Source: an uncultured Gammaproteobacteria bacterium (lineage in GTDB: Bacteria > Patescibacteriota > Microgenomatia > Levybacterales > UBA12049). Taken from it: a stretch of 64,000 bases of DNA. The stretch covers positions 90,172 to 154,171 of the forward strand of contig CAYQEJ010000002.1 in assembly GCA_964416505.1 (NCBI GenBank), in the 5' to 3' direction. The notes below the pieces were generated by a model. It saw only the letters and a list, made by a program, of their open reading frames with translations. It made no database searches and was not told the origin of the DNA. Both the position numbers and the translations under genes were made by a program. Each line of letters begins with the position of its first letter. Position 1 is the stretch's first letter. Positions 1-64,000 of the stretch are shown here, piece by piece.

Positions 1-106
1 AAATATTGTTACTTAATGGCGGCTTCCACCTTTGATCTCGCATATCGTAATCAGGCGATACATATCCAGTGGATGCTCCCGCACCTAAAATAATTATTGG
101 TATCAT
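1..106 (-). CDS. Hypothetical protein, N-terminal fragment; gene runs off the window start
   Basis: On the minus strand an ATG at 104-106 opens a frame (MIPIIILGAGASTGYVSPDYDMRDQRWKPPLSNNI...) that stays open to position 1. Confidence 0.3.
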   Translation of the reverse strand, partial: MIPIIILGAGASTGYVSPDYDMRDQRWKPPLSNNI

Positions 107-156
107 TTGTGGAGTTGGTGTCGGGGCGGGCAAAAAATGCGGGTCTCGGCAGGAAC

Positions 157-192
157 TCTAATTAAAAGCAAATTGCAATCGCGCAATTTGCT
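157..192 (-). terminator. Rho-independent terminator downstream of the 288..755 gene
   Basis: Perfect 10-bp inverted repeat agcaaattgc/gcaatttgct with a 6-nt loop at 167-192. On the minus strand it is followed by the T-run ttttaatt. Confidence 0.45.
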
Positions 193-287
193 TTGCGTAT
201 TATACTAAATATAACTAAAAAAATCAATACTATAAACGTATCAAACCTTAGCACAATGAGAGTAAAAGTTACTTTGGAGAGAATATT

Positions 288-755
288 CTAGAGCCATTGG
301 GCTACGCCGCCGTGACCACTACACGTTCCTTGCCTATGTTGACTATAGCTATATGAGCCATCGCGACATTGAGCTGTAGCATCTGAAGGAACAGAATCAG
401 AATATGAGGGTGATTTAACTTTATTTCCATCAACATTTATATAATATTTATCTTCTGATCCCGTATTTGATACTGGAGCTGATGTAGGAATAAATACTGT
501 CGGCTTTGGTGTAAAAATAGGCTTGGAAGTAGGCGCAGGAGAAGGTGTGACTGTCGGTGTTGGTGTATTTGTCGCAGTTGGCGACACAGTAACAATTGGC
601 GTAGGACTAACTTGATCTGAAGTTCCTTTTACAAAAGTTTTAGGTGAAGTGGCTAATGCAATTCCAGAAGAAACAATTAAAAAAGTTATAAAACCAACTA
701 TGTATGGTCTTAAAGATTTTTTTGGTGAAAAATTATTTTGAATTTCTTCTGCCAT
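288..755 (-). CDS. Membrane-anchored secreted protein with Thr/Pro-rich linker and a C-terminal DUF3761-like domain
   Basis: An internal Met (MAEEIQNN...) is followed by one hydrophobic TM/signal segment and a TPTP-rich linker. The C-terminus CRDGSYSYSQHRQGTCSGHGGVAQWL matches the conserved DUF3761 tail. The upstream part of the track ORF (to 887) overlaps gene 803..1369, and a promoter at 778-806 supports the 755 start. Confidence 0.55.
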   Translation of the reverse strand: MAEEIQNNFSPKKSLRPYIVGFITFLIVSSGIALATSPKTFVKGTSDQVSPTPIVTVSPTATNTPTPTVTPSPAPTSKPIFTPKPTVFIPTSAPVSNTGSEDKYYINVDGNKVKSPSYSDSVPSDATAQCRDGSYSYSQHRQGTCSGHGGVAQWL

Positions 756-777
756 TTTATTAGGCAGAATCAAGGCG

Positions 778-806
778 ATCTTACTCCCCTTTTGCTTTTG
801 TGTCAA
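778..806 (-). promoter_or_regulatory. Sigma70-type promoter (TTGACA-17-TAAGAT) for gene 288..755
   Basis: Reverse complement reads TTGACAcaaaagcaaaaggggagTAAGAT, about 20 nt upstream of the ATG at 755. Confidence 0.4.
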
Positions 807-1369
807 GGCTGGGGGTCTTCTGGCAGAACTCTCTTTTCCTGCGCTACTACATCCATAGAAGCATATCTTGGCATTCTTTCCTGACACAACCTAAGAATAA
901 TAGATGGAGGGATAATTGCTGGTGCTAAAAGACGGACTGACTGATCTGATACAGGTCTACCGAATCCTGAAAAAACAAGTATCCCCGCTGGTAATCCACT
1001 TCCTATCAAAGCAGGCGCCGCCCAGCCAAGCATTTGCTCTCCAGTTACAGGCATGTCTGCAAAATCTATGGCCTCTTTTGCCAAAGCATCCTCAGAAAGC
1101 GTAAGGCCTGCAACCTCTCTATAAAAATCTTCTGGGTTGAGATCATCTGCTGTACTAGCTTGAAGTTCTACATCAATTTCTCCGCTTGGTAATGGGACAG
1201 GAAAAACTGCTAGAGCTCCTGTAGGATCAATTTCTTCTTCCACCTCTCCCCTCACAAGCCATTCGGCAAAAAGTTCTCTGTGTCCTCCGAACATTAATCT
1301 TTCAAGATTTGCTTTTCTGAGATGTCTCAATTGCTCTTCTGTTAATATTTGTCTTTCTGGCATTGGCAT
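803..1369 (-). CDS. Hypothetical protein (188 aa)
   Basis: Long ORF with a consensus promoter upstream (TTGACTTT-N17-TATAAT, rc of 1381-1416). No recognisable domain. Confidence 0.5.
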   Translation of the reverse strand: MPMPERQILTEEQLRHLRKANLERLMFGGHRELFAEWLVRGEVEEEIDPTGALAVFPVPLPSGEIDVELQASTADDLNPEDFYREVAGLTLSEDALAKEAIDFADMPVTGEQMLGWAAPALIGSGLPAGILVFSGFGRPVSDQSVRLLAPAIIPPSIILRLCQERMPRYASMDVVAQEKRVLPEDPQP

Positions 1370-1416
1370 AACGAGACATTATAGGTTGTTTTGCTTCAAA
1401 GTCAAATGGAAATTAG

Positions 1417-1998
1417 TTATTCGTGGGGAATATAACCCTGGTCAATTCCAGCATTTTCCATAGCAACCCAAGCTTGCCTAAGAAGTGGGTTAAGCATATC
1501 CGCATAATAATAATGAATAGCGTCTACGCCTAGTGGATGATTTGGAGCAGAAAGTAACTCATCGGACATTGCCTTTTTTCTTTCTCTTGAATACTGATCC
1601 TGGTAGAAAATGTCTCGATGAAACCCCATTAAACCTGAAAGCACTTCTCTTTCTCCTAAAACAGAATCTATATCTGCCAAAAGTACTCCATTACTAGCTA
1701 AAAAATTCGTCCAAGAATCTCCCCACTGTGCAGCTTGAGAAATCATAACTCCAACTTCTCCATATCTTGCATTTGGATCTAGTCTTTGAGCTCTTAAGCC
1801 ATAAAATAATTCAACAAAATTATGACCATAAAGCGCAAAAGGCCTTACGGCTTCTGCCCTTTCTTCTTTTGTTGTTGCTTTAAGAATAGCTTGGATTCTC
1901 GGATCTTCTACCGGAACTGTTGGTAAAGATTTGGCGAGACCAATAAAGTATTCAAATCGTTCCTCAAAGCTCGCTTCTCCTGTATCTGAATCTGTCAT
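1417..1998 (-). CDS. Hypothetical protein (193 aa)
   Basis: ORF with a consensus promoter at 2006-2033. Confidence 0.5.
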   Translation of the reverse strand: MTDSDTGEASFEERFEYFIGLAKSLPTVPVEDPRIQAILKATTKEERAEAVRPFALYGHNFVELFYGLRAQRLDPNARYGEVGVMISQAAQWGDSWTNFLASNGVLLADIDSVLGEREVLSGLMGFHRDIFYQDQYSRERKKAMSDELLSAPNHPLGVDAIHYYYADMLNPLLRQAWVAMENAGIDQGYIPHE

Positions 1999-2005
1999 TT
2001 CGCGG

Positions 2006-2033
2006 ATTATATACTCTTTTCTCCTGAAGTCAA
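2006..2033 (-). promoter_or_regulatory. Sigma70 promoter TTGACTTC-N-TATATAAT
   Basis: Reverse complement of the plus strand reads ...TTGACTTCaggagaaaagagTATATAATc, immediately upstream of the start at 1998. Confidence 0.45.
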
Positions 2034-2040
2034 ATGGAAA

Positions 2041-2448
2041 TTATTTGGCGCGCATGCGGTTATTTCGAGGATTGTGCTCTAACTCTACTAATCCCAAAGC
2101 TTCCATAAGTGGAGGCATATACATCCCAAATCTTCCGCGAAGTCCTTTTTTTAACCCATACCATCCGCCAATGGGATTTTCTGAAGATCTAGCCCATGCT
2201 TCTACTGTTCCTTCTTTGGCCGGCTTTTGCTCGTCAGCACTCCCCAGCTCCATCCAATCTCCATGTTTTTTTAACATTTCATGAAGATCTTTAATCGCGC
2301 GCAAATCATAACTAAGAGTAGTTGATCCTACTACACAAACAATCGCAGGAGGCGTGAGTGATTCATCTTTATACATGAGATATTCACTTGTTCCCGGAGG
2401 AGTCTTAAGTTTCCAAGGATTTTCGCGAGTTCCTAAATCTTTTGTCAT
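2041..2448 (-). CDS. Hypothetical protein (135 aa)
   Basis: ORF preceded by TTGACT-17-TAGATT (rc of 2449-2490). Confidence 0.5.
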   Translation of the reverse strand: MTKDLGTRENPWKLKTPPGTSEYLMYKDESLTPPAIVCVVGSTTLSYDLRAIKDLHEMLKKHGDWMELGSADEQKPAKEGTVEAWARSSENPIGGWYGLKKGLRGRFGMYMPPLMEALGLVELEHNPRNNRMRAK

Positions 2449-2490
2449 AAAACTTAATCTACTATCCTTTTACTTTTAAGTCAACAAGAT

Positions 2491-2832
2491 TTAAGGATTT
2501 TGTGACTTTTGGGAAACTTCTTCTATTTGTCTCATTGTGAGATCGTAATAAACTTTTTCTTTTCTATGCTGAATACCGACAATTGAGGCAAAACCTAAAC
2601 CCACAAGCATAACTCCGGTGACTACATTTACATCATTTCTAGGAATGCTCATAAGATCGCTTATTCCTTCCTGCGTCATGACTGCTAAACCCAAAGAAAA
2701 TAATGTGAAAGCCGCACCCTGTAAATGATCCAGTTTTCTTTTTTCTGCATATTCAGGTTTGCCTACATCCCCTGGCATAATATATGCATTGGCGTTGTAA
2801 ATTTGACCTGATTCCTTATTTCTAAAACCCAT
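2491..2832 (-). CDS. Small two-TM membrane protein, paralogue A
   Basis: 113 aa with two hydrophobic helices. Shares the motif PGDVGKPEY...KLDHLQG...GLAVMTQE with the neighbouring gene 2898..3224. Confidence 0.55.
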   Translation of the reverse strand: MGFRNKESGQIYNANAYIMPGDVGKPEYAEKRKLDHLQGAAFTLFSLGLAVMTQEGISDLMSIPRNDVNVVTGVMLVGLGFASIVGIQHRKEKVYYDLTMRQIEEVSQKSQNP

Positions 2833-2838
2833 CTAAAT

Positions 2839-2866
2839 ATTATAGGCCTTTTTATTATGAAGTCAA
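2839..2866 (-). promoter_or_regulatory. Sigma70 promoter TTGACTTC-16-TATAAT
   Basis: -10 attata at 2839-2844 and -35 agtcaa at 2861-2866, both read on the minus strand. The start codon is at 2830-2832. Confidence 0.5.
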
Positions 2867-2897
2867 GAAATATTTAGCTTAATGTTTAAGGATTATC

Positions 2898-3224
2898 TTA
2901 TTGATCCGGGGCTCCTGAGTTAAATCTTTCGCGTACTCGACGCGCAACTAATTCACTAAAAGAATTACCCTGCATCTCATGTCCTGCTGCAAACAAAGAA
3001 GCACCAGCTACAGCTATAGCTGCACCAACTGAAAGAGCTACTACACTTGCTGGACGACTAGCTACATCGTTAAGCATCTCCTGAGTGACTGTAGCAAGAC
3101 CAATTACAAACATACTAACACCTATCCCCTGCATATGATCCAGAGCTCTTATATCTCTATATTCTGGAGTTCCAACATCTTCTGGTCTCAAAAGAGCATG
3201 CATGTTTTCTCTATTTGCACTCAT
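2898..3224 (-). CDS. Small two-TM membrane protein, paralogue B
   Basis: 108 aa with PEDVGTPEYRDIRALDHMQG...GLATVTQE. Tandem paralogue of 2491..2832, with its own TTGACTTC...TATAAT promoter. Confidence 0.55.
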   Translation of the reverse strand: MSANRENMHALLRPEDVGTPEYRDIRALDHMQGIGVSMFVIGLATVTQEMLNDVASRPASVVALSVGAAIAVAGASLFAAGHEMQGNSFSELVARRVRERFNSGAPDQ

Positions 3225-3298
3225 GCACGCATTATACTTTCTTTTAGTTTGAAGTCAAGAATAGAAGAAATGGTAAACTTAAATGCTAGAATTAAAAA

Positions 3299-3520
3299 AT
3301 GAAAATATCCATAATTGCTCATCCGAATTCAAAGAATGAAAAAGTTGAAGAAGACCTTCTGGGCACACTCCATGTTTACGTAAATGAAGCTCCCTTAGAT
3401 GGTCGTGCAAATGCCGCAATCATAAATAAACTTTCCAATTTTTTTAAAATCCCTAGATCCAAGATAATTCTTTTAAAAGGAGAAAAATCCAAAAATAAAA
3501 TTTTTGAAATATTGAAATAA
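3299..3520 (+). CDS. DUF167/YggU-like small protein
   Basis: 73 aa. The pattern HVYVNEAPLDGRANAAIINKLSNFFKIPRSKIILLKGEKSKNK resembles the YggU family (..A.P..GKAN..L...LA..L....S.I.I..G..SR.K). Confidence 0.45.
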   Translation: MKISIIAHPNSKNEKVEEDLLGTLHVYVNEAPLDGRANAAIINKLSNFFKIPRSKIILLKGEKSKNKIFEILK

Positions 3521-3522
3521 TT

Positions 3523-4053
3523 CTATTTTCCGAAAGTGGCGGTGACTTCTGGTGGCTGAGGAATTCCAAAATGCGCAAGCGTTCCCCTACTTAACCCTTC
3601 ATGATGAGCTTCATGCGCTCTCATATCCTGAAGAACTGAAAAACCAGATAAACCTGGCTGAGAGTAAGGGATATCTACTCTTCTTCCCCAATTTGCAGGA
3701 TTCCTAAAAACTCTTTCAAGTCCCGCTGTTCCAGTGTCATATAAAGCTAAGAGTTCTTCTCGAGAAAGTGTGGAAAGATCTGGCAATTGTTCTCTTTCTT
3801 CAGTCTCAAAAGCTCTTAATCTCACATCAGCATGTTTTACTTGATGCTCCAAATATGTTCTTTGAGCAGCCACATCTACTCCAACTACTTCTCCAAACTG
3901 AGCCTCACTTGTCGCGGCATAAGCTGTTCTATTTGCAGTTCTTAATCCTAAAAGCATGTCCACCGATCTATTTATTTCAAGAGCTAATGCCTCTGGGATA
4001 ACCAATGGTTCTCGGGGCGAAGTTGATTCAGTTCTTTCTGCTGCCATAAGCAA
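3523..4053 (-). CDS. Hypothetical protein, possibly DinB/YfiT-like helical-bundle metal-binding protein
   Basis: 176 aa. The His-rich C-terminal motif MRAHEAHHEG is weakly reminiscent of the DinB_2 superfamily. Consensus promoter TTGACT-16-TATAAT upstream. Confidence 0.35.
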   Translation of the reverse strand: MLMAAERTESTSPREPLVIPEALALEINRSVDMLLGLRTANRTAYAATSEAQFGEVVGVDVAAQRTYLEHQVKHADVRLRAFETEEREQLPDLSTLSREELLALYDTGTAGLERVFRNPANWGRRVDIPYSQPGLSGFSVLQDMRAHEAHHEGLSRGTLAHFGIPQPPEVTATFGK

Positions 4054-4085
4054 ATTATACCTTCTTTTTCCTATCAGTCAAGAAA

Positions 4086-4412
4086 CTATGCTAAGAATCT
4101 CTGAGCATAATCTAAAAATTGACTATTTTCAAATCCTTCAAAATGCGGAGATTTTTTAAGATTCACCAAAGTTGCTCTAAGCTCTGCTGGTGCATGATCA
4201 CCGCTTATTGCATTTTGAATCATTTTACAAACTGCGCTACCTGATCTTTCAAAATGTGCAGCTAAAAGTGCCAATGCCTTCTTATCATTATTATTGACTG
4301 CTTCCTGATATTCTTTTGGATACATTGCTGCAATTGCACTTTCTCTTGAAGCATGCGTCAGCAAACCATCAGCTGTTGTTGCGAATATTATCTCCATAAA
4401 CCTTCTTTGCAC
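4086..4412 (-). CDS. Hypothetical protein (108 aa)
   Basis: ORF with no promoter of its own. It is probably co-transcribed with 4511..5977. Confidence 0.45.
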   Translation of the reverse strand: MQRRFMEIIFATTADGLLTHASRESAIAAMYPKEYQEAVNNNDKKALALLAAHFERSGSAVCKMIQNAISGDHAPAELRATLVNLKKSPHFEGFENSQFLDYAQRFLA

Positions 4413-4510
4413 ATCTGTTAATCTATCAACTTTTTTATAAGCTACCTCTTTATTATGATGACCATCTGTTTCAGGTTTTGGCGCTTTAGTATTTCTTTCA
4501 GGTAATCCAG

Positions 4511-5977
4511 CTACTCCTCTTTTCTGGCAAGAAGAGCAGGAAGTGTTGTTTGCCTAGACATAATTAAACCCACTTCAGCGGGACTAAGATCAGATGGATA
4601 ACCAAACCGCATAAGACCAGCAGCTAATTCTTGAGCATGCTTTTTTTGCTGAAGATTTAAACTTCCCGCACCTCTTTGATCTAAAGCAGCCTTCGCTCTT
4701 ATCCTTTCATAAATAAAAGGAGTCAAAAATCTGGAAACATATTCATCAGCAGCCTTATCTCTCTCATCAGAAGACAAATCAGAGACTTTTGAACCCAACA
4801 AGCTTAAAGCAATATCCCTAAGACTGACATGGATTGGCTCCCGTTGATCATTCATTTCCAAAACTGCTTGTATTATTTTTCTATTAGCTTCTGCTTCTCT
4901 GCGCATCTCCGCTTCAGGATCAGGTACATCTACTCTACTCGGAGCAGGCGAAGCAATGTGAAAGTCTTTTCCTTGAACTGGTTTTAATCCAAACATTCCA
5001 TTTCTTGGATTCTGAACTGATTCAGCTCGCGTTCTACTCAGATCAACTATAATAATTGGGTCTTGAGAAGATAAGCCTCCCGCTTCTTGCTCTTCCCGTG
5101 GATTTCTTAGTATGCTTCTTAAGAAAGTTCTATTGGTGCCTTTTCTAATTCGAATTCTGTCTAAAACTTCTGGGGAAATATTCTCGGGATAACCCTGTGA
5201 AGCTAAATATTCAGTAAAACGCCCCACCTGCTTTAATCTATCTTCAGTTAGACTAGAAGGATCTACTCTGGAAATTTCCAAGTCTCTAATTAAATCTTTT
5301 GTAAAATCACCAATTACCCTAAGCGCATTTCCAAATTGCTGAAATGACTCTGGGGTACCCTTAGGCGGCAACTCACCAGAAAGGATAGCACTTACTGCAT
5401 AAGCGAATTTCCTATACATCAGTCCTCTTCTGTCTCGATCTAAACCAAAAACAGCTTCAATAATTTGTTTTTCCCTAGAAGAAATTTCTAGACTTGCTGT
5501 TCCTTCGAAACTAGCGACTCCTGGAGATGCTACAGCCAAATCCTCATCGTCAGAGAATCCATCCGGCAAGACAACTGGATCATCAAAAAAAGTATCGGGA
5601 CTATCTGGTAATGCAAAAGGGTCTGGCTCATCATCCGGCGTCAAAGCGGTAGGGAGCGCATCTGCAGCCTGTGTAAAAACTAAATCTCCTTCCGATTCTC
5701 CGCCTTTATCTTTAGGCTCAAGTTTAATAGGGTCAAATAAATCTTCTACTGAAATTGGATCTAAGCCCAAACCCATCCTCGCAAATGCGTCCTGAATTAG
5801 ACTTAATCCAGTATAAACATTTCCGCTTTCGCTTAATATTATCTGGTGTCTTCTGGTTGCATCAACTACCGCTTGAGAATCACCTACTGCAAGAGCTTCG
5901 TCAATTCTCCCGCGCGCAGTATCAGCATGCTCTGACAACATACCCTGACTTACTTCTTTAAACCTGCCAAGTGCCAT
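4511..5977 (-). CDS. Large acidic hypothetical protein (488 aa)
   Basis: Long ORF with a D/E/P-rich middle segment. Consensus promoter at 5986-6013. Confidence 0.5.
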   Translation of the reverse strand: MALGRFKEVSQGMLSEHADTARGRIDEALAVGDSQAVVDATRRHQIILSESGNVYTGLSLIQDAFARMGLGLDPISVEDLFDPIKLEPKDKGGESEGDLVFTQAADALPTALTPDDEPDPFALPDSPDTFFDDPVVLPDGFSDDEDLAVASPGVASFEGTASLEISSREKQIIEAVFGLDRDRRGLMYRKFAYAVSAILSGELPPKGTPESFQQFGNALRVIGDFTKDLIRDLEISRVDPSSLTEDRLKQVGRFTEYLASQGYPENISPEVLDRIRIRKGTNRTFLRSILRNPREEQEAGGLSSQDPIIIVDLSRTRAESVQNPRNGMFGLKPVQGKDFHIASPAPSRVDVPDPEAEMRREAEANRKIIQAVLEMNDQREPIHVSLRDIALSLLGSKVSDLSSDERDKAADEYVSRFLTPFIYERIRAKAALDQRGAGSLNLQQKKHAQELAAGLMRFGYPSDLSPAEVGLIMSRQTTLPALLARKEE

Positions 5978-5985
5978 AGCTTGGG

Positions 5986-6013
5986 ATTATATACTTTTTC
6001 ATTGAGGAGTCAA
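5986..6013 (-). promoter_or_regulatory. Sigma70 promoter TTGACTCC-N-TATATAAT
   Basis: Reverse complement reads atattgactcctcaatgaaaaagTATATAATccc, upstream of the ATG at 5977. Confidence 0.45.
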
Positions 6014-6015
6014 TA

Positions 6016-6606
6016 TTATTTATTTGTGGAATATTTTTTACCAATTTTCGAAAGAATTAGAAAACTTAAAACACAGCAAATTAAAAATATATATAGAGGA
6101 AAGCCATAAGTCGCAAAATTCCACTCTTTAATAGTTAAAAGAGTAATCACAGATGCTATTCCTGGTGCCACAAATCCGAATGCACTTTCACTTTCTGGAT
6201 CACGGAAAGATTTAATTACAGTTGGTATGGCAGCCAATAAATCTGAAAGAATACTAAATAAAATCGCTATATTTCCTACTCCAGTTAAGAGCCAAAGCAT
6301 AAGACCTAAAATAGAAAGACCGCCAAAGAGATAATCTCTTTTGTCTATTTTCCAATAAGCTTTTTTATTTACAAAGGAAGCAAAAAATATTAATAGTGGA
6401 TCAAGACCTACAAAAAGAGTAAGTAGTTTTTGAGGTCCTTCCACTTGATCAAGCTGTGCTGCAAATGCAATAAGCGGAACTACTCCCCACAAAAACCATG
6501 TAACTCGATTGGGCTTAGCTTTTCCTTGAATGGTTTTTATAAAATATCCCGCACTCCCCAAAAAAGTAATTATTAAACCCAAATAGACAAAGTTCTCATT
6601 AAGCAT
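6016..6606 (-). CDS. Polytopic membrane protein, unknown function
   Basis: 196 aa with five or six hydrophobic helices. Confidence 0.5.
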   Translation of the reverse strand: MLNENFVYLGLIITFLGSAGYFIKTIQGKAKPNRVTWFLWGVVPLIAFAAQLDQVEGPQKLLTLFVGLDPLLIFFASFVNKKAYWKIDKRDYLFGGLSILGLMLWLLTGVGNIAILFSILSDLLAAIPTVIKSFRDPESESAFGFVAPGIASVITLLTIKEWNFATYGFPLYIFLICCVLSFLILSKIGKKYSTNK

Positions 6607-6648
6607 AAAAAGATTATGTCAACTTTCTTACACAAAATAAACGACTAG

Positions 6649-7272
6649 TTACTCAAGAGGTTTTTCTACTATTAATAGTTCTGTTCCCCTTACAAATCTC
6701 GGTATAAAACTTGAAGCGACAAAAATATTCTCTTCTACTGCCATTTTGACAAATAAATCCATATCTCTTCCATCTGTCTTTAAATCCTTACCATGATGAA
6801 TTATTGCTCTTCCTCCAGGTTTCAATACTCTTCTTATTTCCCTAATTCCCCTTAGCTGAGCCATCTTTTTCAACCAAATGAAAACAAATGCAGAAAAAGC
6901 AAAATCCTGGCTATTATCTGGAAGAGGAATATCTTCTACGCTACCTAACACAGTGGTTAAACCAGCTGGATTATCCAAAACCTGATGAATTAAATCCAGA
7001 TTTGTCATATGAAGATTTTCACCATATCTATCAACTAGTTCTCTTGACGCAGATGATTTATATCCTCCACCTATCTCTAAAGCATTCACTCTTTGCCCAC
7101 TTGCGACTAACCGATCTAAATTATAAGTAACCTGTTTTCCAAGCGTAATATCTATAGAAAAAAATGGTCTATTGGTAAGCTGCGTAAACCCCGCCTCAGT
7201 GGCTAAAAGTTCTCTTTTTTCAGAAAGAGTAGCTCCAGGAACCATTCTATATTTTGGTCTTTCAGTTGCCAT
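6649..7272 (-). CDS. Class I SAM-dependent methyltransferase, paralogue 1
   Basis: Motif I LEIGGG and post-I/II patterns (VLKPGGRAII). Roughly 35-40% identical by eye to gene 8085..8711. Confidence 0.65.
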   Translation of the reverse strand: MATERPKYRMVPGATLSEKRELLATEAGFTQLTNRPFFSIDITLGKQVTYNLDRLVASGQRVNALEIGGGYKSSASRELVDRYGENLHMTNLDLIHQVLDNPAGLTTVLGSVEDIPLPDNSQDFAFSAFVFIWLKKMAQLRGIREIRRVLKPGGRAIIHHGKDLKTDGRDMDLFVKMAVEENIFVASSFIPRFVRGTELLIVEKPLE

Positions 7273-7352
7273 GACGAGAAATTATATATTATTATAGGTC
7301 TAAATTCAAACTTACACGAAGTCATGAAATACTTAAATGCTATAATTTCGTT

Positions 7353-8111
7353 ATGAAAAAAGTAATAGCTATCGGCGGCGGAGAAATTGGAAGAGATGGA
7401 TATCAAATTGAAACTAGAAAAATTGACCAGGAAATCATAAAACTCTCCGGTAAAAAATCTCCAAAAATTCTTTTTATCCCTACTGCTTCAAGTGACTCCA
7501 AAGGTTATATAAAAAATTTTGAAGATTATTTTGGTAAAGAACTAAAGTGCATTACTGATATTTTATTTTTAAATAAAAATATTAAAAATGATGAGATTAA
7601 AGAAAAAATTTTTAGCGCTGATATTATCTATGTTGGCGGAGGAAACACTTTTAGAATGCTAAGGGCCTGGAAGAGATTTGGAGTCGACAAGTTCCTCAAA
7701 CAAGCGTGGGAAAATGGAATAGTAATCGCAGGACTTAGTGCTGGAGCAATCTGTTGGTTTTCATATGGACATAGTGATTCAAGAAGATTTAAATCAAAAA
7801 ATGTTTCTTGGGATTTTATAAAAGTTACAGGACTTGGATGGTTCCCTTTTATTTTCTGTCCACATTATCATTTTGAAAAAAGAGAAGAAAATTTTCAAAA
7901 ACTAATAAAAAGAGATGGCGGAATAGGACTCGCAATGGATAATAAAACTGCAATAGAAATAGTAGATGATAAATTTAGAATTTTAAAATCAGATGATAGT
8001 GCAAAAGCTTACAAAATTACGAGAGACAAAAAGGATTTAAAAATTGAAGAATTAGAATGCGAAGATTTTAAACCCCTGGAAAATCTAAGTTCTGTGATAA
8101 GGCTTAAATAA
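7353..8111 (+). CDS. Peptidase S51 (dipeptidase E/cyanophycinase-like) family protein
   Basis: KILFIPTAS..., IYVGGGNTFRML and AGLSAGAICWF (nucleophile Ser in GxSAG) are typical of the S51/class-I glutamine amidotransferase-like fold. Confidence 0.6.
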   Translation: MKKVIAIGGGEIGRDGYQIETRKIDQEIIKLSGKKSPKILFIPTASSDSKGYIKNFEDYFGKELKCITDILFLNKNIKNDEIKEKIFSADIIYVGGGNTFRMLRAWKRFGVDKFLKQAWENGIVIAGLSAGAICWFSYGHSDSRRFKSKNVSWDFIKVTGLGWFPFIFCPHYHFEKREENFQKLIKRDGGIGLAMDNKTAIEIVDDKFRILKSDDSAKAYKITRDKKDLKIEELECEDFKPLENLSSVIRLK

Positions 8112-8711
8112 ATATAAGATGGGAAATTCAGAACTCTCAACACTTCCCACTTCTCTACCATAAAATAAATTTGATCGTAAACCCATAGATGAGATTGCGC
8201 CTCTTTCATTCTTATAAACATAACGATCAGATCCGTAAAAAATTGCAGCGGTTCCACCCGGCTTGAGAATTCTAGAAACTTCTCCAATCGCCTTCATTCT
8301 TTGAGGATCAGTTAAACAATTAAAAACAAATGATGAATATGCGAGATCTTTACTTTCATCAGCTACAGGCAATTGCTGAGCTAATCCTAAAATCTTTCTT
8401 ACTCCTTCCGGAGAAGGGGTATCTGGAAAGACTGGATTTAAATTTGTCACATTTACCATATCTCCATATAAATTCTTTAATTCCAAAGCTGCTCTAGACT
8501 GCTCTCCTCCACCAATATCTAAAATTTCTATAGGGTCTATCGATCTTACTATTCTTCGAGGTAAATTTAAAGAAATATAGTGACCTAATATGTCATCTAC
8601 TTCTAAAAAAGTTCTATTAGTAATAGGGGTAGTTCTCCCATCAGGAGTTTTTACTACAACATCATAGGAGCAACCTTCTAATATTTGCATTCCCAACCTA
8701 TCCTTAATCAT
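8085..8711 (-). CDS. Class I SAM-dependent methyltransferase, paralogue 2
   Basis: LDIGGGEQS motif I and ILKPGGTAAI. Paralogue of 6649..7272 with a near-identical promoter-proximal sequence (gaattatatattattataggtc). Confidence 0.65.
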   Translation of the reverse strand: MIKDRLGMQILEGCSYDVVVKTPDGRTTPITNRTFLEVDDILGHYISLNLPRRIVRSIDPIEILDIGGGEQSRAALELKNLYGDMVNVTNLNPVFPDTPSPEGVRKILGLAQQLPVADESKDLAYSSFVFNCLTDPQRMKAIGEVSRILKPGGTAAIFYGSDRYVYKNERGAISSMGLRSNLFYGREVGSVESSEFPILYLFKPYHRT

Positions 8712-8956
8712 CGGGGAATTATATATTATTATAGGTCCAAAGACAATTTACTGAAATTAAGAAATTGAATCTTTTTAAGCTTTTTTTGGGCGGAAAGGCA
8801 AGATTTCCCCTGTAGATATGGTTGCCGGAACAGGAGGTCTTCTCCTTGAAGGATGACCTGGTTTTATTTGTCCGATATTAAAACCTTCTGGAATTCTTGG
8901 TGAACTATTTTCCTGATTTCCATTTCCTTCTGACATAAGTTAAGTATACTATAAAT

Positions 8957-9451
8957 TTAATCAGTTCCAAGATTTACATAAGAAGCATCACTTGGATCAA
9001 GCGCTCTTCTAATCCTAGCTCTATTATCACTAGTTTCTGAATCAATTATTACTTTTGTCGAAGAATCATTTAACGGTTCTAAAATTCTATAGGAAGGATT
9101 ATCCCGTGTTGTACGAATTTGTCCTTCACTCATTAGAAGAATTTCATTTCCCACAAAATCTTTTAATCCACTAGGTTCTTCATGTGGGTCTCCTATGGGA
9201 ACTAAGAGTAAATCTACTTTTTCTCCTGCTACCTGACCGTCAACATAAACATTAACTACCTGCCCCACCAACATGGTTTGAGCTCCATCAAATATTACTC
9301 TAGTTTTAGCATTTATATCTGGAAGAATTTGAACAATTGATCCTACTACTTCTCTTTGGGCTGATGTAAGAAGTCTTGCGACTTTTTCCTGCTTAACTAA
9401 CTCTCTTTGCTTTCCTCTAAATTGCCCTAAAGCTTCTATAAGTGCGGCCAT
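8957..9451 (-). CDS. Hypothetical protein (164 aa)
   Basis: ORF preceded by TTGACTCT-17-TATCTT. Confidence 0.5.
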   Translation of the reverse strand: MAALIEALGQFRGKQRELVKQEKVARLLTSAQREVVGSIVQILPDINAKTRVIFDGAQTMLVGQVVNVYVDGQVAGEKVDLLLVPIGDPHEEPSGLKDFVGNEILLMSEGQIRTTRDNPSYRILEPLNDSSTKVIIDSETSDNRARIRRALDPSDASYVNLGTD

Positions 9452-9512
9452 TTAATTCGAAGATACTCTTTTCCCTAAAAAGAGTCAATTATTTTAAAGC
9501 TTTGGAGTACTT

Positions 9513-9875
9513 TTATGGGGTTAAAGCTTGTCGCGCCTTCTGTTCCATACTTCTAATGTTTGCCAAATTAACCGGATCCATTCTTCCATGGTCCATTACT
9601 GATAATACTAATCTAGCAGCTGCATGAGTAACACTCATATTTCCTGCTTCAAAAAAACTAGTCACCGCGCCGCTTGCGTGCAACTCCCTGCTCACTTGAT
9701 AGCTAGGATGTGTTGCAGAAAATGCTTTAAAAAATAAAGCTCCTGCCTGCATCATTCCATCTTTAAAATGTGCATGCATTCCTACTTCTTTTGCTCTTAA
9801 AGCATCTGCAAATTTCGTCTGAGCTTCTAAAGCATAATCAACTCCCCTTCTAGATCCTTCTTTATGTATTTTCAT
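9513..9875 (-). CDS. Hypothetical protein (120 aa)
   Basis: ORF preceded by TTGACG-16-TATAAT (rc of 9876-9905). Confidence 0.45.
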   Translation of the reverse strand: MKIHKEGSRRGVDYALEAQTKFADALRAKEVGMHAHFKDGMMQAGALFFKAFSATHPSYQVSRELHASGAVTSFFEAGNMSVTHAAARLVLSVMDHGRMDPVNLANIRSMEQKARQALTP

Positions 9876-9905
9876 AATTTTATTATATAAGCAATTTCTT
9901 AATCG

Positions 9906-11069
9906 TCAATTAGTACTTTTCTGAGATCTAAATAGTTTTATATAAACAAATAGATTGCTTACCTGAAAAAATTGCAAAATCAGGATTGCTTGCACAGGAG
10001 ATAATTTGTCTGCAATAAGTCCAATTGAAAATGCTACAAATGCAAAAAATAAACTTCCAACAAATGAGTCGAGTGATCCCATTGTTGCTCTTTGTTCTTT
10101 TTTAAATTCTTTTTGCATAAGAGAATTTTTTGCAACAACTGTGGTTCCGAAAAATAAAGAGGTTGTGGACATTAGAATCGGAGTTAATACTGTTGGGTAA
10201 ATAGTTGCGACTACAGTTATAAATCTACTCCAACTATTTCCTGCCAAAAGCATTTTAAGTTCTCCAAATTTCTTAATAGTTTTTCCACTAAAATGAAAAC
10301 TGGTTGCTGCTCCAAAATAAGATATTATTTTTGCGATTGGTATAGCCCACGCAGGCCAAACCATCGAATAAACAGCGGACTGAAATTGAAAAGTTGTTTC
10401 ACCAAAACCGTATCCAAAAATTGAAGAGAGACTTAGGAGTCTTAATTTTGGATTATGTAAAAAACCTAAGAATGCTTCCCTGATGTGATTATAAATATTT
10501 CCACTTTTCTCTGAATGAATCTTTGGCTCTACAAAATAAAATGAGATTATTAAGCAGATTAATTGAGGAATAACTGAGAGCCAAACAAGCATTGAAAAAG
10601 TCCCTTTTATCAATAAAACCGCTCCAATAGCTGCAGAAATTCCTAGAGCAATTTGTGACATTTTACTAATTTTTCCATAGAATTCTGCAAAACGATCCTC
10701 CTCATTTTTTTCCGCTAAAGAATCGTAGAGCATTGCATCATTATTTCCGCTATAAAAAGCAGTGGAAAGTCCCATAAATAATGACCCTATTATTAGGATT
10801 GAATAAGATCCTCCTATTGCATAGAATACTGAAGAGATAAAAGCAGAAGCAGTACCCATAATTACTGTTTTTCTCCTACCTATTCTGTCAGAGAAAATTC
10901 CTGTTGGTACTTCAAGAGCCGCTGAGGAAACTGTTACTAAAGAAAAAACACTCATTCCTAAAGCGAAAGATCCGGTTACTTGTTGAAAATAAAGAATTGC
11001 GATGGGAGCATAAAATTTAAAATCAGTAAAAAAGCTATGCCAAGGTGCTATCTTTAAATTTCTGTTCAC
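9906..11069 (-). CDS. MFS transporter
   Basis: 387 aa with about 12 TM helices. The FSDRIGRRK loop motif between TM2 and TM3 is characteristic of the MFS. Confidence 0.75.
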   Translation of the reverse strand: MNRNLKIAPWHSFFTDFKFYAPIAILYFQQVTGSFALGMSVFSLVTVSSAALEVPTGIFSDRIGRRKTVIMGTASAFISSVFYAIGGSYSILIIGSLFMGLSTAFYSGNNDAMLYDSLAEKNEEDRFAEFYGKISKMSQIALGISAAIGAVLLIKGTFSMLVWLSVIPQLICLIISFYFVEPKIHSEKSGNIYNHIREAFLGFLHNPKLRLLSLSSIFGYGFGETTFQFQSAVYSMVWPAWAIPIAKIISYFGAATSFHFSGKTIKKFGELKMLLAGNSWSRFITVVATIYPTVLTPILMSTTSLFFGTTVVAKNSLMQKEFKKEQRATMGSLDSFVGSLFFAFVAFSIGLIADKLSPVQAILILQFFQVSNLFVYIKLFRSQKSTN

Positions 11070-11099
11070 GAAATGAGTATAGCAAACTTAACCTAAATA

Positions 11100-11756
11100 T
11101 TATTTAAATTTATCTGGGTGATCGGAAATAATTCCTGTAGAGAATTCTACTGCCATTTTTCCTGCCTGGTCATATGCAACCTTCATAAGATTTGCTTCTT
11201 TTGTCTGATCATCATCAGCGTGAGCATCAACTAACGCCAGCGTTCCTGATATATGTTCATTAAATAGGTTGGTTATAGTGCTAGCTGGTAAATTCTGTGA
11301 AGCTAAAAGTGTACCAAAATCTTGAGCTATTTTATTTAAGTTTTGTTTTGCGCTGTCCATTCCTGAATCATTATTATTCTTCTTTGCACTAGTATAATTT
11401 TTATACTCCTGCATATGATTCATCCAAAGTCTTGAAAAATTATTCCCCACTTCTGTTCCATATACATTTATTATAAAATCTGTGACCTTATTTCCGTTTT
11501 CATCCATAAGAGTCTCTAGTTGTGCAGTATCTTTTCCATCATAAGAATTAATAAGCGTCGTACCCCCTAAAACAGCATGCTCTCTTAAAAGATTATTTAA
11601 CTCCATTGTTGCATTTAAATTTGTCATATCTTGATTTGTTTTTGCTCCTGCTATCTCACTATTATTCGATGTGGAACTTCCAAATACATATCCTCCGATT
11701 AATCCTATTACCAGAGCAGCTGCAATAAATACATACAATCCATTTCTACTCATCAT
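11100..11756 (-). CDS. Secreted hypothetical protein
   Basis: An N-terminal signal/anchor (LYVFIAAALVIGLIGGYVFG) precedes a soluble domain. Confidence 0.5.
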   Translation of the reverse strand: MMSRNGLYVFIAAALVIGLIGGYVFGSSTSNNSEIAGAKTNQDMTNLNATMELNNLLREHAVLGGTTLINSYDGKDTAQLETLMDENGNKVTDFIINVYGTEVGNNFSRLWMNHMQEYKNYTSAKKNNNDSGMDSAKQNLNKIAQDFGTLLASQNLPASTITNLFNEHISGTLALVDAHADDDQTKEANLMKVAYDQAGKMAVEFSTGIISDHPDKFK

Positions 11757-11832
11757 TAAATGATAATTTTTATTTGTTAAGAAAATAAATAACTTAGGTA
11801 AGCAATCCGTAAGATAATGTATAATCCAAAAT

Positions 11833-13341
11833 ATGAAATTGGCATTTCAAATATTTCTAAATAAAAATATTTTTCCTATTATTTTATTATTCTTTTTTTT
11901 ATTTAATTCCTATTTACAAATAACCTCTAGCTCAATCACATTTGACGAACCAGCACATATAAAATCAGGTCTTGAATGGCTGACTACTGGTTTTTCGAAT
12001 TCAGATCCTTTCACTCCACCTTTTTCAAAAATTCCCTTTGGAATTTATCAGCTGGTTGGATTAAATTTATTTAATGATCCTTTCCTTATTATTCCTAGAT
12101 TCACAAATACAATTTTAACCGCAGTATTTTTTATTTATTTTTATTTTTTTATAAAAAAACAGTTCTCATTTAAAGTTGCAATTATTTCTCTTTTTTTATT
12201 AATAGTTGAGCCAAATGTAATCGGCTACACTCATTTGGCAACGACTGAAACAATGACTATGATTACTTTCTTTTTAGCATTTTCTCAAATTATAATTTTT
12301 ATTCAAAATAAAAAAAATAATCTATTACCTGTCATAATTTCAATAATTTTTTTATATATTACCAAGAGTGTTTTTTTGCCAGCGTTTTTACCTATCATAA
12401 TTTTAGCGAGCCCTAAATTAAAAAAAATTAAATTTAAAAAATTTTTAACTCAATCTTCTTTGGCCTTTTTAGTATTTATTATTCTTATATTACTGATATC
12501 AGGATTTCATACTTATCCTGCTTTCGCAGATAAATTTTCCATTCCCGGAGGAGGAGTGATTAACTCTACTTTTTCGGCAGTGAGTTACGTAGTAAATCCT
12601 AAATTTATTCCTACACGTCAGATAATTTTTATGGGAAATATAAGCCATGAAAGTTCTTATTTATATATTCCACTTTCATTTTTACTAAAAACTTCTCCTC
12701 ATCTGCTCATCCTGCTAACGACAGGAATATTTTTAGTATTATTCAGAAAAATAAAAGATAAAAAAATAATTTTTGGAATAATAACAATTTTTTCCTGTAT
12801 ATCTATAGTTACATTAGGAAACTATAATACTGGCGTAAGACATTTACTCCCTGCTTTCCCGATTATTTCTTTTATTTCAGGTTTTGTGTTATTAGAGTTT
12901 GTTTTGAAAAAATTAAATCTTAAAAAGATTATCATCTCTTCTCTAATTTTTATTTCAATAATAATTTGTTTAAGAAATAAGGACTCACTTGCTTATTTTA
13001 ATCCGGTAATTGGGTCTAAAGAAGGATCCAAAATATTAACAGAAAGTAATTTTGACTGGGGACAAAGCTTGCCATATCTTCAAAAAGAAAATCAGAAAAT
13101 TGATTATTTAGTATCAAGCACGAATGAAGATTCACAAAAATATGGCATATATGCGCCTCCCCTTCCCTCAGATTGGAAATTAAATATCCAAAAATTAAAT
13201 AATAAAAATATATTCATTTCAAATACTGCTTATTACAAATCAGGGCTTTATGAAGAAAATATATTCTCAATAGATAAAGCAGAATACTCCGCAAACAATA
13301 CTTATTTTATTTTTAAAATCCGGGGAAATAATCAGTTTTAA
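11833..13341 (+). CDS. Membrane glycosyltransferase, GT39/ArnT-PMT-like
   Basis: 502 aa with many TM helices. The N-terminal luminal loop carrying a DE motif (FDEPAH) and the overall architecture are typical of dolichyl/undecaprenyl-phosphate-sugar dependent GT-C enzymes. Confidence 0.55.
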   Translation: MKLAFQIFLNKNIFPIILLFFFLFNSYLQITSSSITFDEPAHIKSGLEWLTTGFSNSDPFTPPFSKIPFGIYQLVGLNLFNDPFLIIPRFTNTILTAVFFIYFYFFIKKQFSFKVAIISLFLLIVEPNVIGYTHLATTETMTMITFFLAFSQIIIFIQNKKNNLLPVIISIIFLYITKSVFLPAFLPIIILASPKLKKIKFKKFLTQSSLAFLVFIILILLISGFHTYPAFADKFSIPGGGVINSTFSAVSYVVNPKFIPTRQIIFMGNISHESSYLYIPLSFLLKTSPHLLILLTTGIFLVLFRKIKDKKIIFGIITIFSCISIVTLGNYNTGVRHLLPAFPIISFISGFVLLEFVLKKLNLKKIIISSLIFISIIICLRNKDSLAYFNPVIGSKEGSKILTESNFDWGQSLPYLQKENQKIDYLVSSTNEDSQKYGIYAPPLPSDWKLNIQKLNNKNIFISNTAYYKSGLYEENIFSIDKAEYSANNTYFIFKIRGNNQF

Positions 13342-14818
13342 TTTTATGAGATTTTATTCCTAACTTTTTTAGTAAATTCTTATATCCTTCGACCATCTCA
13401 TTAGTTCCTGATATGTAGTAGATTCTTTCATTATAATCAGGCACCTCTTTTTTAATAATTTCAGGAGTAAGTCTTCCAACATATCCATTCCAGCTCTTTT
13501 CTTCTGCACCCTTTGTTAAAAGATAAATTGTTCTTATGCCAATATTTTTTGCTAATTCAAAAATATCTTTGTAGACAAAATTTTCTAAGTCTCGATTTGA
13601 ATAAAAAATTACTATATCCCTACTTTGATTTTTATCAATTAAATATTTTACTATGCTTCTAAATGGAGTGACTCCAATTCCACCAGCAATAAAAACTAAT
13701 TTACCATCTGTCTTAGGAAGAATAAAATCCCCAGCTAGATTTCCTGCGTATATTTTTTGTCCAGGGTTCATATTTAATAATGCTTTTTTAAAACTACTGC
13801 TTTTCTCATCCATTCTTATTCCAAGCTTTATTTGATCTTCAGTTGGAGATGAAGAAATAGTGAAAAATCGCCTCATTCCTCTGCTATCAGGCCTCTTATG
13901 TCCTAAGGTCCACTCAAAGTATTGACCAGATTTAAAATTTAAATTTTTTGGTTTTTTAAAAATAAATTCATAGATATTTGGTGAAAGTTGTACTTTTTTG
14001 ATAAATTCTAAAACTAATCTTTTTCTAAAACTTACAAAGTAAGAAAAGATATTTCCAATAACTAACGCTGTTTCAGAAGTAGAATAAAAAGGCCCTATAC
14101 TAATTTGCGACCCCGATAAAATTCCTACTATGGCACCATAAATAATTTGCAATTTTCTTGTAGGAGGAGTTGTAAGTGGTTCAGTTAGCATAATTGTTCC
14201 AAGAAAAATCAAAGGCCACGAAGGAATTGCTTGAGAAAGAATCTGAACTATATCTGCTTTATTTAAATATGCAAAAAATGAAATAGACATCAATGCGCAA
14301 ATAAAGAATGATAAAAACATACTAATTTTCCTTATTTTTCTAACTACTAAAAATCCTATTAACAAAACGAATGGAAAAAGAAATTTATTTCCTATCCACC
14401 ATTCTGTCTGAGTTGCTCCAAGAAGTCCCATTATTACTAATGAAATTGCAACGGGATTAAATATATGTTTTTTATGAAGAACAAATACGTATTTTGAACC
14501 CATTGCAATAACTCCGAATAAAATATAGTTAAGTGGGCTTTCTCCAAATTTATATGGAGTAAGAATTAAAAATAAAATGAGCGATGTAATAGCAAAAGAT
14601 TCAATATTGAATTGTACTTTAAATATCTTTGCAAAAATAAAATTTGAAACAAAACAAATTAAGGTAATTAATCCTAAGGAAATTATTAAATCAAACGTGG
14701 AAAATGGAACTATTCCAATCCCAGAAGAAAAAATTGCTAAAGACGAAAGAAAAATTAAACCATATAAAACTACCTTATACATTGTAAAGTAGTTTAAAAA
14801 TCTATCTATAGCTTTCAT
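13313..14818 (-). CDS. Membrane-anchored oxidoreductase: N-terminal polytopic domain fused to a ferredoxin-NADP reductase-like FAD/NAD(P)-binding domain
   Basis: About 280 aa of TM helices. The C-terminus carries RRFFTISSSP (the RxYS FAD-binding motif) and GGIGVTPF (the NAD(P) GGxGxxP motif). Confidence 0.65.
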   Translation of the reverse strand: MKAIDRFLNYFTMYKVVLYGLIFLSSLAIFSSGIGIVPFSTFDLIISLGLITLICFVSNFIFAKIFKVQFNIESFAITSLILFLILTPYKFGESPLNYILFGVIAMGSKYVFVLHKKHIFNPVAISLVIMGLLGATQTEWWIGNKFLFPFVLLIGFLVVRKIRKISMFLSFFICALMSISFFAYLNKADIVQILSQAIPSWPLIFLGTIMLTEPLTTPPTRKLQIIYGAIVGILSGSQISIGPFYSTSETALVIGNIFSYFVSFRKRLVLEFIKKVQLSPNIYEFIFKKPKNLNFKSGQYFEWTLGHKRPDSRGMRRFFTISSSPTEDQIKLGIRMDEKSSSFKKALLNMNPGQKIYAGNLAGDFILPKTDGKLVFIAGGIGVTPFRSIVKYLIDKNQSRDIVIFYSNRDLENFVYKDIFELAKNIGIRTIYLLTKGAEEKSWNGYVGRLTPEIIKKEVPDYNERIYYISGTNEMVEGYKNLLKKLGIKSHKIKTDYFPGF

Positions 14819-14830
14819 ATAAATATTGTA

Positions 14831-15709
14831 CTAAATTTTCTTTTCAATGAATAATTCTGCAGGAAAATTATTGGATTTCTCAAAAGTATAATCAGGAAAA
14901 AGCACTAAACTTTCGAAATCAAAATACTTCTCTAACTTTTCTTTGGGAACAAAAAATAAACATGTAGCTAACCCATCTGCGATAATAGCTTTTTTTGCAA
15001 CTACCCAGGTAGCAAGAATATTCTTGGGAGACTCCAAGGTCTTAGGATTAATTATATGATGAAATTTATCCCAGGCTCTCCTATTCCCAGAAGAAGCTGC
15101 GATGCTTTCATTTTGAATTTTAGCAATTCCTATTACCTGTTCAAAATTACCTGGATGCTCCAAGCCTATTGAAAGAAATTCTTTTGAATTTCTATAATAC
15201 ATATCCCCTCCACCATCGACGCAAAAATCTTTTATTCCACTATCCTCTAGGATTTTGGAGATTATATCTATCAGATATCCTTTCCCAAGCCCTCCGAAAT
15301 CTAAAAGATATGGAATCTTAGTGCTTAAAACAGGGTGTTTATATATAAAAACTTCTTTTTCAGATGGAATTTTTTCAATTTTTCCTGGCGTTAATGTATA
15401 ACCGGAATCATATCCCGCCTATTCTAAAACATTTCCTACTAAAAGTGTGAACTCTCCATTAGTGATCAAGGAAAGTTTTTCATATAGAGAAAATAAATCT
15501 TTCGCATCTTGTGGAAAATTATATTCCCCTTTTTTCTTAGAAATTTCCCAAACGAGCGAATCATTACGAAATCTGGAATAAGTTTTATCGAAAACTTCTA
15601 TTCTCTTTTTAATATCTGATAAAACTTTCTCTTGAGGATATGGCGAATCTACACAATCGATAACCCAACTGGTTCCGATTGCTTCAAAGCTTAGCTTAAA
15701 AGAATACAT
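14831..15709 (-). pseudogene. apbE: FAD:protein FMN transferase ApbE, interrupted by a single in-frame TAG at 15419-15421
   Basis: Both track ORFs (15419..15709 and 14831..15202) plus the 216 nt between them translate in one frame to a contiguous ApbE (FDKTYSRF...DFGGLGKGYLIDII...VDGGGDM...ADGLATCLFV). The only interruption is one TAG codon. Confidence 0.55.
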
Positions 15710-15711
15710 TT

Positions 15712-16212
15712 TTAAGATTTTGCTTGAGACTTAATGTCATCAAGCGCAGCATTAAATCCAATTGGTGTTAAACTGGATCCAGAAACTTTCGAAAGCTTAA
15801 CTTCATCAATATTTTTACCAATTACCATTTCCTTATAGTTTGCTATGAAATCTGCTTGTTTTTCTTTTGAAACTGGATTCTTAGCTTGAGGAGTAACTGT
15901 TACATCCTTTACTACTCCACTAGATAAAGTAACGCTTACTTTAATTGATTCGGTTCCCGAATGGTATGCATATGATCCTACAGCTTCGTAAGCTCCATCT
16001 TTATAACCCGCGTTCGATGATTTATCTGGTGTATCAGGCTGTATTTGATTAGTTCCATTATTCTGGGCTGCAGGAGCTTGAACGCTTGACTGATTTTTAT
16101 TTTTCATATAGAAAAATACTCCACCTGCGACCAAAGCTATGATTACAATTACAGCTACAACGACCAATATTAAATTTTTATTTCCTCCTGATGTAGATAC
16201 TTGTTCTTCCAT
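15712..16212 (-). CDS. Membrane-anchored FMN-binding domain protein (putative flavinylation substrate)
   Basis: N-terminal TM anchor, then a domain ending in VSGSSLTPIGFNAAL. This resembles the FMN_bind (NqrC/RnfG-like) flavinylation motif [S/T]G[A/S][S/T]. It lies directly upstream of apbE. Confidence 0.5.
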   Translation of the reverse strand: MEEQVSTSGGNKNLILVVVAVIVIIALVAGGVFFYMKNKNQSSVQAPAAQNNGTNQIQPDTPDKSSNAGYKDGAYEAVGSYAYHSGTESIKVSVTLSSGVVKDVTVTPQAKNPVSKEKQADFIANYKEMVIGKNIDEVKLSKVSGSSLTPIGFNAALDDIKSQAKS

Positions 16213-16371
16213 AATTCACCTCCTTTTTTACTTAATATGAGAATCGATTAGATTACCATTATAACAAAATTTTCTTACATAAAATCAATTATTTTAATCT
16301 AATTTCGTCAGGATATTGTCTTTTTAGAGTCAAGTCTAAATTGCATAAATTTTATAGAATTACTGGATTAG

Positions 16372-17940
16372 ATGACTACAGAATTACCATCAAAAGCTTC
16401 GCCAGATCAGCATATACCAGGTACCAGAACAAGAACAACACAGCCTACTTTAGGTGATGCTCTTCGTTCTGATCCGGAGCTGATTGAGCATGTCACTAGA
16501 CCTGATAGGTCTGGACTTTCCGTGGCAGAAGCCGCCTTCTTGGCAGAGCATTCGGGATTCGTACCCCAAAGACACCCCACAGAATTAGGTCCACTGCTAG
16601 GACTTAGCGAAGGATTTGTCCATCAAGGAAGAGAGTTTACGTTGATGGAAGTGCATGCGGGAGCTCGACCTTTATACCATCATGAAATGCCGAAAGAACA
16701 GGCAGACATTTCTCAAGCTATTGCAGGTATGGGCGTCTATAATACCGTAGTTGATTCTAATGGATCAAGAGGAAATGTCGATATTCATTCTGAAGTTGCT
16801 ACAGCTGTTCATGACAGAGCAAGAGAAACATTAGCTAATGGTCAATTTACTGTTATCCTCCCTTTTGCAAACGAAGCAGGAACTATCGGAAAAGCTATGC
16901 GCCATTCCGCATCAAGAGTAGGAAAAGACAATATTATTGCTATAGATGCAGAAACTGATCCCCTAGCATCATCAGAAGCACAGGCAACTAGCGAAGAACT
17001 TGGCGACGCTGATGTTGTAAAGCAATCTGATGTGTTAAGTGGAATAGACTGGGATTTACTTCGCAGAGAAGGCATTGTTCCTCCCGATTTTCAACCCAAA
17101 GGCGCAAAAGGACTAACAATGTATGCGGGTGTAATTGCAGCACAAGCTCTAGGTCAACTTGATGGAAAAACCGTTATTTTCCATGATACTGATATCACAA
17201 ACCCTGGAAGTGAAGATGCCCAAAGAAGTGAATCCGGATCTTATGGAGCACTTGAACATTTAGCAATTCCTTATACCTATCCTTTAGATTCAGGAACTAT
17301 ACATAGCACTATGATTGCTAGAACTGGTACAGGCAGAAATAATGAACCATGGCTTTATCAAGCAAACATGATCGCTGCTATGTCTCATTTACCTAAAATG
17401 CAAAGATTAGCTGTTCTACTAGGAAGTCTTGAATGGCCATTAAGCGGTGAGAGAACAATTGGCGGAAATATAACATCACACGACGGATCAATTAAGCCCC
17501 TAATTCACGAATTAGCTTTCCCTGTAGGAATGGGTGTTGAAACCTACATGAATATTGCTCTTGCTGGAATCGATGCTAAAACAGGAAGACGAAGTGTATT
17601 TCAAGTAGCGAATCCTAATCCAAAATTAGAAAATAGAGAAAGCCCAAGAGATAGAGAATATGGATTGATTTTTGGTTGCGCTAAAAATTTAAACTTCCTG
17701 GCTAGACATGTTGAAGAAACAGGAAAACATGTTATCGACTGGGATATAGACGATATCGCAAGTTTTAATCAAAAACATGGTGGAAGAAGAGACATGTTGT
17801 CCGTCCCAAGTCCGATTGACCATCAACCAAATAGAGTCGTATCATCAGGAGTGGATGTTCTCCTACCAAGTATCTCTATGCTTGAATCCTTGGGTGCTGT
17901 AAACTGGGATAAGGTTAAAGGAGCAATTAGGCCTAACTAA
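16372..17940 (+). CDS. GT-A type glycosyltransferase-like protein (glucosyl/mannosyl-3-phosphoglycerate synthase-like), compositionally distinct
   Basis: VILPFANEAGTIGKAMRH...NIIAIDAETD resembles the GpgS/MpgS pattern (V(I/L)PALNEE.TIG.V....D..(I/L)V(I/L)DSGSTD). The extra roughly 150-aa N-terminus has no match. Its stop overlaps the next start (TAATG). Confidence 0.4.
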   Translation: MTTELPSKASPDQHIPGTRTRTTQPTLGDALRSDPELIEHVTRPDRSGLSVAEAAFLAEHSGFVPQRHPTELGPLLGLSEGFVHQGREFTLMEVHAGARPLYHHEMPKEQADISQAIAGMGVYNTVVDSNGSRGNVDIHSEVATAVHDRARETLANGQFTVILPFANEAGTIGKAMRHSASRVGKDNIIAIDAETDPLASSEAQATSEELGDADVVKQSDVLSGIDWDLLRREGIVPPDFQPKGAKGLTMYAGVIAAQALGQLDGKTVIFHDTDITNPGSEDAQRSESGSYGALEHLAIPYTYPLDSGTIHSTMIARTGTGRNNEPWLYQANMIAAMSHLPKMQRLAVLLGSLEWPLSGERTIGGNITSHDGSIKPLIHELAFPVGMGVETYMNIALAGIDAKTGRRSVFQVANPNPKLENRESPRDREYGLIFGCAKNLNFLARHVEETGKHVIDWDIDDIASFNQKHGGRRDMLSVPSPIDHQPNRVVSSGVDVLLPSISMLESLGAVNWDKVKGAIRPN

Positions 17941-19097
17941 TGAATAAACAAGATCTTTCTTATCTTAATACAGTTAAATCCGCCTTTGCAGTTTACAAAT
18001 CAGGAGTTAAAAGAAAAGCAAATGGAAAATTAACATATGACTACTTAGTACCATCGGGAGTTTATGAAGAACAATGGGACTGGGATGCATTCTTCATGGG
18101 AATTGCGTTGTCTCATGAAATTCCTTCTGAAGCCATTTACTTAAAAAATTGGGTTTTAAATTTTTTAAATAATAGTGATAAAAATGGTTTTACACCCGGA
18201 TGTATTACACCGGAAGGTAGAGACAAAAGACTGCATCAAATGAAACCTTTCTTAGCACAAGGAGCATATGTAGCTTCAGTGAAAATGAATGATTTTTCTT
18301 GGCTCGAAAAAAATGTAAATCAGCTAGAGAAAATTGTACTTTTTAGAGAGAAAAATTTATGGAATTCAAAGTATGACCTAGGAGTTTGGTTTAACTCCAT
18401 GGAATCCGGTGCAGATGATAATCTCGCAGCATTAAATTTTGAAGATAAATCAATAATTGGGACTGACTTAAATTCATTTATTTATAAAGAATACGAATCA
18501 TTAAGTAAAATTTATAAAAATTTAAAGAAACCTAATTCCGCAAAAATATTTGAAGATCGTGCGAATGAAATAAAAAATAATATAAATAAATTCCTTTGGT
18601 CTGATGAATTAAACTCATATCTTAACTTAGATATATCCTCAAATAATCACGTCAAACGAATCTCCTATAACTCAATCCATCCTCTTTGGGCTGGAATTGC
18701 ATCGCAAAAAAGAGCAGAAAATTTTGTAAATAAATATCTTTTAAATAAAAATAAATTATGGTCAAATTATGGCATTAGAACGCTTTCAAAAGATGATCCT
18801 GGATATAATAATGAAAATAAAATAAAACCACACTCCAACTGGCAAGGACCAATATGGGTTATCTCAAATTACTTTTATACTCAAGCTCTTATTAGATACG
18901 GTTTTCAAAAAAAATCAGTTGAAGTAGTAAAAAAAATTGCCGAAATTTGCATAGACGACATTAAAAAATCTGGAGGGATGCATGAGAATTATGATGCAGA
19001 AAATGGAAAACCTTTGGCTGCTCCAAATTTTATATCTTGGAATCTACTACTCCCTGAAATGCTAGAAAGCTCATTATCAAATAAATTAATTTATTAA
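17940..19097 (+). CDS. GH63-like (alpha/alpha)6 glycoside hydrolase (mannosyl/glucosylglycerate hydrolase-like)
   Basis: 385 aa. The pattern WDWDAFFMGIALSH...GFTPG and the C-terminal GGMHENYDAENGKP match the GH63 / MGH / trehalase-like catalytic domain. Confidence 0.6.
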   Translation: MNKQDLSYLNTVKSAFAVYKSGVKRKANGKLTYDYLVPSGVYEEQWDWDAFFMGIALSHEIPSEAIYLKNWVLNFLNNSDKNGFTPGCITPEGRDKRLHQMKPFLAQGAYVASVKMNDFSWLEKNVNQLEKIVLFREKNLWNSKYDLGVWFNSMESGADDNLAALNFEDKSIIGTDLNSFIYKEYESLSKIYKNLKKPNSAKIFEDRANEIKNNINKFLWSDELNSYLNLDISSNNHVKRISYNSIHPLWAGIASQKRAENFVNKYLLNKNKLWSNYGIRTLSKDDPGYNNENKIKPHSNWQGPIWVISNYFYTQALIRYGFQKKSVEVVKKIAEICIDDIKKSGGMHENYDAENGKPLAAPNFISWNLLLPEMLESSLSNKLIY

Positions 19098-19103
19098 TCT
19101 TCT

Positions 19104-20171
19104 ATGAATTTAATTCAAATAAAAAAAATCCGAGATAACTTTATTGAAGAATTAAATTTATCAGAAAGAAAAAATAAAACAAGCCTTCCTTTCATTATCA
19201 ATCCTCTTCCCTCCAAAAAAATTGTTAAAAATGAAGAAGTATTCCAAGCGATTGTGGTTGGAGGAAGCATGGGCAAAATAGCAAAACTAAAAAATAACAC
19301 CAATGGATTAGAAATCTTATCAACTGAAGAAAAGGAACAACCAAGATTTGATTCTTATGAAATTTTTATGGAGTATTTAGAAAATCAGCTTCATGTAGAT
19401 ACAAAAATTCTTGCTGTTGATTTTGCTTTTCCGCTCTCCCCTATTTTAGAAGATGGAATTTTAGATGGAATTTTGCTTCGAGGAACAAAAGAACATTTAT
19501 TTCATGGACTTGTTGGAAAAAAAATTGGTGAAGAGATTAGTAATTATTTTCTAAAAAAAAGAGGACAAAAAATATTAGTCTCTTGCGCAAATGACACAGT
19601 CTGCCTACTCCTTTCAGGACTAACTAAATATTCTAAGGATAATCTGGCATGTGGAATTTTAGGAACCGGAATGAATGCCGCTTTTTTCTTAGATGAAAAT
19701 AAATGTGTCAACTTAGAATCAGCTAGTTTTGATAAATTTCCAAAATCTCCAGAAGGAGAAATTATTGATGCTTCTTCAACTCAACCGGGAACAGCACTTT
19801 TCGAAAAAGAAATTACAGGCGCCTATCTTTACAAACATTTTAATTTAATAATTAAAGAAAAAGGAATTGATTTCAAACCCATAAACTCTACCCTAGAACT
19901 AAAAAATTTATCGCACGAAAACAGTGGCGAAGTTTCCAAAATTGCAAACGAATTATTAGATAAATCTGCTGCGTATATCTCTGCTCAAATTGCTGCTATC
20001 AGTGAATTTAAAAAGAGAGATATGGTTTTCGTGATGGATGGAAGCTTTTTTTGGGAAAGTACTTATAAAAAAAGAGTTGACGAAATGATTCCTAGATTAA
20101 CAAATTATAAAATAGAATTGGTTGAAATAAAAAATAATACCGTCTTAGGACCTGCGCAACTCGTAATATAA
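19104..20171 (+). CDS. Hexokinase-family sugar kinase
   Basis: CANDTVCLL (hexokinase ...NDTVGTL...), ILGTGMNAAFF (GTGTNAAY) and VMDGSFF (DGS) are hexokinase signatures. Confidence 0.6.
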   Translation: MNLIQIKKIRDNFIEELNLSERKNKTSLPFIINPLPSKKIVKNEEVFQAIVVGGSMGKIAKLKNNTNGLEILSTEEKEQPRFDSYEIFMEYLENQLHVDTKILAVDFAFPLSPILEDGILDGILLRGTKEHLFHGLVGKKIGEEISNYFLKKRGQKILVSCANDTVCLLLSGLTKYSKDNLACGILGTGMNAAFFLDENKCVNLESASFDKFPKSPEGEIIDASSTQPGTALFEKEITGAYLYKHFNLIIKEKGIDFKPINSTLELKNLSHENSGEVSKIANELLDKSAAYISAQIAAISEFKKRDMVFVMDGSFFWESTYKKRVDEMIPRLTNYKIELVEIKNNTVLGPAQLVI

Positions 20172-21380
20172 TTATTCGTACCTGATTGCCTCGATTGGAG
20201 AAAGATCTGCAGCCTTTTTTGCAGGAAAAACTCCAAAGAAAATTCCTATAACTGATGAGATCCCTAAAGCTGCTAAAACTGATACCAAATTAATGCCAGC
20301 AGGAAAAAAAGGCTGAATAAGAATAACAATTAGTACTGCAATCAAAAGCCCTAATACGCCTCCAAAAACTGAAAGAATTAATGCCTGAGCTAAAAACTGA
20401 AGAAGAATATCTTGCTTTGTTGCCCCAATAGCACGCCTTATACCAACTTCCTTTGTGCGTTCTGTAACTGTTGCATACATAATATTCATTATTCCAATAC
20501 CCCCTACTATTAATGAGATGGATCCAATTGCTATAAGAATATAATTTAAGATTGAGAATATTTGAGTTACTATATTTAATATTTCTGTTTGTTCGACAAC
20601 TTGAAATTCATCCTCTTTATATTTTTTCAATAATTGCTTCTTTAATTCATTTTTTACAGTCGGAATAGATTCCTTATTCACCGCGGTAACGTAAATAGCG
20701 GAATATTTTTTATTTGGATTAAGAGAATTAATTTTAGAGGAAACATAAGTGAAACTGTCAAAACTTGGACCTCCCAATCCTCCACCACCTTTTGAATTCA
20801 ACACTCCTTTTATTTTAAAAGATTGATCAGAAATTCTTATTTTTTTCCCAACTGCAGATTCAGGGGAACCATACAAATCCTCTGCAAGCTTGGGACCGAT
20901 CATTACCTCTTTAGCACGCCTATCAACATCTGCTTTAGTAAGTAATCTTCCTGCTTGAGCTTCAAGATTTAATACATTAGAAATTTCCTGATTAGTCATA
21001 ACTATACTCGTTGATTTCTTCTCCCCATTTGCCTGGGCAATCGAACTTTTCTGTAAAATTGGAACCACATATAACACTCCATCCAACTTTTTCAGTTTAA
21101 AAACATCTGAATCCGTAAATCTTTCTCCAAGCGCACCATTTCCTCCACCAAATCCCCCATCTTCACTTAAAACCTGTCCAGGAAAAACATAAATAATATT
21201 CGAGCCTAAATTATCAAATTGTTGTTGAATATAATTCCTAAGCCCAATTCCAAAAGCAATAAGTAAAACTACAGACAAAACACCAATAAGAATTCCAAGA
21301 GAAGTTAAAAAAGTTCTCACTCTGTTTCTCTTGAAATCATCAAGAGCTGATTTGACTAAAAACATTATCTTACCCATCAT
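20172..21380 (-). CDS. ABC transporter permease, MacB/FtsX family
   Basis: N-terminal TM, a large periplasmic domain and a C-terminal FtsX-type four-TM domain. Confidence 0.8.
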   Translation of the reverse strand: MMGKIMFLVKSALDDFKRNRVRTFLTSLGILIGVLSVVLLIAFGIGLRNYIQQQFDNLGSNIIYVFPGQVLSEDGGFGGGNGALGERFTDSDVFKLKKLDGVLYVVPILQKSSIAQANGEKKSTSIVMTNQEISNVLNLEAQAGRLLTKADVDRRAKEVMIGPKLAEDLYGSPESAVGKKIRISDQSFKIKGVLNSKGGGGLGGPSFDSFTYVSSKINSLNPNKKYSAIYVTAVNKESIPTVKNELKKQLLKKYKEDEFQVVEQTEILNIVTQIFSILNYILIAIGSISLIVGGIGIMNIMYATVTERTKEVGIRRAIGATKQDILLQFLAQALILSVFGGVLGLLIAVLIVILIQPFFPAGINLVSVLAALGISSVIGIFFGVFPAKKAADLSPIEAIRYE

Positions 21381-22048
21381 ACATTTACAATCTCCCCGTC
21401 TTTCATACTGATCTGTCTTCTTGCTTTTGCAGCAATTTCTTTGTCATGCGTAACAATAAGAATAGTAACTTTTAAATCTTTATTAAGTTCTTCTAAAAGT
21501 TTTAAGATTTCAGCGCCTGATTTTGAATCAAGATTTCCGGTAGGTTCGTCTGCAAGAATTAACTTTGGATTCATAATAAGCGCTCTTGCAATTGCAACTC
21601 TTTGCTGTTGTCCGCCAGAAATTTTATTAGGTCTATAATCACGTCTTTCTATTATTCCAAATCTCTGTAAAAGCTCATCTGCTCTTTTATATGGATCAAA
21701 ATCAAGCTTAGTCTTCGAATATCGTGCTGGTAAAACTATATTTTCAATTACTGACAATTTATTTATTAAATTAAATTGTTGAAAAATAAATCCAACATAT
21801 CTGTTCCTAAATTCTGATAACGCATCATCTCCCAATTTTGAAACATCTTTCTCGTCCAATAAAACTTTTCCTGTAGTTGGCTTGTCCAATAGACCAAGAA
21901 TGTGCATCATTGTAGATTTTCCGCATCCAGAAGGCCCGACAATAGATGTAAACTCTCCATCTTTTATATTTAAATTAATTTTCTTGAGGACTTTTGCGGT
22001 TTCTTCGCCAATCTCGTAATCTTTCTCTACATCAATCAGCTTAATCAT
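21377..22048 (-). CDS. ABC transporter ATP-binding protein (MacB/LolD-type)
   Basis: Walker A GPSGCGKST, signature LSGGQQQRVAIARAL and Walker B LILADEPT. Confidence 0.9.
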   Translation of the reverse strand: MIKLIDVEKDYEIGEETAKVLKKINLNIKDGEFTSIVGPSGCGKSTMMHILGLLDKPTTGKVLLDEKDVSKLGDDALSEFRNRYVGFIFQQFNLINKLSVIENIVLPARYSKTKLDFDPYKRADELLQRFGIIERRDYRPNKISGGQQQRVAIARALIMNPKLILADEPTGNLDSKSGAEILKLLEELNKDLKVTILIVTHDKEIAAKARRQISMKDGEIVNV

Positions 22049-23063
22049 AGACTATGTCACCTTTGCTTACTCCTTCAACAATTTCAACTGATTCATCACT
22101 CTCCAACCCTGTTTTTACATATTTTTTTTCTTTTTTCTTCCCAAGAAGAATATAACTGCCTTTTTCATCAGATTTAATAAATTTTGAAGGCAAATATAAA
22201 GCATTCTCTTTTTCTTTAATAATAAATGTTGCATCTCCAGTCATTCCAATTCTAAAAGAAGGAATATCCCCAGTAACTGAAACTTTAACTTTATAAACAG
22301 TACCTGATTCATTTTCATCTGGAACAAAAGAGATACTCTCAATCACACCTTTAATTCTTTTTCCCTCAAATGCATCAAGCGTAATTTCACAATCATCTCC
22401 AATATTCAAAGAAACTACCTCCGTTTGATCTGCAGAAACTGAAAAATAAATTGTTTCGGGATTTAAAATAGTAAAAATCGTAGTACCAAATGTAATATTA
22501 TTCCCAACATAATAATTTGATTTACTTGCCACAATCCCTTTAAAAGGCGAAGTCAAAATAGAATCTCTTTTAGCAATATCCTTCAACTCAACAGCTAAAA
22601 CTGCTTTATCTAAATCATACTGATTATTTTCTAAAATTCTCTTAATTTCAGCGTTTGGGGCTGTAGCAGGAGTCCCATTTCCATTATCATCTTTTGTTTG
22701 CTCGAAATTGTTTCTCTGTTTTGAATAATCAAGAAGTGTAGATTGTAAACTTTTTACAACAGACGATTGATCCAAACTTGCCAGTGTCTGATTTTTTGAA
22801 ATTTCATCTCCTTCATTTACCCCTATCCAATTTATTTTTCCTGAAACTGGAAAAAAAAGATTTGTTTTTTCAGTTGCATTTATTTCTCCGGATAAAACTA
22901 ATTCTTCTTTTAAATTTCCTGACTTAACTGTGGCTGAGTCTTGAGGTTTTGAATTCCTGTTCTTAATAAAAATTCCGACAATAACTAAAGCAATTATTAT
23001 GAGAATTGCTAGTAACTTTTTTTTATTCTTAAAAAAATTAATAAAGGCAGTAATTCGGGACAC
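22041..23063 (-). CDS. Efflux periplasmic adaptor (HlyD/MacA family)
   Basis: N-terminal TM anchor with coiled-coil and beta-barrel regions. Overlaps the ATPase gene, forming an adaptor-ATPase-permease operon. Confidence 0.6.
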   Translation of the reverse strand: MSRITAFINFFKNKKKLLAILIIIALVIVGIFIKNRNSKPQDSATVKSGNLKEELVLSGEINATEKTNLFFPVSGKINWIGVNEGDEISKNQTLASLDQSSVVKSLQSTLLDYSKQRNNFEQTKDDNGNGTPATAPNAEIKRILENNQYDLDKAVLAVELKDIAKRDSILTSPFKGIVASKSNYYVGNNITFGTTIFTILNPETIYFSVSADQTEVVSLNIGDDCEITLDAFEGKRIKGVIESISFVPDENESGTVYKVKVSVTGDIPSFRIGMTGDATFIIKEKENALYLPSKFIKSDEKGSYILLGKKKEKKYVKTGLESDESVEIVEGVSKGDIVYD

Positions 23064-23101
23064 TTATAAAATAATAGCAGTTTTTAGCCTTAAAATAAAG
23101 A

Positions 23102-24118
23102 CTATTTTAGATATTTATCAAAGAAATCTACGCTTCTTCTTGAAGCAGTCCCAAAGTTATTAGCGATATTATGATCATCTCCAGAATACTCATAGTATTC
23201 AACTTTTTTATTCGCAGACAATAACTGCTCTTTCAATTTTTGTGAAAATTCTACAGGAACAGACTCATCAGCAGTTCCATGATGAAGCTGAATTGGACCT
23301 GAAACATCTTCAAGATATGAGTTTGCAGAAAGAGAATTCCAAAACTTGGGATTTGTCTTAGGCGTTCCGTATTCGTCCATTAAGGCTTGTCTCCATCGCC
23401 TTGCGCCTGAAGGAATACTTGATGGAATAGGTCGACGCCAATTATTTATGAGATCATCATAGCTAGCAACTACTCCAGCCCAAATGACTCCAACTTTTAT
23501 ATCTTTATTTACAACCATCGCGCGAAGGGTTATAAACCCTCCCATTGAATGTCCCCACATTCCAATTTTTTCTTTGTTTACATTTGGATATTTTTTTAAG
23601 GAAGAAAGAGCATTTAAAACATCAATTGCATAATCATTGGATCCATATGCTCCTCCCGCATCCCCCTCGCTGTTGCCATGTCCTCTATAATCAGGGCGAA
23701 GCAAAATATATCCATTTCTTGAAAAAGCATCCGTATATGCTACGTATCTTTCAGTAGTTCTATACTCGTCCGGTGGAATATATCCATGATTAAAAACAAT
23801 CGCAGGAAATCCACCCTTTGGCATTTCTCCATCCGGAACAGTTAATAAAGCATATATTTTTAATCCTTCTGATCGATAGCTCACTATGTATCTTTGGTAA
23901 TTGCTACCAGGTTGAAGTTTTTCCTCTATCACTAAATCACTACCAGGATAATTTCCGCTACGTAAGTAATCTATAGATAAAGCAAATGGCTGTGTTTTCA
24001 TTGTTTCAAGATTATCTAAATTATCCGTTTTAAAATTTGAAATATTTAATTTCCCGGATTTCAAAATCAGAATAATCAAAATAATCACAATGGGAATAAA
24101 CAGGAAAATTTTTCTCAT
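23102..24118 (-). CDS. Alpha/beta-hydrolase, S9 prolyl-oligopeptidase-like peptidase/esterase
   Basis: N-terminal anchor, nucleophile elbow GHSMGG and a C-terminal catalytic D...H (GTADESVP...HN). Confidence 0.65.
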   Translation of the reverse strand: MRKIFLFIPIVIILIILILKSGKLNISNFKTDNLDNLETMKTQPFALSIDYLRSGNYPGSDLVIEEKLQPGSNYQRYIVSYRSEGLKIYALLTVPDGEMPKGGFPAIVFNHGYIPPDEYRTTERYVAYTDAFSRNGYILLRPDYRGHGNSEGDAGGAYGSNDYAIDVLNALSSLKKYPNVNKEKIGMWGHSMGGFITLRAMVVNKDIKVGVIWAGVVASYDDLINNWRRPIPSSIPSGARRWRQALMDEYGTPKTNPKFWNSLSANSYLEDVSGPIQLHHGTADESVPVEFSQKLKEQLLSANKKVEYYEYSGDDHNIANNFGTASRRSVDFFDKYLK

Positions 24119-24145
24119 GAGGTCTAAAGAGTATAAACGAGATGA

Positions 24146-25240
24146 CTATCTCAAATCAAGAGTTTCAGCTTTATAGATTAAATTTTTAGGTTTTATTACT
24201 ACTTGCTTCTCTCCTTTTTCTACATATCCTGCATCAATTGCCTGGAATTTATTTTTTTTGATAATACCCAAACATTTATCTACATCTTTTGGTGAAATAA
24301 TCAAACAATAATCCTGTCCCATATTATATGTTTCATACATTTCATAGTCTGATAATCCTGCATGTTTTTGAATAAATTCAAAAACTGGTTGAGGTTTAAA
24401 AATTTTTTCAACTACATACGTAAACTCAGGTCTTCCTCTCATAATTTTCCTGACACCATGTCCCGTGATATTCGAGATATAATGAATATCTACGTTATTT
24501 TTTTGCAAATCCTGAATTACTTTTGCATAAATATTTGATGGCGAAAGTAAATCTTCCCCATATGTCTTATTACCAATCTTTGTCTGATAACCCTTTGGTA
24601 GTTTTTTGGCAATTGCACGAGTTAAAGAAATTCCATTTGCATTTACTCCGTTACTCTTTATTAAAACAATTCTATCTCCTGCATTTATTTTTTTGTCAGT
24701 AACTAAATGTTTTTTATTTTTTATAATTCCAACTGCAGAACCACCCAGATCTACAGATTTACTTTCAATAATTCCTTTTAACGCTGGTGTTTCTCCCCCT
24801 CCCCAAACAACACCGGCTAAATTACATGCTTTTTCCCAACCTTTTATAAAATCCTTCATTCTTTTTCCATCCTGGAGAAATCCGTCTCCAGAATCCGCCC
24901 AGTAAGCATTTAAAACAAGAGGGCTAGCGCCCACGCTAACCAAATCATTAATAATAGTAGCAACTGTATCTTGTGCAATTTCTGCATAAAAAGATTTTTC
25001 TTGTTTTTCCCAAACGGCATCAGCGACTAAACTTTTAGTTCCCAATCCTTCCATTACGAATGCCATAAGGTACTCATTTTGCTCCCAAAGAAATGCTGAT
25101 TCACCACGCGAACCAGAAACCTCCTTAAAAGCTTTTAATAAATTTTTTGATGTATTTTTTGCACTATCTTGTGCAAGTTTTTTTATAGGATCTAATTTTG
25201 AGTAATCTACTCCAGATTTTTTATAAGTAACTTTTTTCAT
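24146..25240 (-). CDS. purM: Phosphoribosylformylglycinamidine cyclo-ligase (AIR synthetase)
   Basis: YKKSGVDYSK N-terminus and a PurM-like N/C domain pattern. Last gene of the pur operon. Confidence 0.8.
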   Translation of the reverse strand: MKKVTYKKSGVDYSKLDPIKKLAQDSAKNTSKNLLKAFKEVSGSRGESAFLWEQNEYLMAFVMEGLGTKSLVADAVWEKQEKSFYAEIAQDTVATIINDLVSVGASPLVLNAYWADSGDGFLQDGKRMKDFIKGWEKACNLAGVVWGGGETPALKGIIESKSVDLGGSAVGIIKNKKHLVTDKKINAGDRIVLIKSNGVNANGISLTRAIAKKLPKGYQTKIGNKTYGEDLLSPSNIYAKVIQDLQKNNVDIHYISNITGHGVRKIMRGRPEFTYVVEKIFKPQPVFEFIQKHAGLSDYEMYETYNMGQDYCLIISPKDVDKCLGIIKKNKFQAIDAGYVEKGEKQVVIKPKNLIYKAETLDLR

Positions 25241-25545
25241 TCTGCTTTTATTTCATGCACTACTGCTAATTCGCTTTGGACATTTCTAAGACTAATTACT
25301 CTTCCATCACCCGCTCCAAAAACATCTCCTCTTACAAATTCTTCCATTCCTCCTCCATCTGCAGCCCAAATTAATCTTCTACCGTCGACAGTATGCATAA
25401 TACTACCATACCTGACCAAACAGCTTCCTTCTAAAATTTGGAAATATCTTTTTGGACCTTCTTCTCCCAGCATGGAACTTTTCCCTGGTTCTATTACTAA
25501 ATCTATTTCTCCCCAGGATTCTCTACCTTCATTTGGTCTTGTCAT
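25237..25545 (-). CDS. Small cupin-like protein inserted between purQ and purM
   Basis: Internal Met (MTRPNEGRESWGEIDLVIEPGKSS...) gives about 100 aa with a beta-rich, cupin-like pattern. G+C visibly higher than the flanking genes. The longer track ORF would overlap purQ. Confidence 0.35.
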   Translation of the reverse strand: MTRPNEGRESWGEIDLVIEPGKSSMLGEEGPKRYFQILEGSCLVRYGSIMHTVDGRRLIWAADGGGMEEFVRGDVFGAGDGRVISLRNVQSELAVVHEIKAE

Positions 25546-25558
25546 GTTGGGAATTATA

Positions 25559-26341
25559 TTAAGAAGTAACAAATTTAACAATATTCTTAAATAAAGGTAA
25601 CCCTTGTGGTGAATCGATCGTACCACGACGCCAATTTGGATGCTGCTCGCGCCTCACAAAACATTCGGGATGTGGCATAAGACCCAAAACTCTTCCGGTT
25701 TCGTCCGATATGCCTACGATTGCATTCGTTGAACCGTTCGGATTATCAGGGTATTTTTGAGTAGGATTTCCCTTTTCATCAACGTACCGAAATGCAACTA
25801 AATTTTCTTTTTCAATTTTTTCTAAATTCTCCAAATTTGCTACAAACTTTCCTTCCCCATGCGCCACTGGGTACCAAAGAATTTGATTTTCCATACCTTT
25901 CAAGAACATAGACTTAGAATTTTCTTCAACCTTCACTTTTACCCATCTGCATTCGAAATGCCCTGAATCATTATTAACTAAGGTTGCATCCATCTCTCCA
26001 ATATTTCCAAAAGGCACCAGCCCAGTTCTGACTAAAACTTGAAAACCATTACATACCCCAATAACTGCGGTGTTCGGTCTTTTTATAAATTTGCGAATCT
26101 CATCTCCAAGATATGACACTATCTCAATTGCCAGCACTTTTCCGGAAACTATATCATCTCCATATGCAAATCCTCCAGGAATTCCCAAAATTTGATAATC
26201 AGATAATTTTTCTTTTTTATTTTTTAAGTCATTTATATGAACTAATTTTGCATCTGCTCCCGCTAGATTAAATGCGAATACCATATCCTCATCTCTATTT
26301 ATTCCATCAGCTTTTATGATTATTGCTTTAGGTTTTTTCAT
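25559..26341 (-). CDS. purQ: Phosphoribosylformylglycinamidine synthase, glutaminase subunit
   Basis: Class I amidotransferase triad: GVCNGFQVL (Cys) and HPE at the C-terminus. Start taken at MKKPKAIIIK. Confidence 0.85.
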   Translation of the reverse strand: MKKPKAIIIKADGINRDEDMVFAFNLAGADAKLVHINDLKNKKEKLSDYQILGIPGGFAYGDDIVSGKVLAIEIVSYLGDEIRKFIKRPNTAVIGVCNGFQVLVRTGLVPFGNIGEMDATLVNNDSGHFECRWVKVKVEENSKSMFLKGMENQILWYPVAHGEGKFVANLENLEKIEKENLVAFRYVDEKGNPTQKYPDNPNGSTNAIVGISDETGRVLGLMPHPECFVRREQHPNWRRGTIDSPQGLPLFKNIVKFVTS

Positions 26342-29157
26342 GAAAACATTTCCCTCATTGGCTTCTGCCAAACTTTTTTTAGTTCATCTATGTTTGCTGT
26401 AATTTTTTTATTAGCCAACCCAATTTCAATATTTTTATCTTTTTTTGTTTTTCCAAGAATTTTATAATTCAATTTTTTGAACATTTTATTTGCAATTTTT
26501 TCATTTTCAACTTCTACTAAAAAAGCTCCTGCCGTTTCATTAAAAAGAAAATAATCTTCTCTTTTATTTTTTGGCAGTTTAATATTTACCCCTAAATCCC
26601 CTCCAACACACATTTCAAAAATACTTGAAAAAATCCCCCCTTCGCTTATGTCGTGACAAGATAAAATATTTCCGGAAATGATTTCTTTATTAATTACTTT
26701 TGCTATTTTCCTAAATTTCTTTAAGTCAATTTTAGGGACGTCTTTTCCAACCAAATTATTTACATCAAAGTATGTCGATCCACCCATCGATTCGATATCT
26801 AAATCTCCAACGAGACAAACTGTAGAATTTTCCTTTTTAAAATCGGATGAAATAGTCTTTGATGCATCCGGAATCCTGCCAAAAACCGAGATACATAAAA
26901 CTGGTGGAATTTTTATTACCATATCTCCTTTTCGATAAGTTGATGACAAACTATCTTTTCCAGAAATTACAGGAATTTTTAAATTTCTCATTATGCTCAC
27001 AACTGCATCTACCGAGCTATCAAGACTAGCGAGTGATTCTTCATCAGGAAATGGCCAAATATAATTATTTATGAGTGACGCATCTTCGATATTTCCCCCA
27101 ACTGAGACAAAATTTGACAATGCCTCCACACCAGCCCAAATACTTCCATGAAATGAATCAATTCTATTTAAAATTGGGTTAAGCCCATGAGATAAAACCA
27201 TTCCGTATTTTTTATTAAGGAGAGGTCTTAATACAACACTGTCATTTGGGCTATCTAAATTCTCTCCGGAATACGGCTGCAAATCAGTTGTCCCCTGCAC
27301 TGAATGATCATACATTCGAACTATTGGTTCTTTTGAATTTATATTTCCATGCGACAAAACTTTTTTAAATATTTCAATCCATTCCTTTTCATTTTTTGGA
27401 GATTTAGGAGTTTTATTATCTAAAACATACCTGACAGTATTTCCGATCATATTTCTTTGAGGAAGACCGTTATGTAGAAATTCCATTGAAAGATTTGCGA
27501 CATTTTTTTTACCGAAAAATACTTCAAGTTTTTTTGTATTCGTAAAACTTCCCAAGACAGTCGATTCAACATTATACTTTCTGCAAATTTCCAAAAACTT
27601 TTTTGAGTTTTTCCTAGATACAGCTAAAACCATTCTTTCTTGAGATTCAGAGACCCAAATTTCCCATGGAGAAAGTCCATGATATTTAAGTGGCGCTAAA
27701 GCTAAATCAATTTTTACTCCAGTTTTAGAACCCATCTCCCCAATCGCTGAAGAAAATCCGCCTGCACCACAGTCCGTCATCGCGTTTATAAGTCCACTAT
27801 CACGCGCTTCAATAATCGCATCAAACATTCTTTTCTCTTCAATCGCATTCCCAATTTGAACAGCAGAAGAATTTACTGAAATCGTTTTATCTGTCATCTC
27901 TCCAGATGAAAATGTTGCCCCATGAACACCATCTCTTCCTGTTCTACTCCCAACTGCAATAACTAAATCTCCTTTATTAGGAATCCCTTTTTTTGCATAT
28001 TTTGTCGGAATTATTCCATAAGCTCCAACGATAACAGTTGGCTTAGCACGAAAATCATTATGAAAATGCACTGATCCATTATTTGTGGGAATTCCCATTC
28101 TGTTACCATAATCCCTGACACCATATACAACTCTCTTAAATAAATAATCAGGAGGGAGGCATCCTGCCGGCAATTCCTTAGAAGATAAATTTGGTTTTGC
28201 AAAACAGAAAATATCTGTGGAAGCAATTGTCTTAGCACCTTGTCCTGTTCCTAAAACATCACGAAATACACCACCGCTTCCTGTCATCGCCCCTCCATAT
28301 GGTTCTATTGCAGAAGGACTATTATGAGTTTCGACTTTTCCGCAAATTGAATAACCGTCATAAAATTTCATTACCCCAGAATTGTCCGAAAATGCAGAAA
28401 CTATATTTTTCGGGTGCTTTAATGCTTCTTTTCTAATTCTTTCCATTAATGGCATTTTCTTTTTTCCATCAATTGTTAAATTTGCTTTAAAAGTTTTATG
28501 AGCACAGTGCTCACTCCAAGTCTGAGCTAAAGTTTCTAGCTCTAAATCCGTTGGATCTCTTTTAATTTTTATAAAATAATTTTGAATAACTTTCATCTCA
28601 TCCAAATTAAGAAATAATTTATCTTTTGAAAGATTTATCAGATCATCGTCTGAACAATTTCTAATAGATACCACATTTGTAGGTCCAACTTTCCCTTCTA
28701 TAATTAGAGTCTCTGGTTCTTTTTCTACAACATATTCAATAAGCGGATTATAAAGTCTTTCATGATTTATAAATTCATGTATCTCTTCAAGATTTATTTT
28801 TCCAAAAAAATAATATTCCGTTGAAGAGTCTGCAGCTATAATTTTTGTTTTAAGATCTTTTGCGGATTTTAAAATTGATCCAACTTCAGGATTCATAACT
28901 CCTGGTTTATATGCAATTTCAATTTTTTTTGAACTATCATTAAATACTTTTTTATCAATAGTGTATTCTTGATTAATTTCCTCGGAAAATAATTTATCAG
29001 CTAAATATTTAGCAGTTTTTTTATCTGTACCTTCTAACCTGTAAACTCTCGCTGTTCTAATTTTGGAAGTATTATTTTTACCTAACTGAGCAAATAAATG
29101 CGTAGCTTTTAAATCATCTTTTTCTTCTTTCGAAACAACTCTAATTACATGAATCAT
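26338..29157 (-). CDS. purL: Phosphoribosylformylglycinamidine synthase II with fused N-terminal PurS-like domain
   Basis: 939 aa. The first roughly 80 aa resemble PurS (VRVTLK-like). The rest carries PurL AIR-synthase-related repeats (DFGAGG-like CGAGGFSSAIGE). Confidence 0.85.
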   Translation of the reverse strand: MIHVIRVVSKEEKDDLKATHLFAQLGKNNTSKIRTARVYRLEGTDKKTAKYLADKLFSEEINQEYTIDKKVFNDSSKKIEIAYKPGVMNPEVGSILKSAKDLKTKIIAADSSTEYYFFGKINLEEIHEFINHERLYNPLIEYVVEKEPETLIIEGKVGPTNVVSIRNCSDDDLINLSKDKLFLNLDEMKVIQNYFIKIKRDPTDLELETLAQTWSEHCAHKTFKANLTIDGKKKMPLMERIRKEALKHPKNIVSAFSDNSGVMKFYDGYSICGKVETHNSPSAIEPYGGAMTGSGGVFRDVLGTGQGAKTIASTDIFCFAKPNLSSKELPAGCLPPDYLFKRVVYGVRDYGNRMGIPTNNGSVHFHNDFRAKPTVIVGAYGIIPTKYAKKGIPNKGDLVIAVGSRTGRDGVHGATFSSGEMTDKTISVNSSAVQIGNAIEEKRMFDAIIEARDSGLINAMTDCGAGGFSSAIGEMGSKTGVKIDLALAPLKYHGLSPWEIWVSESQERMVLAVSRKNSKKFLEICRKYNVESTVLGSFTNTKKLEVFFGKKNVANLSMEFLHNGLPQRNMIGNTVRYVLDNKTPKSPKNEKEWIEIFKKVLSHGNINSKEPIVRMYDHSVQGTTDLQPYSGENLDSPNDSVVLRPLLNKKYGMVLSHGLNPILNRIDSFHGSIWAGVEALSNFVSVGGNIEDASLINNYIWPFPDEESLASLDSSVDAVVSIMRNLKIPVISGKDSLSSTYRKGDMVIKIPPVLCISVFGRIPDASKTISSDFKKENSTVCLVGDLDIESMGGSTYFDVNNLVGKDVPKIDLKKFRKIAKVINKEIISGNILSCHDISEGGIFSSIFEMCVGGDLGVNIKLPKNKREDYFLFNETAGAFLVEVENEKIANKMFKKLNYKILGKTKKDKNIEIGLANKKITANIDELKKVWQKPMREMFS

Positions 29158-30449
29158 ATTACTCTTTCTAAATCACGCCAGCCGATATCAGTTCTGTAAT
29201 GAAGATTATTTCCTGAAACATTTATATAAGAAATTGCACCATATGCCCTACTCCTTGCAGAATCTAAATTTAATCCTTCACCTACAATATGAAAAACTCT
29301 TCCACCATTAACGATAAATCTATCTTTTTCTTTCGAAATCCCTGCTCCAAAAACTAAAACGTTTGGAAATTTATTTATTTTTTCTAAACCTCTTACATTT
29401 TTTCCTTTAACGGAGGCATAATCCAATGGATAACCTTTCGCACATCCTGCAACACTTACTCTTTTTAAATTATCAGTTTTCAGTTTTGTTTTTTTAAGTT
29501 TTTTATTAATTACTGATTCTATCAAGTTTAAATAATCAGTTTTAATTCCCGGTATTAAAACTTCAGCTTCCGGATCTCCCCATCTAGAATTAAATTCAAC
29601 AATTTTTACACCATCATTAGTTATCATGCCTCCTAAGTAAAGTATTCCACTATAATTTCTTTTTTCTTTTTTCATTCCGTTCATAAAGGGGATTAAAATT
29701 TTTTTGTCAATTTCATTTAATGTTTTACTGTTTATAATCTGAGGATTGGACACGCATCCCATTCCTCCGGTATTAAGACCCTCATCGCCATTAAAGACTC
29801 TTTTATGATCCTGCGCACTTCCAATTATTTGATAATTTTCTCCATCACATATTACGAATAAAGAAAATTCTTCACCTATCATTTCTTCTTCAACTAAAAA
29901 AATCTTACCTGAATCTCCAAAATTTTTCATTTGCTTTATGGCATCAATTGCTTCTTTTTTATTCCCAGCTCTAATAGCGCCTTTTCCCAAAGCTAGTCCT
30001 GATGCTTTTATAAAAAGAGACTGCTCTCTCAAACTTTTTACGTAAAATATTCCTTTTTTAGGATCACTAAAAGATTTAAAATGCGGAATCGGCAAGTGAT
30101 ACTTAAGCATAAAATTTCTGGACCACTCTTTATTCCATTCAATTTCAGATGCCAGCTTAGTCGGCCCAAACACCTTAATTCCTAATTCACCTAGCTTATC
30201 AACAAATCCTAAAGATAGTGGATCATCCGAAGATACATCTACTAAATCAATTTTATATTTATAAATTATTTTTTTTATATTTTCAAAATCTACAGAAGAT
30301 ATTTCGATTAAAGAAATAGACTTTTTATTTTTATAGTCTATAAAAGGATTTCCAGGAGTTATAAATATTTTTTTTACTTTTTTATTCTTAGCATAAGCAT
30401 CTGCTAGAACATGTTCCCTTCCACCAGATCCAATTATTAAAATATTCAT
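29154..30449 (-). CDS. purD: Phosphoribosylamine--glycine ligase
   Basis: MNILIIGSGGREH N-terminus with an ATP-grasp fold. Confidence 0.9.
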   Translation of the reverse strand: MNILIIGSGGREHVLADAYAKNKKVKKIFITPGNPFIDYKNKKSISLIEISSVDFENIKKIIYKYKIDLVDVSSDDPLSLGFVDKLGELGIKVFGPTKLASEIEWNKEWSRNFMLKYHLPIPHFKSFSDPKKGIFYVKSLREQSLFIKASGLALGKGAIRAGNKKEAIDAIKQMKNFGDSGKIFLVEEEMIGEEFSLFVICDGENYQIIGSAQDHKRVFNGDEGLNTGGMGCVSNPQIINSKTLNEIDKKILIPFMNGMKKEKRNYSGILYLGGMITNDGVKIVEFNSRWGDPEAEVLIPGIKTDYLNLIESVINKKLKKTKLKTDNLKRVSVAGCAKGYPLDYASVKGKNVRGLEKINKFPNVLVFGAGISKEKDRFIVNGGRVFHIVGEGLNLDSARSRAYGAISYINVSGNNLHYRTDIGWRDLERVI

Positions 30450-31042
30450 TTACAAATTTTACTTAGTACATCTACGTACATTTTATTTTCTTTTTTCTTA
30501 AGTCTTGTATACAAAGATTCTATAGAGTCTCCCTTCTCAATCTTTTCAAATGTTTTTCCTAAGACCTTACCAAAATCAAATTGATTAGATAAAAAATGTA
30601 TTGTCGATCCAGCATAAGTTGCATTATTATCTAAAAAATTTTTAATTGCAACATCTGTTAATTTACCCCTATTCCAAATTCCTTTTGTCTTATCGGGATT
30701 ATAAACAAATCCATCAATTTTATCCGGAATAAGCCCTGGATGAAGATTTAATATTTTATATTTTTTTATAATCTCATCAGGTACTATTAACTTCCATCCC
30801 GCTAAACAAATGTAATCTATATTATATTTACTTAATGAGCTTTCTAATTCATCTTTTTTAACAATTTCTGTTTTTATATTATTTTCTTTAGCTCGTACTA
30901 AACCGTATGCATCAATATCACTGCTAATAACAATGCTTATTCTTGCATTTATTTTTTTTGAATTTATTCCCTCAATAATCGCCTGAAGATTTGAACCTGT
31001 TCCAGCATTTGATATGAGAACTGCGAGGTTTTTCATTAACAA
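30446..31042 (-). CDS. purN: Phosphoribosylglycinamide formyltransferase
   Basis: LAVLISNAGTGSNLQAII and the NLHPGL motif, as in PurN. Confidence 0.8.
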   Translation of the reverse strand: MLMKNLAVLISNAGTGSNLQAIIEGINSKKINARISIVISSDIDAYGLVRAKENNIKTEIVKKDELESSLSKYNIDYICLAGWKLIVPDEIIKKYKILNLHPGLIPDKIDGFVYNPDKTKGIWNRGKLTDVAIKNFLDNNATYAGSTIHFLSNQFDFGKVLGKTFEKIEKGDSIESLYTRLKKKENKMYVDVLSKICK

Positions 31043-32457
31043 TTAAAATTAATTAAACGTGAGTATTTTCCAATATCAATTGGATAATTTCCAGTAAAAC
31101 ATGCGGTGCATAATTTCTCTTCAGGAACACCTATTGCCCTAAGCAATCCTTTGTATGAAAGATAATATAACGAATCAGATCCGATAAATTTTCTAATATT
31201 TGCGATACTCATATTGGCTCCAATCAAATTTTTTTGTTTTGGAGTATCGATACCATAAAAATCAGGAAATTTTACAGGAGGAGACGAAGAAATCAAGTGA
31301 ACTTTTTTGGCACCATTTTTCTTAAGCATTAATACAAGTTTTTTAGATGTGGTTCCCCTAACTATGGAATCATCAATTACAACTACAGTTTTCCCCTTTA
31401 TAGTTTCTCCAATTGGATTATGCTTCATTTCAACTCCCCTTTCCCTAAGATGTTGATCTGGCATTATGAAAGTTCTTCCAATATATCTATTTTTAGTTAA
31501 AGCAAACTCTAACGGAATTTTTAATTTAGAAGCATATCCAATTGCAGCTGGAACGGAAGAATCAGGAACTGGAATAACCATATCAGCTTTTATGGGATTT
31601 TCCTTAGCAAGTTGAATTCCCATGTTCTTCCTAACCTCATAAATACTTTTTCCCATAAGATAACTATCCGGTCGAGAAAAGTAAACAAACTCAAAAATAT
31701 CTAATTTTAAATTTGGTTGTGCTAACTGATATGACTTAAGACCTTTTGAGCTAACAACAACCATTTCTCCTGGTTTTATATCTCTTAAAACAATTCCATC
31801 AACAGTGTCTATCGCACATGTCTCAGATGAAAAAACGTAACCTCCTCCAAGTCTCCCAATCGAAAATGGTCTTATTCCATATGAATCCCTCACTGCAGCG
31901 ATTTTATCTTTTGTCATTACCAACAAGCAAAATGCACCTTTAAACATAGGGAAAGATTTTTTTATAGCCTCTTCCAGAGATCCGGTCTTAACTAAAAAAT
32001 ATCTTATGATCTGATGCATAAGTTCAGAATCATTCAAACCATCTGTATAAAAACCTTGCTCTTTAAGAAATTTAGAAAGATTATCCGTAACAGGAAGATT
32101 TCCATTGTGTGCTAGAACCAAAACATCATCTGGACCTCTTCTAGATGTTACTGGCTGAATGTGAGTATCGTGTATTCCTCCTGAGGTTGCATATCTATTA
32201 TGACCTATTGCCATGTGACCTTTTAAATTTTTAAAATTCTCCTCATTGTAGACCTGAGCTACTAAACCTTGTCCTTTATGTGTTCTTATTCTTTTTCCAT
32301 TCGATGCAGAAATTCCCGAACTCTCCTGACCTCTGTGTTGAAGTGTATATAATCCGAAATATGTTAATCTAGCAGCTTGAAGACCCTTTCTACCATACAC
32401 GCCAAATAAGGCGCATTTTTCATTTATTTTTTCTGGATCCTTTTTTAAACTCATCAA
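31036..32457 (-). CDS. purF: Amidophosphoribosyltransferase
   Basis: N-terminal nucleophile Cys (CALFGVYG), the glutamine amidotransferase type 2 domain and a PRTase motif (VVVIDDSIVRGTT). Confidence 0.9.
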   Translation of the reverse strand: MMSLKKDPEKINEKCALFGVYGRKGLQAARLTYFGLYTLQHRGQESSGISASNGKRIRTHKGQGLVAQVYNEENFKNLKGHMAIGHNRYATSGGIHDTHIQPVTSRRGPDDVLVLAHNGNLPVTDNLSKFLKEQGFYTDGLNDSELMHQIIRYFLVKTGSLEEAIKKSFPMFKGAFCLLVMTKDKIAAVRDSYGIRPFSIGRLGGGYVFSSETCAIDTVDGIVLRDIKPGEMVVVSSKGLKSYQLAQPNLKLDIFEFVYFSRPDSYLMGKSIYEVRKNMGIQLAKENPIKADMVIPVPDSSVPAAIGYASKLKIPLEFALTKNRYIGRTFIMPDQHLRERGVEMKHNPIGETIKGKTVVVIDDSIVRGTTSKKLVLMLKKNGAKKVHLISSSPPVKFPDFYGIDTPKQKNLIGANMSIANIRKFIGSDSLYYLSYKGLLRAIGVPEEKLCTACFTGNYPIDIGKYSRLINFNC

Positions 32458-33902
32458 CTACTTAGGGCTTCCAAATTTTTTTGATTAAATTCTTTATAAA
32501 TAATTTTTTTACCAGTGATCTTTTGATAAATTTTACTATAACGATTGCTTACTTGTTTTGCAAGAGATTGAGTCATTTTTGGCGGCTCTCCATTTCCTTT
32601 ATATCCTCTTTTTGCATACCAAAGTCTCAAAAATTCTTTATCAAAATTTTCTGGCTCTAGTCCCTTTTTAAAACGATCTACATAGGTCTTTTTTATCCAA
32701 AATCTTGATGAATCTGGTGTATGAATCTCATCAATTAAAATTAATTTCCCTTTTTCATCAATTCCGAATTCATACTTAGTATCAACTAAAATAATTCCGC
32801 CTTTTGCGCAAATTTTTTCTCCTCTTTCAAATAATTTGATCGCTACATTTTTCATCTCTCGCCAAATTTTAGGAGTAACTATTTTTCTTTGAATTATTTC
32901 TTTTTCTGTCAATCTTTCATCATGGCCTTTTTCTGCTTTTGTAGTAGGGGTAACTATTGGTTTTTCCAATTTTTGATTTTTTTTCAGTCCGTCAGGAAAC
33001 TTAATTCCATAAATTACCCTATCGCCTTTTTGATATGAACCCCAAATAGAAGTATCTGTAACGCCTGTAATATAACCCCTAACAACCATCTCTATCGGTA
33101 TGGATTTCACATTCTTAGCAATCATTACGTTTGGATGAGGGATGGAAATCATATGATTTTGGACTATGTCTTTTGTTTTATCAAACCAAAATGCAGATAT
33201 CTGATTTAGTACCGCACCTTTACCTGGTATCAAACCAAGCACGCGATCAAAAGCTGAAATTCTATCAGTTGTGATTAATATTCTCTTTCCATTACTAACA
33301 TAATAATCTCTAACTTTACCCTGATATTTTTTACCAAATCCATTTAAATCCACAGTGTCAATTTTTTTCTTCCTACTTAAAGCTGCTACCATACCATCGT
33401 ACAAAACATCTGGACAAGCCCAAAATGCATCACCAAAAATTTCTGGTTTTTCCACAAGATTTTTCATAAGTAATTTTTTTGAAAATTTTTTAAAACTTAC
33501 AGATTCATGATTTAATTTTGGCTTTTGATCAGATTTAATTTCAAAAATAATAAAATAATGATTTTCATCTCTTCCAAGAATTTTTCTCTGGAAAATTGTT
33601 TTACCAATATATTTATACTTAAATTTTGAGATTCCCAGTTCTTCCAAAGCTTCTCTTTTTAAAGCATCTTCATAGGATTCACCAGAACGAATATGTCCTC
33701 CAACGGGAGAAACATATTTTCCTGGATCCTGCCTATCTTTTGCTTGCTTCACTAAAAGAAAATTTCCTTTAGAATCAATTACCTGAGCTATAACTATTTT
33801 ATGTAGCAATCCCTTTTTATGAGCTGCTAACTTATCAACTGAATAAGTTTTTTTCAAATTCTTATCTACAATATCAATTTTTTCTAAATTATTATTTTTC
33901 AT
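32454..33902 (-). CDS. purC: NUDIX hydrolase domain fused to SAICAR synthetase
   Basis: N-terminal Nudix box [24 protein letters not shown]. The C-terminal roughly 300 aa are PurC-like (KVRDYYV...[12 protein letters not shown]). Confidence 0.8.
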
Positions 33903-34404
33903 CTAAATATTTTTGGAATCCAAGTTTTTCTAATTTACTCACTTTCTTCAATACTTCTTTTTCCATATTTTTTTTAAATTCTAAAACCTTATTTGCAACT
34001 TTTTTATTTGATATTCCTATAATACTTGCTGCTAAAATCCCTGCATTTTTTGCTCCGTTTACAGCAACAGTCGCGACAGGAATCCCGGGTGGCATTTGAA
34101 CAATAGATAGAAGCGAATCCATTCCATCGAATGTTTTACTTTTTACTGGAACTCCAATAACTGGAATATTTGTTAGCGATGCAACCATTCCTGGCAAATG
34201 AGCTGACCCACCAGCTCCGGCAATTATTACTTTCGATTTTTTATTTGCAGATTTAGCAAATTCAAACATTCTCTCAGGAGTTCTATGCGCAGATACTATT
34301 GTAAGTTCATAAGTAACACCTAGTAAATCAAGAATTTCAGCTGCTTCCTTCATAACTCCTAAATCTGAATCGGATCCCATTATTATGGCTACATCTTTTT
34401 TCAT
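33892..34404 (-). CDS. purE: N5-carboxyaminoimidazole ribonucleotide mutase
   Basis: [13 protein letters not shown]...[10 protein letters not shown] and [13 protein letters not shown] match PurE. Confidence 0.9.
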
Positions 34405-35531
34405 ATTTGAAGCGCCTTTCTTGCTTTATTTGCTTTTTGAAGGTTTACCTTAGCAGAATCGCCTACTACAGTAATGTGCCCCATTTTTCTTCCAATCTTC
34501 GAATTTTTCTTATTGTACAAATGGTATGAAACTCCAGGAATTTTTAACGCTTTTTCAATTCCCTTAGGATGACCTGACCCTTCATGTTCACCCAGAATAT
34601 TTTTCATAACTGCTGATTTTACAATTAGATCTGTCGAACCAAGAGGAAGTCCAGTAATTGCTCTTATATGTTGCTCAAACTGAGAAGTAACGCTCGCCTC
34701 AATTGTATAGTGACCAGAATTATGTACCCTTGGAGCGATTTCGTTTATTAAAACTTTTCCATCTTTCGTTAGAAACATTTCAATCCCGAATACCCCAGCT
34801 CCTTTAAGTGAATTCATCGTTTTCTTAGCTAATGCTTGCGCTTTTTTATTTGAAATACTAGAGACCTTAGCTGGCACAATAACTGTGTCACAAACACTAT
34901 TTACATGAATTGTCTCTACTACTGGATATACTTTAATTTCTCCATTTACGCTTCTTGCAACCATAACAGCAAGCTCTTTAACAAAAGGAACAAACTTTTC
35001 TACATAAAGTTTTCTATCTTTTAATTTTTCTAAACCTTTATCAATATCTTTTTTACTTTTTATTAAAAAATTTCCTTTTCCATCATATGCATCTTCGCGA
35101 GCTTTTAACAAAACCGGTAAACCGAAATTTTCAATTGCTTTTTCAATTTCATTTTTATTTTCAACAGCAATAAAATCTGCAACAGGAATTTTATTTTTCT
35201 TTAAAAATTCTTTTTGCCTAAGCTTATCTTTAATTATTGAAATTGTTTTTGGAGATGGATGAACTTCTTTTTTCTTTGCAATTTCCTCAAGAACTTCGTC
35301 ATTCACAAATTCTGCATCAATTGTGATAATGTCAGAAATTTTTGCTAACTCTCTGGTAACATTCTCATCTTTATAACCACCTATTAATTGCTTGTCAGCA
35401 ATCTGACCAGCGGGGCTTTCGGGGGTGGGATCAGTAACAACTACCATGAATCCCATTTTTTTTGCAGCAATCGTTAGCATCTTAGCGAGTTGTCCTCCAC
35501 CCACAATGCCTATTGTTGCTGGATAAGTCAT
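34401..35531 (-). CDS. purK: N5-carboxyaminoimidazole ribonucleotide synthetase
   Basis: ATP-grasp with an [13 protein letters not shown]-terminus. TGA stop overlaps the purE start. Promoter TTGACA-16-TAAAAT upstream. Confidence 0.85.
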
Positions 35532-35586
35532 GCTTTGATTTTATTTTTTTTCTAGAAATTGTCAATGGGTTATCTTTTCAACCAAA

Positions 35587-37242
35587 TTACCAACTTCCTC
35601 CTCCGCCACCCCCTCCTCCGCCACCAGAAAAACCTCCTGAAGACCCACTGGAGGAAGAAGGAGCAGACGTTGTCATATTAGAGCTAACTGAACTATAAAA
35701 AGCGCCATAAGATAAATAGAAATTTCCATGATATCCACTGTACCACGTAGGATTATAATCTGGTTTTATAATTTTTAATTGATCCATGAATTTGTCTATA
35801 TATCCAAGCGCCATGGCGTACGGAATCATTTGCTCAACTGTGTAAAATTTCTTTGCCTGCCATTCATAATTTCTATCCATACTTTTAAGAAACAGTTTTA
35901 GTCCATCAATTTTGAAATCTATTTCATCTCCAAGCGCAGTTCTTCCAATTAACTTTCTTGATAAATAAATTAGAACAATTCCCAGAATAAAACCTCCGCT
36001 AAAAAGCGCAATCATACCTAAAACTACAAGAAGTCCTTTTTGAATTTTAGGGTTTTTAAAATAATATTTTTTATCTACAAGCTCTTTAAAAATATCATCT
36101 TCCATACTCTGAAATGTTTTATAGAAATCTTTTTTTAAATCTTCAGCAAGGACACTTTGCCCATCTTCAAAAAGCCTGTCGAAAACTCGTTCTTCAAATT
36201 TACTAAAAGTCTTATCTCTTTCTTTTAATTTTGTAATTTTTTGTTCTACTTTATCTGGACGAAGTTGTTTTTTTATTTTTATTTCCTCAAGTTTTATATA
36301 TTTTCTGATTGCCAAATCAAAAATAGTCGCTACTACGTCATCTCTCTCAAGTTTTGCACTATCTATTGTTCCTGAAATCGCGGGAGCAATTCGTTTACCA
36401 AATTCATCTTTTGGAATGTCAAAATTTACAGATGGGGGGCCAAATCTTTTTTTATTTTTCTTTTTTTCATACCAGATCATTAGGACAATTGGTAAAACTA
36501 AATTTATAAATAAAAAAATTAACCAAATATTTTTTAAGAAAGTCTCACCTATTTTTTCTGATGTGGTCTTTGGCAATTCTTTGTATAGAACACTGGGAGG
36601 AAACGTTCCTTTTGGAAAAACTGCTACTCCCGTTAGACCATAGCCCGGATAAAGAATTTGTCCAGATGAAATTACGCCTTTATTAATTGAACAACTTTTA
36701 TCTTTTCCTCCATATGCGCCTTCATAACAAATATAATTCGTGGGTTTGATATTAAAATCAGAATTAATTTTTAAACTTGCTTTATTAATTGTCGCTTCCC
36801 ATTCATTACCAGTCGCATTCCAATAAATCTCATCATAATCAGGGAAATTACTACCGATACCATTTTGCACTGTGTACGAAATTTTATATAAATGTTCTCC
36901 AGTTATAGTCTTGTTGGCATTTCCAATTTTAAAAGAAATTTTTTCTTTAGAATTTGTAGTTTCAAATTTTTCTTTTTTTCCGTCACGCTCTATAAGAACA
37001 TTTTGTATTTTAATGATTCTATATAAATCTCCTACTTTTGAAAAAAGCGGTATATCTCTATAAATTCCATGACGTGACGAGTAACCAAAATCGTATTGAA
37101 TATTTTCAACAACATCCATTGATCCATCTTTATGCGCTGTAAGACTTACATCAAAAGAATTTATTTCTTCAGCGAATGCAGATGGGGCAATAAAAAACAA
37201 ATACAGAACAAAAGTAAGAACAATAAAAAAAATCTTCTTCAT
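35587..37242 (-). CDS. DUF2207-family membrane protein with Gly-rich C-terminal tail
   Basis: Signal peptide MKKIFFIVLTFVLYLFFIAPSAFA, a large extracellular domain, TM helices and a C-terminal SGGFSGGGGGGGGGGSW tail characteristic of DUF2207. Confidence 0.55.
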   Translation of the reverse strand: MKKIFFIVLTFVLYLFFIAPSAFAEEINSFDVSLTAHKDGSMDVVENIQYDFGYSSRHGIYRDIPLFSKVGDLYRIIKIQNVLIERDGKKEKFETTNSKEKISFKIGNANKTITGEHLYKISYTVQNGIGSNFPDYDEIYWNATGNEWEATINKASLKINSDFNIKPTNYICYEGAYGGKDKSCSINKGVISSGQILYPGYGLTGVAVFPKGTFPPSVLYKELPKTTSEKIGETFLKNIWLIFLFINLVLPIVLMIWYEKKKNKKRFGPPSVNFDIPKDEFGKRIAPAISGTIDSAKLERDDVVATIFDLAIRKYIKLEEIKIKKQLRPDKVEQKITKLKERDKTFSKFEERVFDRLFEDGQSVLAEDLKKDFYKTFQSMEDDIFKELVDKKYYFKNPKIQKGLLVVLGMIALFSGGFILGIVLIYLSRKLIGRTALGDEIDFKIDGLKLFLKSMDRNYEWQAKKFYTVEQMIPYAMALGYIDKFMDQLKIIKPDYNPTWYSGYHGNFYLSYGAFYSSVSSNMTTSAPSSSSGSSGGFSGGGGGGGGGGSW

Positions 37243-37264
37243 TACCAAAATTATACACGAGATT

Positions 37265-38059
37265 TTGTATAATCTTATAATGAATTTAATCACTCTTAAT
37301 ACATGGGGTGGAAAAGCTCTAGAGCCACTACTTGATTTCATTTCAAAAAAATCATCTAAAGTAGATATTTTTTGCTTTCAAGAGATATATGACTCATCGA
37401 TATCCAAAAATACTCCTTCTGAATTCCGAGCAAATCTTTTATCTGAAATAAAAAATATATTACCTGGATACCATTATTTATATTCACCACAGTTTAGTGG
37501 TCGTGAATTCCATGCAAAAGTTGATTATCCACTTTCTCAAGGCTTAGCTACATTTTGGAAAAAAGATTTAGAAATAAAAAGCAAAGGAGACATTTTTTTA
37601 TTTGCACAAAAAGATGAAATAATTGAAGTGCCAGGTGAAGATTTTATTATCCCGCCTCGAAATATTCAGTATTTAATTTTTGAAAATTTTATGTGTCTGA
37701 ATCTACACGGATACTGGGCTCCTCTTCCAAAATTCGACACTCCTCAAAGATTAGAACAATCCATAAAAATAATTGAGTTCATTAAGAAGATAAATTTGCC
37801 AGTTATTTTATGTGGAGATTTTAATCTTGGAATAAACACTCAATCTATTTTAATGTTTGAAAATTTTGGACTAGAAAATTTAGTTAGAAAATATAAATTA
37901 AAAACAACAAGAACTAATCTATATGATGAAAAATGGAAAAAGTTTGATGAATTCGCCGATTATATTTTTACAAAAGATATTAAAATAAACGTTTTTAAAA
38001 CTATGAATGATGATATCTCTGATCACTTACCACTTTTTCTCGAATTTGAGCTAAAGTAA
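37265..38059 (+). CDS. Endonuclease/exonuclease/phosphatase (EEP) family protein
   Basis: LNTWGG N-terminus, FCFQE and a C-terminal SDHLPL, as in EEP family catalytic motifs. Confidence 0.65.
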
Positions 38060-39575
38060 CAGGAGAAACAAGCTCTAACGCATTTTGCAAAGAAGTTACG
38101 ACTGTTGGATTATAACCTTTAGAGAGCAACTTCAAATATGCTCCTCGTACTCTATCCAACGAGAGCTGATCATCTATTACGGCTTCCACTTCCTCTTTCA
38201 CATAACGATTGTCCCTGTAATAATAGCTAACTGGATGAGCATTCCTTAGGTGTTCACTTAACTCATCAATAATTCTTTTATCTGGTACGTGGAGCAAAAT
38301 CCTCGTATTATCATTTCCACGTTGTAATCCTACTATTAATTCAAAGAGCTTTGATCTATCTACACCTTCCTCCAAATCTGCTTCAGTTAACCCAAGCATT
38401 GTCACTCCTATTGCCCTCCTCCATGACTCCGGTGGAACACCCAATGTATGCCAGGTTCTGTCTTCAATTGGACGTTCTGAAATATGCTCAACTAAATCCA
38501 AATCCCCATCTCTCAATTGAACCTCAGCACTACCAATTCCCATTGCTCTCAAGATTGCATTTCTTCTTTGTCTAGCCTTTTCAAGCTGCATTTCTCTTTG
38601 TCTTTCGCTGGTCGAATAAACTCGCTCGTCTCCTGAATAAACATGATCTCCCAATGATATCTGCATTCGATGCGTTAATTTTCTTAAAGCTTTCCTCTCA
38701 ATCTGCCTAATTCTTTCCCGGGTAACATTGAAAGCTCTGCCTAATTCTTCATAGGTCATAACCCCCGTACCGTTAAATCCAAATCTTGAAATTATTACCT
38801 GCTTTTCTCTATCTTTAAGGTCTCCCATTGCACTAATTATTGCAATTTCAGCTTCGCTCTTAAAACCTTCCATAGGCTTATAACTACCATCATCTGCTTC
38901 CTGCAATTCTCCGCTTGAGACAATTAATTTGTCGACATATTTTTCAACTTCATCTTTTTGCTCTCCAAAAGCTTCGACAATTTCCATAACTAATTCTTCA
39001 CGGCTATAATGAGACTGAATCCCAGACATAACAGCTTCCTTAATATTTAAATATTTTCCTGATCTAATCCAACCGAGTGGCATACTTTCCCTATCTGCAA
39101 TAAAACGCATTGCACCTTTTTGGATTAAATTAGGTACCATCCAGTTACTATGGTCTGTATAGTCAGCTGCGTTTTGAAAATAATTATCAATTCCTGCATG
39201 AAGCGCTTCTCCATCAAAATCTTCATCACCACTTGAAAAAGAATCAATTACTGATACAGCACTCCTCATTCTAAGAAAAAGCAGTGTCCTTTTTGCATTT
39301 GCTGAAGTATCAGGATCTTCGGACTTCATGTCAGAAATTAGACTATCGCTTACTGATTTAGGGATTCGAAAATCTACCAACTGAGCATACCTCCTATAAA
39401 ATGCCATAGGACTTATATCTGGTGCTTCTGCATATATTTCGGTAGCTAAATTTGTAGTAAGATCTCCAAGATTTTCTATAGAGCCGGATCTAACTTCCCT
39501 GGCAAGCATTATAGCTCTCGTATTTGGATCCCTAGCTTGATCTAATGGATTTGGTCTTAAGGCCTCAATTAACAT
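38001..39575 (-). CDS. Sigma-70 family protein with long N-terminal region and an unusual ~210-aa extension C-terminal to region 4.2
   Basis: [15 protein letters not shown]...LGWIRSG is a diverged region 2.2/2.3. [12 protein letters not shown]...[28 protein letters not shown] is a canonical region 4.1/4.2 HTH. Another 210 residues follow it. Composition differs from the neighbours. Confidence 0.6.
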
Positions 39576-39611
39576 CTGGGAATTATACTATAAGACGTAA
39601 TAGATAACAAG

Positions 39612-40310
39612 CTAAATTTTGCCTTCGAGGTATTTTTTGCGGGTACTTTCAGGAAATTTTTCAATAGAATATCGAAGCGCAGTTCTACCCATCAGCTTAT
39701 AATTTTCCTTTAGAAATTCTTCTTCTGTTTTTAAATCTTTCTTTCCAATTTCCCTTAACATCCACCCAAGTGCTTTTTGTATAAGATCATTTTGATCACT
39801 AATTAGTAATCCCGCGAGTTTTAAAGAATCCTCAAAGTCTCCTCTTCTTATAAAATTAAAAGTTGAAATTAAGGCAATTCTTTTTTCCCATAAATTCTTT
39901 GATTTTGCTAAAGTAAATAATATATTTCTGGGTTTATCCAATAAATATCCTCCTACTATTTTATGTGCTGAAAGATCAACTAAATCCCAGTTGTTAATAA
40001 ATTTTGTGTTTTTAAGATAGAACTCATAAATTCTTCTCTCTAACATTTCTACGTGCTCAAATTGATGTACTAAAATAAGAAGCGCTATTAACCTCTCTTC
40101 ATGAATTTCAGATCTTAATAATTGTCCTATATCTTCGAAAGTTAAATCTTTATACTTAAGCGCAATTTTTCTGCACTGAGGAACTGAAAGACCAAGAAAT
40201 ATATCTCCAAAACCATACTCACCTTCTCCAGTTTTAAAATATCCCGCCATAAGCTTCGCTCTTTTTTTACTTCCTAGCTTTTGGGTTTCTTGTTGGAGAT
40301 TTGTTAACAT
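39612..40310 (-). CDS. DNA alkylation repair glycosylase, AlkD/AlkC-like HEAT-repeat protein
   Basis: KRAKLMAGYFKTGEGEYGFGD and the helical-repeat architecture match PF08713 DNA_alkylation proteins. Confidence 0.6.
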   Translation of the reverse strand: MLTNLQQETQKLGSKKRAKLMAGYFKTGEGEYGFGDIFLGLSVPQCRKIALKYKDLTFEDIGQLLRSEIHEERLIALLILVHQFEHVEMLERRIYEFYLKNTKFINNWDLVDLSAHKIVGGYLLDKPRNILFTLAKSKNLWEKRIALISTFNFIRRGDFEDSLKLAGLLISDQNDLIQKALGWMLREIGKKDLKTEEEFLKENYKLMGRTALRYSIEKFPESTRKKYLEGKI

Positions 40311-40321
40311 TTGTACGCTGT

Positions 40322-40397
40322 ATTTTACTCTTTTTTGAGGCTAAAGTCAATTTTATTTGTAACCTTACTTGACAAAAATATTCATTAAGAATATCTT
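40322..40397. promoter_or_regulatory. Divergent promoter pair
   Basis: Plus strand: TTGACA at 40369-40374, 17 nt spacer, TATCTT at 40392-40397, serving the gene at 40408. Minus strand: TTGACT (rc of 40345-40350), 17 nt spacer, TAAAAT (rc of 40322-40327), serving the gene starting at 40310. Confidence 0.45.
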
Positions 40398-40407
40398 GAA
40401 ATAACTA

Positions 40408-41511
40408 ATGAAAAGTCGAAACTTTTTTATCATTGGCATATCTATAATTTTAATTCTTTTTTTTGTTTTTCAAAAAAAAGAAAAGATAAATAATCCTTTG
40501 ACAAATTCTTCAATTCCCCAAAAAACTACTAATGATAAGGTTAGTATTTTAGCAAAAAACCTTGACACGCCATGGTCACTTGCCTTTCTACCAAACCATG
40601 ATTTAATTTTTACAGAAAGAAAAGGATCACTAAATCTTATATCAAATAATAATATTACGAAAATTGATGATATAGAAGATGTTTTAGAGTATGGCGAAGG
40701 TGGACTAATGGGAGTCGAAGTTCATCCAAATTATAAGAAAAATAAATTTATTTATTTGATGTACACATTTAGAGGATCAGGAAATAACACCTTAAATAGA
40801 TTAGTCCGCTACAAATTAGAAAATAATAAATTATCTGATAAAAAAATTATAATAGATAATATTCCAGGGGCAATTTATCATAATGGAGGAAAAATTAAAT
40901 TTGGCCCCGACGGATTTCTTTATATTACAACAGGTGACTCACTGGAGCCCTCACTCGCACAGAATAAAAATTCTCTTGCTGGAAAAATTCTTAAAATTAC
41001 AGATGATGGCAAACCAGCACCCGGAAATCCTTTTAACAACTTAATTTACTCTTATGGGCACAGAAATCCACAAGGAATAACTTGGGATTCAGATGGAAAT
41101 TTATGGGAAACTGAACATGGAAGATCAAATCCTAGCGGTTACGATGAACTAAATTTAATAGTAAAAGGTGCAAATTATGGTTGGCCTGAAATTCAAGGAA
41201 CTGAAAAAAAATCTGGCATGCAAACTCCCCTAGCTCAAAGTGGAAACGAGACGTGGGCCCCCGGAGGAATAATATTTTTTAAGGATGAATTATTTTTTGG
41301 AGGACTTAAAGGAGAAAGTTTATACAAAGTAAAAATAGAAAATGAAAACGCAATAATTAATAAACTTTTTCTAAATCAGTTTGGGAGAATTAGAGATGTT
41401 ATCTTAGGCCCCGATAATTTTATCTATATCACCACTAGTAATTTAGATGGTAGAGGATCTCCAAAATCAGGAGATGATAAAATAATCAAAATAGATCCAC
41501 AAGATATTTAG
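40408..41511 (+). CDS. Soluble PQQ-dependent aldose sugar dehydrogenase (YliI/sGDH family)
   Basis: N-terminal anchor followed by beta-propeller motifs LDTPWSLAFLPN, GPDGFLYITTGD and HRNPQGITWDSDGNLW. Confidence 0.7.
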   Translation: MKSRNFFIIGISIILILFFVFQKKEKINNPLTNSSIPQKTTNDKVSILAKNLDTPWSLAFLPNHDLIFTERKGSLNLISNNNITKIDDIEDVLEYGEGGLMGVEVHPNYKKNKFIYLMYTFRGSGNNTLNRLVRYKLENNKLSDKKIIIDNIPGAIYHNGGKIKFGPDGFLYITTGDSLEPSLAQNKNSLAGKILKITDDGKPAPGNPFNNLIYSYGHRNPQGITWDSDGNLWETEHGRSNPSGYDELNLIVKGANYGWPEIQGTEKKSGMQTPLAQSGNETWAPGGIIFFKDELFFGGLKGESLYKVKIENENAIINKLFLNQFGRIRDVILGPDNFIYITTSNLDGRGSPKSGDDKIIKIDPQDI

Positions 41512-41556
41512 TGTTTTAAATCAACTTCTTACGCTTTTGCTTGACATAAAAGCAAT

Positions 41557-42096
41557 TTGCGTTTTATAGTAAATTTACCTTTCTCTTACAAGAATATAAT
41601 AATCAAAATGAGCATACTTCAAAAAATAAATTCGCCACTATTTGATTACGGACATTACAAATTATATGTGAGAACTGATTATAACCAAACATCAATTACC
41701 ATGTTTTTGCAAACTCCTTTCTATCACACCAAATCAGTTCCGAACACTCACGAAATTTTAAATAATATTCTTCCTCAGGTTCTCAAGAACAAATGTTTCA
41801 ATGATTCAAATCTACCCTTTAAAGAAGAGGTAAAAAATACAGAAATTGGACATTTATTTGAACACATCATTCTTGAATATTTATGTCAAATTAAAGTAAG
41901 AAATGGATACAGAAAAGCAAGTTTTAGTGGATTAACAGAATGGGATTGGAAGAAAGATTTAAAAGGAACATATCATATTAAAATAAAAATTGATCCTACC
42001 GATTTGATATTTTTTAATAAAGCCCTTAATGAAAGCGTAATACTTTTAAATAAAATTTTGATAAGCGCATACTCAAAGCAAATCACAATTAACTAA
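41557..42096 (+). CDS. Hypothetical protein
   Basis: ORF; the real start may be the internal MSILQK at about 41608. Followed by a hairpin terminator. Confidence 0.4.
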   Translation: MRFIVNLPFSYKNIIIKMSILQKINSPLFDYGHYKLYVRTDYNQTSITMFLQTPFYHTKSVPNTHEILNNILPQVLKNKCFNDSNLPFKEEVKNTEIGHLFEHIILEYLCQIKVRNGYRKASFSGLTEWDWKKDLKGTYHIKIKIDPTDLIFFNKALNESVILLNKILISAYSKQITIN

Positions 42097-42098
42097 AC

Positions 42099-42126
42099 AA
42101 ACCGCAGTTTCTTGCGGTTTGTTTTT
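42099..42126. terminator. Bidirectional rho-independent terminator
   Basis: aaaccgcag-tttct-tgcggttt followed by gttttt on the plus strand. It sits between the convergent genes at 41557..42096 (+) and 42147..42323 (-). Confidence 0.55.
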
Positions 42127-42146
42127 AGCCCAAAGAGATCATGCTC

Positions 42147-42323
42147 TTATTCTTCCTTTAGATCTTCCTGATTTGTAATATCATTATTCACTATCTCTTC
42201 ATCTAAATTAGAATTATCAGCATCTGTATCAGTTGAAGCTTCTCCACCTGCTATTCCTGAGTCATTATTCTCATTCAAATCAGATTGATCGTCTGTATTT
42301 TGATTTCTTTTTGGATCAAACAT
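42147..42323 (-). CDS. Small acidic protein (58 aa), not in the ORF track
   Basis: Minus-strand ORF MFDPKRNQNTDDQSDLNENNDSGIAGGEASTDTDADNSNLDEEIVNNDITNQEDLKEE. A strong SD (GAAGGGGGGTG) sits 8-10 nt upstream, and the terminator follows directly downstream. Confidence 0.35.
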   Translation of the reverse strand: MFDPKRNQNTDDQSDLNENNDSGIAGGEASTDTDADNSNLDEEIVNNDITNQEDLKEE

Positions 42324-42408
42324 AAACTAATTCACCCCCCTTCTTATTAAGCACTATAAAGCTTAGGAATATGAAGATTACTAGGAAAAGGTAATAAAAA
42401 TGAAAGAA

Positions 42409-43704
42409 TTATTTTCTACTTAGAGGTAATTTTATAATGAAAACCGAACCTTTTCCTATCTTGCTTTTTACATCTAATTCTCCACCATGAGCTTCAATAA
42501 TTTTTCTTGATATAAATAGTCCTACACCAATTCCTTTATAAGACTTTACATCAGAACTTCTATTAAATATTTCAAAAATATGTTTTTTATCCTCATCCTT
42601 TATACCGATTCCTTTATCTGTAACTGAAATTATTGCGAATTTATTTTCTTTTTCTACCTTTAGTAAAATAGGTTTCCCTTCTCCATATTTAATTGCATTT
42701 GAAATTAAATTTGATACCACCTGTTCAATTCTGACTTTATCCCAAATACCATAAAAATTACCTTTTATCTCTATTTTCAATTTTATTTTTTTATTTTTTA
42801 AAATAACATCAAACTTTTTTTGTATATCTAAAATTAATTTATTAAGATCAACTCGATCTGAGTCAATCTGAAAATAATCTGTTGAGGCCAATGAGACATT
42901 TAAAAGATCATTTATGAGCTTAGACATTCTTTTACTTTGTTCTATACCTACTTCAATCGCACTGATTAATTCATCTGATGCATCAATCTGAGTAGTACTT
43001 TTTTTAATTTTTTTTAGGACTAATTGAAGACTTAAAAGAATGGAAGTCAATGGAGTTTTCAGCTCATGAGAAGCAATAGAAAGAAATTCATCCCTAAGCC
43101 TAATCGCCTCTTGCGCCTTCGTAAAGAGCATTGCCTTATCCACAGTTATTGCAGCTCTATCAGCTAACTCTTGAATAAAAATTGCATCTTCTTCAGAATA
43201 AGAAAAGTTTTTTTCAGTAGATCCAATCGTCATGACCCCAATCACCTGTCCCCTACTATGAAGAGGCACAAACATAAAAGAAGAAAAATTAAAAAATTTC
43301 ATTAATTCTTTTTCTTCTTTAATTTTAGACACTGAGTTAATCCACTTATCGCTAACATTCCTAATAATTATTGGTCTACCTAATTTAATGGTTTCATATG
43401 TAGCGTTTTTATTTTTTGGATCAGAAGGAAATTCATAAAATTTTTGAGCCTCAATATTTTTCTTATGATCGTGCATTTTAACAACTACTCTTTGAAGCTG
43501 CCCATCTTCCAAAATATCTATCGTACAAAAGTCAGCAATGGAATCCACAATCATTTTACCTATGCTAACTAACGTGACATGATAATCAAGACTTGAAGAA
43601 AGAATTTTACTGGCAGATGAAAGGAAAAGAATCTTATCCTTAACTATATATGGCATCCCAGGTATTTTACCAGAAATAGCCTTTATAACTTGTAATAAAA
43701 GCAT
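42409..43704 (-). CDS. Sensor histidine kinase with GAF domain
   Basis: N-terminal GAF-like region, HisKA (ASHELKTPLTSI) and HATPase_c (DKGIGI..., GGIGLGLFISRKIIEAHGG). Confidence 0.8.
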   Translation of the reverse strand: MLLLQVIKAISGKIPGMPYIVKDKILFLSSASKILSSSLDYHVTLVSIGKMIVDSIADFCTIDILEDGQLQRVVVKMHDHKKNIEAQKFYEFPSDPKNKNATYETIKLGRPIIIRNVSDKWINSVSKIKEEKELMKFFNFSSFMFVPLHSRGQVIGVMTIGSTEKNFSYSEEDAIFIQELADRAAITVDKAMLFTKAQEAIRLRDEFLSIASHELKTPLTSILLSLQLVLKKIKKSTTQIDASDELISAIEVGIEQSKRMSKLINDLLNVSLASTDYFQIDSDRVDLNKLILDIQKKFDVILKNKKIKLKIEIKGNFYGIWDKVRIEQVVSNLISNAIKYGEGKPILLKVEKENKFAIISVTDKGIGIKDEDKKHIFEIFNRSSDVKSYKGIGVGLFISRKIIEAHGGELDVKSKIGKGSVFIIKLPLSRK

Positions 43705-43717
43705 TTTATGGTTAAAA

Positions 43718-44953
43718 TTGTTTGCTTATATGTCAGCTAATGAAAAAGGGCCAAAAATGCCACCCAGAGGTGAAGTAAGAATTGTTACAAGCGGTAGAAG
43801 TTACGGAGGCGAAACTGAGATACACGAAAAAGCAAAACCTTTGATTTCTTTAGTTGATGGAATTTCACCCTTTGGACCACCACCATTATGGCAAAGGACT
43901 CAACTAGATATTCTACAAAGTCCTGAAGGTAAAAGAGCAATGGAAACATACTGGACCCCAGGAATAGATGCAGCAAAAAAACAAATCATGGCAAGATATG
44001 GATTGGATGAAGATTCATATGTTGTTCCAAACGCAAGAACAGGCGTAGATGGACTACTTAGAACATCACTTATTTTGATACCCAGAAAAACAGTTCGTGG
44101 ACCTCGGATTGCACAAGTAGGTCCATATTACCCAGGATACAGAAATCAAATGACTGTTGTAGGAGGTGTAACTCCTTATCCATATTCACCTAGTATAGAA
44201 ATGACTGCCGATGAAGGAATACTAAGTATTATCGAAAAACATGAAAAAGATCCAGTACCATTTACTAATCTTTATTTTTCAAGAGTCGATTTCAAAGGAG
44301 ATGTAGTTAGTCGTGAAGTCGCACTAAAAGCTGTAAAACATTTTACAGATGCTGGAATTCAAGTTGATCTTGATGAAGTAGGTCTTGAAGCAGTTGCAAC
44401 AGAAGAATCTTTAGCAAAAGAAACGCAAACAAATCCCAGATTAAGAGTTTATTCTGATGCTTCTAAAGTACTCGGAGTTCCTGGACTAGGGTTTGGGTTT
44501 GTAATTACAAACAATTCTCTAGGACCAATATTTGAAAGAGCTATGGGAGACAGATACATTCGAGGAGTTGATGCACTACTACTAAATGCATTTTGGCAAA
44601 ACGCTAATATACAACCTCATTTAGAGACTGTAAGACCTAAAATAAAACATGCAAAAGGCACATTAACTCAAGAGTTAAAAAGACTGGGTGTTAAGATTTT
44701 ACCTACCGATGAAAGGACAACAACATTAGTTGTAGATGGAATAGAACCAGGATTAGCAAATGCTACGAGAAAGGCAGGGCTAATTCTTGCCGGAGGAGGA
44801 GGATATGATAAAACAAGCGAACCTTCTTTATCTACCCAACACGTAAGAATTGTAATTTCTGAAACTGACAGAATGAACCTTGAAGTTGCTCAACGCATAA
44901 ATGTTGCTGTCAGAGCAAATCTGCGGGATAAAACCCCAACTAGAAAAAGATAG
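43718..44953 (+). CDS. PLP-dependent aminotransferase-like protein (class I/II fold, HisC/CobD-like), divergent
   Basis: SDASKVLGVPGLGFGFVITN aligns with the SxSKxxxxPGLRxG PLP-lysine motif, but the Arg is replaced by Gly. A DLDEVGLEA segment resembles the D(E)AY motif. Opposite strand to the flanking HK and RR genes. TAG stop. Confidence 0.45.
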   Translation: MFAYMSANEKGPKMPPRGEVRIVTSGRSYGGETEIHEKAKPLISLVDGISPFGPPPLWQRTQLDILQSPEGKRAMETYWTPGIDAAKKQIMARYGLDEDSYVVPNARTGVDGLLRTSLILIPRKTVRGPRIAQVGPYYPGYRNQMTVVGGVTPYPYSPSIEMTADEGILSIIEKHEKDPVPFTNLYFSRVDFKGDVVSREVALKAVKHFTDAGIQVDLDEVGLEAVATEESLAKETQTNPRLRVYSDASKVLGVPGLGFGFVITNNSLGPIFERAMGDRYIRGVDALLLNAFWQNANIQPHLETVRPKIKHAKGTLTQELKRLGVKILPTDERTTTLVVDGIEPGLANATRKAGLILAGGGGYDKTSEPSLSTQHVRIVISETDRMNLEVAQRINVAVRANLRDKTPTRKR

Positions 44954-44955
44954 GA

Positions 44956-45618
44956 TTATTTAATTACATAACCAAATCCACGAACCGATTCGATTAACTT
45001 TTTATTTTGCCCTTTATCAATTTTATTTCTTAAATATCCAACATACACATCAACTACTCTTGTCTCAACGTCAGGTGAATATGCCCACACATGATTCAAA
45101 ATCCTGTCACGACTTAGAACAACTCCTTGATTTAACATGAGATACTCAAGTAGCTTAATTTCTTTTGCTGTTAATTCAATTTTCTTACCCCCTCTAACTA
45201 CTTCTAGTGAATGCGTATTTAAACTTAAATCATCAATTGAAAGCACAGGAGTCGGACTTTTTTTAAGCCTTGTTTTTATACGCGCCAATAATTCCTCGAA
45301 ATCAAATGGCTTAGAAATATAATCATCTGCTCCAAGACCTAAACCATTAACCACATCTTGTGCCTTATTTTTTGCAGTCAAGATTATAATTGGGAGATCA
45401 GGAAATATTTTTTTTGCTTCCTGACAAACTGTTTCACCGCTTACATTTTCTATGCCTAAATCTAATACTACTAAATCAATATTTCCTTCTTTAATAGTTT
45501 TTAATGCTTGTGCGCCATCAGAGGTTTCGAAAACTTTAAATCCTGATTCAAGAAGAGCCTGCTTTACAAACTCACGAATATTCTTGTCATCTTCTACCAA
45601 AAGTATATTTTGAACCAT
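44956..45618 (-). CDS. OmpR-family response regulator
   Basis: Receiver domain (LLVEDD...DLVVLDL..., the K of TAKNK) and a winged-helix C-terminus (RVVDVYVGYLRNKID). Confidence 0.9.
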   Translation of the reverse strand: MVQNILLVEDDKNIREFVKQALLESGFKVFETSDGAQALKTIKEGNIDLVVLDLGIENVSGETVCQEAKKIFPDLPIIILTAKNKAQDVVNGLGLGADDYISKPFDFEELLARIKTRLKKSPTPVLSIDDLSLNTHSLEVVRGGKKIELTAKEIKLLEYLMLNQGVVLSRDRILNHVWAYSPDVETRVVDVYVGYLRNKIDKGQNKKLIESVRGFGYVIK

Positions 45619-45950
45619 AAAGCTTGGTTATTTTCTCACAATTCTTACAGTATTTCACATCAAAAACATGTAAGAAATTCGTAAGATTTATCTATCAACG
45701 GCATTTATAATGAATAGGTAGCGACCATCCAAAAACTTTTGGCAGTATTTTTTATTTTGCTAGGAATAAATTTGGAAAAAGATATTTTAGGTAGTTTTAA
45801 TTTTATCTCCACATGGGATTCCGAAATACTTGTCGGTAGATATACTCCATTATTATTTATTAAGGCAGTTTTCATAATTTAAATTTACCATTTAAATATT
45901 AGATTAACTTTCATTTTAAGTAAGAATTTAAACATACTTTTATACAAAAA

Positions 45951-45985
45951 ATAACAGCTCCAATATTTAGAGCTGTTATTTTTGC
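45951..45985. terminator. Bidirectional rho-independent terminator
   Basis: ataacagctc-caatattta-gagctgttat flanked by A/T runs on both sides. Immediately downstream of the small minus-strand gene 45996..46130. Confidence 0.55.
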
Positions 45986-45995
45986 TTAGGAGGCT

Positions 45996-46130
45996 TATCT
46001 TGATGTAGAACTATTTTCCCTATTATTCATAGAAGCTCTTCTTCCCCTCGCTTGACCGCCTTTTCTTCCTGCTTTAGAATGGCCCTGTGAGTCCCCAAAC
46101 CATCCTCTTCCTCTACTACTCTGTGGCATA
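45996..46130 (-). CDS. KGG-repeat stress-induced small basic protein (44 aa), not in the ORF track
   Basis: MPQSSRGRGWFGDSQGHSKAGRKGGQARGRRAS... matches the KGG/YciG-YmdF 'stress-induced protein' repeat (A..AGRKGGQ). SD AAAGGGGGTGAAG upstream, and the terminator downstream. Confidence 0.45.
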
Positions 46131-46218
46131 TTCTTCACCCCCTTTCATATACAACCAATATAAGGTGATTTTTTATGACAAAAGACAAAAAAGAGTATGA
46201 ATTATGTTAACAAAGAAG

Positions 46219-46611
46219 CTAGAATGAGGAATCTTTTTCTAATGAATTTAATTCTGTAGTAAGAGTAGTATCTGTTTGATTCAAGTCTTTATCTATCGAA
46301 TTAAGCTCATCAGTTCCTGAAACGGGTTGTATGCTTTCAGTTGGAGTAGGTGTAGATTCAACCGGAGAGGGACTAGGAACAGAAGCAACATCTGTATTTA
46401 TTCTAGCTGAATTCATAAAATAATAGCCTCCTATGCCTAATGCTCCTACAAATATTATCCCAACTAAAGCCCCAATTAAAGCAAATTTCTTCAGTGATCG
46501 AGAAGGTTTAACTTCTGGAGTTGGCGCTGGAACTGAATCAACCTGGGGTGCATCGATTGAAGCAGGTGTCTGATTTACTGGAGGCGGTGCTTGATTTAAT
46601 TTAGGATCCAT
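46219..46611 (-). CDS. Pro-rich single-pass membrane protein (MDPKL family, see 57928..58326)
   Basis: MDPKLNQAPPPV... Pro-rich N-terminus, one TM (FALIGALVGIIFVGALGIGGYYF) and an S/T/P-rich tail. Confidence 0.45.
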   Translation of the reverse strand: MDPKLNQAPPPVNQTPASIDAPQVDSVPAPTPEVKPSRSLKKFALIGALVGIIFVGALGIGGYYFMNSARINTDVASVPSPSPVESTPTPTESIQPVSGTDELNSIDKDLNQTDTTLTTELNSLEKDSSF

Positions 46612-47309
46612 TACTGATTTACCTCCTCTGGAGTTACGCTAGGAATCATGGTGGGAACAGGTGTAACTGAAATTTTTTCTAGCTTAGCAGTTTTAGCTAA
46701 ATCTCTAACTGCTTTTACAAATACGTGGATTGAATCTTTATATGCTTTATTCGCAAGAATAAGCTCTTTCATATCTTCTTTAAATGCATCCACTTCCCCT
46801 TTAGGATCATCCGAATTACAATCAAAACCCTCACCTGTATCTTTCAATGCAGAATGAAGAGCTATAACTTTTGCTTTATTATCTTCTACATTTTTCTTAA
46901 GAGTATCGTAATTTGATAACTTATAACCATTTGCAACTAACTTTTCATTATAAAATTTATCAACTCTTAAGTAGATCTTCTCATGACCTTCATGAATTAT
47001 TTTTGCTCTGGCATTTAAAGATTTTAGTCTCCCCTTAATAACACTCGATCTTGCTTCGCAAATTTTTAGCCTAGCTTCTGAGAGTCTTTCCTCTTTTTTC
47101 TGCGCTCTTTCCGAAATTCTTGCTTCAACCTTTTCTTTTCTATCTAGCTTTATGGAATCGAGCTTATCTTTCATTGTGGTTGGACTAGCAGTTACAGTTG
47201 TATTTGCGGTCAACGAGTCATCATCCTGAGCATAGCTTTTAGAATTAAATGCAAAAGCTATTATTAAAAGAAAAATTGAGAAAGAAAATAACTTGAGAAT
47301 TTTACTCAT
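46611..47309 (-). CDS. Secreted coiled-coil protein
   Basis: Signal peptide (LFSFSIFLLIIAFAFNSKSYA) followed by charged helical repeats. Start overlaps the downstream gene, so it is an operon with 46219..46611. Confidence 0.5.
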   Translation of the reverse strand: MSKILKLFSFSIFLLIIAFAFNSKSYAQDDDSLTANTTVTASPTTMKDKLDSIKLDRKEKVEARISERAQKKEERLSEARLKICEARSSVIKGRLKSLNARAKIIHEGHEKIYLRVDKFYNEKLVANGYKLSNYDTLKKNVEDNKAKVIALHSALKDTGEGFDCNSDDPKGEVDAFKEDMKELILANKAYKDSIHVFVKAVRDLAKTAKLEKISVTPVPTMIPSVTPEEVNQ

Positions 47310-47346
47310 TTATATAAGACTATATTTTTAGTTGAAGAATGTCAAG

Positions 47347-48285
47347 TTAGCGAACTAACTCAAGAATCACAAATGCTATATAGATTCCAATCATAAATAA
47401 GCCATTTTTTCTCGATATAAAATTTTTGACTCTAAAAAAATAATAAAGAAGTCCTACTCCTAAAAGAATGAAGCCAAAAGTTAGCAAGAAATTATTAACT
47501 GTAATAATTTCTCCTTTACCTAGAACTGTAAAAATACCAAATAAAAGAGTACTTGCAGCTGCAGCACCCATATAATCCCCCATCGCAATTTCCTTTTTAC
47601 CATGAATTACCGCGCGAATTGCTAAAGATATTTCTGGAAGATCAGTTCCCACTGCGATTACCAAAAGTCCGATATAAAACGCTGGGATAGAAAATAAATT
47701 TGCAAAATAAATAGTGTTGTTAACTATTAGCACACTTGATATAAAAACAAGCGCAATCCCTAGAATGACTTTTAGAATATCCCTATAGGAATATGACTTT
47801 TTATCCAGAATTTTTTCATTTCGCCTATCAAATAACCCATTTTTCCTTTCAATTAAGTAAATCAATGCTAAATAAAGTCCAATTAAAACAAATCCTTCAA
47901 TTGTAGTAACTCTTTTATCTAAAATTGCTATAGAAGGCGCCATGACCACTGAGAAAGTAGCCACAAGCATTTTATGATCCATCTCATTTTTTAGATTTAT
48001 TCCATTTCCAAAAACGGCAAGCAAAGGAATAATAAGAAGAAAAATCACAATTATTCCCCCGATTAAATTTCCTACAAATATTTCCGGAGTCTTATCAAAT
48101 ATAGAATGCAAACCAACTGAAAACTCAGGAGTCGAAGTCAAAATTCCTAGAAGAAGAAAGGAAACAGCAAAAGAAGAAAGTCTTAATTTTTCCGCAAATT
48201 TACTTGTAGATTTTACAATTAATCCAGCCCCAAACCAGATAAGTATAAATGCAAAAATATATATGATTAAATTTAGCAACAACAT
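47347..48285 (-). CDS. Na+/Ca2+ exchanger (CaCA/YrbG) family membrane protein
   Basis: Two alpha-repeat motifs, LTSTPEFSVGL and GTDLPEISLAI, with about 10 TM helices. Start chosen at the internal MLLLNLII, because the longer track ORF precedes the TM core. Confidence 0.6.
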   Translation of the reverse strand: MLLLNLIIYIFAFILIWFGAGLIVKSTSKFAEKLRLSSFAVSFLLLGILTSTPEFSVGLHSIFDKTPEIFVGNLIGGIIVIFLLIIPLLAVFGNGINLKNEMDHKMLVATFSVVMAPSIAILDKRVTTIEGFVLIGLYLALIYLIERKNGLFDRRNEKILDKKSYSYRDILKVILGIALVFISSVLIVNNTIYFANLFSIPAFYIGLLVIAVGTDLPEISLAIRAVIHGKKEIAMGDYMGAAAASTLLFGIFTVLGKGEIITVNNFLLTFGFILLGVGLLYYFFRVKNFISRKNGLFMIGIYIAFVILELVR

Positions 48286-48349
48286 CCTCTTTAGATTAAC
48301 ATATAACTTATGCTTCTTAAAACCTTGACAATTTAAGCCAGTCAGAATT

Positions 48350-48817
48350 TTGTCAAGAATTAGCAATTGTGCTATATTAAATTTAATTATGGCAATTTCA
48401 ATTCCATACTTGGGAGGAATTCTTTCAAGATTTTCTCCAGCAAGAACAAACACTCAAACTCAAACTCAAAGTCCCAAAACCGCAGAACAACCTATCCCAT
48501 CCGTAACTGAAACCCAAAGAGTTCAGGGCATTCAAGAATTAAATCAAGCACATCGTGAAAGCCTCAATCCTACTCAAGCTTTAAAATTGGATGAACAATA
48601 TTTAAATTCAAGCGCAGAAGGACATCCAAATACGCGAGAAGCTACACCTGATGAAATTGTTGGAGAAAGATTTCTCGGTGATAACAAGTGGTTTGCAAAA
48701 AGAGACGCTGAAGTAAAAGGAGTAGAATTTCAAGATACTGCGCCGAATCTCTATGATACAGCTAAAGAAGTCTTACCTCAAAAATCAACGATAGACTCTG
48801 GCGAAGGTAAGGTTTAA
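48350..48817 (+). CDS. Hypothetical protein (compositionally distinct)
   Basis: 155-aa ORF filling the gap between two minus-strand genes. Q/T/E-rich with no known domain. The true start may be internal (MAISIPYLGG, about 48389). Confidence 0.3.
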   Translation: MSRISNCAILNLIMAISIPYLGGILSRFSPARTNTQTQTQSPKTAEQPIPSVTETQRVQGIQELNQAHRESLNPTQALKLDEQYLNSSAEGHPNTREATPDEIVGERFLGDNKWFAKRDAEVKGVEFQDTAPNLYDTAKEVLPQKSTIDSGEGKV

Positions 48818-50124
48818 ATTTTTCTAATTTTTATTCCGTCTTTAGAATCTTCAACTGCAAATCCCAATTCTAAAATCTCTTCGCGAATCCTATCAGCTTC
48901 TTCATAATTCCCTGATTTTCGAAGCTCTTCTCTTTTATTTGCTAATTCCTGAATTTCAGATGGAATTTCAATCTCTTCAGAATTCATCTTGGATAAACCC
49001 AAACCCAAAACTTCATCTAACTTTTCTATTGAAGCTTTATTCAAATCATCAATATTTTCCCAAACAACAGATAGAGCACGTGGTAAATTTAAATCATCAT
49101 TTATGGCCTCTATAAATTCTTTTGGAATAATTACTTCCCCATCTTTACTATCTGCATATTTTTTTCTTAGCTTATTTAGAGCGTTTTGTGCACCTTCCAA
49201 GGCTTCCCAGGTAAAATTCATTTCCTGCCTGTAGTGAGTTTGAAGATATAAGTACCTTAATGCGAGTGGATCAATTCTCTTATCAATAATGTCTTTTAAT
49301 TTATAAAAATTTCCAAGAGACTTACTCATCTTTTTTCCATCTACTAAAATAAATGCGCCGTGTATCCAATAATTTACAAATTTTTTTCCTGTTTTGGCTT
49401 CTGATTGTGCAATTTCATTTTCATGATGCGGGAATAAAAGGTCAATCCCACCCATATGAAAATCCAATGTTTCACCCAGATTCTCCTGACTCATGACAGA
49501 ACACTCTATATGCCAACCTGGCCTTCCCCATCCCCATTGAGATGCATACCCCACACTGTCTTTTGGCTCAGCTTTCCAAAGTGCAAAATCTTGAATATCA
49601 TCCTTAGAATATTCATCAGATAAAACACGTGTTCCAGATTTTAGATTTTTTGCTTCAATTCTTGAAAGCTTTCCGTAATTTGAGAATTTGGAAATATCAA
49701 AATATACTGACCCTTCTTTCTCAACGTAAGCAAATCCTTTTTCAATCAGATCAGCAATATATGCCTCCATTTTTTGAATATACGCTGTGGCTTTTGTGAC
49801 TACGTCCTTAGGTAGAATGTTTAAACTTTTTATATCATTGAAGAAAAATTCTTCATATTCATGCGAAAGCTCTGCTATCCCAATTCCTCTTTCATGAGCC
49901 CGTCTGATAATTTTGTCATCAATATCTGTAATATTTTGAACAGTCTTTAATTTAAAGTCATTAAACCTAAGTGCTCTTTCAAAAAGATCGGCCATAAGGA
50001 AAGTTCTTAAATTTCCTATATGCATGAAATCATAAGTAGTAGGCCCACAGGTGTAAATTGTTACAACATCTGACTGAGGTTTAAATTCTTCAACCGATCT
50101 TGATAAGCTATTATAAATTCTCAC
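48814..50124 (-). CDS. cysS: Cysteinyl-tRNA synthetase
   Basis: Class I HIGN motif (FMHIGNLRT) and KMSKS (KMSKSLGN). Confidence 0.9.
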   Translation of the reverse strand: MRIYNSLSRSVEEFKPQSDVVTIYTCGPTTYDFMHIGNLRTFLMADLFERALRFNDFKLKTVQNITDIDDKIIRRAHERGIGIAELSHEYEEFFFNDIKSLNILPKDVVTKATAYIQKMEAYIADLIEKGFAYVEKEGSVYFDISKFSNYGKLSRIEAKNLKSGTRVLSDEYSKDDIQDFALWKAEPKDSVGYASQWGWGRPGWHIECSVMSQENLGETLDFHMGGIDLLFPHHENEIAQSEAKTGKKFVNYWIHGAFILVDGKKMSKSLGNFYKLKDIIDKRIDPLALRYLYLQTHYRQEMNFTWEALEGAQNALNKLRKKYADSKDGEVIIPKEFIEAINDDLNLPRALSVVWENIDDLNKASIEKLDEVLGLGLSKMNSEEIEIPSEIQELANKREELRKSGNYEEADRIREEILELGFAVEDSKDGIKIRKI

Positions 50125-50145
50125 TTTTTTTTATTTTACCCTAAA

Positions 50146-50901
50146 CTAACCTGACACTCCAACCACACTTTCCCCCGTACCTTGTTTAACTGTGGCTGGA
50201 AGGGGTGGTGGTTTTTCTTTTTGCGTCTCTAGATCTGCAAGTTTTTTCTCCTGATCTTCTCTTTCTATTTTCTCAGAAACACTTTCTTCAGGCGCCCTTC
50301 GAGGATTAATAAGATTTTGATAGTAAGCTCCATGGAGTTCTTTTCGAAGGGATTCAATTTTCGCAAGCTCTTCCGGAGTTTTCTCTTTATTGTTAATTAC
50401 AGGAATTCCAAGCGCATCTTTAACTGCTTGATTTGCCGGCTGTTTTGGTTTCTCTTCTTTCGAAACATTTAAACCAAGCGCAGTTTTCACTACGTCTGAG
50501 GAAGGGATAGCGTTTTCCTGTGTCTTTTTTGTACCCGTCAAACCGAGCGCCGCCTTAACGGATTGTTGATTTTGTACTGGCTTTTTACTTTGCAAGGCCT
50601 GGCCTTGCGAGGCTAAATTCTGTTGAGAGTTAGTATTTTGAGCAGAAGTCTTTACACCATATAAATCCTGAAGGAATTTTTTTGCATCATCATCTGACAT
50701 CTGCTGTTGAGCTGCGCTTCCACCTGCTTCATCTGTACCATGATCTGCCTGAGCTGAACCTGCTGGATCAGAATTAGCAATCTGTGAAGCAGTTGTAGAA
50801 GCAAAATTAGAAACCCCTTGAGCAGCAGACTTAGCTGCATTTTTGACAGTTGTTTGACCTTTTTCGATTACATCTTCGAAGCCACCAATTTGTCCAATCA
50901 T
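50146..50901 (-). CDS. Hypothetical Q/A-rich protein with three VK(A/T/D)ALG(L/I) repeats
   Basis: 251 aa. Repeats VKAALGLTGTKK, VKTALGLNVSKEEK and VKDALGIPVINNKEK. Co-directional with and overlapping recR (operon dnaX-ybaB-prs-recR-this gene-cysS). Confidence 0.5.
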   Translation of the reverse strand: MIGQIGGFEDVIEKGQTTVKNAAKSAAQGVSNFASTTASQIANSDPAGSAQADHGTDEAGGSAAQQQMSDDDAKKFLQDLYGVKTSAQNTNSQQNLASQGQALQSKKPVQNQQSVKAALGLTGTKKTQENAIPSSDVVKTALGLNVSKEEKPKQPANQAVKDALGIPVINNKEKTPEELAKIESLRKELHGAYYQNLINPRRAPEESVSEKIEREDQEKKLADLETQKEKPPPLPATVKQGTGESVVGVSG

Positions 50902-51500
50902 AATTCACTTCTGCCTTCAAGAGCTCTTTGGAGGGTTATTTCATCAGCATACTCTAAATCCGCACCAATTGGCAAACCTCTTCCGATACGAGTAACCCTT
51001 ATTTCAACACCCAAACCTTTAAGCTCTTTATCTATATACATAGCTGTTGCCTCTCCTTCCATAGTTGGATTAGTAGCCAAGATTATTTCAGAAATATCAT
51101 TTTTCCTTACTCTATCGATTAATTTCTCGATATAAATTTCATCAGGGCCTATATTGTTAAGAGGATCAATTCTACCATGTAAAACATGATAAACACCTTT
51201 ATATTTTCCTCCTCGCTCAAGCGCTAGAACATCAAGGGGTTCTTCCACAACGCAAATAAGACCTTGATCTCGATTTTTATCACTGCAAATCTCACAAGGA
51301 TCAGTTTCCCCTACAGTAAAACAATTAGAACAAATCACTGTAGCAGTTTTTAGATTTGTTAAGCTTGCAGCAAATTTATCAAGCTCATATTGAGGAACAT
51401 GAAGTAAATAAAAAGTAAGCCTCTGTGCGGTCTTTGGACCCACACCTGGAAGCTTCTCAAAACTTTCTATGAGATTTTGGATTGCCTTGGGTATTTTCAT
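50898..51500 (-). CDS. recR: Recombination protein RecR
   Basis: HhH (LPGVGPKTAQRL), Cys4 zinc finger (CSNC...CEIC) and Toprim domain. Confidence 0.9.
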   Translation of the reverse strand: MKIPKAIQNLIESFEKLPGVGPKTAQRLTFYLLHVPQYELDKFAASLTNLKTATVICSNCFTVGETDPCEICSDKNRDQGLICVVEEPLDVLALERGGKYKGVYHVLHGRIDPLNNIGPDEIYIEKLIDRVRKNDISEIILATNPTMEGEATAMYIDKELKGLGVEIRVTRIGRGLPIGADLEYADEITLQRALEGRSEL

Positions 51501-52399
51501 TTGAGTATTTCTGAGATAAGCGGAGAAACAGAAACTATGTGTAATTTTTCAAATCTTCTTTGAGGACGAGTCTCAACCGTATCTGCAATTGTCACTCTTT
51601 TTATAACGGAATTTTGAAGAGCTACGGGCGCATCTCCTGCAAAAATTCCATGAGTTGCCATAACATAAACTTCTTCTGCACCATTTTTCTTAAGCAGATT
51701 TGCAGCTGCGATTAATGTTTTTCCAGTAGAGATAACATCATCAACTATTACTGCAATTTTTCTAACTTCCCCATTTATTTTTGTAGATTCAATTTCTCCT
51801 GTGTTTAAATCTCTATTTTTTTCTATTGAAACATATGGTACTTTTTCACTTAAAAGATCTGCAAGCATTTTTATTCTTCTTATACCTCCCATATCGGGAG
51901 AGACTAAAACTACATTTTTCATATCCATTTTTTCTATCTCTTTTGCGAAAACAGGAAGCGCAGATAAGTGATCAATTTTTATTTTTTTATTTATGAAAAA
52001 CTCAGCTATTCTTGGAGCATGTAAATCAAAACAAACTACCCGATCTACCTGCATCGCCTTGATAAGATTTACTATTACTTCCAAAGATACTGCTTCACCT
52101 GTTCTAAAAATATGATCTTGCCTTTGATATCCGAGGTACGGGATCACGAGTGTAACTTCAGAACCTCCGCTTCGTTTTATGGCATCGAGGATAAAGAAAA
52201 GCTGCATGTAATAATGGTTTGGATGTACTCCCGTAGATTGCACTACAATAGCATGCTTATCTAAAACATTTTCCAATACTCTCACCCTTACTTCCTTATC
52301 AGGAAATTTAAAAATTTCCATTGAAGAAAGCTTGGTGTCTAAATTCTTTGCAATTTTTTTTGCCAGAGTCGGGTTAGATGTACCCGAAAAAATCAGCAT
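51497..52399 (-). CDS. prs: Ribose-phosphate pyrophosphokinase
   Basis: PRPP-synthetase pattern: the Pribosyltran N-terminal domain and the PRPP-binding loop IVDDVISTGKT. Confidence 0.85.
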   Translation of the reverse strand: MLIFSGTSNPTLAKKIAKNLDTKLSSMEIFKFPDKEVRVRVLENVLDKHAIVVQSTGVHPNHYYMQLFFILDAIKRSGGSEVTLVIPYLGYQRQDHIFRTGEAVSLEVIVNLIKAMQVDRVVCFDLHAPRIAEFFINKKIKIDHLSALPVFAKEIEKMDMKNVVLVSPDMGGIRRIKMLADLLSEKVPYVSIEKNRDLNTGEIESTKINGEVRKIAVIVDDVISTGKTLIAAANLLKKNGAEEVYVMATHGIFAGDAPVALQNSVIKRVTIADTVETRPQRRFEKLHIVSVSPLISEILK

Positions 52400-52400
52400 A

Positions 52401-52679
52401 TTATTTTCCTAATAAACCTCCGAGACCACCTTGCATTTGTGCAAGTTTTTTGGCTGCAATTTCTTGTGATTTCTTAACTGCTTCGTTAATTGCTTCCTTA
52501 ATATCATTATCACTCTTTCCGTTTGTTTTTATCTCTTTAATTTTTTGATCTCCAGTAATTGTAATTTTAACTCCGTTTTTTTCTACCTCTACTTCTTCAG
52601 CGGAAAGAAGACGTTGAATTTGCATCGCCTGATCTCTCATCTTCTTAAGTTCTCCTATTTGTCCAAATGGATTATTCAT
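52401..52679 (-). CDS. ybaB: Nucleoid-associated protein YbaB/EbfC
   Basis: 92 aa. MQ..Q.. and the helical pattern typical of YbaB, positioned directly after dnaX as in most bacteria. Confidence 0.8.
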   Translation of the reverse strand: MNNPFGQIGELKKMRDQAMQIQRLLSAEEVEVEKNGVKITITGDQKIKEIKTNGKSDNDIKEAINEAVKKSQEIAAKKLAQMQGGLGGLLGK

Positions 52680-52693
52680 AAAATCACCTCCTA

Positions 52694-54037
52694 TTACTTT
52701 AATTCTATTGAAAAATTAATTTTACCACTTATTTGCTCTAATTTCTTTTCAATTAGTTCAATAACTTTTTTGTCACCTAATCTCTCTTTATGAAATTTAA
52801 AATTTGTAGAAAGAACTAAATCTTTTCCATCAAATTTTTCTATCTTACACCCTCTAAGCACTCCAGCTATAGAGAAGTTTTCTTTCTTTATTTCCTCTAT
52901 GAGACTTTCTAATATATTAGCAGATTCATCATTTCTGGCAATGGGTTTTTTTACCTCTGTCTTAATCTCTACTTTAGTATCTGATTCTTTTTCATCTGAT
53001 TTCTGATCAGAAGCACACCATTCGATAATAGTAAGCTCTAGAGGAAGCTGTGGAAGAATTGCATACTTAATACTTGAGTGAGATTTAACAAGCATTTCTA
53101 TTAATCTTTTTATTTCTTCAACTTTTTCTAAATTTCCTGATGAAATCTCATTAATCAATTCTTTGTGCAAATTATCTATTAAATTTTCAACTAATAATTT
53201 AAAATCTGCATTTTCTGCTGATAAATTACCGACAATTCCAATTCCTTTTTTCGAGTCTTTATTTTTAAATGATTCAATTAAATCATTCACACTTTTTTCA
53301 ATCGATTGAGTTTTAAATTTTTCCTCAATTAAATCGGATGTAATCTGATTTGAATGAATACTTAACTCTTCAAGAATTTTTGCACCGTCTCTAAAACTCC
53401 CGTCAGATAATTTAACAAGCTCAACAAGCGCATCCTTCTCAATTTTCAAGTTCTCTCCTTTAGCAATTCTTGAGAATGAATTCTCAAAATCCTCGATTGT
53501 TGCTTTTGAAAATTTGATATTAAAGCATCTGGATTTTATGGTCTCTGGAACTTTCTGCACCTCCGTAGTACAAAGTATAAAAACAGCATGCTTTGGAGGC
53601 TCTTCAAGTGTTTTTAAAAGTGCATTAAATGCCTCAGTTGTAAGCATGTGCACTTCATCGATTATGTAAATTTTCTTTCTTGACGCAACTGGAGCTAAAC
53701 GAATTTTTTCTCTAAGATCTCTTATTTCATCAATACCTCTATTGCTTGCGCCATCAATTTCCAAAACATCCAGACTAGATCCGCCGCTAATGGCTTTACA
53801 TGAATCGCATTTATTACAAGGCTCAATTTCTCCGTCTTTTCTATTTGTACAATTTATGGCTTTTGCTAAAATCCTGGCCGTGGATGTTTTTCCAAGACCT
53901 TTTGGACCAGTAAATAGAAAGGCATGAGGAATCTCATCTGGAAGCTTACCCTTAAGAGTATTTGTTAATCTTTCAACCAAATCCTGACTATCGAGTTCTG
54001 AGATTTTTGAAGGGCGATATTTTAAATAAAAAACCAT
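52694..54037 (-). CDS. dnaX: DNA polymerase III subunit gamma/tau
   Basis: AAA+ Walker A GPKGLGKTS, zinc module CNKCDSC and SRC motif KSRC. Confidence 0.9.
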   Translation of the reverse strand: MVFYLKYRPSKISELDSQDLVERLTNTLKGKLPDEIPHAFLFTGPKGLGKTSTARILAKAINCTNRKDGEIEPCNKCDSCKAISGGSSLDVLEIDGASNRGIDEIRDLREKIRLAPVASRKKIYIIDEVHMLTTEAFNALLKTLEEPPKHAVFILCTTEVQKVPETIKSRCFNIKFSKATIEDFENSFSRIAKGENLKIEKDALVELVKLSDGSFRDGAKILEELSIHSNQITSDLIEEKFKTQSIEKSVNDLIESFKNKDSKKGIGIVGNLSAENADFKLLVENLIDNLHKELINEISSGNLEKVEEIKRLIEMLVKSHSSIKYAILPQLPLELTIIEWCASDQKSDEKESDTKVEIKTEVKKPIARNDESANILESLIEEIKKENFSIAGVLRGCKIEKFDGKDLVLSTNFKFHKERLGDKKVIELIEKKLEQISGKINFSIELK

Positions 54038-54134
54038 AAGATTTGTTTTAAGAGAATACTACAAACTGAGAAAAATAGAAATACATCCATCGTTAATTGT
54101 ATTTAGTTTATATTTATGTAATTATTAGTCCAAA

Positions 54135-54983
54135 GTGGGCATTTATTTTATTTTTTTAATAGGATTTATAATTTTTATTGTTATTTGCCTTGCATTTGCA
54201 TTTATCTACTCCCTATCTAACGAGAAGAGAGATTTTGGCGATGATTTTAAGCTAGTAATTTCCGCAGCAATTTTACTATTCATAATCCTTGGATCCCCAT
54301 TTGCAATTGTTATCGCAGCCATACATTATAATCTAAACCTATCTACAGTCTCTCCGTTTTTAATATTAGCTTTATTAATATTTTCAGGAATAACTGTACC
54401 AATTTTTTTTATAAAACAAAGAAGATCTATTTTAAAGGATAATCCAAAAAAACACTTACCCCTAAATCCATTGATTGATGTAAAAAAACTATTACCAATA
54501 ATAAAACCAGATGAAGAAATACAAAGAACTTATAAAATAAAATCGGTGCTTATTCGCGAAGGAGGTAAAATCACTCAATTCTTCTCAAATACAAAAAGTT
54601 ATCGTTTACCAGAAACTTTTCCCACGTCAACACTTATCGAAACAAATAAGGCTTATTATGTGGATAGAAGAAAATCAATTGTAAATTATGGAATTATATT
54701 ATTCTGCGTATCATCTTTAATGCTCTTAGGTAGCATACATTTTTTATTTATAGCATTTGGATTTGTATCGCTAATTATTTCATTAACTATCTTTGTTTGT
54801 CTTCTGGTAATACCTTACAGATATGTAAGACGTATTGAAAAGACATGGATAACAACAGAGGAAAAAAATAATAATACGTTTGAAATCGAAGGAGTTTATC
54901 CTCGGGGGGCTAAAATAATGATCCAAGGAGGAGAAGTGCCTCTAGCAAAATTGCAATTTCATTATAAATATCAAATCCTCTAA
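54135..54983 (+). CDS. Polytopic membrane protein, unknown function
   Basis: 282 aa with several TM helices. Confidence 0.45.
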   Translation: MGIYFIFLIGFIIFIVICLAFAFIYSLSNEKRDFGDDFKLVISAAILLFIILGSPFAIVIAAIHYNLNLSTVSPFLILALLIFSGITVPIFFIKQRRSILKDNPKKHLPLNPLIDVKKLLPIIKPDEEIQRTYKIKSVLIREGGKITQFFSNTKSYRLPETFPTSTLIETNKAYYVDRRKSIVNYGIILFCVSSLMLLGSIHFLFIAFGFVSLIISLTIFVCLLVIPYRYVRRIEKTWITTEEKNNNTFEIEGVYPRGAKIMIQGGEVPLAKLQFHYKYQIL

Positions 54984-54991
54984 TTAAAAGC

Positions 54992-55384
54992 TTACTCGTG
55001 GTGGAGACCGAGGAGATGCTTCATTCCGTGAACAACTAACTCATCAATCTTGTCATCTACCAAAACCTCATCCCTAACTGCTTCATTGATAACCACAGGA
55101 TACGAGATAACTATATCTCCGAGTCTCAGTACCCCAGCAGGTACTAAATGCTTTTCTCCTTCATTTAGCGAAAAAGAAAGTATATTTCTGGTTTTATCTT
55201 CACCCTTATATTTCTTAGAAAGCTCGCGCATTTTTCGATCCCCTACTATAGCAACTGACACTTCAACGGGAGAATTTACACCCTGCTCTTCGAGTAAATT
55301 TGCGAGTGCGGTTTTTATTCTTTTTCTATTAACCTTATATCTGCTTTCAACGAAAATTAAAACTTTGAGGTTACTCATTACCAA
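54992..55384 (-). CDS. ybeY: rRNA maturation endoribonuclease YbeY
   Basis: C-terminal metal-binding motif HGMKHLLGLHHE (H..H....H). Confidence 0.8.
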   Translation of the reverse strand: MVMSNLKVLIFVESRYKVNRKRIKTALANLLEEQGVNSPVEVSVAIVGDRKMRELSKKYKGEDKTRNILSFSLNEGEKHLVPAGVLRLGDIVISYPVVINEAVRDEVLVDDKIDELVVHGMKHLLGLHHE

Positions 55385-55557
55385 ACTTTCTTAACCCTTC
55401 TAGCATCTTCAATTTTTTGTTTTCTAGCAAGAGAAGGTTTCAAATAAAATTCTCTTCTTTTTGCCTCCTGAACTATTCCCTCAGACATAACTTTCCTTGA
55501 AAATTTTCTAATCAAAGAATCGTCACTGTCCCCTGGATTTTTCTTAACTACTACCAT
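55378..55557 (-). CDS. rpsU: 30S ribosomal protein bS21
   Basis: Internal start MVVVKKNPG... with ...IRKFSRKV...EAKRREFYLKPS..RK, typical of S21. The upstream 23 aa in the track ORF are unlikely to be coding. Confidence 0.65.
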   Translation of the reverse strand: MVVVKKNPGDSDDSLIRKFSRKVMSEGIVQEAKRREFYLKPSLARKQKIEDARRVKKVW

Positions 55558-55627
55558 AAATATAAAAACACCCCCTTTTAAATACTTTTGTGTGTAAATT
55601 GTACTGCAAATGAAGGAAATTGACAAG

Positions 55628-56032
55628 CTAATTTGACCTAAGCTTATCTAATGTTTTTGTTAATTCTTCACTTATTTTTGAATCAGTTAAGCTTTGAACA
55701 ACTTTCCCTCCATCATTTTTAAATCTAGGAATTAAATGAATATGAAGGTGTGGAACACCTTTCTCTTCTTTATGATTAATTCCAATTGTTATGGAATCAG
55801 TTTTAAGATTATCTTCCATAATTTTCGCAACTTTTTTAACTCCCCCCATCAGCTCTCCCAATTCTTCTTCAGAGTAATCCAAAATACTTAAACCATGCTT
55901 TCTAGGAACTACCAGCGTGTGCCCATCTGAAGCACCAAAAATATCCAAAAATGCAACATAGTTTTTTTCTTCCAATACAAAATATCCAGGAACAACTTTT
56001 GCTATTACTTTACAAAAAATACAATCTTTCAT
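55628..56032 (-). CDS. HIT-family hydrolase
   Basis: Histidine triad HLHIHLIP. Confidence 0.8.
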   Translation of the reverse strand: MKDCIFCKVIAKVVPGYFVLEEKNYVAFLDIFGASDGHTLVVPRKHGLSILDYSEEELGELMGGVKKVAKIMEDNLKTDSITIGINHKEEKGVPHLHIHLIPRFKNDGGKVVQSLTDSKISEELTKTLDKLRSN

Positions 56033-56940
56033 TTTTTTAATACATTAATAATTTGATCAATTTTTAATTTTGTAGGAATCATTTTTGGATTTTTCGGAGT
56101 TCCGTTTAAAAGCATTCTTTTTCCAACATGAAGAAACCAAGTTGCATCAGGATCCATTTTTTTAAGCTGTTCATAAGTATTTGTGAAATCCACTTCGTAT
56201 GCAGGTGATGCTTTAATTCGCACGTATCCTTTTCTTGGATCTTTTCTTATTGCGACTGCAAATCCCATTTTCTGAGAAAGTTTAATCACGTCATCATTTA
56301 TGGTCTCAAAAGCAATTGCTTTTCCAAAAACAGATTCAAATTCTTTTCCATTTTCCTTAATTTCTTTTTCTGCCCAAATTTTATTTTCAAAATTATGAAG
56401 AATTGCACTAAGCGCTGTCATACTAAATTCAATATAATATGAATCCTCGTTGGGCTTCATAAGCTTTAAGCCGTCCAAAATATCAGTAAACATAAAATCA
56501 TAGTAGTCTGCTGTCGGATCAGGTCTGAAGACATCTTTAAAATGATCATCATCTACAACTACATTTATCATTCTTGAAATTGCCTCTTCTCTAGTCTGAA
56601 CTTTATCCGACTCTTTCTCATTTTCAAACATTTGTCCATTTTTTCTGACATATTCCCAAGTAAGACTTGCACCGCAAACCTTATCTGAAAATGTTTGATG
56701 GTGATCTAGTGGTCCCATTCCCGTATCCACATGAATAACCTCATTTTCTCCAATTTTTTCAACTGGATCAGTTAATTTATCTGCACGAGAACCTTCTAAG
56801 CGAGATCCTGCTGGTACGAATTTTACCTGTGCATCTTTCCATTCCTGTAAAAAAGTTTTAATTAGCCAAACAGATGTCACAGCATCTAAATCCGGAGCAG
56901 AGTGAGTTACTATTATTTTCATATCGCAAGTATACCCCAT
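56029..56940 (-). CDS. DHH-family phosphoesterase (NrnA-like)
   Basis: Motif I IVTHSAPDLDAVTS (DxD) and motif III LDHHQ. Confidence 0.5.
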   Translation of the reverse strand: MGYTCDMKIIVTHSAPDLDAVTSVWLIKTFLQEWKDAQVKFVPAGSRLEGSRADKLTDPVEKIGENEVIHVDTGMGPLDHHQTFSDKVCGASLTWEYVRKNGQMFENEKESDKVQTREEAISRMINVVVDDDHFKDVFRPDPTADYYDFMFTDILDGLKLMKPNEDSYYIEFSMTALSAILHNFENKIWAEKEIKENGKEFESVFGKAIAFETINDDVIKLSQKMGFAVAIRKDPRKGYVRIKASPAYEVDFTNTYEQLKKMDPDATWFLHVGKRMLLNGTPKNPKMIPTKLKIDQIINVLKK

Positions 56941-56982
56941 TTTTGATTTATCGACAATTTTATGTTAATCTAGCTCTTCTAC

Positions 56983-57873
56983 ATGAAGATTCTTATCATA
57001 ACTGGTGGAAACTCTTCTGAAAGAATTGTTTCTTTAAATTCTTCAATAAATGTAAAAAAAGAGCTGGAAAACTCCGGGCATATCGTTAAAGAGTACGATG
57101 TTAAAAATGGCTATGATCCGATCGTAAATTTAGCAAAAAGTTTCGATGTCCTATTCCCTATCATTCATGGCGAAGAAGGCGAAGGCGGAAAACTACACAA
57201 ACACCTAAGTAAAATTAAAAAACCAATTGTAGGAACTAGAAATCATATTGGAATGAATAAAGGCTGGTATAAGATTCCTTTTAAAAAATTTGCTACAAAA
57301 TCCCAAATTCCAACCTCCCCCTGGATAGAAATAAAAAATCGTGAAGACATTATAAAATTTGGCTTCCCTTCTGTTTTAAAAGCTTCGCACGGCGGATCTT
57401 CTCACGAAGTTGTGTTGCTTAGGGAAGAAAAAGATCTTGATTCAAAAGAAGCTAAAAAACTTCTAAAATCCAGTTTTAAATTATATGTAGAAAAATATAT
57501 AAAAGGAGTCGAGATTACAGTAGGAGTTTTAAACGGAAAAGCACTTCCCGTTATAGAAATAAAACCACCAGAGGGACAATGGTTTAATTATGAAAATAAA
57601 TATACATCTGGAACCAAAGAAATTCCGTTCGCTCCGTCTGTGCCAATCAATAAACAAAAAGAGGCACAAAAAATTGCTTTAAAAATTCACAACAATTTTA
57701 ATCTAGGTACATATTCGCGTACTGATTTTATTTTTGCTAACAACATCCCTTTTGCCTTGGAAATTAATACTATTCCAGGTCTTACTTCAGAAAGTCTCAT
57801 GCCAAAAGCAGCAAAAGCTGCAGGAATAAATTTCGGAGAGTTTCTGGAAATTTTAATTAGAGAAGCAAAATAA
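56983..57873 (+). CDS. ddl: D-alanine--D-alanine ligase
   Basis: MKILIITGGNSSERIVSL N-terminus and ATP-grasp; the C-terminus ends with the EINTIPGLT motif. Confidence 0.8.
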   Translation: MKILIITGGNSSERIVSLNSSINVKKELENSGHIVKEYDVKNGYDPIVNLAKSFDVLFPIIHGEEGEGGKLHKHLSKIKKPIVGTRNHIGMNKGWYKIPFKKFATKSQIPTSPWIEIKNREDIIKFGFPSVLKASHGGSSHEVVLLREEKDLDSKEAKKLLKSSFKLYVEKYIKGVEITVGVLNGKALPVIEIKPPEGQWFNYENKYTSGTKEIPFAPSVPINKQKEAQKIALKIHNNFNLGTYSRTDFIFANNIPFALEINTIPGLTSESLMPKAAKAAGINFGEFLEILIREAK

Positions 57874-57927
57874 GCTAATCTATTCCAAAATACTTGACAA
57901 AAAAACCCCATAAGTTAAACTAGATTT

Positions 57928-58326
57928 ATGGATCCAAAGCTGCCCGGAACTGACCCAAAACTTCAAGAAGCATATAACCGCGTGATGAATGGTCCAAGCG
58001 TTCCACCTCCTCCGGCACCTATGCCTGCTGCACCTACAATGCCTCAACAGGCACAAGCTCCTATGCAACCAGCGCCCATGCCTGCTGCACCTGTTCAACC
58101 AAGCGCGGTTCCCACCCAACCCGCAGCGCCAATGACTGCATCCACTTTAGCTTTTAATGCAAATAATCCATCCAAGAATCAAGGGGCCACAGTAAAAAGA
58201 GGTGGATCAAAAATAATGTCCTTAGTAGTAGCTTTAGGAATAATTGTACTTTTAGTAGTCTATACTTTCGTGTGGATTTATGTTTTTAAGCTTCAGATTC
58301 CTTTTCTTCCTCAATTTTCTCAATAA
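57928..58326 (+). CDS. Pro/Ala-rich single-pass membrane protein (MDPKL family)
   Basis: MDPKLPGTDPKL..., a PAPMPAAP-rich region, then one TM (IMSLVVALGIIVLLVVYTFVWIYVF). Promoter TTGACA-16-TAAACT upstream. Confidence 0.45.
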   Translation: MDPKLPGTDPKLQEAYNRVMNGPSVPPPPAPMPAAPTMPQQAQAPMQPAPMPAAPVQPSAVPTQPAAPMTASTLAFNANNPSKNQGATVKRGGSKIMSLVVALGIIVLLVVYTFVWIYVFKLQIPFLPQFSQ

Positions 58327-59557
58327 TCTTATCTAAGCCTAATAATTCCACTTCTACTTCTGCTCTTTTTTTGAATTCAATCTGATCTCCAGTCTTCGCA
58401 GAAATAACGAGCCTATATGGAAAACCTAGAAGATCAGCATTGGAAAATTTTTCCCCCGCCGAAGTATCCCGGTCATCATATAAAACATCTATCCCTTTCT
58501 CTTCTAATTCTTTCTCAATTTTCTCTGCCTCTTCATTTCTCCCAAGACTAACTAAGTAAACCTGATAAGGCGCGACACTTTTTGGCCATATAATTCCATG
58601 ATCATCGTGATAAAGCTCTACAAGCGTTCCCATAACACGAGTTGGTCCGATTCCATAAGAAGCAAACCATACATTCTGAGGTGATCCATCTTTGTCTTGA
58701 AATAGAACTTTCATGTTTTGTGAATATTTAGTCCCTAAAGGAAATATGTTTCCAACTTCAATTGACTTAGCAGACTTTACACTACAATCATCACAATTAG
58801 GACATTTATCGCCATCTTGACCTTTAAATAATTCTTTGTTCTGAGCGAATCTACAATCGCAACTTTTTCCATCACAATCACAGAAGTAGATTGTGTCTTC
58901 CCCTACTTCTGATAAAACTTGAAACTCATGACTATTTTTATCTGTAAAAACTCCCCCACTAGCTTCAACGGTTAAAGCATCAAGTCCCATTCTTTTGAAA
59001 ATCTTTGGGTATGCTTCTTTTACGACGTTGTAATAAACATACATATCTTCTTCGGATACATGCGCAGAATAAAGATCTTTCATCATAAATTCTCTTCCTC
59101 TTAAAATTCCTGATTTTGCACGAGGTTCATTCCTGAATTTCGTAGAAAAATGATAAACCTTTACCGGTAAATCTTTATATGATTGCACAAACTTTCCCAA
59201 TAAATTCATGACAATTTCTTCATGAGTAAAAGAAAGTCCAAATTCTCTATCATGAATATCCTTAAACTGATACATTATCTGCTTAACATCTGGATCACTC
59301 CAGCGACCCGTTTGATCCCAAATATCTCGTGGATGAAGCAAAGGCATAAGAAGTTCCTGTGCACCAGTTTTATCCAATTCTTCCCTAATTATATTTTTAA
59401 TATTTTCAATTACCCTAAAACCCAAAGGAAGCAGTGTATAAGATCCTGCCATAAGCTGGTCAATGTAACCAGCCTTTACCAATAACTTGGCATTAACTGA
59501 CAAATCTTCTTTAAATTCCGATTTTTTAGCTTTTGGGAAAAATGAAGAGTATTTCAT
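58286..59557 (-). CDS. proS: Prolyl-tRNA synthetase (bacterial type, editing INS domain replaced by a short Cys-rich insert)
   Basis: Alignable to E. coli ProRS: motifs 1-3 and the anticodon-binding domain. The INS position holds CDCDGKSCDCRF...CPNCDDC instead. Confidence 0.8.
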   Translation of the reverse strand: MKYSSFFPKAKKSEFKEDLSVNAKLLVKAGYIDQLMAGSYTLLPLGFRVIENIKNIIREELDKTGAQELLMPLLHPRDIWDQTGRWSDPDVKQIMYQFKDIHDREFGLSFTHEEIVMNLLGKFVQSYKDLPVKVYHFSTKFRNEPRAKSGILRGREFMMKDLYSAHVSEEDMYVYYNVVKEAYPKIFKRMGLDALTVEASGGVFTDKNSHEFQVLSEVGEDTIYFCDCDGKSCDCRFAQNKELFKGQDGDKCPNCDDCSVKSAKSIEVGNIFPLGTKYSQNMKVLFQDKDGSPQNVWFASYGIGPTRVMGTLVELYHDDHGIIWPKSVAPYQVYLVSLGRNEEAEKIEKELEEKGIDVLYDDRDTSAGEKFSNADLLGFPYRLVISAKTGDQIEFKKRAEVEVELLGLDKIIEKIEEEKESEA

Positions 59558-59577
59558 TTAGCTTCAAGTATAGCACA

Positions 59578-60489
59578 TCACTTCCTGATTTGATGTCCTC
59601 CAAATGCGTGACGCAGGGCATTTATCACTCTAGCAGTCATTGAATTTTGAATATTTACATCATTCTGTGATTTTTTTCTATACTCCAATGATTCATCGAT
59701 AATTTCCACATCCAATCCTTCTTCTTTTGCAGTGTTTACTGTCCATTCTCCCTCACCCGAAGCGGCAATAGGACCATTAAAACTTTCCAAATATTTCTCT
59801 TTTTCAAACATTTCAGAAAGTCTATCAACTAAAAAACCAGAAACTATCGTTCCACTGGTCCACAGTTTTGAAACCTTATGAAGATCGAATTTAAAATCAG
59901 ATTTTGATAAAACATCAAACCCTTCACCAAGAGACTGCATCATACCGTACTCAACTCCGTTATGTACCATTTTTACAAAATGACCAGCGCCTCCGTTACC
60001 AAAATACTCATGTCCTCCGTTTGGCTTTGCTAAAGAATCAAGAATTGGTTTTATAATTTCGTATCCCTCACGACTACCACCTACCATCATGGGATAACCT
60101 TCACTAGCTGCAATTAAACCTCCACTTGTACCAATCCCCAAATAATGAACTTCTGATTTTTCAAAATCTGAAAATCTCCTATCAGTATCTTTAAAGAAAG
60201 AATTCCCTCCATCGATTACAATATCCCCTGAAGAAACAAAACTTTTTAATTCAGCTAATACTTCATCTACTGCCTGATGACTAACCATAATCCAAATAAC
60301 CCGTGGCTTATCTAATTTAGAAATTAAATCTTCAATAGAGCTAGCTATTTCAGATGTGGGGTTTTCGGTTTTAAACTCATCTAGAACATCTTTGGACCTA
60401 TTCCAAGCAACTACTTCATGTCCATCTTCAATTAACTTCGCTGCCATTCTAGATCCCATTTTCCCAAGTCCTATAAATCCAATTTTCAT
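59578..60489 (-). CDS. gnd: 6-phosphogluconate dehydrogenase-like NAD(P)-binding enzyme (short Gnd/YqeC type)
   Basis: Rossmann fold MKIGFIGLGKMGSRMA and a 6PGD C-terminal signature region. Start taken at the internal Met. Confidence 0.65.
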   Translation of the reverse strand: MKIGFIGLGKMGSRMAAKLIEDGHEVVAWNRSKDVLDEFKTENPTSEIASSIEDLISKLDKPRVIWIMVSHQAVDEVLAELKSFVSSGDIVIDGGNSFFKDTDRRFSDFEKSEVHYLGIGTSGGLIAASEGYPMMVGGSREGYEIIKPILDSLAKPNGGHEYFGNGGAGHFVKMVHNGVEYGMMQSLGEGFDVLSKSDFKFDLHKVSKLWTSGTIVSGFLVDRLSEMFEKEKYLESFNGPIAASGEGEWTVNTAKEEGLDVEIIDESLEYRKKSQNDVNIQNSMTARVINALRHAFGGHQIRK

Positions 60490-60547
60490 ACCCTTTGAGT
60501 CTATCAATTTTATTGTAAAAATTAAAGTCAAATGCTAGACTCAGATT

Positions 60548-61216
60548 ATGAATTTTGATTTCGAAGAAATTATCAATCAAATAAAAAATCATAAATATTA
60601 TGAGCTTTCAAAAAATGTTATTGAAAATAATGAAAACCATCATCGAGATCCAATAAGTGAACATCTTGAAAGAACATTTGAGAAAGCAAAAGAAATTTCG
60701 GATGGAAATATCATTCTAAATCCAAATATAAAAAGTGAATTTGAAAAAATTCTAAATACCAAAGTCGGTGGAATTAAAAAAAGTTATTTACTACAAATAG
60801 TTTCACTCCTTCATGATATTGGAAAAATTATAATTTTTGTTGATGATGGAAAAGAAATTCCATTATTAAAACCGACTGTCGACGCAAACAACTCCTTTCC
60901 TGCTCATGAATATTGGGGATCAGTATTAGCAAAAGAAATACTAACAGAACTAAATTTACCATCAGATTCTATCGAATTCATTTGTAAATGCATCAGACTT
61001 CACAATGCGGGATTTAATGTCTGGTACGAAGATTTATCAAATAAAGAAAGACTTTGGGAAATTAAACTTAGATCTGAAAATATACATTTTGAATTAATTT
61101 TTGGCACATTTTGCGATCTTTTTTATGGAAAAGCTTTTCAAGATAAAATAAATAATGTTTTAGAAGTTTTAAATTTAGAAGATACTTATAAAAAAGTGGA
61201 AATTAAAAAGAATTAA
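60548..61216 (+). CDS. HD-domain phosphohydrolase
   Basis: H...LLHDIGK motif. Confidence 0.55.
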   Translation: MNFDFEEIINQIKNHKYYELSKNVIENNENHHRDPISEHLERTFEKAKEISDGNIILNPNIKSEFEKILNTKVGGIKKSYLLQIVSLLHDIGKIIIFVDDGKEIPLLKPTVDANNSFPAHEYWGSVLAKEILTELNLPSDSIEFICKCIRLHNAGFNVWYEDLSNKERLWEIKLRSENIHFELIFGTFCDLFYGKAFQDKINNVLEVLNLEDTYKKVEIKKN

Positions 61217-61542
61217 ACCACCTCAGATCCAGGCTCAATATCGCGATTTGGCTCAAGCAAAACAACATTGTCACTTCCGGTTCCTGTTGCCACTAACATT
61301 CCCTGAGATTCTTCTCCTTTAAATTTTCTATATTCAAGATTAACTACGAATGGTAAAGTTTTTCCTACTAAATCTTCTGGAGCATAACTCTCTGCAATTC
61401 CTGAAACAATTTGGCGTTGAAACTCACCGAAATCCACTTGAAGTCGAAGCAACTTATCTGCATCCTCAACTTTCTCGCATTCGGTTATTTTCCCCATTAA
61501 AATTTTTACTTTTTTAAATTCTTCAAAATTTATTTGATCCAT
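61213..61542 (-). CDS. tRNA-binding domain protein (CsaA/Trbp111/MetRS-C-like)
   Basis: 109 aa. The pattern VKILMGKITECEKVEDADKLLRLQVDFGE...QIVSGI matches the OB-fold tRNA-binding domain (VG.I.......A.KL....VD.G). Confidence 0.65.
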   Translation of the reverse strand: MDQINFEEFKKVKILMGKITECEKVEDADKLLRLQVDFGEFQRQIVSGIAESYAPEDLVGKTLPFVVNLEYRKFKGEESQGMLVATGTGSDNVVLLEPNRDIEPGSEVV

Positions 61543-62975
61543 TGTTTTCCGTCCTTTTCTAGTAGCACATTTCCTTCATTCGGCCCCCATCCACCTGATT
61601 GATAAACTGAAATATTTTTTTCATTCTCCCATGTTTTTAGAATATTGTCCAGAAGTTTCCAAGAATTTTGAATTTCATCTGATCTTGAAAACAAAATCTG
61701 ATCACCTGAAAAAATATCGAGTAAAATTTTTTCGTATGCATCAAGACCAACTGTTCCAAAATCGTCTTTATAATTAAATTTCATATTCACACTCCCTAAT
61801 TTTAGTTTTGCACCCGGCTGCTTTGCGATTAGACGAAGAGTAATTCCTTCATCAGGCTGAATTCTAAAAGTTAGTACATTTCCAATTTCAGGACATCCGT
61901 ATTCTTTAAATAAAATATGACAAGTTTGGTAAAAGACTATAGAAATTGTTATGACTTCTTTTTCCATTCGCTTTCCAGCTCTAATATAAAACGGCACACC
62001 CGAAAAGCGTGGAGTATTAACTAAAAGCTTCATGGCTACATATGTTTCCGTATCTGAACCTTTCTCTACCTCTTCTTCATTTTTATAATCATCGTACTGC
62101 CCTCTTATTACATTCTTATCAGCAAGAGTTACTGCGCTAGTTACCTTTGCTCTTTCATTTCTAACATCTTCCTTCGTAAAACTTCGAGGCTGCTCCATCG
62201 CAATGGATGAAATAAGCTGCATAATATGATTTTGAACTACATCCCTTAGCATTCCGACTCCATCAAAAAAATTTCCTCTATTTTCAATTCCTTCCTTTTC
62301 CGCCCAAGTAATCTGAACGTGATCGATAAATTTTGAACTCCATACCGGTTCAAAAATGCTATTCGCAAATCTAAAAGCCAGAATATTTTGAACCGTTTCT
62401 TTTCCAAGATAATGATCTACTCTAAAGATTTGTTTTTCGTCAAAGATATTTGATAGTTTTTCTTCAAGCATTTTTGCGGTTTCTGCGTCCTTTCCAAATG
62501 GTTTTTCAATAATTACTCTCGTCCACTTATTACTTCCTTGACCACAACCCTCAGAAAGCTTGGTGCTAACTAATTTATCTAAAATATCTGAATAATGCTG
62601 TGGTGGTGTAGCTAAATAAAAGAATCTCGTGATACATGCGCCAATTTTTTCATCAAGCTTATTTAAATGTTTTATTAGATTTTCATATCCTTCGTTTTTT
62701 TCAAAAGTTCCTTTCTCGTAATGAAGATGTTTTGAAAATTCATCCCATCCTTCCTCCTTACTTAATCCATCAAAAGAATTTCGGAAATCTTCATCAGAAT
62801 ATGCTCGACGAGAGTATCCGATAATTGAAAACTCTTCTGGCAACATTTTTTTATTAAAAAGAGAAAGGAGCCCTGGGATCAGTTTATGATGAGATAAGTC
62901 TCCCGTGGCACCGAAAATTATCATTACAAAAGGACTATTCATTTGAGAAAAAACTTCCGGAGATTGCATATCCAA
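61530..62975 (-). CDS. zwf: Glucose-6-phosphate 1-dehydrogenase
   Basis: IIFGATGDLSHHKL (NADP binding), RVDHYLGKE and the active-site region. Confidence 0.9.
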   Translation of the reverse strand: MDMQSPEVFSQMNSPFVMIIFGATGDLSHHKLIPGLLSLFNKKMLPEEFSIIGYSRRAYSDEDFRNSFDGLSKEEGWDEFSKHLHYEKGTFEKNEGYENLIKHLNKLDEKIGACITRFFYLATPPQHYSDILDKLVSTKLSEGCGQGSNKWTRVIIEKPFGKDAETAKMLEEKLSNIFDEKQIFRVDHYLGKETVQNILAFRFANSIFEPVWSSKFIDHVQITWAEKEGIENRGNFFDGVGMLRDVVQNHIMQLISSIAMEQPRSFTKEDVRNERAKVTSAVTLADKNVIRGQYDDYKNEEEVEKGSDTETYVAMKLLVNTPRFSGVPFYIRAGKRMEKEVITISIVFYQTCHILFKEYGCPEIGNVLTFRIQPDEGITLRLIAKQPGAKLKLGSVNMKFNYKDDFGTVGLDAYEKILLDIFSGDQILFSRSDEIQNSWKLLDNILKTWENEKNISVYQSGGWGPNEGNVLLEKDGKQWIK

Positions 62976-62987
62976 TGATTATAGTTC

Positions 62988-63383
62988 TTGACGCAGCAAA
63001 CTTCAAAGTGTATATTTACGCACATGACAGAAGGAAGAAGACCAACCCCTACGGAAGCTATAGTAAGACACTCTACCCAAACAGCTCAGGGAGAACTAGC
63101 TGGAGCAAGTGGCATACGAACTCGCAGATGGACATTGGATTTAACACAGGATGGAGGATTACTCATTAGAAGACTTAAAAATGGAGCAACACAAAGACTA
63201 ATTACAGTTTCACCAGGAAGCCCAGATACTTTAATTCCAGAAGCAAGAATAACTGTTCTCGATTTAGAGTCAGGAAATATAATTAATGAAGGCCAAAAAC
63301 CTAGGAGAATTCTAAGAAGTGCAATTAGACAAATTTTTCCCGACAGAACCGCAATTCAAGATGAATCAAACAGAACTCTCTAG
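62988..63383 (+). CDS. Hypothetical protein (compositionally distinct) between zwf and pgl
   Basis: 131-aa ORF on the opposite strand in the 400-bp gap. R/T/Q-rich with no known domain. A non-coding RNA is an alternative (see findings). Confidence 0.3.
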   Translation: MTQQTSKCIFTHMTEGRRPTPTEAIVRHSTQTAQGELAGASGIRTRRWTLDLTQDGGLLIRRLKNGATQRLITVSPGSPDTLIPEARITVLDLESGNIINEGQKPRRILRSAIRQIFPDRTAIQDESNRTL

Positions 63384-64000
63384 ACAATCTGATCTGTAAC
63401 GATAATTGTCTTGGCAGCTATTTCTGGTTTTAAATAAAATTTCGCTGGAAACTTTTCAATCTCCTCATTGGTCCCCTCAAATTTAAACATTTGATTTAAA
63501 ATCTCTCTTTTTTCCTGACCCAAAACTAAAAGAATAATAAGATCCAATACGCCGATCGCATTAAAATTCATGGTAATTCTTGAACCATATTTTTCTGCTT
63601 CATAAAAAGATATAAGAGAACTACCATCTTCCATCATTTTTTTTGAAATTTCTGGAATCGCTGGAATTCCTGCGGTATGACCGTCTGCTCCAAGCCCCAT
63701 TATTCCTACGCTTTTTGGAAAATACTTAAGCACAAATCTAAGTGCTTCATCATAATTTCTTGCGCTAGTTTCCATATCTAATCCTTCTTCTATCATTGGA
63801 TAAAACCTCATGTTTGAATTCTCAAAATAATCTAAAAGTCCCGTTTCTTTTATCATTAGCTCATTACTTTTTTTATGCATTTTTTCTCCAAATCTTTCAT
63901 CAACTTGCCCTACAGCACCAGCTCTTAATTTTTTATCTGTCGCAAAATATTCATAAAGCTTTGTAGGCGTAGTTCCACCTGAAAGAAATAATGCAGTTTT
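63380..64000 (-). CDS. pgl: 6-phosphogluconolactonase (runs off the window end)
   Basis: GLGADGHTAG active-site motif. The frame stays open upstream of the track ORF to the window edge (..KTALFLSGGTTPTKLYEYF.. matches the Pgl N-terminus). Confidence 0.75.
   Translation of the reverse strand, partial: KTALFLSGGTTPTKLYEYFATDKKLRAGAVGQVDERFGEKMHKKSNELMIKETGLLDYFENSNMRFYPMIEEGLDMETSARNYDEALRFVLKYFPKSVGIMGLGADGHTAGIPAIPEISKKMMEDGSSLISFYEAEKYGSRITMNFNAIGVLDLIILLVLGQEKREILNQMFKFEGTNEEIEKFPAKFYLKPEIAAKTIIVTDQIV

Follow-up and report, generated by a model that had tools for sequence, protein, structure and literature searches.

Accessory genes with an unusual amino-acid composition and host-like codon usage in an AT-rich Levyibacteriota genome

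In Lawrence-Ochman amelioration, the third codon positions of an acquired gene have become host-like, while its first and second positions have not yet done so. Orphan genes form another described class: they have been found to be under purifying selection and to encode more disordered proteins. In a large gut-microbiome survey, orphan and conserved genes agreed nearly one to one in GC, virus-like orphans being AT-richer (PMC11293555). In Patescibacteria, both genomic islands and individually transferred genes have been reported (PMC12455944).

The window analysed here, a stretch of 64,000 nucleotides, belongs to the AT-rich genome of a tiny candidate-phylum (CPR) bacterium, Candidatus Levyibacteriota. 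It contains six genes, designated A to F, which are like prokaryotic orphans (ORFans) in being clade-restricted, mostly short, mostly without a known domain and variable in presence, and in evolving faster than the core under a weaker but real purifying selection. Unlike the gut-microbiome orphans, they exceed the other genes of the window by about 10 GC points at codon positions 1 and 2, with identical GC3, and use Arg in place of Lys, against the mutational bias. With ameliorated genes they share host-like third and deviant first and second positions, and one island gene of the window has a GC-rich homologue; however, no donor lineage was detected for A–F. Like the genes reported in Patescibacteria, they are function-unassigned accessory genes that come and go in CPR genomes; unlike an island, each stands singly or in a small module, and no island boundary, tRNA gene, integrase or atypical GC3 goes with it.

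The earlier note had singled out these genes as G+C-richer and poor in Lys, Asn and Ile. Per-gene statistics bore this out, with an offset from the window background in codon positions 1 and 2 only. In A–F, GC1 was 0.46–0.56 (window mean 0.46), GC2 0.38–0.52 (0.35) and GC3 0.17–0.27 (0.22), with a clear three-base periodicity (GC1 > GC2 >> GC3); mean GC1+2 was 0.44–0.51 versus 0.39 in other genes. The summed fraction of Phe, Tyr, Asn, Lys and Ile (FYNKI) was 0.16–0.21, versus 0.340 ± 0.049 with a minimum of 0.246 in 46 ordinary genes, and R/(R+K) was 0.47–0.89 versus 0.25 ± 0.09 with a maximum of 0.46, the ranges not overlapping. Cys (0.1% versus 0.7%), Lys (4.2% versus 10.1%) and Phe (2.4% versus 5.5%) were all depleted relative to the background. 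AGA made up 67% of Arg codons in A–F (background 62%) and GGA 59% of Gly codons (background 56%). The difference is confined to amino-acid usage, codon choice and GC3 being those of the host, in agreement with the earlier view that these are not raw recent transfers. Start codons follow the public gene calls, which place those of D, E and F at 43730, 48389 and 63024 (43718, 48350 and 62988 in the earlier note).

With cut-offs of FYNKI < 0.25 and R/(R+K) > 0.45, 14 of the 70 window genes, all six of A–F among them, make up the class. Between class and rest, GC3 did not differ (0.225 versus 0.221, p = 0.56) and GC1+2 did (0.488 versus 0.390, p = 3×10−7). A Pfam family was assigned to 2 of the 14 class genes versus 43 of the other 56 (Fisher p = 2.8×10−5). 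A two-component mixture was not favoured over a single component for these 70 genes from 64 kb of genome: at n = 70, the class genes form a marked shoulder on a continuous distribution and no separate mode. Nor is it one gene family with biased usage, an origin proposed earlier, as all-against-all comparison by BLASTP and phmmer yielded several small separate families only.

Outside A–F, the initial 6 kb of the window resembles a genomic island. Its nine genes (288..5977, minus strand), which include DUF3761 and DUF6855 proteins, mostly have their own leaderless-type promoter; six meet both class cut-offs and three are borderline. Two further genes of class composition (8957–9451 and 9513–9875, minus strand) have no Pfam family. 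The Pro/Ser/Thr-rich membrane-anchored protein encoded at 46219..46611 (minus strand; 36% identical to its positional orthologue in L007) is FYNKI-poor but not Arg-rich, and is therefore a related low-complexity subtype. Between recR and cysS lies a gene for a Gln/Ala/Ser-rich low-complexity protein (50146..50901, minus strand), conserved in position and fast-evolving in sequence. Also conserved in position is the FYNKI-poor product of 57928..58326 (plus strand), which is rich in proline and carries a C-terminal membrane helix; its identity is 53–66% in close relatives and 35–46% in L037 and L040.

The six genes had been described as singletons inserted into intact operons. This description fits B, C and the F cluster, but not A and D, which are parts of modules. 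Gene A (16372..17940, plus strand, 522 aa; FYNKI 0.176, R/(R+K) 0.64, GC3 0.247) is the first gene of a sugar module, followed by an MGH1-like/GH63-like hydrolase (17940–19097, plus strand) and a hexokinase-like sugar kinase (19104–20171, plus strand). Both partners have a Pfam family and are ordinary, AT-shaped genes (FYNKI 0.38 and 0.35, respectively; R/(R+K) 0.18). Far from standing alone, A shares one nucleotide of its stop with the hydrolase start, and its module recurs elsewhere, which contradicts insertion into an intact operon: six other genomes have the pair of A and hydrolase, and in two of them (L002 and L004) a sugar kinase follows directly. Among the 23 homologues of A found, the named ones come from a Roizmanbacteria and a Dadabacteria genome only.

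The AlphaFold model of A (pLDDT 87) gave 49 top Foldseek matches in the PDB that were all MpgS or GpgS (E from 9×10−10 to 1×10−6), and at E ≤ 0.001 its predicted fold matched no other solved structures. A resembles these enzymes (GT81/GT55, found with glucosyl- or mannosylglycerate hydrolases) in this predicted fold, in an invariant DxD-type motif, D272-T-D274, and in being always trailed by the MGH1-like hydrolase. It differs from them in its low identity (14–18%), its length (about 200 residues more, with TM-scores of 0.35–0.43 on query length) and its NCBIfam score (16 bits, far below the cut-off of 262 bits). We regard it as a putative glycosyl-3-phosphoglycerate-synthase-like glycosyltransferase of the GT-A type.

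Gene D (43730..44953, plus strand, 407 aa) lies between the histidine kinase (42409–43704, minus strand) and the response regulator (44956–45618, minus strand), its start lying 25 nt from the kinase start on the opposite strand and its stop 2 bases from the regulator stop. Matches to PF00155 (E = 0.0014, residues 80–393) and to TIGR01140 CobD (E = 2×10−7), together with the motif SDASKVLGVPGLGFGF, read directly, suggest a divergent relative of fold-type-I PLP enzymes of the HisC/CobD-like kind. Among 5.8 billion proteins, it is represented by no more than two 90% clusters. L007 and L009 both have an orthologue in this position, 58% identical and of the same composition in the former and 96% identical in the latter. 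In L037, L038 and L042, the kinase and the regulator are missing along with D. D is thus no insertion into an intact operon, being fixed between kinase and regulator in L007 and absent along with them from more distant relatives.

B and C vary in presence as single genes. Gene B (25237..25545, minus strand, 102 aa) is an orphan between purQ and purM, 13 nt from the purQ stop and overlapping the purM start by 4 nt. Its own promoter (25546..25583, minus strand), of leaderless type, reads TTGTTA, 17 nt, TATAAT, 7 nt, ATG, the −35 element falling within the conserved 3′ end of the purQ coding sequence. Pfam, NCBIfam, PHROG and PADLOC gave no match. In a set of 1.84 billion representative proteins, B is represented by a 70%-identical cluster of 102 aa, and the only non-self matches were one full-length protein (49%) and one 36-aa fragment. 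Four genomes carry B, at the same site and with 64–69% identity in L018, L020 and L022; L019, L023 and L024 lack it, with a clean junction, and L017 retains a deletion remnant. Gene C (38001..39575, minus strand, 524 aa) encodes a sigma-70-like protein with regions 3–4 at residues ~174–305, the span covered by sigma-factor matches in the PDB, the N- and C-terminal parts on either side having no assigned domain; PF04545 scored 55.6 bits, and NCBIfam and PADLOC MzaA-like matches span region 4 only. C is the sole member of its 90%-identity cluster and amounts to a lineage-specific insertion of 1.55 kb. It was found in none of the relatives examined; in L007, L037 and L038, the nuclease-family and DNA-alkylation-repair genes abut without it. 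The final 19 codons of C overlap, in antisense, the stretch of the adjacent gene that encodes its conserved C-terminus.

Gene E (48389..48817, plus strand, 142 aa) is an orphan on the opposite strand between an Na/Ca exchanger and cysS, with its own leaderless-type promoter. It matched only itself among the 1.84 billion representatives, and its positional counterpart in L007, of 109 aa and the same composition, is weakly similar (phmmer E = 5×10−6 in a small set). Gene F (63024..63383, plus strand, 119 aa, 16 of them Arg and 2 Lys) occupies the opposite strand between the start of zwf and the stop of pgl, behind the promoter TTGACG, 17 nt, TATATT, 7 nt, ATG. A protein of 266 aa that adjoins pgl in L011, L015 and L032 is homologous to F in its C-terminal half, at 38–41% identity. 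F is a member of a small, fast-evolving family of the zwf–pgl slot. Its single-sequence AlphaFold model (pLDDT 60) predicts a helix, six strands and a helix. In relatives, the zwf–pgl slot holds one to three genes of class composition, and other genes of this type were present in the ddl–DHH and alkylation–nuclease slots; none of ten such slot proteins reached a curated Pfam cut-off. The recurrence noted earlier thus extends to related Levyibacteriota genomes, where the same kind of gene fills further slots. Promoters of the form TTGAC(A/T), 17 nt, TATAAT, 6–8 nt before ATG precede B, C, E and F; the same type stands ahead of many ordinary first genes and is that of the host.

Across seven genomes of 34–47% GC, A kept a FYNKI of 0.18–0.23 and an R/(R+K) of 0.60–0.76 while its GC3 tracked the host (0.25–0.47) and the FYNKI of its hydrolase partner drifted from 0.38 to 0.26. 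Such rigidity across host GC was demonstrated for A alone, and on two genomes for D; for B and F, stability of composition rests on close relatives of 33–40% GC. Orthologues keep the class composition, with the same values in a relative of 35% GC. At variable alignment columns, FYNKI was 0.15–0.25 in class genes versus 0.27–0.51 in ordinary ones. The six genes are under purifying selection, dN/dS being 0.10 for D, 0.12 for the B orthologues and 0.17–0.27 for the F-slot families, compared with 0.02–0.14 for neighbours. Class proteins were the fastest-evolving (median identity 48% versus 76%), and the fastest-evolving genes were the least AT-shaped.

We consider it probable that A–F are unrelated, Levyibacteriota-restricted accessory genes whose composition resists AT drift and which use host-type promoters. 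Alternatively, they could descend from ancient transfers from GC-richer donors, with ameliorated GC3 and positions 1 and 2 held by purifying selection. This possibility, which we consider less likely, predicts host-like GC3 with raised GC1 and GC2, as observed, and gradual erosion of a donor's composition would equally give the Arg:Lys ratio of A and D, near 1:1 at variable columns and 2–7:1 at conserved ones. In addition, the structures nearest A come from Actinobacteria, Thermus and Pyrococcus. The island gene encoding the DUF6855 protein (2041–2448) is 63% identical to a plasmid protein of Rhodococcus antarcticus that adjoins a recombinase, with GC1 of 0.53 versus 0.66, GC2 of 0.43 versus 0.55 and GC3 of 0.32 versus 0.84; a shift is already visible at its variable columns, with a FYNKI of 0.30 versus 0.09. 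Judged by this similarity, foreign ancestry can be shown for this one island gene only, outside A–F; since the homologue resides in a GC-rich actinobacterium, such ancestry may contribute to the class. However, A–F have no donor-like homologue: no more than three non-self representatives turned up for B, E and F in the 1.84 billion, D has its two clusters, and the A loci examined all have 34–47% GC. Ancient acquisition, an origin raised earlier, thus stands for the DUF6855 gene and is contradicted as the cause of A's composition, because this is constant across hosts of different GC while the operon partner's moves; A is not a decaying relic. Moreover, the class proteins evolve fastest and yet have about half the FYNKI predicted from the core trend.

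It is improbable, though consistent with several traits, that A–F are secreted or host-directed proteins (effectors, anti-defence) of an episymbiont, their make-up, flexible Pro-rich N-termini included, being selected for export and survival in another cell. Their Lys-, Cys- and aromatic-poor make-up, the Pro content of their first 30 residues (9.5% versus 2.6% in ordinary genes), their fast evolution, frequent gain and loss and small tandem clusters, and the lack of a known domain in the ten slot proteins of relatives would fit. On the other hand, neither signal peptides nor known secretion motifs were seen, no functional link joins the unrelated families, and A, C and D are expected to be cytoplasmic, because A (glycosyltransferase) and D (PLP-type) are enzymes from modules with metabolic or regulatory roles and C resembles a sigma factor.

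A mobile cassette type that inserts single genes into or between operons, with a recombinase encoded elsewhere, was largely refuted and appears very unlikely. The very tight junctions (gaps of 2–13 nt), frequent opposite-strand orientation and polymorphic presence of B and C had suggested it, as does a promoter string, TATAATTCCCA, common to B and C, but this string is the common host promoter plus discriminator, also found at ordinary genes. Direct or inverted repeats flanking the six genes were no longer than chance (p = 0.45–0.89), no recombinase was found among the window genes, and Pfam scans of these gave no integrase or transposase families. The B indel junction carries no target duplication, homologues occur at the same positions and at no others, and B of L017 decayed by internal deletion, not excision. 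That the six are spurious reading frames or assembly chimeras, as the missing database family of most of them might suggest, is refuted almost beyond doubt by three-base periodicity, dN/dS (0.10–0.27), the same genes being called in independent assemblies and samples, positional orthologues in several genomes and the confident model of A.

Under the reading we favour, that of accessory genes resisting AT drift, AT-biased mutation would push the rest of the proteome toward Lys, Asn, Ile, Phe and Tyr, and the A–F proteins would hold against this drift a 'mid-GC' amino-acid make-up, in which Arg, Pro, Gln, Thr and Ala are abundant and Lys, Phe, Ile, Asn and Cys scarce. Their synonymous sites would be fully equilibrated with the host, leaving codon positions 1 and 2 as the only ones that deviate. 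We infer that selection at the protein level maintains the composition in all six. A and D would be fixed parts of small multi-gene modules, gained and lost as blocks, whereas B, C and the F cluster would enter and leave variable slots flanked by conserved genes one gene at a time, through ordinary insertions and deletions. Homologous recombination via the conserved flanks, without dedicated mobility machinery, probably spreads their presence and absence states.

Per-gene statistics were computed for about 70 genes of the window, whose GC content is 33-34% and whose genes lie for the majority on the minus strand. Six genes are considered here: A (16372-17940, plus strand), glycosyltransferase-like; B (25237-25545, minus strand), an orphan between purQ and purM; C (38001-39575, minus strand), sigma-70-like; D (43730-44953, plus strand), PLP-enzyme-like; E (48389-48817, plus strand), an orphan; and F (63024-63383, plus strand), an orphan between zwf and pgl. 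An earlier note had described them as compositionally distinct, and the amino-acid and codon-position statistics bear this out; the gene layout it gave was also correct. GC at the three codon positions (GC1, GC2, GC3) was 0.46-0.56, 0.38-0.52 and 0.17-0.27. The summed fraction of Phe, Tyr, Asn, Lys and Ile residues (FYNKI) was 0.16-0.21, versus 0.340 ± 0.049 (minimum 0.246) in 46 ordinary genes, and R/(R+K) was 0.47-0.89, versus 0.25 ± 0.09 (maximum 0.46). In the six proteins Arg is increased 2.3-fold, Lys and Phe are decreased about 2.4-fold and there is hardly any Cys; higher fractions are seen for Gln, Pro, His, Thr and Ala, and lower ones for Ile, Asn and Tyr. Among synonymous codons for Arg, Gly, Ala, Pro and Leu, the choice is that of the host.

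Genes with FYNKI below 0.25 together with R/(R+K) above 0.45 were assigned to one class. It contains 14 of 70 window genes: the six above, six within the first 6 kb, and a pair at 8957-9875. Class genes did not differ from the rest in GC3 (0.225 versus 0.221, p = 0.56), and differed strongly in GC at positions 1 and 2 (0.488 versus 0.390, p = 3×10−7). A Pfam family was found in 2 of the 14, versus 43 of the 56 remaining genes (p = 2.8×10−5). At this sample size (70 genes) the class is a marked shoulder and no separate mode, as Gaussian mixtures favoured no second component over one. Atypical GC3 and synonymous codon usage, the signature of recent transfer, were not seen in class genes; with GC3 and codon choice host-like, these are indeed not raw recent transfers.

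The six genes from the first 6 kb fall in a region where a first island (288-5977, minus strand) comprises nine genes, mostly Arg-rich and FYNKI-poor and mostly with their own promoter. DUF3761 and DUF6855 are its only recognisable families, and its genes 2491-2832 and 2898-3224 are paralogues. Nearby, two methyltransferase genes (6649-7272 and 8085-8711) lie on either side of an S51 peptidase gene; their upstream sequences are nearly identical (GACCTATAATAATATATAATT), which suggests a local duplication.

By homology and synteny, the window belongs to Candidatus Levyibacteriota (Microgenomates, Candidate Phyla Radiation or CPR), whose genome assemblies JACPLG01 and JAGOUW01 are among its named relatives. 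Loci and genomes of relatives are designated here by L numbers. Homologues of purM or zwf also occur in many assemblies with third-party annotation that are named 'uncultured Gammaproteobacteria bacterium' (L010-L013, L016-L021, L023, L025, L028, L032, L033, L035). The closer of these (72-92% identity) are collinear with the Levyibacteriota window, so that for them the label looks wrong.

The window sequence was also recovered in independent assemblies. Between close pairs, dN/dS was 0.10 for D, 0.12 for B and 0.17-0.27 for families of the zwf-pgl slot (a slot being the gap between two conserved genes), with 0.02-0.14 for neighbouring genes. The genes with measured dN/dS are therefore under coding selection. 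Homology searches with each protein returned a narrow clade for B, D, E and F, and sigma region 4 for C. Among 1.84 billion representative proteins, B had three matches other than itself, including a 36-aa fragment, F had two such matches, and E had no match beyond itself; D fell in only two 90% clusters among 5.8 billion proteins. Taking orphans as genes without homologues outside a narrow clade, all are orphans except A, which has 23 homologues. That orphan genes are under purifying selection and encode more disordered proteins is well known, and in a large survey orphan GC equalled conserved-gene GC, virus-like orphans being AT-richer (PMC11293555). Relative to the orphans surveyed there, the window genes shift in the opposite direction, towards GC, and only at codon positions 1 and 2. 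For Patescibacteria, both genomic islands and transfers of single genes have been described (PMC12455944); full-text literature searches returned no description of this compositional class in CPR genomes.

Upstream of B, C, E and F we found a TTG-type -35 box, 17 nt, TATAAT or TATATT, and then the ATG after 6-10 nt; a Shine-Dalgarno sequence is missing. Since the same arrangement precedes many ordinary first genes of the window, this promoter style is the genome's own, apparently leaderless, and not foreign. In many first genes it reads TTGAC(A/T), 17 nt, and TATAAT ending 6-8 nt upstream of ATG; examples read from the sequence are at 1370-1405, 1999-2035, 5978-6012, 7318-7352, 11798-11832 and 62970-63023. 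GGAGG is present before some internal operon genes. These patterns suggest that leaderless mRNAs may be widespread in this CPR genome.

The earlier note had read the six genes as singletons inserted into otherwise intact operons. For A this was wrong. Among its 23 homologues, the two named by their sources belong to Roizmanbacteria and Dadabacteria. An MGH1-like/GH63-like hydrolase follows the A homologue in six other genomes, and in the window the A stop and the hydrolase start overlap by one base. L002 and L004 have a sugar kinase immediately after these genes, and L005 has one about 7 kb further on; in a seventh genome (L119) a GFO/IDH/MocA oxidoreductase takes the place of the hydrolase. 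The AlphaFold model of A, built on the 23-sequence alignment, had a pLDDT of 87 and a pTM of 0.87, and all 49 Foldseek matches to PDB at E ≤ 0.001 were glucosyl- or mannosyl-3-phosphoglycerate synthases (GpgS/MpgS). Like these GT81/GT55 enzymes, A is predicted to have a GT-A fold and carries a DxD motif, D272-T-D274, invariant across the 23 sequences; however, it scores only 16.1 bits on NF010496, whose cut-off is 262, and it has no Pfam family and no useful PDB sequence match. At the level of the predicted fold, A thus resembles a glycosyl-3-phosphoglycerate synthase and is a putative enzyme. The recurrence of the hydrolase in six genomes, the one-base overlap and the GpgS/MpgS-like fold indicate that A, which opens a recurrent module, is a functional partner of its neighbours rather than an insertion. 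Beside macB in L019-L023 all three genes of the module are missing, which makes the module a variable block in its own right.

Nor is D an insertion into an operon. In L007, which is collinear with window positions 32.5-55 kb, a 58% identical homologue is flanked, as in the window, by the histidine kinase and the response regulator, is oriented opposite to them, and has the same composition (GC1 0.55, GC2 0.44, GC3 0.24, FYNKI 0.21). A strain with 96% identity has the same junction between D and the response regulator, and the more distant L037, L038 and L042 lack all three genes together. Judged from gene order, D is fixed between kinase and regulator. PF00155 scored 18.3 bits on D, just below its cut-off of 19.7, with positions 41-360 of the 361 profile positions aligned; TIGR01140 gave E = 2×10−7, far below its own cut-off, and a sequence search found no PDB match. 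Read by eye, the translation contains the motif SDASKVLGVPGLGFGF, of the Ser-x-Ser/Ala-Lys type with a PLP-binding lysine, the expected lysine sitting within SDASKVLG; we take this to be akin to the PLP-lysine motif of HisC and CobD. D would thus resemble HisC/CobD-like members of the fold-type I PLP enzymes.

For the remaining four genes, insertion of cassettes into operons is unsupported. By sequence comparison, the B, C and F slots are truly variable among relatives. B is found at the identical site in L018, L020 and L022 (64-69% identity) and is absent from L019, L023 and L024, where the purQ-purM gap is 5 nt; in a purL plus purM tree, B-bearing genomes are in both main branches. In L017 (9880-10000) only a remnant is left: an internal deletion has spared the promoter, about 20 codons at the start and 5 at the end, whereas B is intact in L018, 94% identical to L017 in purL and purM proteins. 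B is being lost in L017. In L021 the slot holds an unrelated 116-aa ORF. We also considered B as PurS and rejected this on sequence, PurL here (26338-29157) being 939 aa long with a linker domain. This PurL combines an N-terminal extension with the FGAR-AT linker; PurQ is a protein of its own, whereas a distinct purS gene is lacking. PurC (32454-33902, 482 aa) carries a fused NUDIX domain at its N-terminus. The purine operon of the window is complete, which is unusual among CPR genomes.

C had no relative at any locus examined. The nuclease-family and DNA-alkylation-repair genes abut without it in L007, L037 and L038, and in L039 an unrelated gene of 151 aa with the same composition fills its slot. 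Over its last 19 codons (38001-38059), C runs antisense to conserved C-terminal codons of the endonuclease/exonuclease/phosphatase-family gene, which is what an inserted ORF continuing into its flank would give. C contains sigma-70 regions 3-4, with PF04545 (region 4) at 55.6 bits against a cut-off of 24.1 on residues 249-300; PDB alignments span residues 174-305 only. Pfam, NCBIfam and PDB gave no detectable family for region 2, of which a very divergent form may be present, and no assignment for about 220 C-terminal residues. PHROGs and PADLOC returned sigma-related matches only, and tblastn against 50,697 phage records sigma region 4 only. At the position of E, L007 has a gene of 109 aa that shows weak similarity and shares the composition.

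In L011, L015 and L032 a 266-aa protein is encoded beside pgl, on the opposite strand, and F matches its C-terminal half at 38-41% identity. In these three loci and in L013 and L014, between one and three genes on the opposite strand, all of them rich in Arg and poor in FYNKI, occupy the pgl-zwf slot (L011 8143-9960, L015 8745-9977, L032 8720-9954, L013 145-1542); they encode proteins of 266 aa, of 176 or 132 aa, and a well-conserved one of 131-134 aa; the window keeps only a 119-aa relative of the largest. Single-sequence AlphaFold prediction for F reached a pLDDT of only 60. A truncated pgl pseudogene beside F was considered and rejected, as this ORF runs off the window end and carries an SGGTTP motif.

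Presence and absence across relatives thus separated the variable B, C and F slots from A and D, whose modules vary as blocks. The compositional pattern is real and reproducible across relatives. Elsewhere in relatives, the ddl-DHH slot contains 219-223-aa genes of class composition, and L035 has another such gene of 335 aa. Ten of 10 slot proteins of relatives had no Pfam match reaching the curated cut-off, and indel genes with recognisable folds were of ordinary composition. At another position, between recR and cysS, a Gln/Ala/Ser-rich low-complexity protein is encoded in the window (50146-50901), L007, L037, L038 (2667-3227), L040 (8909-9496) and L042 (2384-2956); its position is kept, with only 36-59% identity where a match is detectable.

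What maintains this composition? Among 31 core genes, faster evolution goes with higher FYNKI (rho = -0.53, p = 0.002), as AT pressure predicts. Class genes evolve fastest (median identity 48% versus 76%), yet their FYNKI is about half the value predicted from the core-gene trend, and in their variable alignment columns it was 0.15-0.25 versus 0.27-0.51 in ordinary genes. Gene A was compared in seven genomes with local GC from 0.337 to 0.47. Its homologues kept FYNKI at 0.18-0.23, R/(R+K) at 0.60-0.76, GC1 at 0.53-0.63 and GC2 at 0.38-0.46, while GC3 tracked the host (0.25 to 0.47); the adjacent hydrolase drifted with the host, from 0.38 to 0.26 in FYNKI and from 0.18 to 0.48 in R/(R+K). In genomes of 45-47% GC, A is no compositional outlier. 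The contrast seen in the window therefore arose because ordinary proteins drifted under AT pressure and A did not: the composition belongs to the A protein itself. This comparison across host GC is that of A, the hosts of D, B and F homologues spanning a narrow GC range. Together, the low FYNKI at variable columns, the deviation from the core trend and the rigidity of A favour a composition held by selection on the proteins.

The alternative that fares best is ancient transfer with a lag in amelioration, and foreign ancestry may have contributed. Host-like GC3 with donor-like GC1 and GC2 is what was observed, and it fits an intrinsic protein composition as well. The island's DUF6855 gene (2041-2448) encodes a protein 63% identical to a plasmid protein of Rhodococcus antarcticus and is likely, from this resemblance, to be a cross-phylum transfer; GC3 is 0.32 versus 0.84 in the two homologues, with GC1 and GC2 apart by only about 0.12. 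On the Rhodococcus plasmid the homologue adjoins a recombinase gene. In A and D, Arg:Lys is about 1:1 at variable columns versus 2-7:1 at conserved ones, a difference that foreign ancestry could also produce. Against a lag, the databases searched gave no homologues of the six genes in a GC-richer lineage, and A stayed constant across 34-47% GC while its hydrolase drifted.

A hidden common family was rejected, since all-against-all BLASTP and phmmer comparisons of 20 and 41 class proteins gave small separate families. A mobile cassette type, also proposed in the earlier note, is unsupported: direct or inverted repeats at the flanks of the six genes did not exceed chance (longest shared words 7-8 nt, p 0.45-0.89 versus random window pairs), the B junction was clean, with no target duplication relative to genomes without B, no recombinase, integrase or transposase was present among the window genes scanned with Pfam, and homologues of A, B, D and F in relatives occurred in the same gene context only. 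The window had no tRNA genes or Rfam families. JGI metagenomes gave no close homologues of C and E, and IMG/VR scans for a viral origin with C, four island proteins and A, D, B and F gave no relatives, these scans detecting close relatives only, as exact 8-residue matches are needed. The pattern is clade-wide, yet it is neither one family nor a mobile element.

A broader reading is that Levyibacteriota maintain a clade-wide pool of fast-evolving orphan proteins forming one functional class, with a composition actively selected and not inherited from a donor. We consider this improbable. Such proteins, Arg-rich, poor in Lys, Cys and aromatics, with Pro-rich N-termini, and expressed from their own leaderless promoters in slots between core genes, could be delivered to or act on a host cell, or serve in counter-defence, and selection might operate, for example, by lysine avoidance. 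Low Cys, Lys and aromatic content and the Pro-rich N-termini suggest an export or host-interaction role, which is speculative, and unlikely for A, C and D.

The genes are best described as a heterogeneous accessory set, restricted to the clade, whose proteins have a rigid, mid-GC-like composition. Raised GC1 and GC2 with host-like GC3 are usually taken as a sign of old foreign DNA. In an AT-rich CPR genome this reading would misclassify genes, as for A at least the signal is a protein composition independent of genome GC. The fastest-evolving proteins are here the least AT-shaped, the reverse of the core-gene trend, and they provide a tractable system in which to tell the effect of mutation pressure on amino-acid composition from that of selection. 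The pattern is a marker for the part of a very small genome that is specific to the clade and turns over fast, and the class genes are the likeliest carriers of the unknown biology of these uncultured bacteria.

Follow-up and report, generated by a model that had tools for sequence, protein, structure and literature searches.

Few bacterial proteins have been studied as thoroughly as sigma factors, whose architecture is regarded as mostly catalogued. Group 1/2 factors such as RpoD, SigA, and RpoS contain regions 1.2, 2.1–2.4, 3.0–3.1, and 4.1–4.2, and the sigma-like protein described here is collinear with them in this order. It shares their sigma2 and sigma4 folds and has a near-canonical region 4.2, and most members of its family keep the primary-sigma C-terminal signature LRKLRHPSRS. 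Unlike RpoD/SigA, it lacks region 1.1 (no match to PF03979 or PF00140), carries ~220 extra C-terminal residues, and has lost the Trp dyad and the readers of region 2.4, and its relatives have an SF2 helicase. The NCBIfam RpoD models give it about 60 bits against cut-offs of 350–570 (best 61 against 555), which places it outside the primary sigma factors.

ECF41, ECF42, ECF44, ECF56, and other ECF groups have regulatory C-terminal extensions (PMC8999054, PMC7671368). The sigma-like protein resembles these in that a sigma70-family protein runs past region 4.2 into an appended, potentially cis-regulatory domain. In contrast to ECF factors, which comprise sigma2 and sigma4 only, it has a sigma3-like segment at residues 166–220 and a region 4 that is closest to group 1 models. 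With this segment and an extension of no known type, it does not belong to the extended ECF groups. Among curated models the best-scoring one is MzaA (NF041931, PDLC02203), the sigma-70-family protein of the MZA anti-phage system. The likeness consists of a long protein with sigma70 region 4 near the C-terminus, whereas the match is restricted to model positions 626–706 of 726, with 77.8 bits where the cut-off is 800 (positions 600–668 of 683 in PADLOC). The relatives match MzaA over region 4 only, and a literature search for MzaA returned only unrelated text. The RNA-polymerase-associated SF1/SF2 ATPases RapA/HepA, HelD, and Mfd, and the XPB translocase of eukaryotic TFIIH, bind RNA polymerase by domains other than a sigma-like module. 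The fused relatives of the sigma-like protein likewise join an SF2 ATPase to a putative RNA-polymerase-binding module, a resemblance of logic only, and the protein studied here differs from all of these in having no helicase.

In the window (the whole 64-kb stretch of DNA that was analysed), the sigma-like protein is encoded at 38001..39575 on the minus strand, as are all parts of it given below, by a single complete ATG open reading frame of 524 aa plus stop. The frame is also uninterrupted in the related loci L001/L002 (79% amino acid identity), L003, and L004/L005, which together with the window represent three independent lineages, and no copy contains a stop or frameshift. Between the window and L002, dS is 0.41 and dN/dS is 0.28 for the whole gene, with the lowest value, 0.15, in the C-terminal part; the gene is under purifying selection. 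A frameshift or fusion artefact, including a tail created as a separate ORF, against which the initial annotation had asked for a check, is ruled out by the same intact frame in these loci and by the dN/dS of the tail. The neighbours have dN/dS of 0.006–0.12 at similar dS, and the sigma-like protein evolves much faster than they do (79% identity compared to 99.6% and 92%). In a trough at 38566..38866 (minus strand), covering region 4 and the next linker, nucleotide identity between the window and L002 is 66–75%, as against 91–100% in the flanks, and dS is 0.97 compared to 0.28–0.44 in the rest of the gene. Amino acid identity within this pair is lowest in region 4, at 57%, and region 4 of the window protein resembles RpoD more closely than its L002 counterpart does (74.5 vs. 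56 bits). Given this trough, allelic replacement or recombination at the gene is possible.

The sigma4 domain (residues 246–305, 38661..38840) comprises the 4.1/4.2 HTH with a canonical recognition helix. It is recognized both by fold and by Pfam Sigma70_r4 (PF04545; residues 249–300, 55.6 bits against a cut-off of 24.1), which bears out the canonical HTH reported initially. Ahead of it are an acidic disordered linker at the position of region 3.2 (residues 221–245, 38841..38915), which is poorly conserved and has pLDDT of 36–37, and a sigma3-like helical domain corresponding to regions 3.0/3.1 (residues 166–220, 38916..39080), identified by hhalign and by model helices at residues 175–220. 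A phmmer search of the PDB aligns residues 174–303 to Thermus SigA, and phrog_351 matches residues 181–346. Residues 55–165 (39081..39413) form a divergent region 1.2 plus the sigma2 domain (regions 2.1–2.4), and are preceded by a family-conserved helical segment at residues 17–54 (39414..39527; pLDDT 74–82), whose equivalent in the fused relatives is the linker after the helicase.

The family profile is collinear with SigA/RpoD over regions 2.1–4.2 at E 7e-37. Region 4 supplies 116 of about 130 bits in the profile score against PDB sigma factors; when it is left out, hhalign still aligns 153 columns over regions 1.2–3.1 with a probability of 83% and E 9e-6. All 65 Foldseek matches at E ≤ 1e-3 are sigma factors, with 270–370 columns aligned, and the sigma2 fold accompanies collinear homology of regions 1.2–2.4. 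The presence of regions 2.2/2.3 and 3, as claimed before, is borne out only in part: hhalign and, for sigma2, the fold agree with it, whereas neither Pfam (including PF04542 and PF04539) nor NCBIfam detects regions 2 and 3 in the window protein. TIGR02937 reaches 38 bits on it (cut-off 42.9), over region 4 alone; the relatives P0126 (51.3), P0131 (60.7), and P0137 (52.1) pass the same model with coverage of both sigma2 and sigma4. Two details of the initial annotation need correction. The LGWIRSG motif assigned to 2.2/2.3 aligns with region 2.3/2.4 and the start of 3.0, and the N-terminal ~150 residues described as non-conserved are conserved across the family and correspond to sigma regions 1.2, 2.1, and 2.2. 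Its broader view of the gene as a sigma70-family derivative is upheld by the region 4 match, the sigma-collinear family profile, and the sigma2 and sigma4 folds.

A residue census over 52 family members shows which key sigma residues are kept. The core-binding polar positions of region 2.2 are D/E in 49/52 and Q/H in 47/52. The RERIRQIE helix of region 4.2 retains its residues at R (45/52), R (39/52), Q (43/52), and E (43/52), and the residues of 4.2 that read the −35 element are kept across the family. In region 2.3 no member has W at either position of the Trp dyad (0/52), and at the other positions that recognise and melt the −10 element the canonical residue is rare (Tyr 3/52, Gln 1/52, Thr 2/52). 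The absence of the dyad and the near-complete loss of the 2.4 Q/T readers make canonical open-complex formation doubtful. As the family is without these −10 recognition and melting residues of region 2.3/2.4, promoter opening, if any, would have to proceed by a non-canonical route.

The extension past region 4.2 is real, as had been proposed, and comprises ~220 conserved residues after region 4. A tail beyond region 4 is the rule in the helicase-sigma-like family; the conserved tail of roughly 220 residues seen here is confined to a small syntenic clade (window/L002, L003, L004). It begins with a variable linker followed by conserved long helices (residues 306–366, 38478..38660), with R327, E332, and R335 invariant. 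The remaining ~160 residues (367–524, 38004..38477) constitute an orphan alpha/beta domain with the topology beta-beta-alpha-beta-alpha...alpha-beta-alpha, in a model of low confidence (pLDDT 62), and with P369, R373-T374-W375, Y452, and P490 invariant. For the tail, neither sequence nor fold comparison detected any relative; it has no Pfam match at E ≤ 10, and neither a SnoaL, TPR, or zinc-finger domain nor any other recognizable one is present. The anti-sigma-like domain suggested initially, be it an anti-sigma, anti-anti-sigma (STAS-like), or sensor fold, finds no support in this low-confidence model. A tail-alignment profile run against a large protein database returned nothing and is uninformative, the query itself also being missed. 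The tails of other family members contain no Pfam domains and do not match that of the window.

In an exhaustive search, about 50 cluster representatives matched residues 24–305 without a break, at E 1e-10 to 1e-44 (single stretches such as 24–300, 24–304, and 20–508). The family comprises at least 52 clusters, all of them metagenome-only, and in an unbootstrapped NJ tree it is monophyletic with respect to three references of RpoD. An N-terminal SF2 helicase (ResIII plus Helicase_C) is full in 23 of the 52 members and partial in five more. The nearest curated helicase models are RadD and XPB, with scores far under all family cut-offs. No helicase occurs in the window gene or anywhere else in the window, and the L004 gene is also helicase-less. 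The L003 ortholog has its helicase between AlkD and the sigma-like part. In the module tree (NJ, no bootstrap) the window with L002, L003, and L004 form one clade. The protein was not found among GTDB representatives at the sensitivity used, and in a large protein database the module-alignment profile is dominated by RpoD matches through region 4. Searching viral and metagenome contigs with the helicase-fusion alignment yielded only remote helicases (22–28% identity) without the sigma-like module. A literature search for helicase-sigma fusions found nothing relevant, and the helicase-sigma-like family is apparently undescribed. One relative adjoins a BrnT/CopG toxin-antitoxin pair.

A promoter-like TTGTTA-17 nt-TATAAT is located at 39582..39610 (minus strand) and ends 6 nt ahead of the ATG, before which a Shine-Dalgarno sequence is absent. 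A leaderless transcript is predicted for the gene from these features. At the nucleotide level, L002, L004/L005, and L003 share the conserved core CTTATAGTATAATTCCC(C)A(G)ATG, whereas the downstream proteins are only 26–31% identical. The same promoter-start arrangement is found at 12 of the 55 ORFs of the window and is a general start style there. L003 has this conserved leaderless promoter too and keeps its helicase after it, so that the simplest reading of the window gene is a helicase-less derivative of a usually helicase-fused family. The direction, which is drawn from parsimony, remnant motifs, and the unbootstrapped NJ tree, could be two losses or one gain.

The gene is bracketed, as first noted, by AlkD and an EEP nuclease. 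AlkD, of the DNA alkylation repair glycosylase family, lies upstream at 39612..40310 (minus strand; PF08713, E 2.5e-58), has a dN/dS of 0.006, and is syntenic with the sigma-like gene in three of three lineages. Its nearest relatives are 52–61% identical (one 73%) and belong mostly to Patescibacteria and DPANN MAGs. The EEP (Exo_endo_phos) gene is convergent downstream at 37280..38059 (plus strand; PF03372, E 4e-12), and shares 59 nt at its 3′ end with the sigma-like gene; both synteny and overlap are conserved. The EEP protein has no solved homologue by sequence and no assignment to AP endonucleases. The neighbours as a whole are purC/E/K, DUF2207, EEP, AlkD, GSDH, and a histidine kinase. The outer neighbours differ among lineages, with PALP on opposite sides in L003 and L004, and DUF2207 is common to the window and L003 loci. 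The window contains no rRNA or other Rfam match. The compositional distinctness pointed out earlier is evident in GC (0.384 against 0.28–0.34 in neighbours), GC3 (0.27 against 0.19–0.22), and R/(R+K) (0.68 against 0.15–0.35). A recent horizontal insertion in its simple form is unsupported as the cause, as the locus is syntenic in three lineages. Invasion of a widespread AlkD-EEP repair pair by the gene was rejected as well, since 0 of 80 AlkD loci in reference genomes adjoin an EEP or sigma-like gene.

We lean towards reading the gene as a functional, fast-evolving, helicase-less sigma70-family paralogue that derives from a primary-type sigma and acts as an alternative sigma or adaptor docking on RNA polymerase. 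Its core is a complete, highly divergent sigma 1.2-sigma2-sigma3-sigma4, followed by the helical linker and the lineage-specific alpha/beta domain. Most simply, the helicase would have been lost by internal in-frame deletion in the window copy and, in a separate event, in the L004 lineage, with the leaderless promoter and the first codons kept. The protein may dock on the RNA polymerase core via the retained surfaces of regions 2.2 and 4.1; core binding is suggested indirectly by the conserved residues of region 2.2 (49/52, 47/52) and of 4.1/4.2. The canonical 4.2 helix would read a −35-like element, and a protein with both properties would therefore be an alternative sigma or a sigma-like adaptor. 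In this role it could bring an appended domain to RNA polymerase or promoters, namely the C-terminal domain here and the helicase in relatives. On a quite speculative extension, the family may be a new kind of bacterial initiation factor, in which a primary-sigma-derived module that no longer has the −10-melting residues is coupled to an SF2 translocase for ATP-driven promoter opening or RNA polymerase remodelling. The helicase may then sit at the usual place of region 1.1, near the downstream DNA channel. In bacteria, such a family would be an analogue of XPB/TFIIH; within the sigma70 lineage, it would parallel sigma54 and the AAA+ activators of the latter. The protein in the window may be a helicase-less offshoot of it, with the orphan domain giving a different coupling or regulatory activity.

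The same census also fits a fairly unlikely alternative, a non-initiating RNA-polymerase adaptor or decoy that takes the sigma site or −35-like DNA without opening promoters, and that either competes with or represses the primary sigma, or delivers its C-terminal domain, and in relatives the helicase, to stalled or damaged transcription complexes. The family-wide loss of −10 melting and reading residues next to retained 2.2 and 4.2 favours it. However, ECF sigmas melt promoters without the Trp dyad, and the loss is no proof of inability to initiate. Such an adaptor could tie in with AlkD and EEP as a transcription-associated repair module. The AlkD-sigma-like-EEP triad is kept in three lineages with differing outer neighbours, and the fused SF2 helicase is nearest to repair helicases, though far below cut-offs. 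On the other hand, this synteny may be plain vertical inheritance, DUF2207 also being shared by the window and L003; the 80 reference AlkD loci lack both partners, and the EEP protein is not assignable to AP endonucleases. A regulator that is independent of RNA polymerase, using only the sigma4 HTH to bind DNA and the N-terminal part and tail for oligomerisation or sensing, is improbable. A diverse family has kept the sigma 1.2-2-3-4 order together with the sigma2 fold, the polar positions of region 2.2 are conserved, and region 4, in which the window and L002 diverge most, would be an odd choice as sole functional module.

It is highly improbable that the gene is a decaying, functionless remnant of a helicase-sigma fusion, as the missing helicase, the lower identity than in neighbours, and the odd composition might suggest. 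Two helicase-less lineages keep the 524-codon frame intact, the promoter is conserved, and the dN/dS values, above all that of the tail, show constraint. Equally remote is a mobile-element or anti-phage component, either a phage sigma factor or an MzaA-like protein. MzaA as the top match in NCBIfam and PADLOC, the phrog_351 match, the distinct composition and fast evolution of the gene, and the toxin-antitoxin pair beside one relative point this way, but MzaA and phrog_351 align with the sigma3/sigma4 end alone, in query and relatives alike, and membership of either group is ruled out on this basis. Moreover, housekeeping genes surround the gene, and no Mza partner genes (MzaB–E), integrase, or phage genes lie nearby; the chromosomal position is stable in three lineages, and the patterns searched for in IMG/VR turned up no family member.

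The family represents a substantial branch of primary-sigma descendants, seen in metagenomes only, which curated profiles recognize through region 4 alone. It combines recurrent fusion of an SF2 helicase to a sigma-like module with loss of the canonical DNA-melting residues. Its appended C-terminal domains vary, and the one found in the window is a strongly constrained orphan fold. Provided that the module has kept its docking on RNA polymerase, these proteins offer a natural means of attaching ATPases or other effectors to the transcription machinery, and a test case for divergence of sigma2 with its fold kept. For annotation, 'Sigma70_r4-only' proteins can conceal complete sigma cores, and gene calls cut by scaffold gaps can hide fusions. 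The "helicase-less" P0122 proved to be such a truncated gene call, and some other helicase-less members may be likewise.

The sigma-like gene is a single ORF of 524 codons with an ATG start on the minus strand (38001..39575). It begins 36 nt downstream of an AlkD-family gene on the same strand (39612..40310, minus) and converges with an EEP-family gene (37280..38059), so the bracketing described in the initial annotation holds, with a nuclease type that is not assignable to AP endonucleases. Its GC content (0.384 vs. 0.28-0.34), GC3 (0.27 vs. 0.19-0.22), and the Arg/(Arg+Lys) ratio of its product (0.68 vs. 0.15-0.35) all lie outside the ranges of the neighbours, which agrees with its earlier description as compositionally distinct; this odd composition occurs alongside ancient synteny. 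A 523-aa ortholog with 79% identity is present on two Logan contigs in the same AlkD / sigma-like / EEP order, and 4.5 kb can be aligned at 90% nucleotide identity. The full-length frame of this ortholog and the dN/dS constraint along the gene rule out a frameshift or sequencing artefact, and with it the possibility that the tail is a separate ORF. The extension noted earlier is real, and comprises about 220 residues after region 4.2.

Curated profiles recognize one end of the protein. Pfam reports Sigma70_r4 only (residues 249-300, 55.6 bits, cut-off 24.1), and the matches from NCBIfam, PADLOC, and PHROGs are confined to the sigma3/sigma4 end. The assignment of regions 2-4 is thus upheld by curated profiles for region 4, whereas regions 2 and 3 receive no support from them. 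The top curated match is MzaA; it reaches 77.8 bits where 800 are required, and because the sigma3/sigma4 end alone is matched, identity with it is excluded. With 38 bits, the protein stays below the 42.9 needed for the superfamily model TIGR02937. Three family relatives clear the sigma70 superfamily model of NCBIfam, with both sigma2 and sigma4 covered.

A profile of 28 module sequences runs collinear with SigA/RpoD chains over regions 2.1-4.2 (E 7e-37), about 116 of its about 130 bits stemming from region 4 alone. When region 4 was cut from both sides, the HMM-HMM comparison was again collinear (probability 83%, E 9e-6, 153 columns). It places DPVRMYLKEIG of region 1.2 opposite [28 protein letters not shown], region 2.1 opposite GK.VL.FL.LRTILSAVE.F, and DLIQEGNLGL of region 2.2 opposite ELIQAAI, followed by 2.3/2.4 and 3.0/3.1 in order. 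In the AlphaFold2 model, pLDDT is 75-88 over residues 20-220 and 65-78 in region 4, and Foldseek retrieves with it sigma factors only at E <= 1e-3 (65 chains, 270-370 aligned columns). Together with the relatives, these results therefore identify the N-terminus, formerly regarded as non-conserved, as sigma 1.2-2.2, a stretch matched throughout the family, and the motif labelled 2.2/2.3 as 2.3/2.4 plus the start of 3.0.

Conservation was compared across 52 sigma-like modules. In region 2.2, the acidic position is kept in 49 and the Gln/His position in 47, and region 4.1 retains R..V(L/I)..R(F/Y)G. In the 4.2 recognition helix R-E-R-I-R-Q-I-E, the two Arg (45 and 39), Gln (43), and Glu (43) are mostly kept, and the window copy is wholly canonical ([17 protein letters not shown]). 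In sigma70, residues of regions 2.3 and 2.4 recognize and unstack the -10 element. None of the 52 modules has Trp at the two Trp positions of region 2.3, three have the Tyr, and the region 2.4 readers Gln and Thr occur in one and two, respectively. The core-docking and -35-reading surfaces thus appear to be retained and the canonical melting apparatus does not.

Apart from thousands of RpoD proteins that share region 4, a word-indexed search through 5.8 billion clusters yielded just the close ortholog. Exhaustive phmmer against 1.84 billion representatives recovered residues about 24-305 as one stretch in about 50 proteins (21-38% identity), and P0122 (555 aa) and P0124 (529 aa), the sigma-like proteins of two further lineages (contigs L003 and L004/L005), also span the C-terminal extension. 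A complete N-terminal SF2 helicase (Pfam ResIII/DEAD + Helicase_C) is present in 23 of the 52 family members, partial in 5, and missing in 24, a class in which at least some are truncated gene calls. No description of helicase-sigma fusions was found in the searchable literature, where absence is not proof that none exists. One such fusion, P0125 (L086 150-3180), is immediately followed by a BrnT/CopG toxin-antitoxin pair.

Both P0122 and P0124 are encoded in the AlkD / sigma-like / EEP arrangement. Between AlkD and the called gene of L003 lies a 1.36-kb "gap" (6641-8000) that encodes an SF2 helicase 51% identical to that of P0125; its ORF is broken only by an 89-N scaffold gap and runs into MLIPNLFDPYF, the called start of P0122. 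The P0122 call is therefore a truncated helicase-sigma-like fusion, and other database members without a helicase may also be artefacts. In every lineage, the DNA sequence of the spacer from AlkD to the start codon is conserved (TTGTxx-17 nt-TATAAT-TCCC(C)A(G)-ATG). What follows it is the helicase N-terminus (MVTEA...) in L003 and the sigma-like part itself in the window (MLIEA...) and L004 (MISET...); neither a helicase nor any further sigma gene is encoded in the 64-kb window. Since the AlkD identities, like an NJ tree (no bootstrap) built from the module, group the window with L003 and leave L004 outside, two losses by internal in-frame deletion would most simply explain this distribution, and a single helicase gain in L003 is less likely.

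Tails of at least 100 aa after region 4 occur in 29 of the 52 members, and an extension beyond 4.2 is therefore normal in the family. These tails are heterogeneous, and no Pfam domains were found in them. In the window protein, a variable stretch (residues 306-345) gives way to long, conserved helices and an alpha/beta domain (beta-beta-alpha-beta-alpha...alpha-beta-alpha), in which P369, R373-T374-W375, Y452, and P490 are invariant. A tail-alignment profile had no matches in a large protein collection, a negative that is unreliable as even the query's own cluster was missed. Six other members (P0137, P0143, P0165, P0172, P0232, P0145) share a post-region-4 motif, GI(R/K)xIGDFFSASPEEI, which looks like a helix-hairpin-helix and recalls the C-terminal domain of the RNA polymerase alpha subunit; these tails give no Pfam match.

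Against the 523-aa ortholog, dN/dS is 0.28 for the whole gene, 0.29-0.31 for residues 1-240, 0.31 for region 4, and 0.15 for the C-terminal residues 346-524. Neighbouring values at comparable dS (0.28-0.41) are 0.006 (AlkD), 0.105 (EEP), and 0.118 (GSDH); the gene is therefore constrained, yet its protein changes much faster than its neighbours. Identities of AlkD, EEP, and the sigma-like protein fall from 99.6%, 92%, and 79% in L002, one of the ortholog contigs, to 71%, 49%, and 31% in L003 and 66%, 46%, and 26% in L004. Region 4 and the linker after it (38566-38866) form a trough between the window and L002, with 66-75% nucleotide identity and dS 0.97, vs. 91-100% identity in the flanks; the 4.5-kb block outside this trough is 82-100% identical. 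Region 4 of the window is also more RpoD-like than its L002 counterpart (74.5 vs. 56 bits). Such a pattern could reflect recombination or gene conversion involving another sigma gene, or accelerated change in L002.

The window protein works most like a sigma70-family factor and is a superfamily member by fold and region 4. As curated profiles do not recognize its region 2 and the -10 melting residues are missing, it is not filed as a conventional sigma factor of a described group. RpoD identity is excluded by about 60 bits against cut-offs of 350-570. ECF sigma factors with C-terminal extensions are a described class (PMC8999054, PMC7671368); the window protein differs from these in its sigma3-like domain, its group-1-like region 4, and its unrecognizable tail, which exclude this assignment. 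The best-supported reading, slightly more likely than not, takes the protein for a functional alternative sigma or adaptor that docks on RNA polymerase; the protein would descend from a helicase-fused family and carry a constrained orphan C-terminal domain. That the family drives ATP-driven, helicase-assisted initiation or RNA polymerase remodelling is improbable.

The promoter-like element of the gene ends 6 nt before the ATG and no Shine-Dalgarno sequence lies upstream, from which the mRNA is predicted to be leaderless. Of the 55 window ORFs of at least 150 aa, 12 have a TAnAAT hexamer that ends 6-8 nt ahead of the start codon, among them 4511-5977(-), 7353-8111(+), 11833-13341(+), 34401-35531(-), and 38001-39575(-), with <1 expected from base composition, and Shine-Dalgarno-like motifs are rare, which suggests that leaderless mRNAs are widespread in the source organism. 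As this placement is a general style of the window, it gives no sign of autoregulation. The convergent 3' ends of the sigma-like and EEP genes overlap by 59 nt in the window (38001-38059) and L002 (3204-3262), 71 nt in L003 (9598-9668), and 20 nt in L004 (3222-3241); a scan of 37200-40500 revealed no hairpin resembling a terminator.

A link to DNA repair might be suspected from the conserved triad that the gene forms with AlkD and EEP. However, window-L003 synteny also reaches DUF2207, neither partner accompanies AlkD at any of 80 reference-genome loci, and the EEP type, as stated, does not point to AP endonucleases. No phage, integrase, or defence genes surround the sigma-like gene, and its neighbours are housekeeping (purC-NUDIX, purE, purK, DUF2207, GSDH, GAF histidine kinase). 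Among them, the SAICAR synthetase (purC, 32454-33902, minus) has an N-terminal NUDIX domain, an unusual fusion. The DUF2207 membrane protein (35587-37341, minus) has a Ser/Gly-rich C-terminal tail that includes ten consecutive Gly, and the poly-Pro ORF at 35513-35698 (plus) is the antisense shadow of its gene, not a gene. A 179-aa protein (41557-42096, plus) consists solely of a cyanophycin-synthase-like N-terminal domain (PF18921, E 2e-7).

What the first reader, a model, noticed from the sequence alone, without database searches (positions are those of the whole stretch)
42409..45618. Two-component pair split by an opposite-strand aminotransferase-like gene lacking the conserved arginine
The response regulator (44956..45618) and GAF histidine kinase (42409..43704) are co-oriented like a normal RR-HK operon. 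The plus-strand gene 43718..44953 sits between them, 13 nt from the HK start and 2 nt from the RR stop. The inserted protein has the class I/II aminotransferase lysine motif (SDASKVLGVPGLGFGFV), but the substrate-carboxylate Arg of GLRxG is replaced (GLGFG). It also has an unusual 60-aa N-terminus, suggesting a divergent or non-canonical PLP enzyme. The arrangement implies either insertion into the operon or an antisense/regulatory relationship.
Basis: partly seen in the sequence, partly recalled or inferred. Interest (0 to 1): 0.5.

Follow-up and report, generated by a model that had tools for sequence, protein, structure and literature searches.

The report
Aminotransferase-like gene embedded in two-component module
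A fast-evolving relative of histidinol-phosphate aminotransferase, which here has lost several cofactor-binding residues, sits between a soluble sensor kinase and its response regulator; the same three-gene layout recurs in distant uncultured relatives, so it is an old conserved module and not a recent insertion, but its function is untested.

Summary
The three genes exist as described. Comparison with orthologues moves two start codons. The kinase starts at 43656 and the middle gene X at 43730, so they are 73 nt apart, not 13.

X is a genuine fold-type-I, class I-beta (HisC/CobD-like) aminotransferase homologue:
- AlphaFold2 with 90 sequences gives pLDDT 92.8.
- The best PDB matches are HisC structures.
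- The family profile matches HisC at E 4e-28.

The Arg eight residues after the lysine binds the PLP phosphate. It is Gly254 here. The substrate-anchoring Arg (R373) is retained.

X lacks four of the nine residues conserved in I-beta aminotransferases: N185R, P186V, Y218G and R254G. Two phosphate-contact serines are also replaced (S106V, S243D). It keeps K246, D215, G105, G256 and R373.

The layout is not a recent insertion:
- 12 of 13 family members examined have the orthologous soluble GAF kinase head-to-head with X.
- 8 of 11 have the OmpR-type regulator tail-to-tail with X.
- The flanking genes differ between these loci.

Conserved back-to-back promoters show that the kinase has its own, probably leaderless, transcript.

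X is under purifying selection (dN/dS 0.10) but changes 3 to 13 times faster than the kinase and regulator.

The most likely function is a metabolic or sensory partner of the two-component system. This is inferred, not shown.

The parts
42409..43656 (-). Soluble GAF-HisKA-HATPase_c sensor histidine kinase, 415 aa. The start is corrected from 43704 to 43656.
   Evidence: Pfam: GAF_2 4.8e-10, HisKA 1.5e-13, HATPase_c 1.1e-27. There is no transmembrane segment (maximum KD19 1.31). Orthologues in L001, L022, L023, L025 and L029 are 49-71% identical. All of them, and the kinase fragments in L003, L024, L031 and L032, start MPY/MAY.
43664..43672 (-). Extended -10 promoter element of the kinase (TGGTAAAAT on the minus strand). 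It ends 7 nt before the kinase ATG, which implies a leaderless kinase mRNA.
   Evidence: TGnTAnnAT ends 6-10 nt before the kinase start codon in 10 of 11 loci. Function is inferred from geometry and conservation.
43690..43718 (+). Promoter of the aminotransferase-like gene: TTGTAA, 17-nt spacer, TAAAAT, ending 11 nt before the ATG at 43730.
   Evidence: Reported by the consensus scan. TTGnnn-17-TAnAAT lies 8-20 nt before the X start codon in 9 of 11 loci. Function is inferred.
43730..44953 (+). X: a 407-aa homologue of class I-beta (HisC/CobD-like) fold-type-I aminotransferases. It keeps K246, D215, Y74, Y134, Y25 and R373. It carries S106V, N185R, P186V, Y/F218G, S243D and R254G.
   Evidence: AF2 pLDDT 92.8, pTM 0.91. 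Foldseek best matches are HisC 3ftb, 8bj3 and 3get. hhalign against canonical family members gives probability 100%, E 4e-41. The residue table is. dN/dS is 0.10 against L003.
44465..44467 (+). Codon of Lys246, the predicted Schiff-base lysine.
   Evidence: Invariant in all 90 aligned family members. It aligns with the SK lysine of HisC structures.
44489..44491 (+). Codon of Gly254. This position, eight residues after the lysine, holds the PLP-phosphate arginine in canonical enzymes.
   Evidence: The family has Arg in 29 and Gly in 16 of 48 members. The role of this Arg as a salt bridge to the PLP phosphate is taken from PMC4703992.
44846..44848 (+). Codon of Arg373, equivalent to the substrate-anchoring arginine (mArAT Arg330, AAT Arg386).
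   Evidence: Invariant in 48 of 48 members and nearly invariant in the 90-member alignment.
44956..45618 (-). OmpR/PhoB-type response regulator, 220 aa, tail-to-tail with X (2-nt gap).
   Evidence: Response_reg 1.8e-29, Trans_reg_C 2.4e-27. Orthologues are 65-84% identical and sit in the same position in L001, L022, L025, L029, L003, L031 and the P0011 contig.
42147..42323 (-). Acidic 58-aa ORF downstream of the kinase, probably on the same transcript.
   Evidence: Homologous small ORFs follow the kinase in L001 and L022. Whether it belongs to the module is uncertain.
42095..42124 (-). Hairpin terminator (12-bp stem) that closes the kinase and small-ORF transcription unit.
   Evidence: Terminator scan.

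Best explanation
**What it is.** The locus is a vertically inherited three-gene module. It is not an operon that was recently split. X is a native, protein-coding, fast-evolving member of a small and sparse subfamily of class I-beta (HisC/CobD-like) fold-type-I aminotransferase homologues.

**How it is arranged.** In nearly every genome where this subfamily was examined, X lies head-to-head with one orthologous soluble GAF histidine kinase. In most it also lies tail-to-tail with the cognate OmpR-type regulator. X and the kinase are transcribed from two back-to-back promoters in a gap of about 73 nt. The kinase mRNA is probably leaderless. The regulator is transcribed separately.

**Most likely function (inferred).** X is the metabolic partner of the two-component system. 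In one version it makes or removes the amino-acid or keto-acid type ligand read by the cytoplasmic GAF domain. In the other it is the output controlled from the shared promoter region. Both may hold.

**This lineage.** In the window lineage the phosphate-binding part of the PLP site is largely replaced, while the lysine, aspartate, stacking aromatic residue and substrate arginine are kept. Here X probably binds the cofactor weakly or in an altered way. It may act more as a ligand-binding or regulatory protein than as a normal transaminase.
For: **Fold and family**
- AF2 pLDDT is 92.8.
- The best PDB matches are HisC and CobD.
- The 48-member profile matches HisC 3hdo at E 3.6e-28.
- 46 of 48 members hit PF00155 and 48 of 48 hit the CobD model.
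- hhalign of the window subclade against canonical members gives E 4e-41.

**Real gene**
- dN/dS is 0.10 against a 96%-identical copy.
- GC3 is like that of its neighbours.

**Conserved module**
- The GAF kinase is divergent from X in 12 of 13 members examined.
- The regulator is convergent with X in 8 of 11.
- At least four different flanking contexts occur.

**Promoters**
- Both promoters are conserved in 9 to 10 of 11 loci.

**Rates**
- L001 against L022: kinase 85%, regulator 93%, X 40% identity.
- L031: kinase fragment 69% and regulator fragment 89% identical to the window, while X is about 24%.

**Cofactor site**
- The residue losses are tabulated.
- Residue roles come from PMC4703992.

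**Kinase**
- It is soluble, with no transmembrane segment.
Against: - No expression, binding or activity data exist.
- Linkage alone does not prove a functional link. Interleaved promoters could by themselves hold the kinase-X pair together.
- No response-regulator binding repeat was recognised in the intergenic region beyond the promoter elements.
- Two members (L023, L033) lack the adjacent regulator. One more distant member (L030) sits in a purely metabolic cluster.
- About 20 of 90 family members also lack the Arg eight residues after the lysine. This change alone need not abolish function.
- The AF2 coordinates could not be inspected, so the state of the cofactor pocket rests on alignment only.
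Confidence: 0.55

Rival explanations
1. X is an ordinary housekeeping or catabolic aminotransferase with no functional tie to the two-component system. The adjacency persists only because the promoters and gene ends interlock in a very compact genome.
For: Canonical family members keep all PLP residues. The more distant member P0033 lies in a metabolic cluster of M20 peptidase, GNAT and an enolase-superfamily gene, with no two-component genes. Single opposite-strand genes and abutting convergent genes are common in this window.
Against: The kinase-X pair is kept at about 50% kinase identity and about 25% X identity, while everything around it changes. 12 of 13 members examined show it. In the window lineage four of the nine I-beta-conserved residues are lost. 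X evolves 3 to 13 times faster than its neighbours, which is unusual for a housekeeping enzyme.
Confidence: 0.2
2. X is a pseudoenzyme that acts as a third protein component. It binds a metabolite in the old active site and contacts the kinase or regulator directly to modulate signalling. This is comparable to MalY sequestering MalT, or to the aminotransferase-like sensor domain of GabR/MocR regulators.
For: The PLP-phosphate contacts S106, S243 and R254, together with N185 and Y218, are lost, while the fold and the substrate arginine are kept. Purifying selection continues. Sequence change is very fast, as is often seen in binding partners. Linkage to the kinase is strict. There is a precedent for a class I PLP-fold protein regulating by protein contact: MalY-MalT (PMC10427625, found; abstract only read).
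Against: K246 and D215 are invariant, which points to retained cofactor chemistry. Canonical members in the same module look catalytically competent. No interaction evidence exists.
Confidence: 0.2
3. The layout works as an excludon-like antisense switch. Transcription from the regulator's promoter reads through X in antisense, possibly on into the kinase gene. Expression of X and of the regulator or kinase would then be mutually exclusive.
For: There is no room for a terminator, and none is predicted, between the regulator and X (gap 2 nt here, -33 to +5 nt elsewhere). The first terminator found on the minus strand lies after the kinase and small ORF, at 42095..42124. The excludon concept is documented (PMC12288877, found; abstract only read).
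Against: The kinase has its own conserved promoter, so read-through is not needed. Abutting convergent genes are the rule in this genome (7 of 9 pairs), so this junction is not special. There are no RNA data.
Confidence: 0.15

Closest known systems
Histidinol-phosphate aminotransferase HisC and the other class I-beta aminotransferases (aromatic aminotransferases, CobD threonine-phosphate decarboxylase)
   Same: - Fold-type-I architecture. The best structural matches are 3ftb, 8bj3, 3get and 1lkc (TM 0.65-0.81).
- N-terminal lid tyrosine.
- The motifs GS, NPxxPxG, DEA(Y/F) and SxSK-x7-R-x-G-Y in the family consensus.
- The C-terminal substrate arginine.
   Different: - Only 13-19% identical to solved structures.
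- About 40-60 residues longer.
- Family-specific motifs: SPFGPP, GPHFP, LPTDxRVPI.
- NCBIfam scores are far below the hisC and CobD cut-offs (30 bits against 290).
- The window protein lacks Asn, Pro, Tyr and Arg of the nine conserved I-beta residues.
- It lies next to a sensor kinase instead of histidine or cobalamin genes.
MalY/PatB-type class I PLP-fold proteins with a second regulatory role, and the aminotransferase-like effector domain of GabR/MocR regulators
   Same: A class I aminotransferase fold used in signal transduction as well as, or instead of, catalysis. This is an analogy for the proposed role (PMC10427625, abstract only, for MalY; GabR/MocR from general knowledge).
   Different: No sequence-specific relationship was tested. 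X has no fused DNA-binding domain. Its partner would be a histidine kinase or response regulator, which is not known for MalY or MocR proteins.
Two-component systems with an accessory third gene (for example LiaFSR, YycFGHI, PhoR-PhoU), and the soluble GAF-kinase dormancy system DosS/DosT-DosR
   Same: A conserved extra gene is embedded in the two-component locus. The kinase is cytoplasmic with a GAF sensor. Small stress-type genes lie nearby in several loci: an HSP20 gene and sub-threshold hits to YflT, Transgly_assoc and KGG. The comparison rests on general knowledge.
   Different: Known accessory proteins are membrane or small proteins, not PLP-fold enzymes. DosS has two GAF domains, a HisKA_3 domain and a NarL-type partner. 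Here there is one GAF domain, HisKA and an OmpR-type partner.

Membership tests
Fold-type I PLP-dependent enzymes, class I/II aminotransferases (Pfam PF00155) | Score at or above the Pfam gathering threshold | tested here: not met
   18.3 bits against a cut-off of 19.7, E 0.0014, spanning profile positions 41-360 of 361. 46 of 48 family relatives match PF00155 at E 0.01 or better; the best is 5e-30.
Fold-type I PLP-dependent enzymes, class I/II aminotransferases (Pfam PF00155) | Fold-type-I three-dimensional architecture | tested here: met
   AF2 pLDDT 92.8, pTM 0.91. Foldseek gives 1615 PDB matches at E 0.001 or better, and all 50 best are class I aminotransferase-fold enzymes.
Fold-type I PLP-dependent enzymes, class I/II aminotransferases (Pfam PF00155) | Schiff-base lysine, and the aspartate that pairs with the pyridine nitrogen | tested here: met
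   K246 is invariant in 90 of 90 members. D215 is present in the window protein and in 47 of 48 members.
Class I-beta aminotransferases (HisC, aromatic aminotransferases, CobD) | The nine residues conserved across I-beta enzymes (mArAT Gly84, Asn157, Pro158, Asp184, Tyr187, Lys217, Arg225, Gly227, Arg330; PMC4703992) | tested here: not met
   5 of 9 are kept: G105, D215, K246, G256, R373. 4 of 9 are replaced: N185R, P186V, Y218G, R254G. Canonical family members such as P0004, P0008 and P0011 keep all nine or differ only by Tyr to Phe.
Class I-beta aminotransferases (HisC, aromatic aminotransferases, CobD) | Binds PLP and catalyses transamination or decarboxylation | not testable with these tools
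   This needs purified protein: absorbance at 330 and 420 nm, and activity assays.
HisC (TIGR01141) and CobD (TIGR01140) equivalogs | Score above the NCBIfam trusted cut-off | tested here: not met
   The window protein scores 30.3 bits against the CobD cut-off of 290.55, and only over residues 194-332. It has no hisC hit at E 1 or better.
Conserved module of GAF kinase, aminotransferase-like gene and OmpR-type regulator (defined here) | Orthologous soluble GAF-HisKA-HATPase kinase head-to-head with X across a gap of about 72-113 nt | tested here: met
   Found in the window and in 11 other family members (L001, L003, L022, L023, L024, L025, L029, L031, L032, L033, the P0011 contig) out of 13 examined.
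Conserved module of GAF kinase, aminotransferase-like gene and OmpR-type regulator (defined here) | OmpR-type regulator tail-to-tail with X | tested here: met
   Found in the window and in L001, L003, L022, L025, L029, L031 and the P0011 contig. Absent in L023, L033 and L030 (same calls).
Excludon (overlapping antisense transcription units) | Demonstrated long transcript antisense to the neighbouring gene | not testable with these tools
   There are no RNA data. The only observation is the absence of a predicted terminator at the X-regulator junction.

The most novel reading that the evidence does not exclude
A PLP-fold protein has been recruited as an integral third component of a cytoplasmic GAF-kinase/OmpR two-component system in a clade of uncultured small-genome bacteria. 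In lineages such as this one it is turning into a pseudoenzyme. It would sense a metabolite in the old active site and modulate the kinase or regulator directly. That would be a signalling architecture not described before.
Probability: 0.2. Interest if true: 0.7.

Novelty: new variant of a known kind. Interest (0 to 1): 0.45.

Why it matters
If the linkage is functional, it defines an undescribed three-gene signalling module in poorly understood, probably host-dependent, uncultured bacteria. In this module an aminotransferase-fold protein is tied to a soluble GAF sensor kinase. That would point to a small-molecule signal, such as an amino acid or keto acid, for an orphan kinase family.

It would also give a natural series running from a canonical enzyme to a form with a degraded cofactor site within one gene neighbourhood. 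Such a series is useful for studying how enzymes turn into regulators.

If the linkage is not functional, the result is simply a divergent aminotransferase subfamily and a correction to the gene starts and to the role of the missing arginine.

Tried and rejected
- **AF2 with 3 sequences.** It gave pLDDT 40.6 and was unusable. It was superseded by the 90-sequence run.
- **Single-sequence and 3-sequence profile searches of PDB sequences.** They found nothing meaningful. Only the 48-member profile reached HisC.
- **Metagenome scans.** The scan with A4 gave 2 loci, one already known.
- **Word-indexed protein searches.** The search with the family alignment was swamped by generic aminotransferases. 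The search with the GAF domain gave one hit. I therefore could not test whether orthologous kinases occur without X, and I could not obtain organism names.
- **Cluster look-up.** It gave no source names.
- **The afdb50 fold library.** It was unavailable.
- **Recent horizontal insertion.** Rejected. The higher GC of X (0.38 against 0.29-0.33) lies in codon positions 1 and 2. GC3 is 0.17 against 0.20 for its neighbours.
- **A spurious ORF.** Rejected on dN/dS of 0.10.
- **The tight X-regulator junction as a special feature.** Rejected, because 7 of 9 convergent pairs in the window are equally tight.
- **Rfam and tRNA scans of the window.** Both were empty.
- **Literature searches** for an aminotransferase linked to a two-component system in these bacteria. 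They found nothing.
- **The KGG-motif assignment of the 47-aa peptide.** It is only sub-threshold (E 0.12).
Full report
**1. Observation**

The window contains three ORFs at the stated positions: 42409..43704(-), 43718..44953(+) and 44956..45618(-).
- Pfam identifies the first as a GAF-HisKA-HATPase_c histidine kinase.
- Pfam identifies the third as an OmpR-type response regulator (Response_reg plus Trans_reg_C).
- The middle protein, X, matches PF00155 (Aminotran_1_2) over almost the whole profile. The score is just under threshold: 18.3 bits against 19.7, E 0.0014.
- NCBIfam gives X only a partial CobD hit of 30 bits against a cut-off of 290.
- The quoted motif lies at 44453..44503, with the lysine codon at 44465..44467.

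Two start codons need correcting.
- All orthologous kinases begin MPY/MAY... and have 411-418 aa.
- A conserved promoter lies within the supposed 16-residue extension. The kinase therefore starts at 43656.
- X starts at ATG 43730. That 407-aa sequence is present verbatim in NCBI on a 170-kb contig.
- The head-to-head gap is then 73 nt. The other loci have 72-113 nt.

**2. What X is**

Only two close homologues were found by the word-indexed search of 5.8 billion proteins: P0001 (96% identity) and P0002 (58%).

An exhaustive HMMER search with the three-sequence profile found 87 cluster representatives at E 0.001 or better, and 48 at E 1e-10 or better. Nearly all are 400-440 aa and match over the full length.

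Evidence that this family belongs to the class I aminotransferases:
- 46 of 48 members hit PF00155 (best E 5e-30).
- All 48 hit the CobD model and 46 hit the hisC model, all below the equivalog cut-offs.
- A profile of the 48 matches solved HisC structures: 3hdo E 3.6e-28, then 3ffh, 1h1c and 1fg3. It also matches CobD 1lc5.
- hhalign of the window subclade against four canonical members gives probability 100% and E 4e-41 over 383 columns.

Structure prediction:
- AlphaFold2 with only 3 sequences failed (pLDDT 40.6).
- With 90 sequences it gave pLDDT 92.8 and pTM 0.91.
- Foldseek places that model among HisC, CobD, LysN and AspAT structures, with TM 0.65-0.81 and 13-19% identity.

X is therefore a fold-type-I, class I-beta-like protein. 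The family is distinct from HisC and CobD. It is about 40-60 residues longer and has its own motifs: SPFGPP, GPHFP and LPTDxRVPI.

**3. The active site**

PMC4703992 lists the residues conserved across I-beta aminotransferases, in mArAT numbering:
- Gly84, Asn157, Pro158, Asp184 and Tyr187.
- Lys217, which forms the internal aldimine.
- Arg225, eight residues after the lysine. The equivalent Arg240 of mHspAT forms the salt bridge to the PLP phosphate.
- Gly227.
- Arg330, which anchors the substrate phosphate or carboxylate.
- A lid tyrosine (Tyr25 in mHspAT) that swings into the active site.

By motif and spacing these correspond to family positions G105, N185, P186, D215, F/Y218, K246, R254, G256, R373 and Y25.

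| Status in the window protein | Residues |
|---|---|
| Kept | Y25, Y74, G105, Y134 (aromatic stacking position), D215, K246, G256, R373 |
| Replaced | N185R, P186V, F/Y218G, R254G |
| Also replaced (phosphate-contact serines) | S106V, S243D |

S243 lies three residues before the lysine. I equate it with AAT Ser255 from general knowledge.

The window protein, P0001 and P0002 form the most degraded group among the 90 members. P0003 is intermediate. Gly at position 254 recurs in about 20 of 90 members.

The so-called unusual N-terminus is the normal HisC-type lid.

**4. Is X a real, native gene?**

Yes.
- Against the 96%-identical copy in L003, dN/dS is 0.10.
- The higher GC of X comes from codon positions 1 and 2. 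Its GC3 (0.17) is like that of its neighbours (0.20). This argues against recent acquisition.

**5. The arrangement in other genomes**

I looked up the contigs that encode 12 other family members. Identity is that of X to the window protein.

| Locus (protein) | Identity | Kinase head-to-head | Regulator tail-to-tail |
|---|---|---|---|
| L003 (P0001) | 96% | yes (fragment) | yes |
| L001/L002 (P0002) | 58% | yes | yes |
| L022 (P0003) | about 36% | yes | yes |
| L025/L026 (P0008) | about 25% | yes | yes |
| L029 (P0016) | about 25% | yes | yes |
| P0011 contig (no DNA held) | about 25% | yes | yes |
| L031 (P0005) | about 24% | yes (fragment) | yes (fragment) |
| L024 (P0006) | about 27% | yes (fragment) | contig ends |
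| L032 (P0020) | about 24% | yes (fragment) | contig ends |
| L023 (P0004) | about 25% | yes | no |
| L033 (P0039) | about 22% | yes | no |
| L030 (P0033, E 8e-16) | about 20% | no | no |

- L030 instead carries X in a co-directional cluster: M20 peptidase, GNAT, an enolase-superfamily gene, X, then ThrRS.
- Counting the window, 12 of 13 members have the kinase and 8 of 11 with enough sequence have the regulator.
- The flanking genes differ between groups. The window type has GSDH and a Cyanophycin_syn-like gene on one side, with Na/Ca exchanger and CysRS on the other. L025 and L029 have a glycosyltransferase or MFS gene, with Gmad2, a hydrolase and an amidase. The P0011 contig has a P-type ATPase, with YflT and HSP20. 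L023 has TopA, DUF5667 and SpoU.
- The module is thus conserved independently of its surroundings.

**6. Transcription signals**

On the kinase strand, an extended -10 element (TGnTAnnAT) ends 6-10 nt before the kinase start codon in 10 of 11 loci.

On the X strand, TTGnnn, exactly 17 nt, then TAnAAT lies 8-20 nt before the X start codon in 9 of 11 loci.

In the window these elements are at 43664..43672(-) and 43690..43718(+).

From this geometry I infer the following:
- The kinase has its own promoter and a leaderless mRNA.
- X has a very short leader.
- The regulator and kinase are therefore not one operon interrupted by X.

Terminators:
- None is predicted at the X-regulator junction.
- The first terminator on the minus strand follows the kinase and a 58-aa acidic ORF, at 42095..42124.
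- Seven of nine convergent pairs in this window abut or overlap. The 2-nt junction is typical of this genome and carries no special meaning.

**7. Evolutionary rates**

X changes much faster than its partners.

| Comparison | Kinase | X | Regulator |
|---|---|---|---|
| Window vs L001 (identity) | 71% | 59% | 82% |
| Window vs L022 (identity) | 70% | 37% | 84% |
| L001 vs L022 (identity) | 85% | 40% | 93% |
| Window vs L031 (identity) | 69% (fragment) | about 24% | 89% (fragment) |
| L001 vs L022 (dN) | 0.10 | 0.67 | 0.05 |

**8. Interpretation**

Shown:
- X has a HisC-like fold.
- Its cofactor-phosphate contacts are partly replaced.
- It is a native gene under purifying selection.
- It belongs to a conserved module of kinase, X and regulator.
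- The promoters of the kinase and of X are conserved and separate.

Inferred:
- X is functionally tied to the two-component system.

The kinase is soluble (no hydrophobic segment), so it must read an intracellular signal through its GAF domain. From general knowledge, GAF domains can bind small metabolites, for example 2-oxoglutarate in NifA and branched-chain amino acids in CodY. An aminotransferase-type protein handles exactly such compounds.

The simplest model has two parts. X sets or reports the level of the kinase's ligand. X is also co-regulated with the kinase from the shared 73-nt promoter region. In the window lineage the degraded phosphate pocket and the fast divergence suggest a shift toward a binding or regulatory role.

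The rival explanations are:
- chance or structural linkage of an ordinary enzyme;
- a full pseudoenzyme third component, by analogy with MalY-MalT (PMC10427625; abstract only read);
- an excludon-like antisense arrangement (PMC12288877; abstract only read).

None of these can be settled without RNA or protein experiments.

**9. Organism**

Three features suggest an uncultured small-genome bacterium, possibly of the candidate phyla radiation:
- low GC (0.34);
- dense, strand-biased coding;
- a relative whose longest contig is 785 kb.

This is inference only.

**10. Novelty and score**

The protein is a new, degraded variant within a little-known subfamily of a very well-known fold. Full-text searches found no description of the conserved three-gene module.

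It is a solid comparative-genomics lead, not a demonstrated new mechanism. Interest is 0.45.

Noticed in passing
window 45995..46138 (-); also L001 12835..12978, L022 8816..8947, L029 3209..3403: A conserved 43-64-aa basic peptide with the motif GRGW(F/H)GDSxGH(S/A)KAG travels with the module. It lies upstream of the regulator in the window clade and downstream of the kinase in L029. It resembles the stress-induced KGG repeat, but only below threshold (PF10685, E 0.12).
   Followed up: partly
window 45705..45875 (-); L001 12547..12714, L022 8523..8699, L025 7949..8122: A conserved 55-58-aa ORF ending ...KSFWxVxTY lies directly upstream of the response regulator in both module clades. It may be co-transcribed with the regulator. 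It has no Pfam match.
   Followed up: partly
window 42147..42323 (-) and hairpin 42095..42124: A very acidic 58-aa ORF follows the kinase (homologues in L001 and L022). After it comes a 12-bp-stem terminator that could serve both converging transcription units. L025 and L029 instead carry arrays of 3-5 small ORFs after the kinase, several of them homologous between those two loci.
   Followed up: partly
neighbours of the module in the P0011 contig, L029, L025 and L001: Stress-type genes recur next to the module: HSP20, YflT-like, Transgly_assoc and Gmad2. The YflT hit in L001 is sub-threshold. This hints that the two-component system may control a stress or dormancy set. No test was done.
   Followed up: no
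window 22041..34404 (-): This stretch holds genes of de novo purine biosynthesis: PurL-like (939 aa), PurD, PurF-like and a NUDIX-PurC fusion (32454..33902). Only these four were scanned in the window. The same fusion, followed by PurE and PurK genes, is called in L001.
   Followed up: partly
window, whole: Coding is strongly biased to one strand: 50 of 63 ORFs of 120 aa or more are on the minus strand. Seven of nine convergent gene pairs abut or overlap (-41 to +8 nt). Termination must therefore often occur inside the opposing gene. The 64 kb contain no tRNA and no Rfam match.
   Followed up: partly
window 38001..39575 (-): A 524-aa protein whose only Pfam match is sigma-70 region 4, at residues 249-300. 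This is an atypical sigma-like or regulatory protein.
   Followed up: no
L030 1373..5808: A more distant member of the X family sits in a co-directional cluster with an M20 peptidase, a GNAT acetyltransferase and an enolase-superfamily (MR_MLE) gene. This suggests an ancestral role in peptide or amino-acid metabolism for the family.
   Followed up: no
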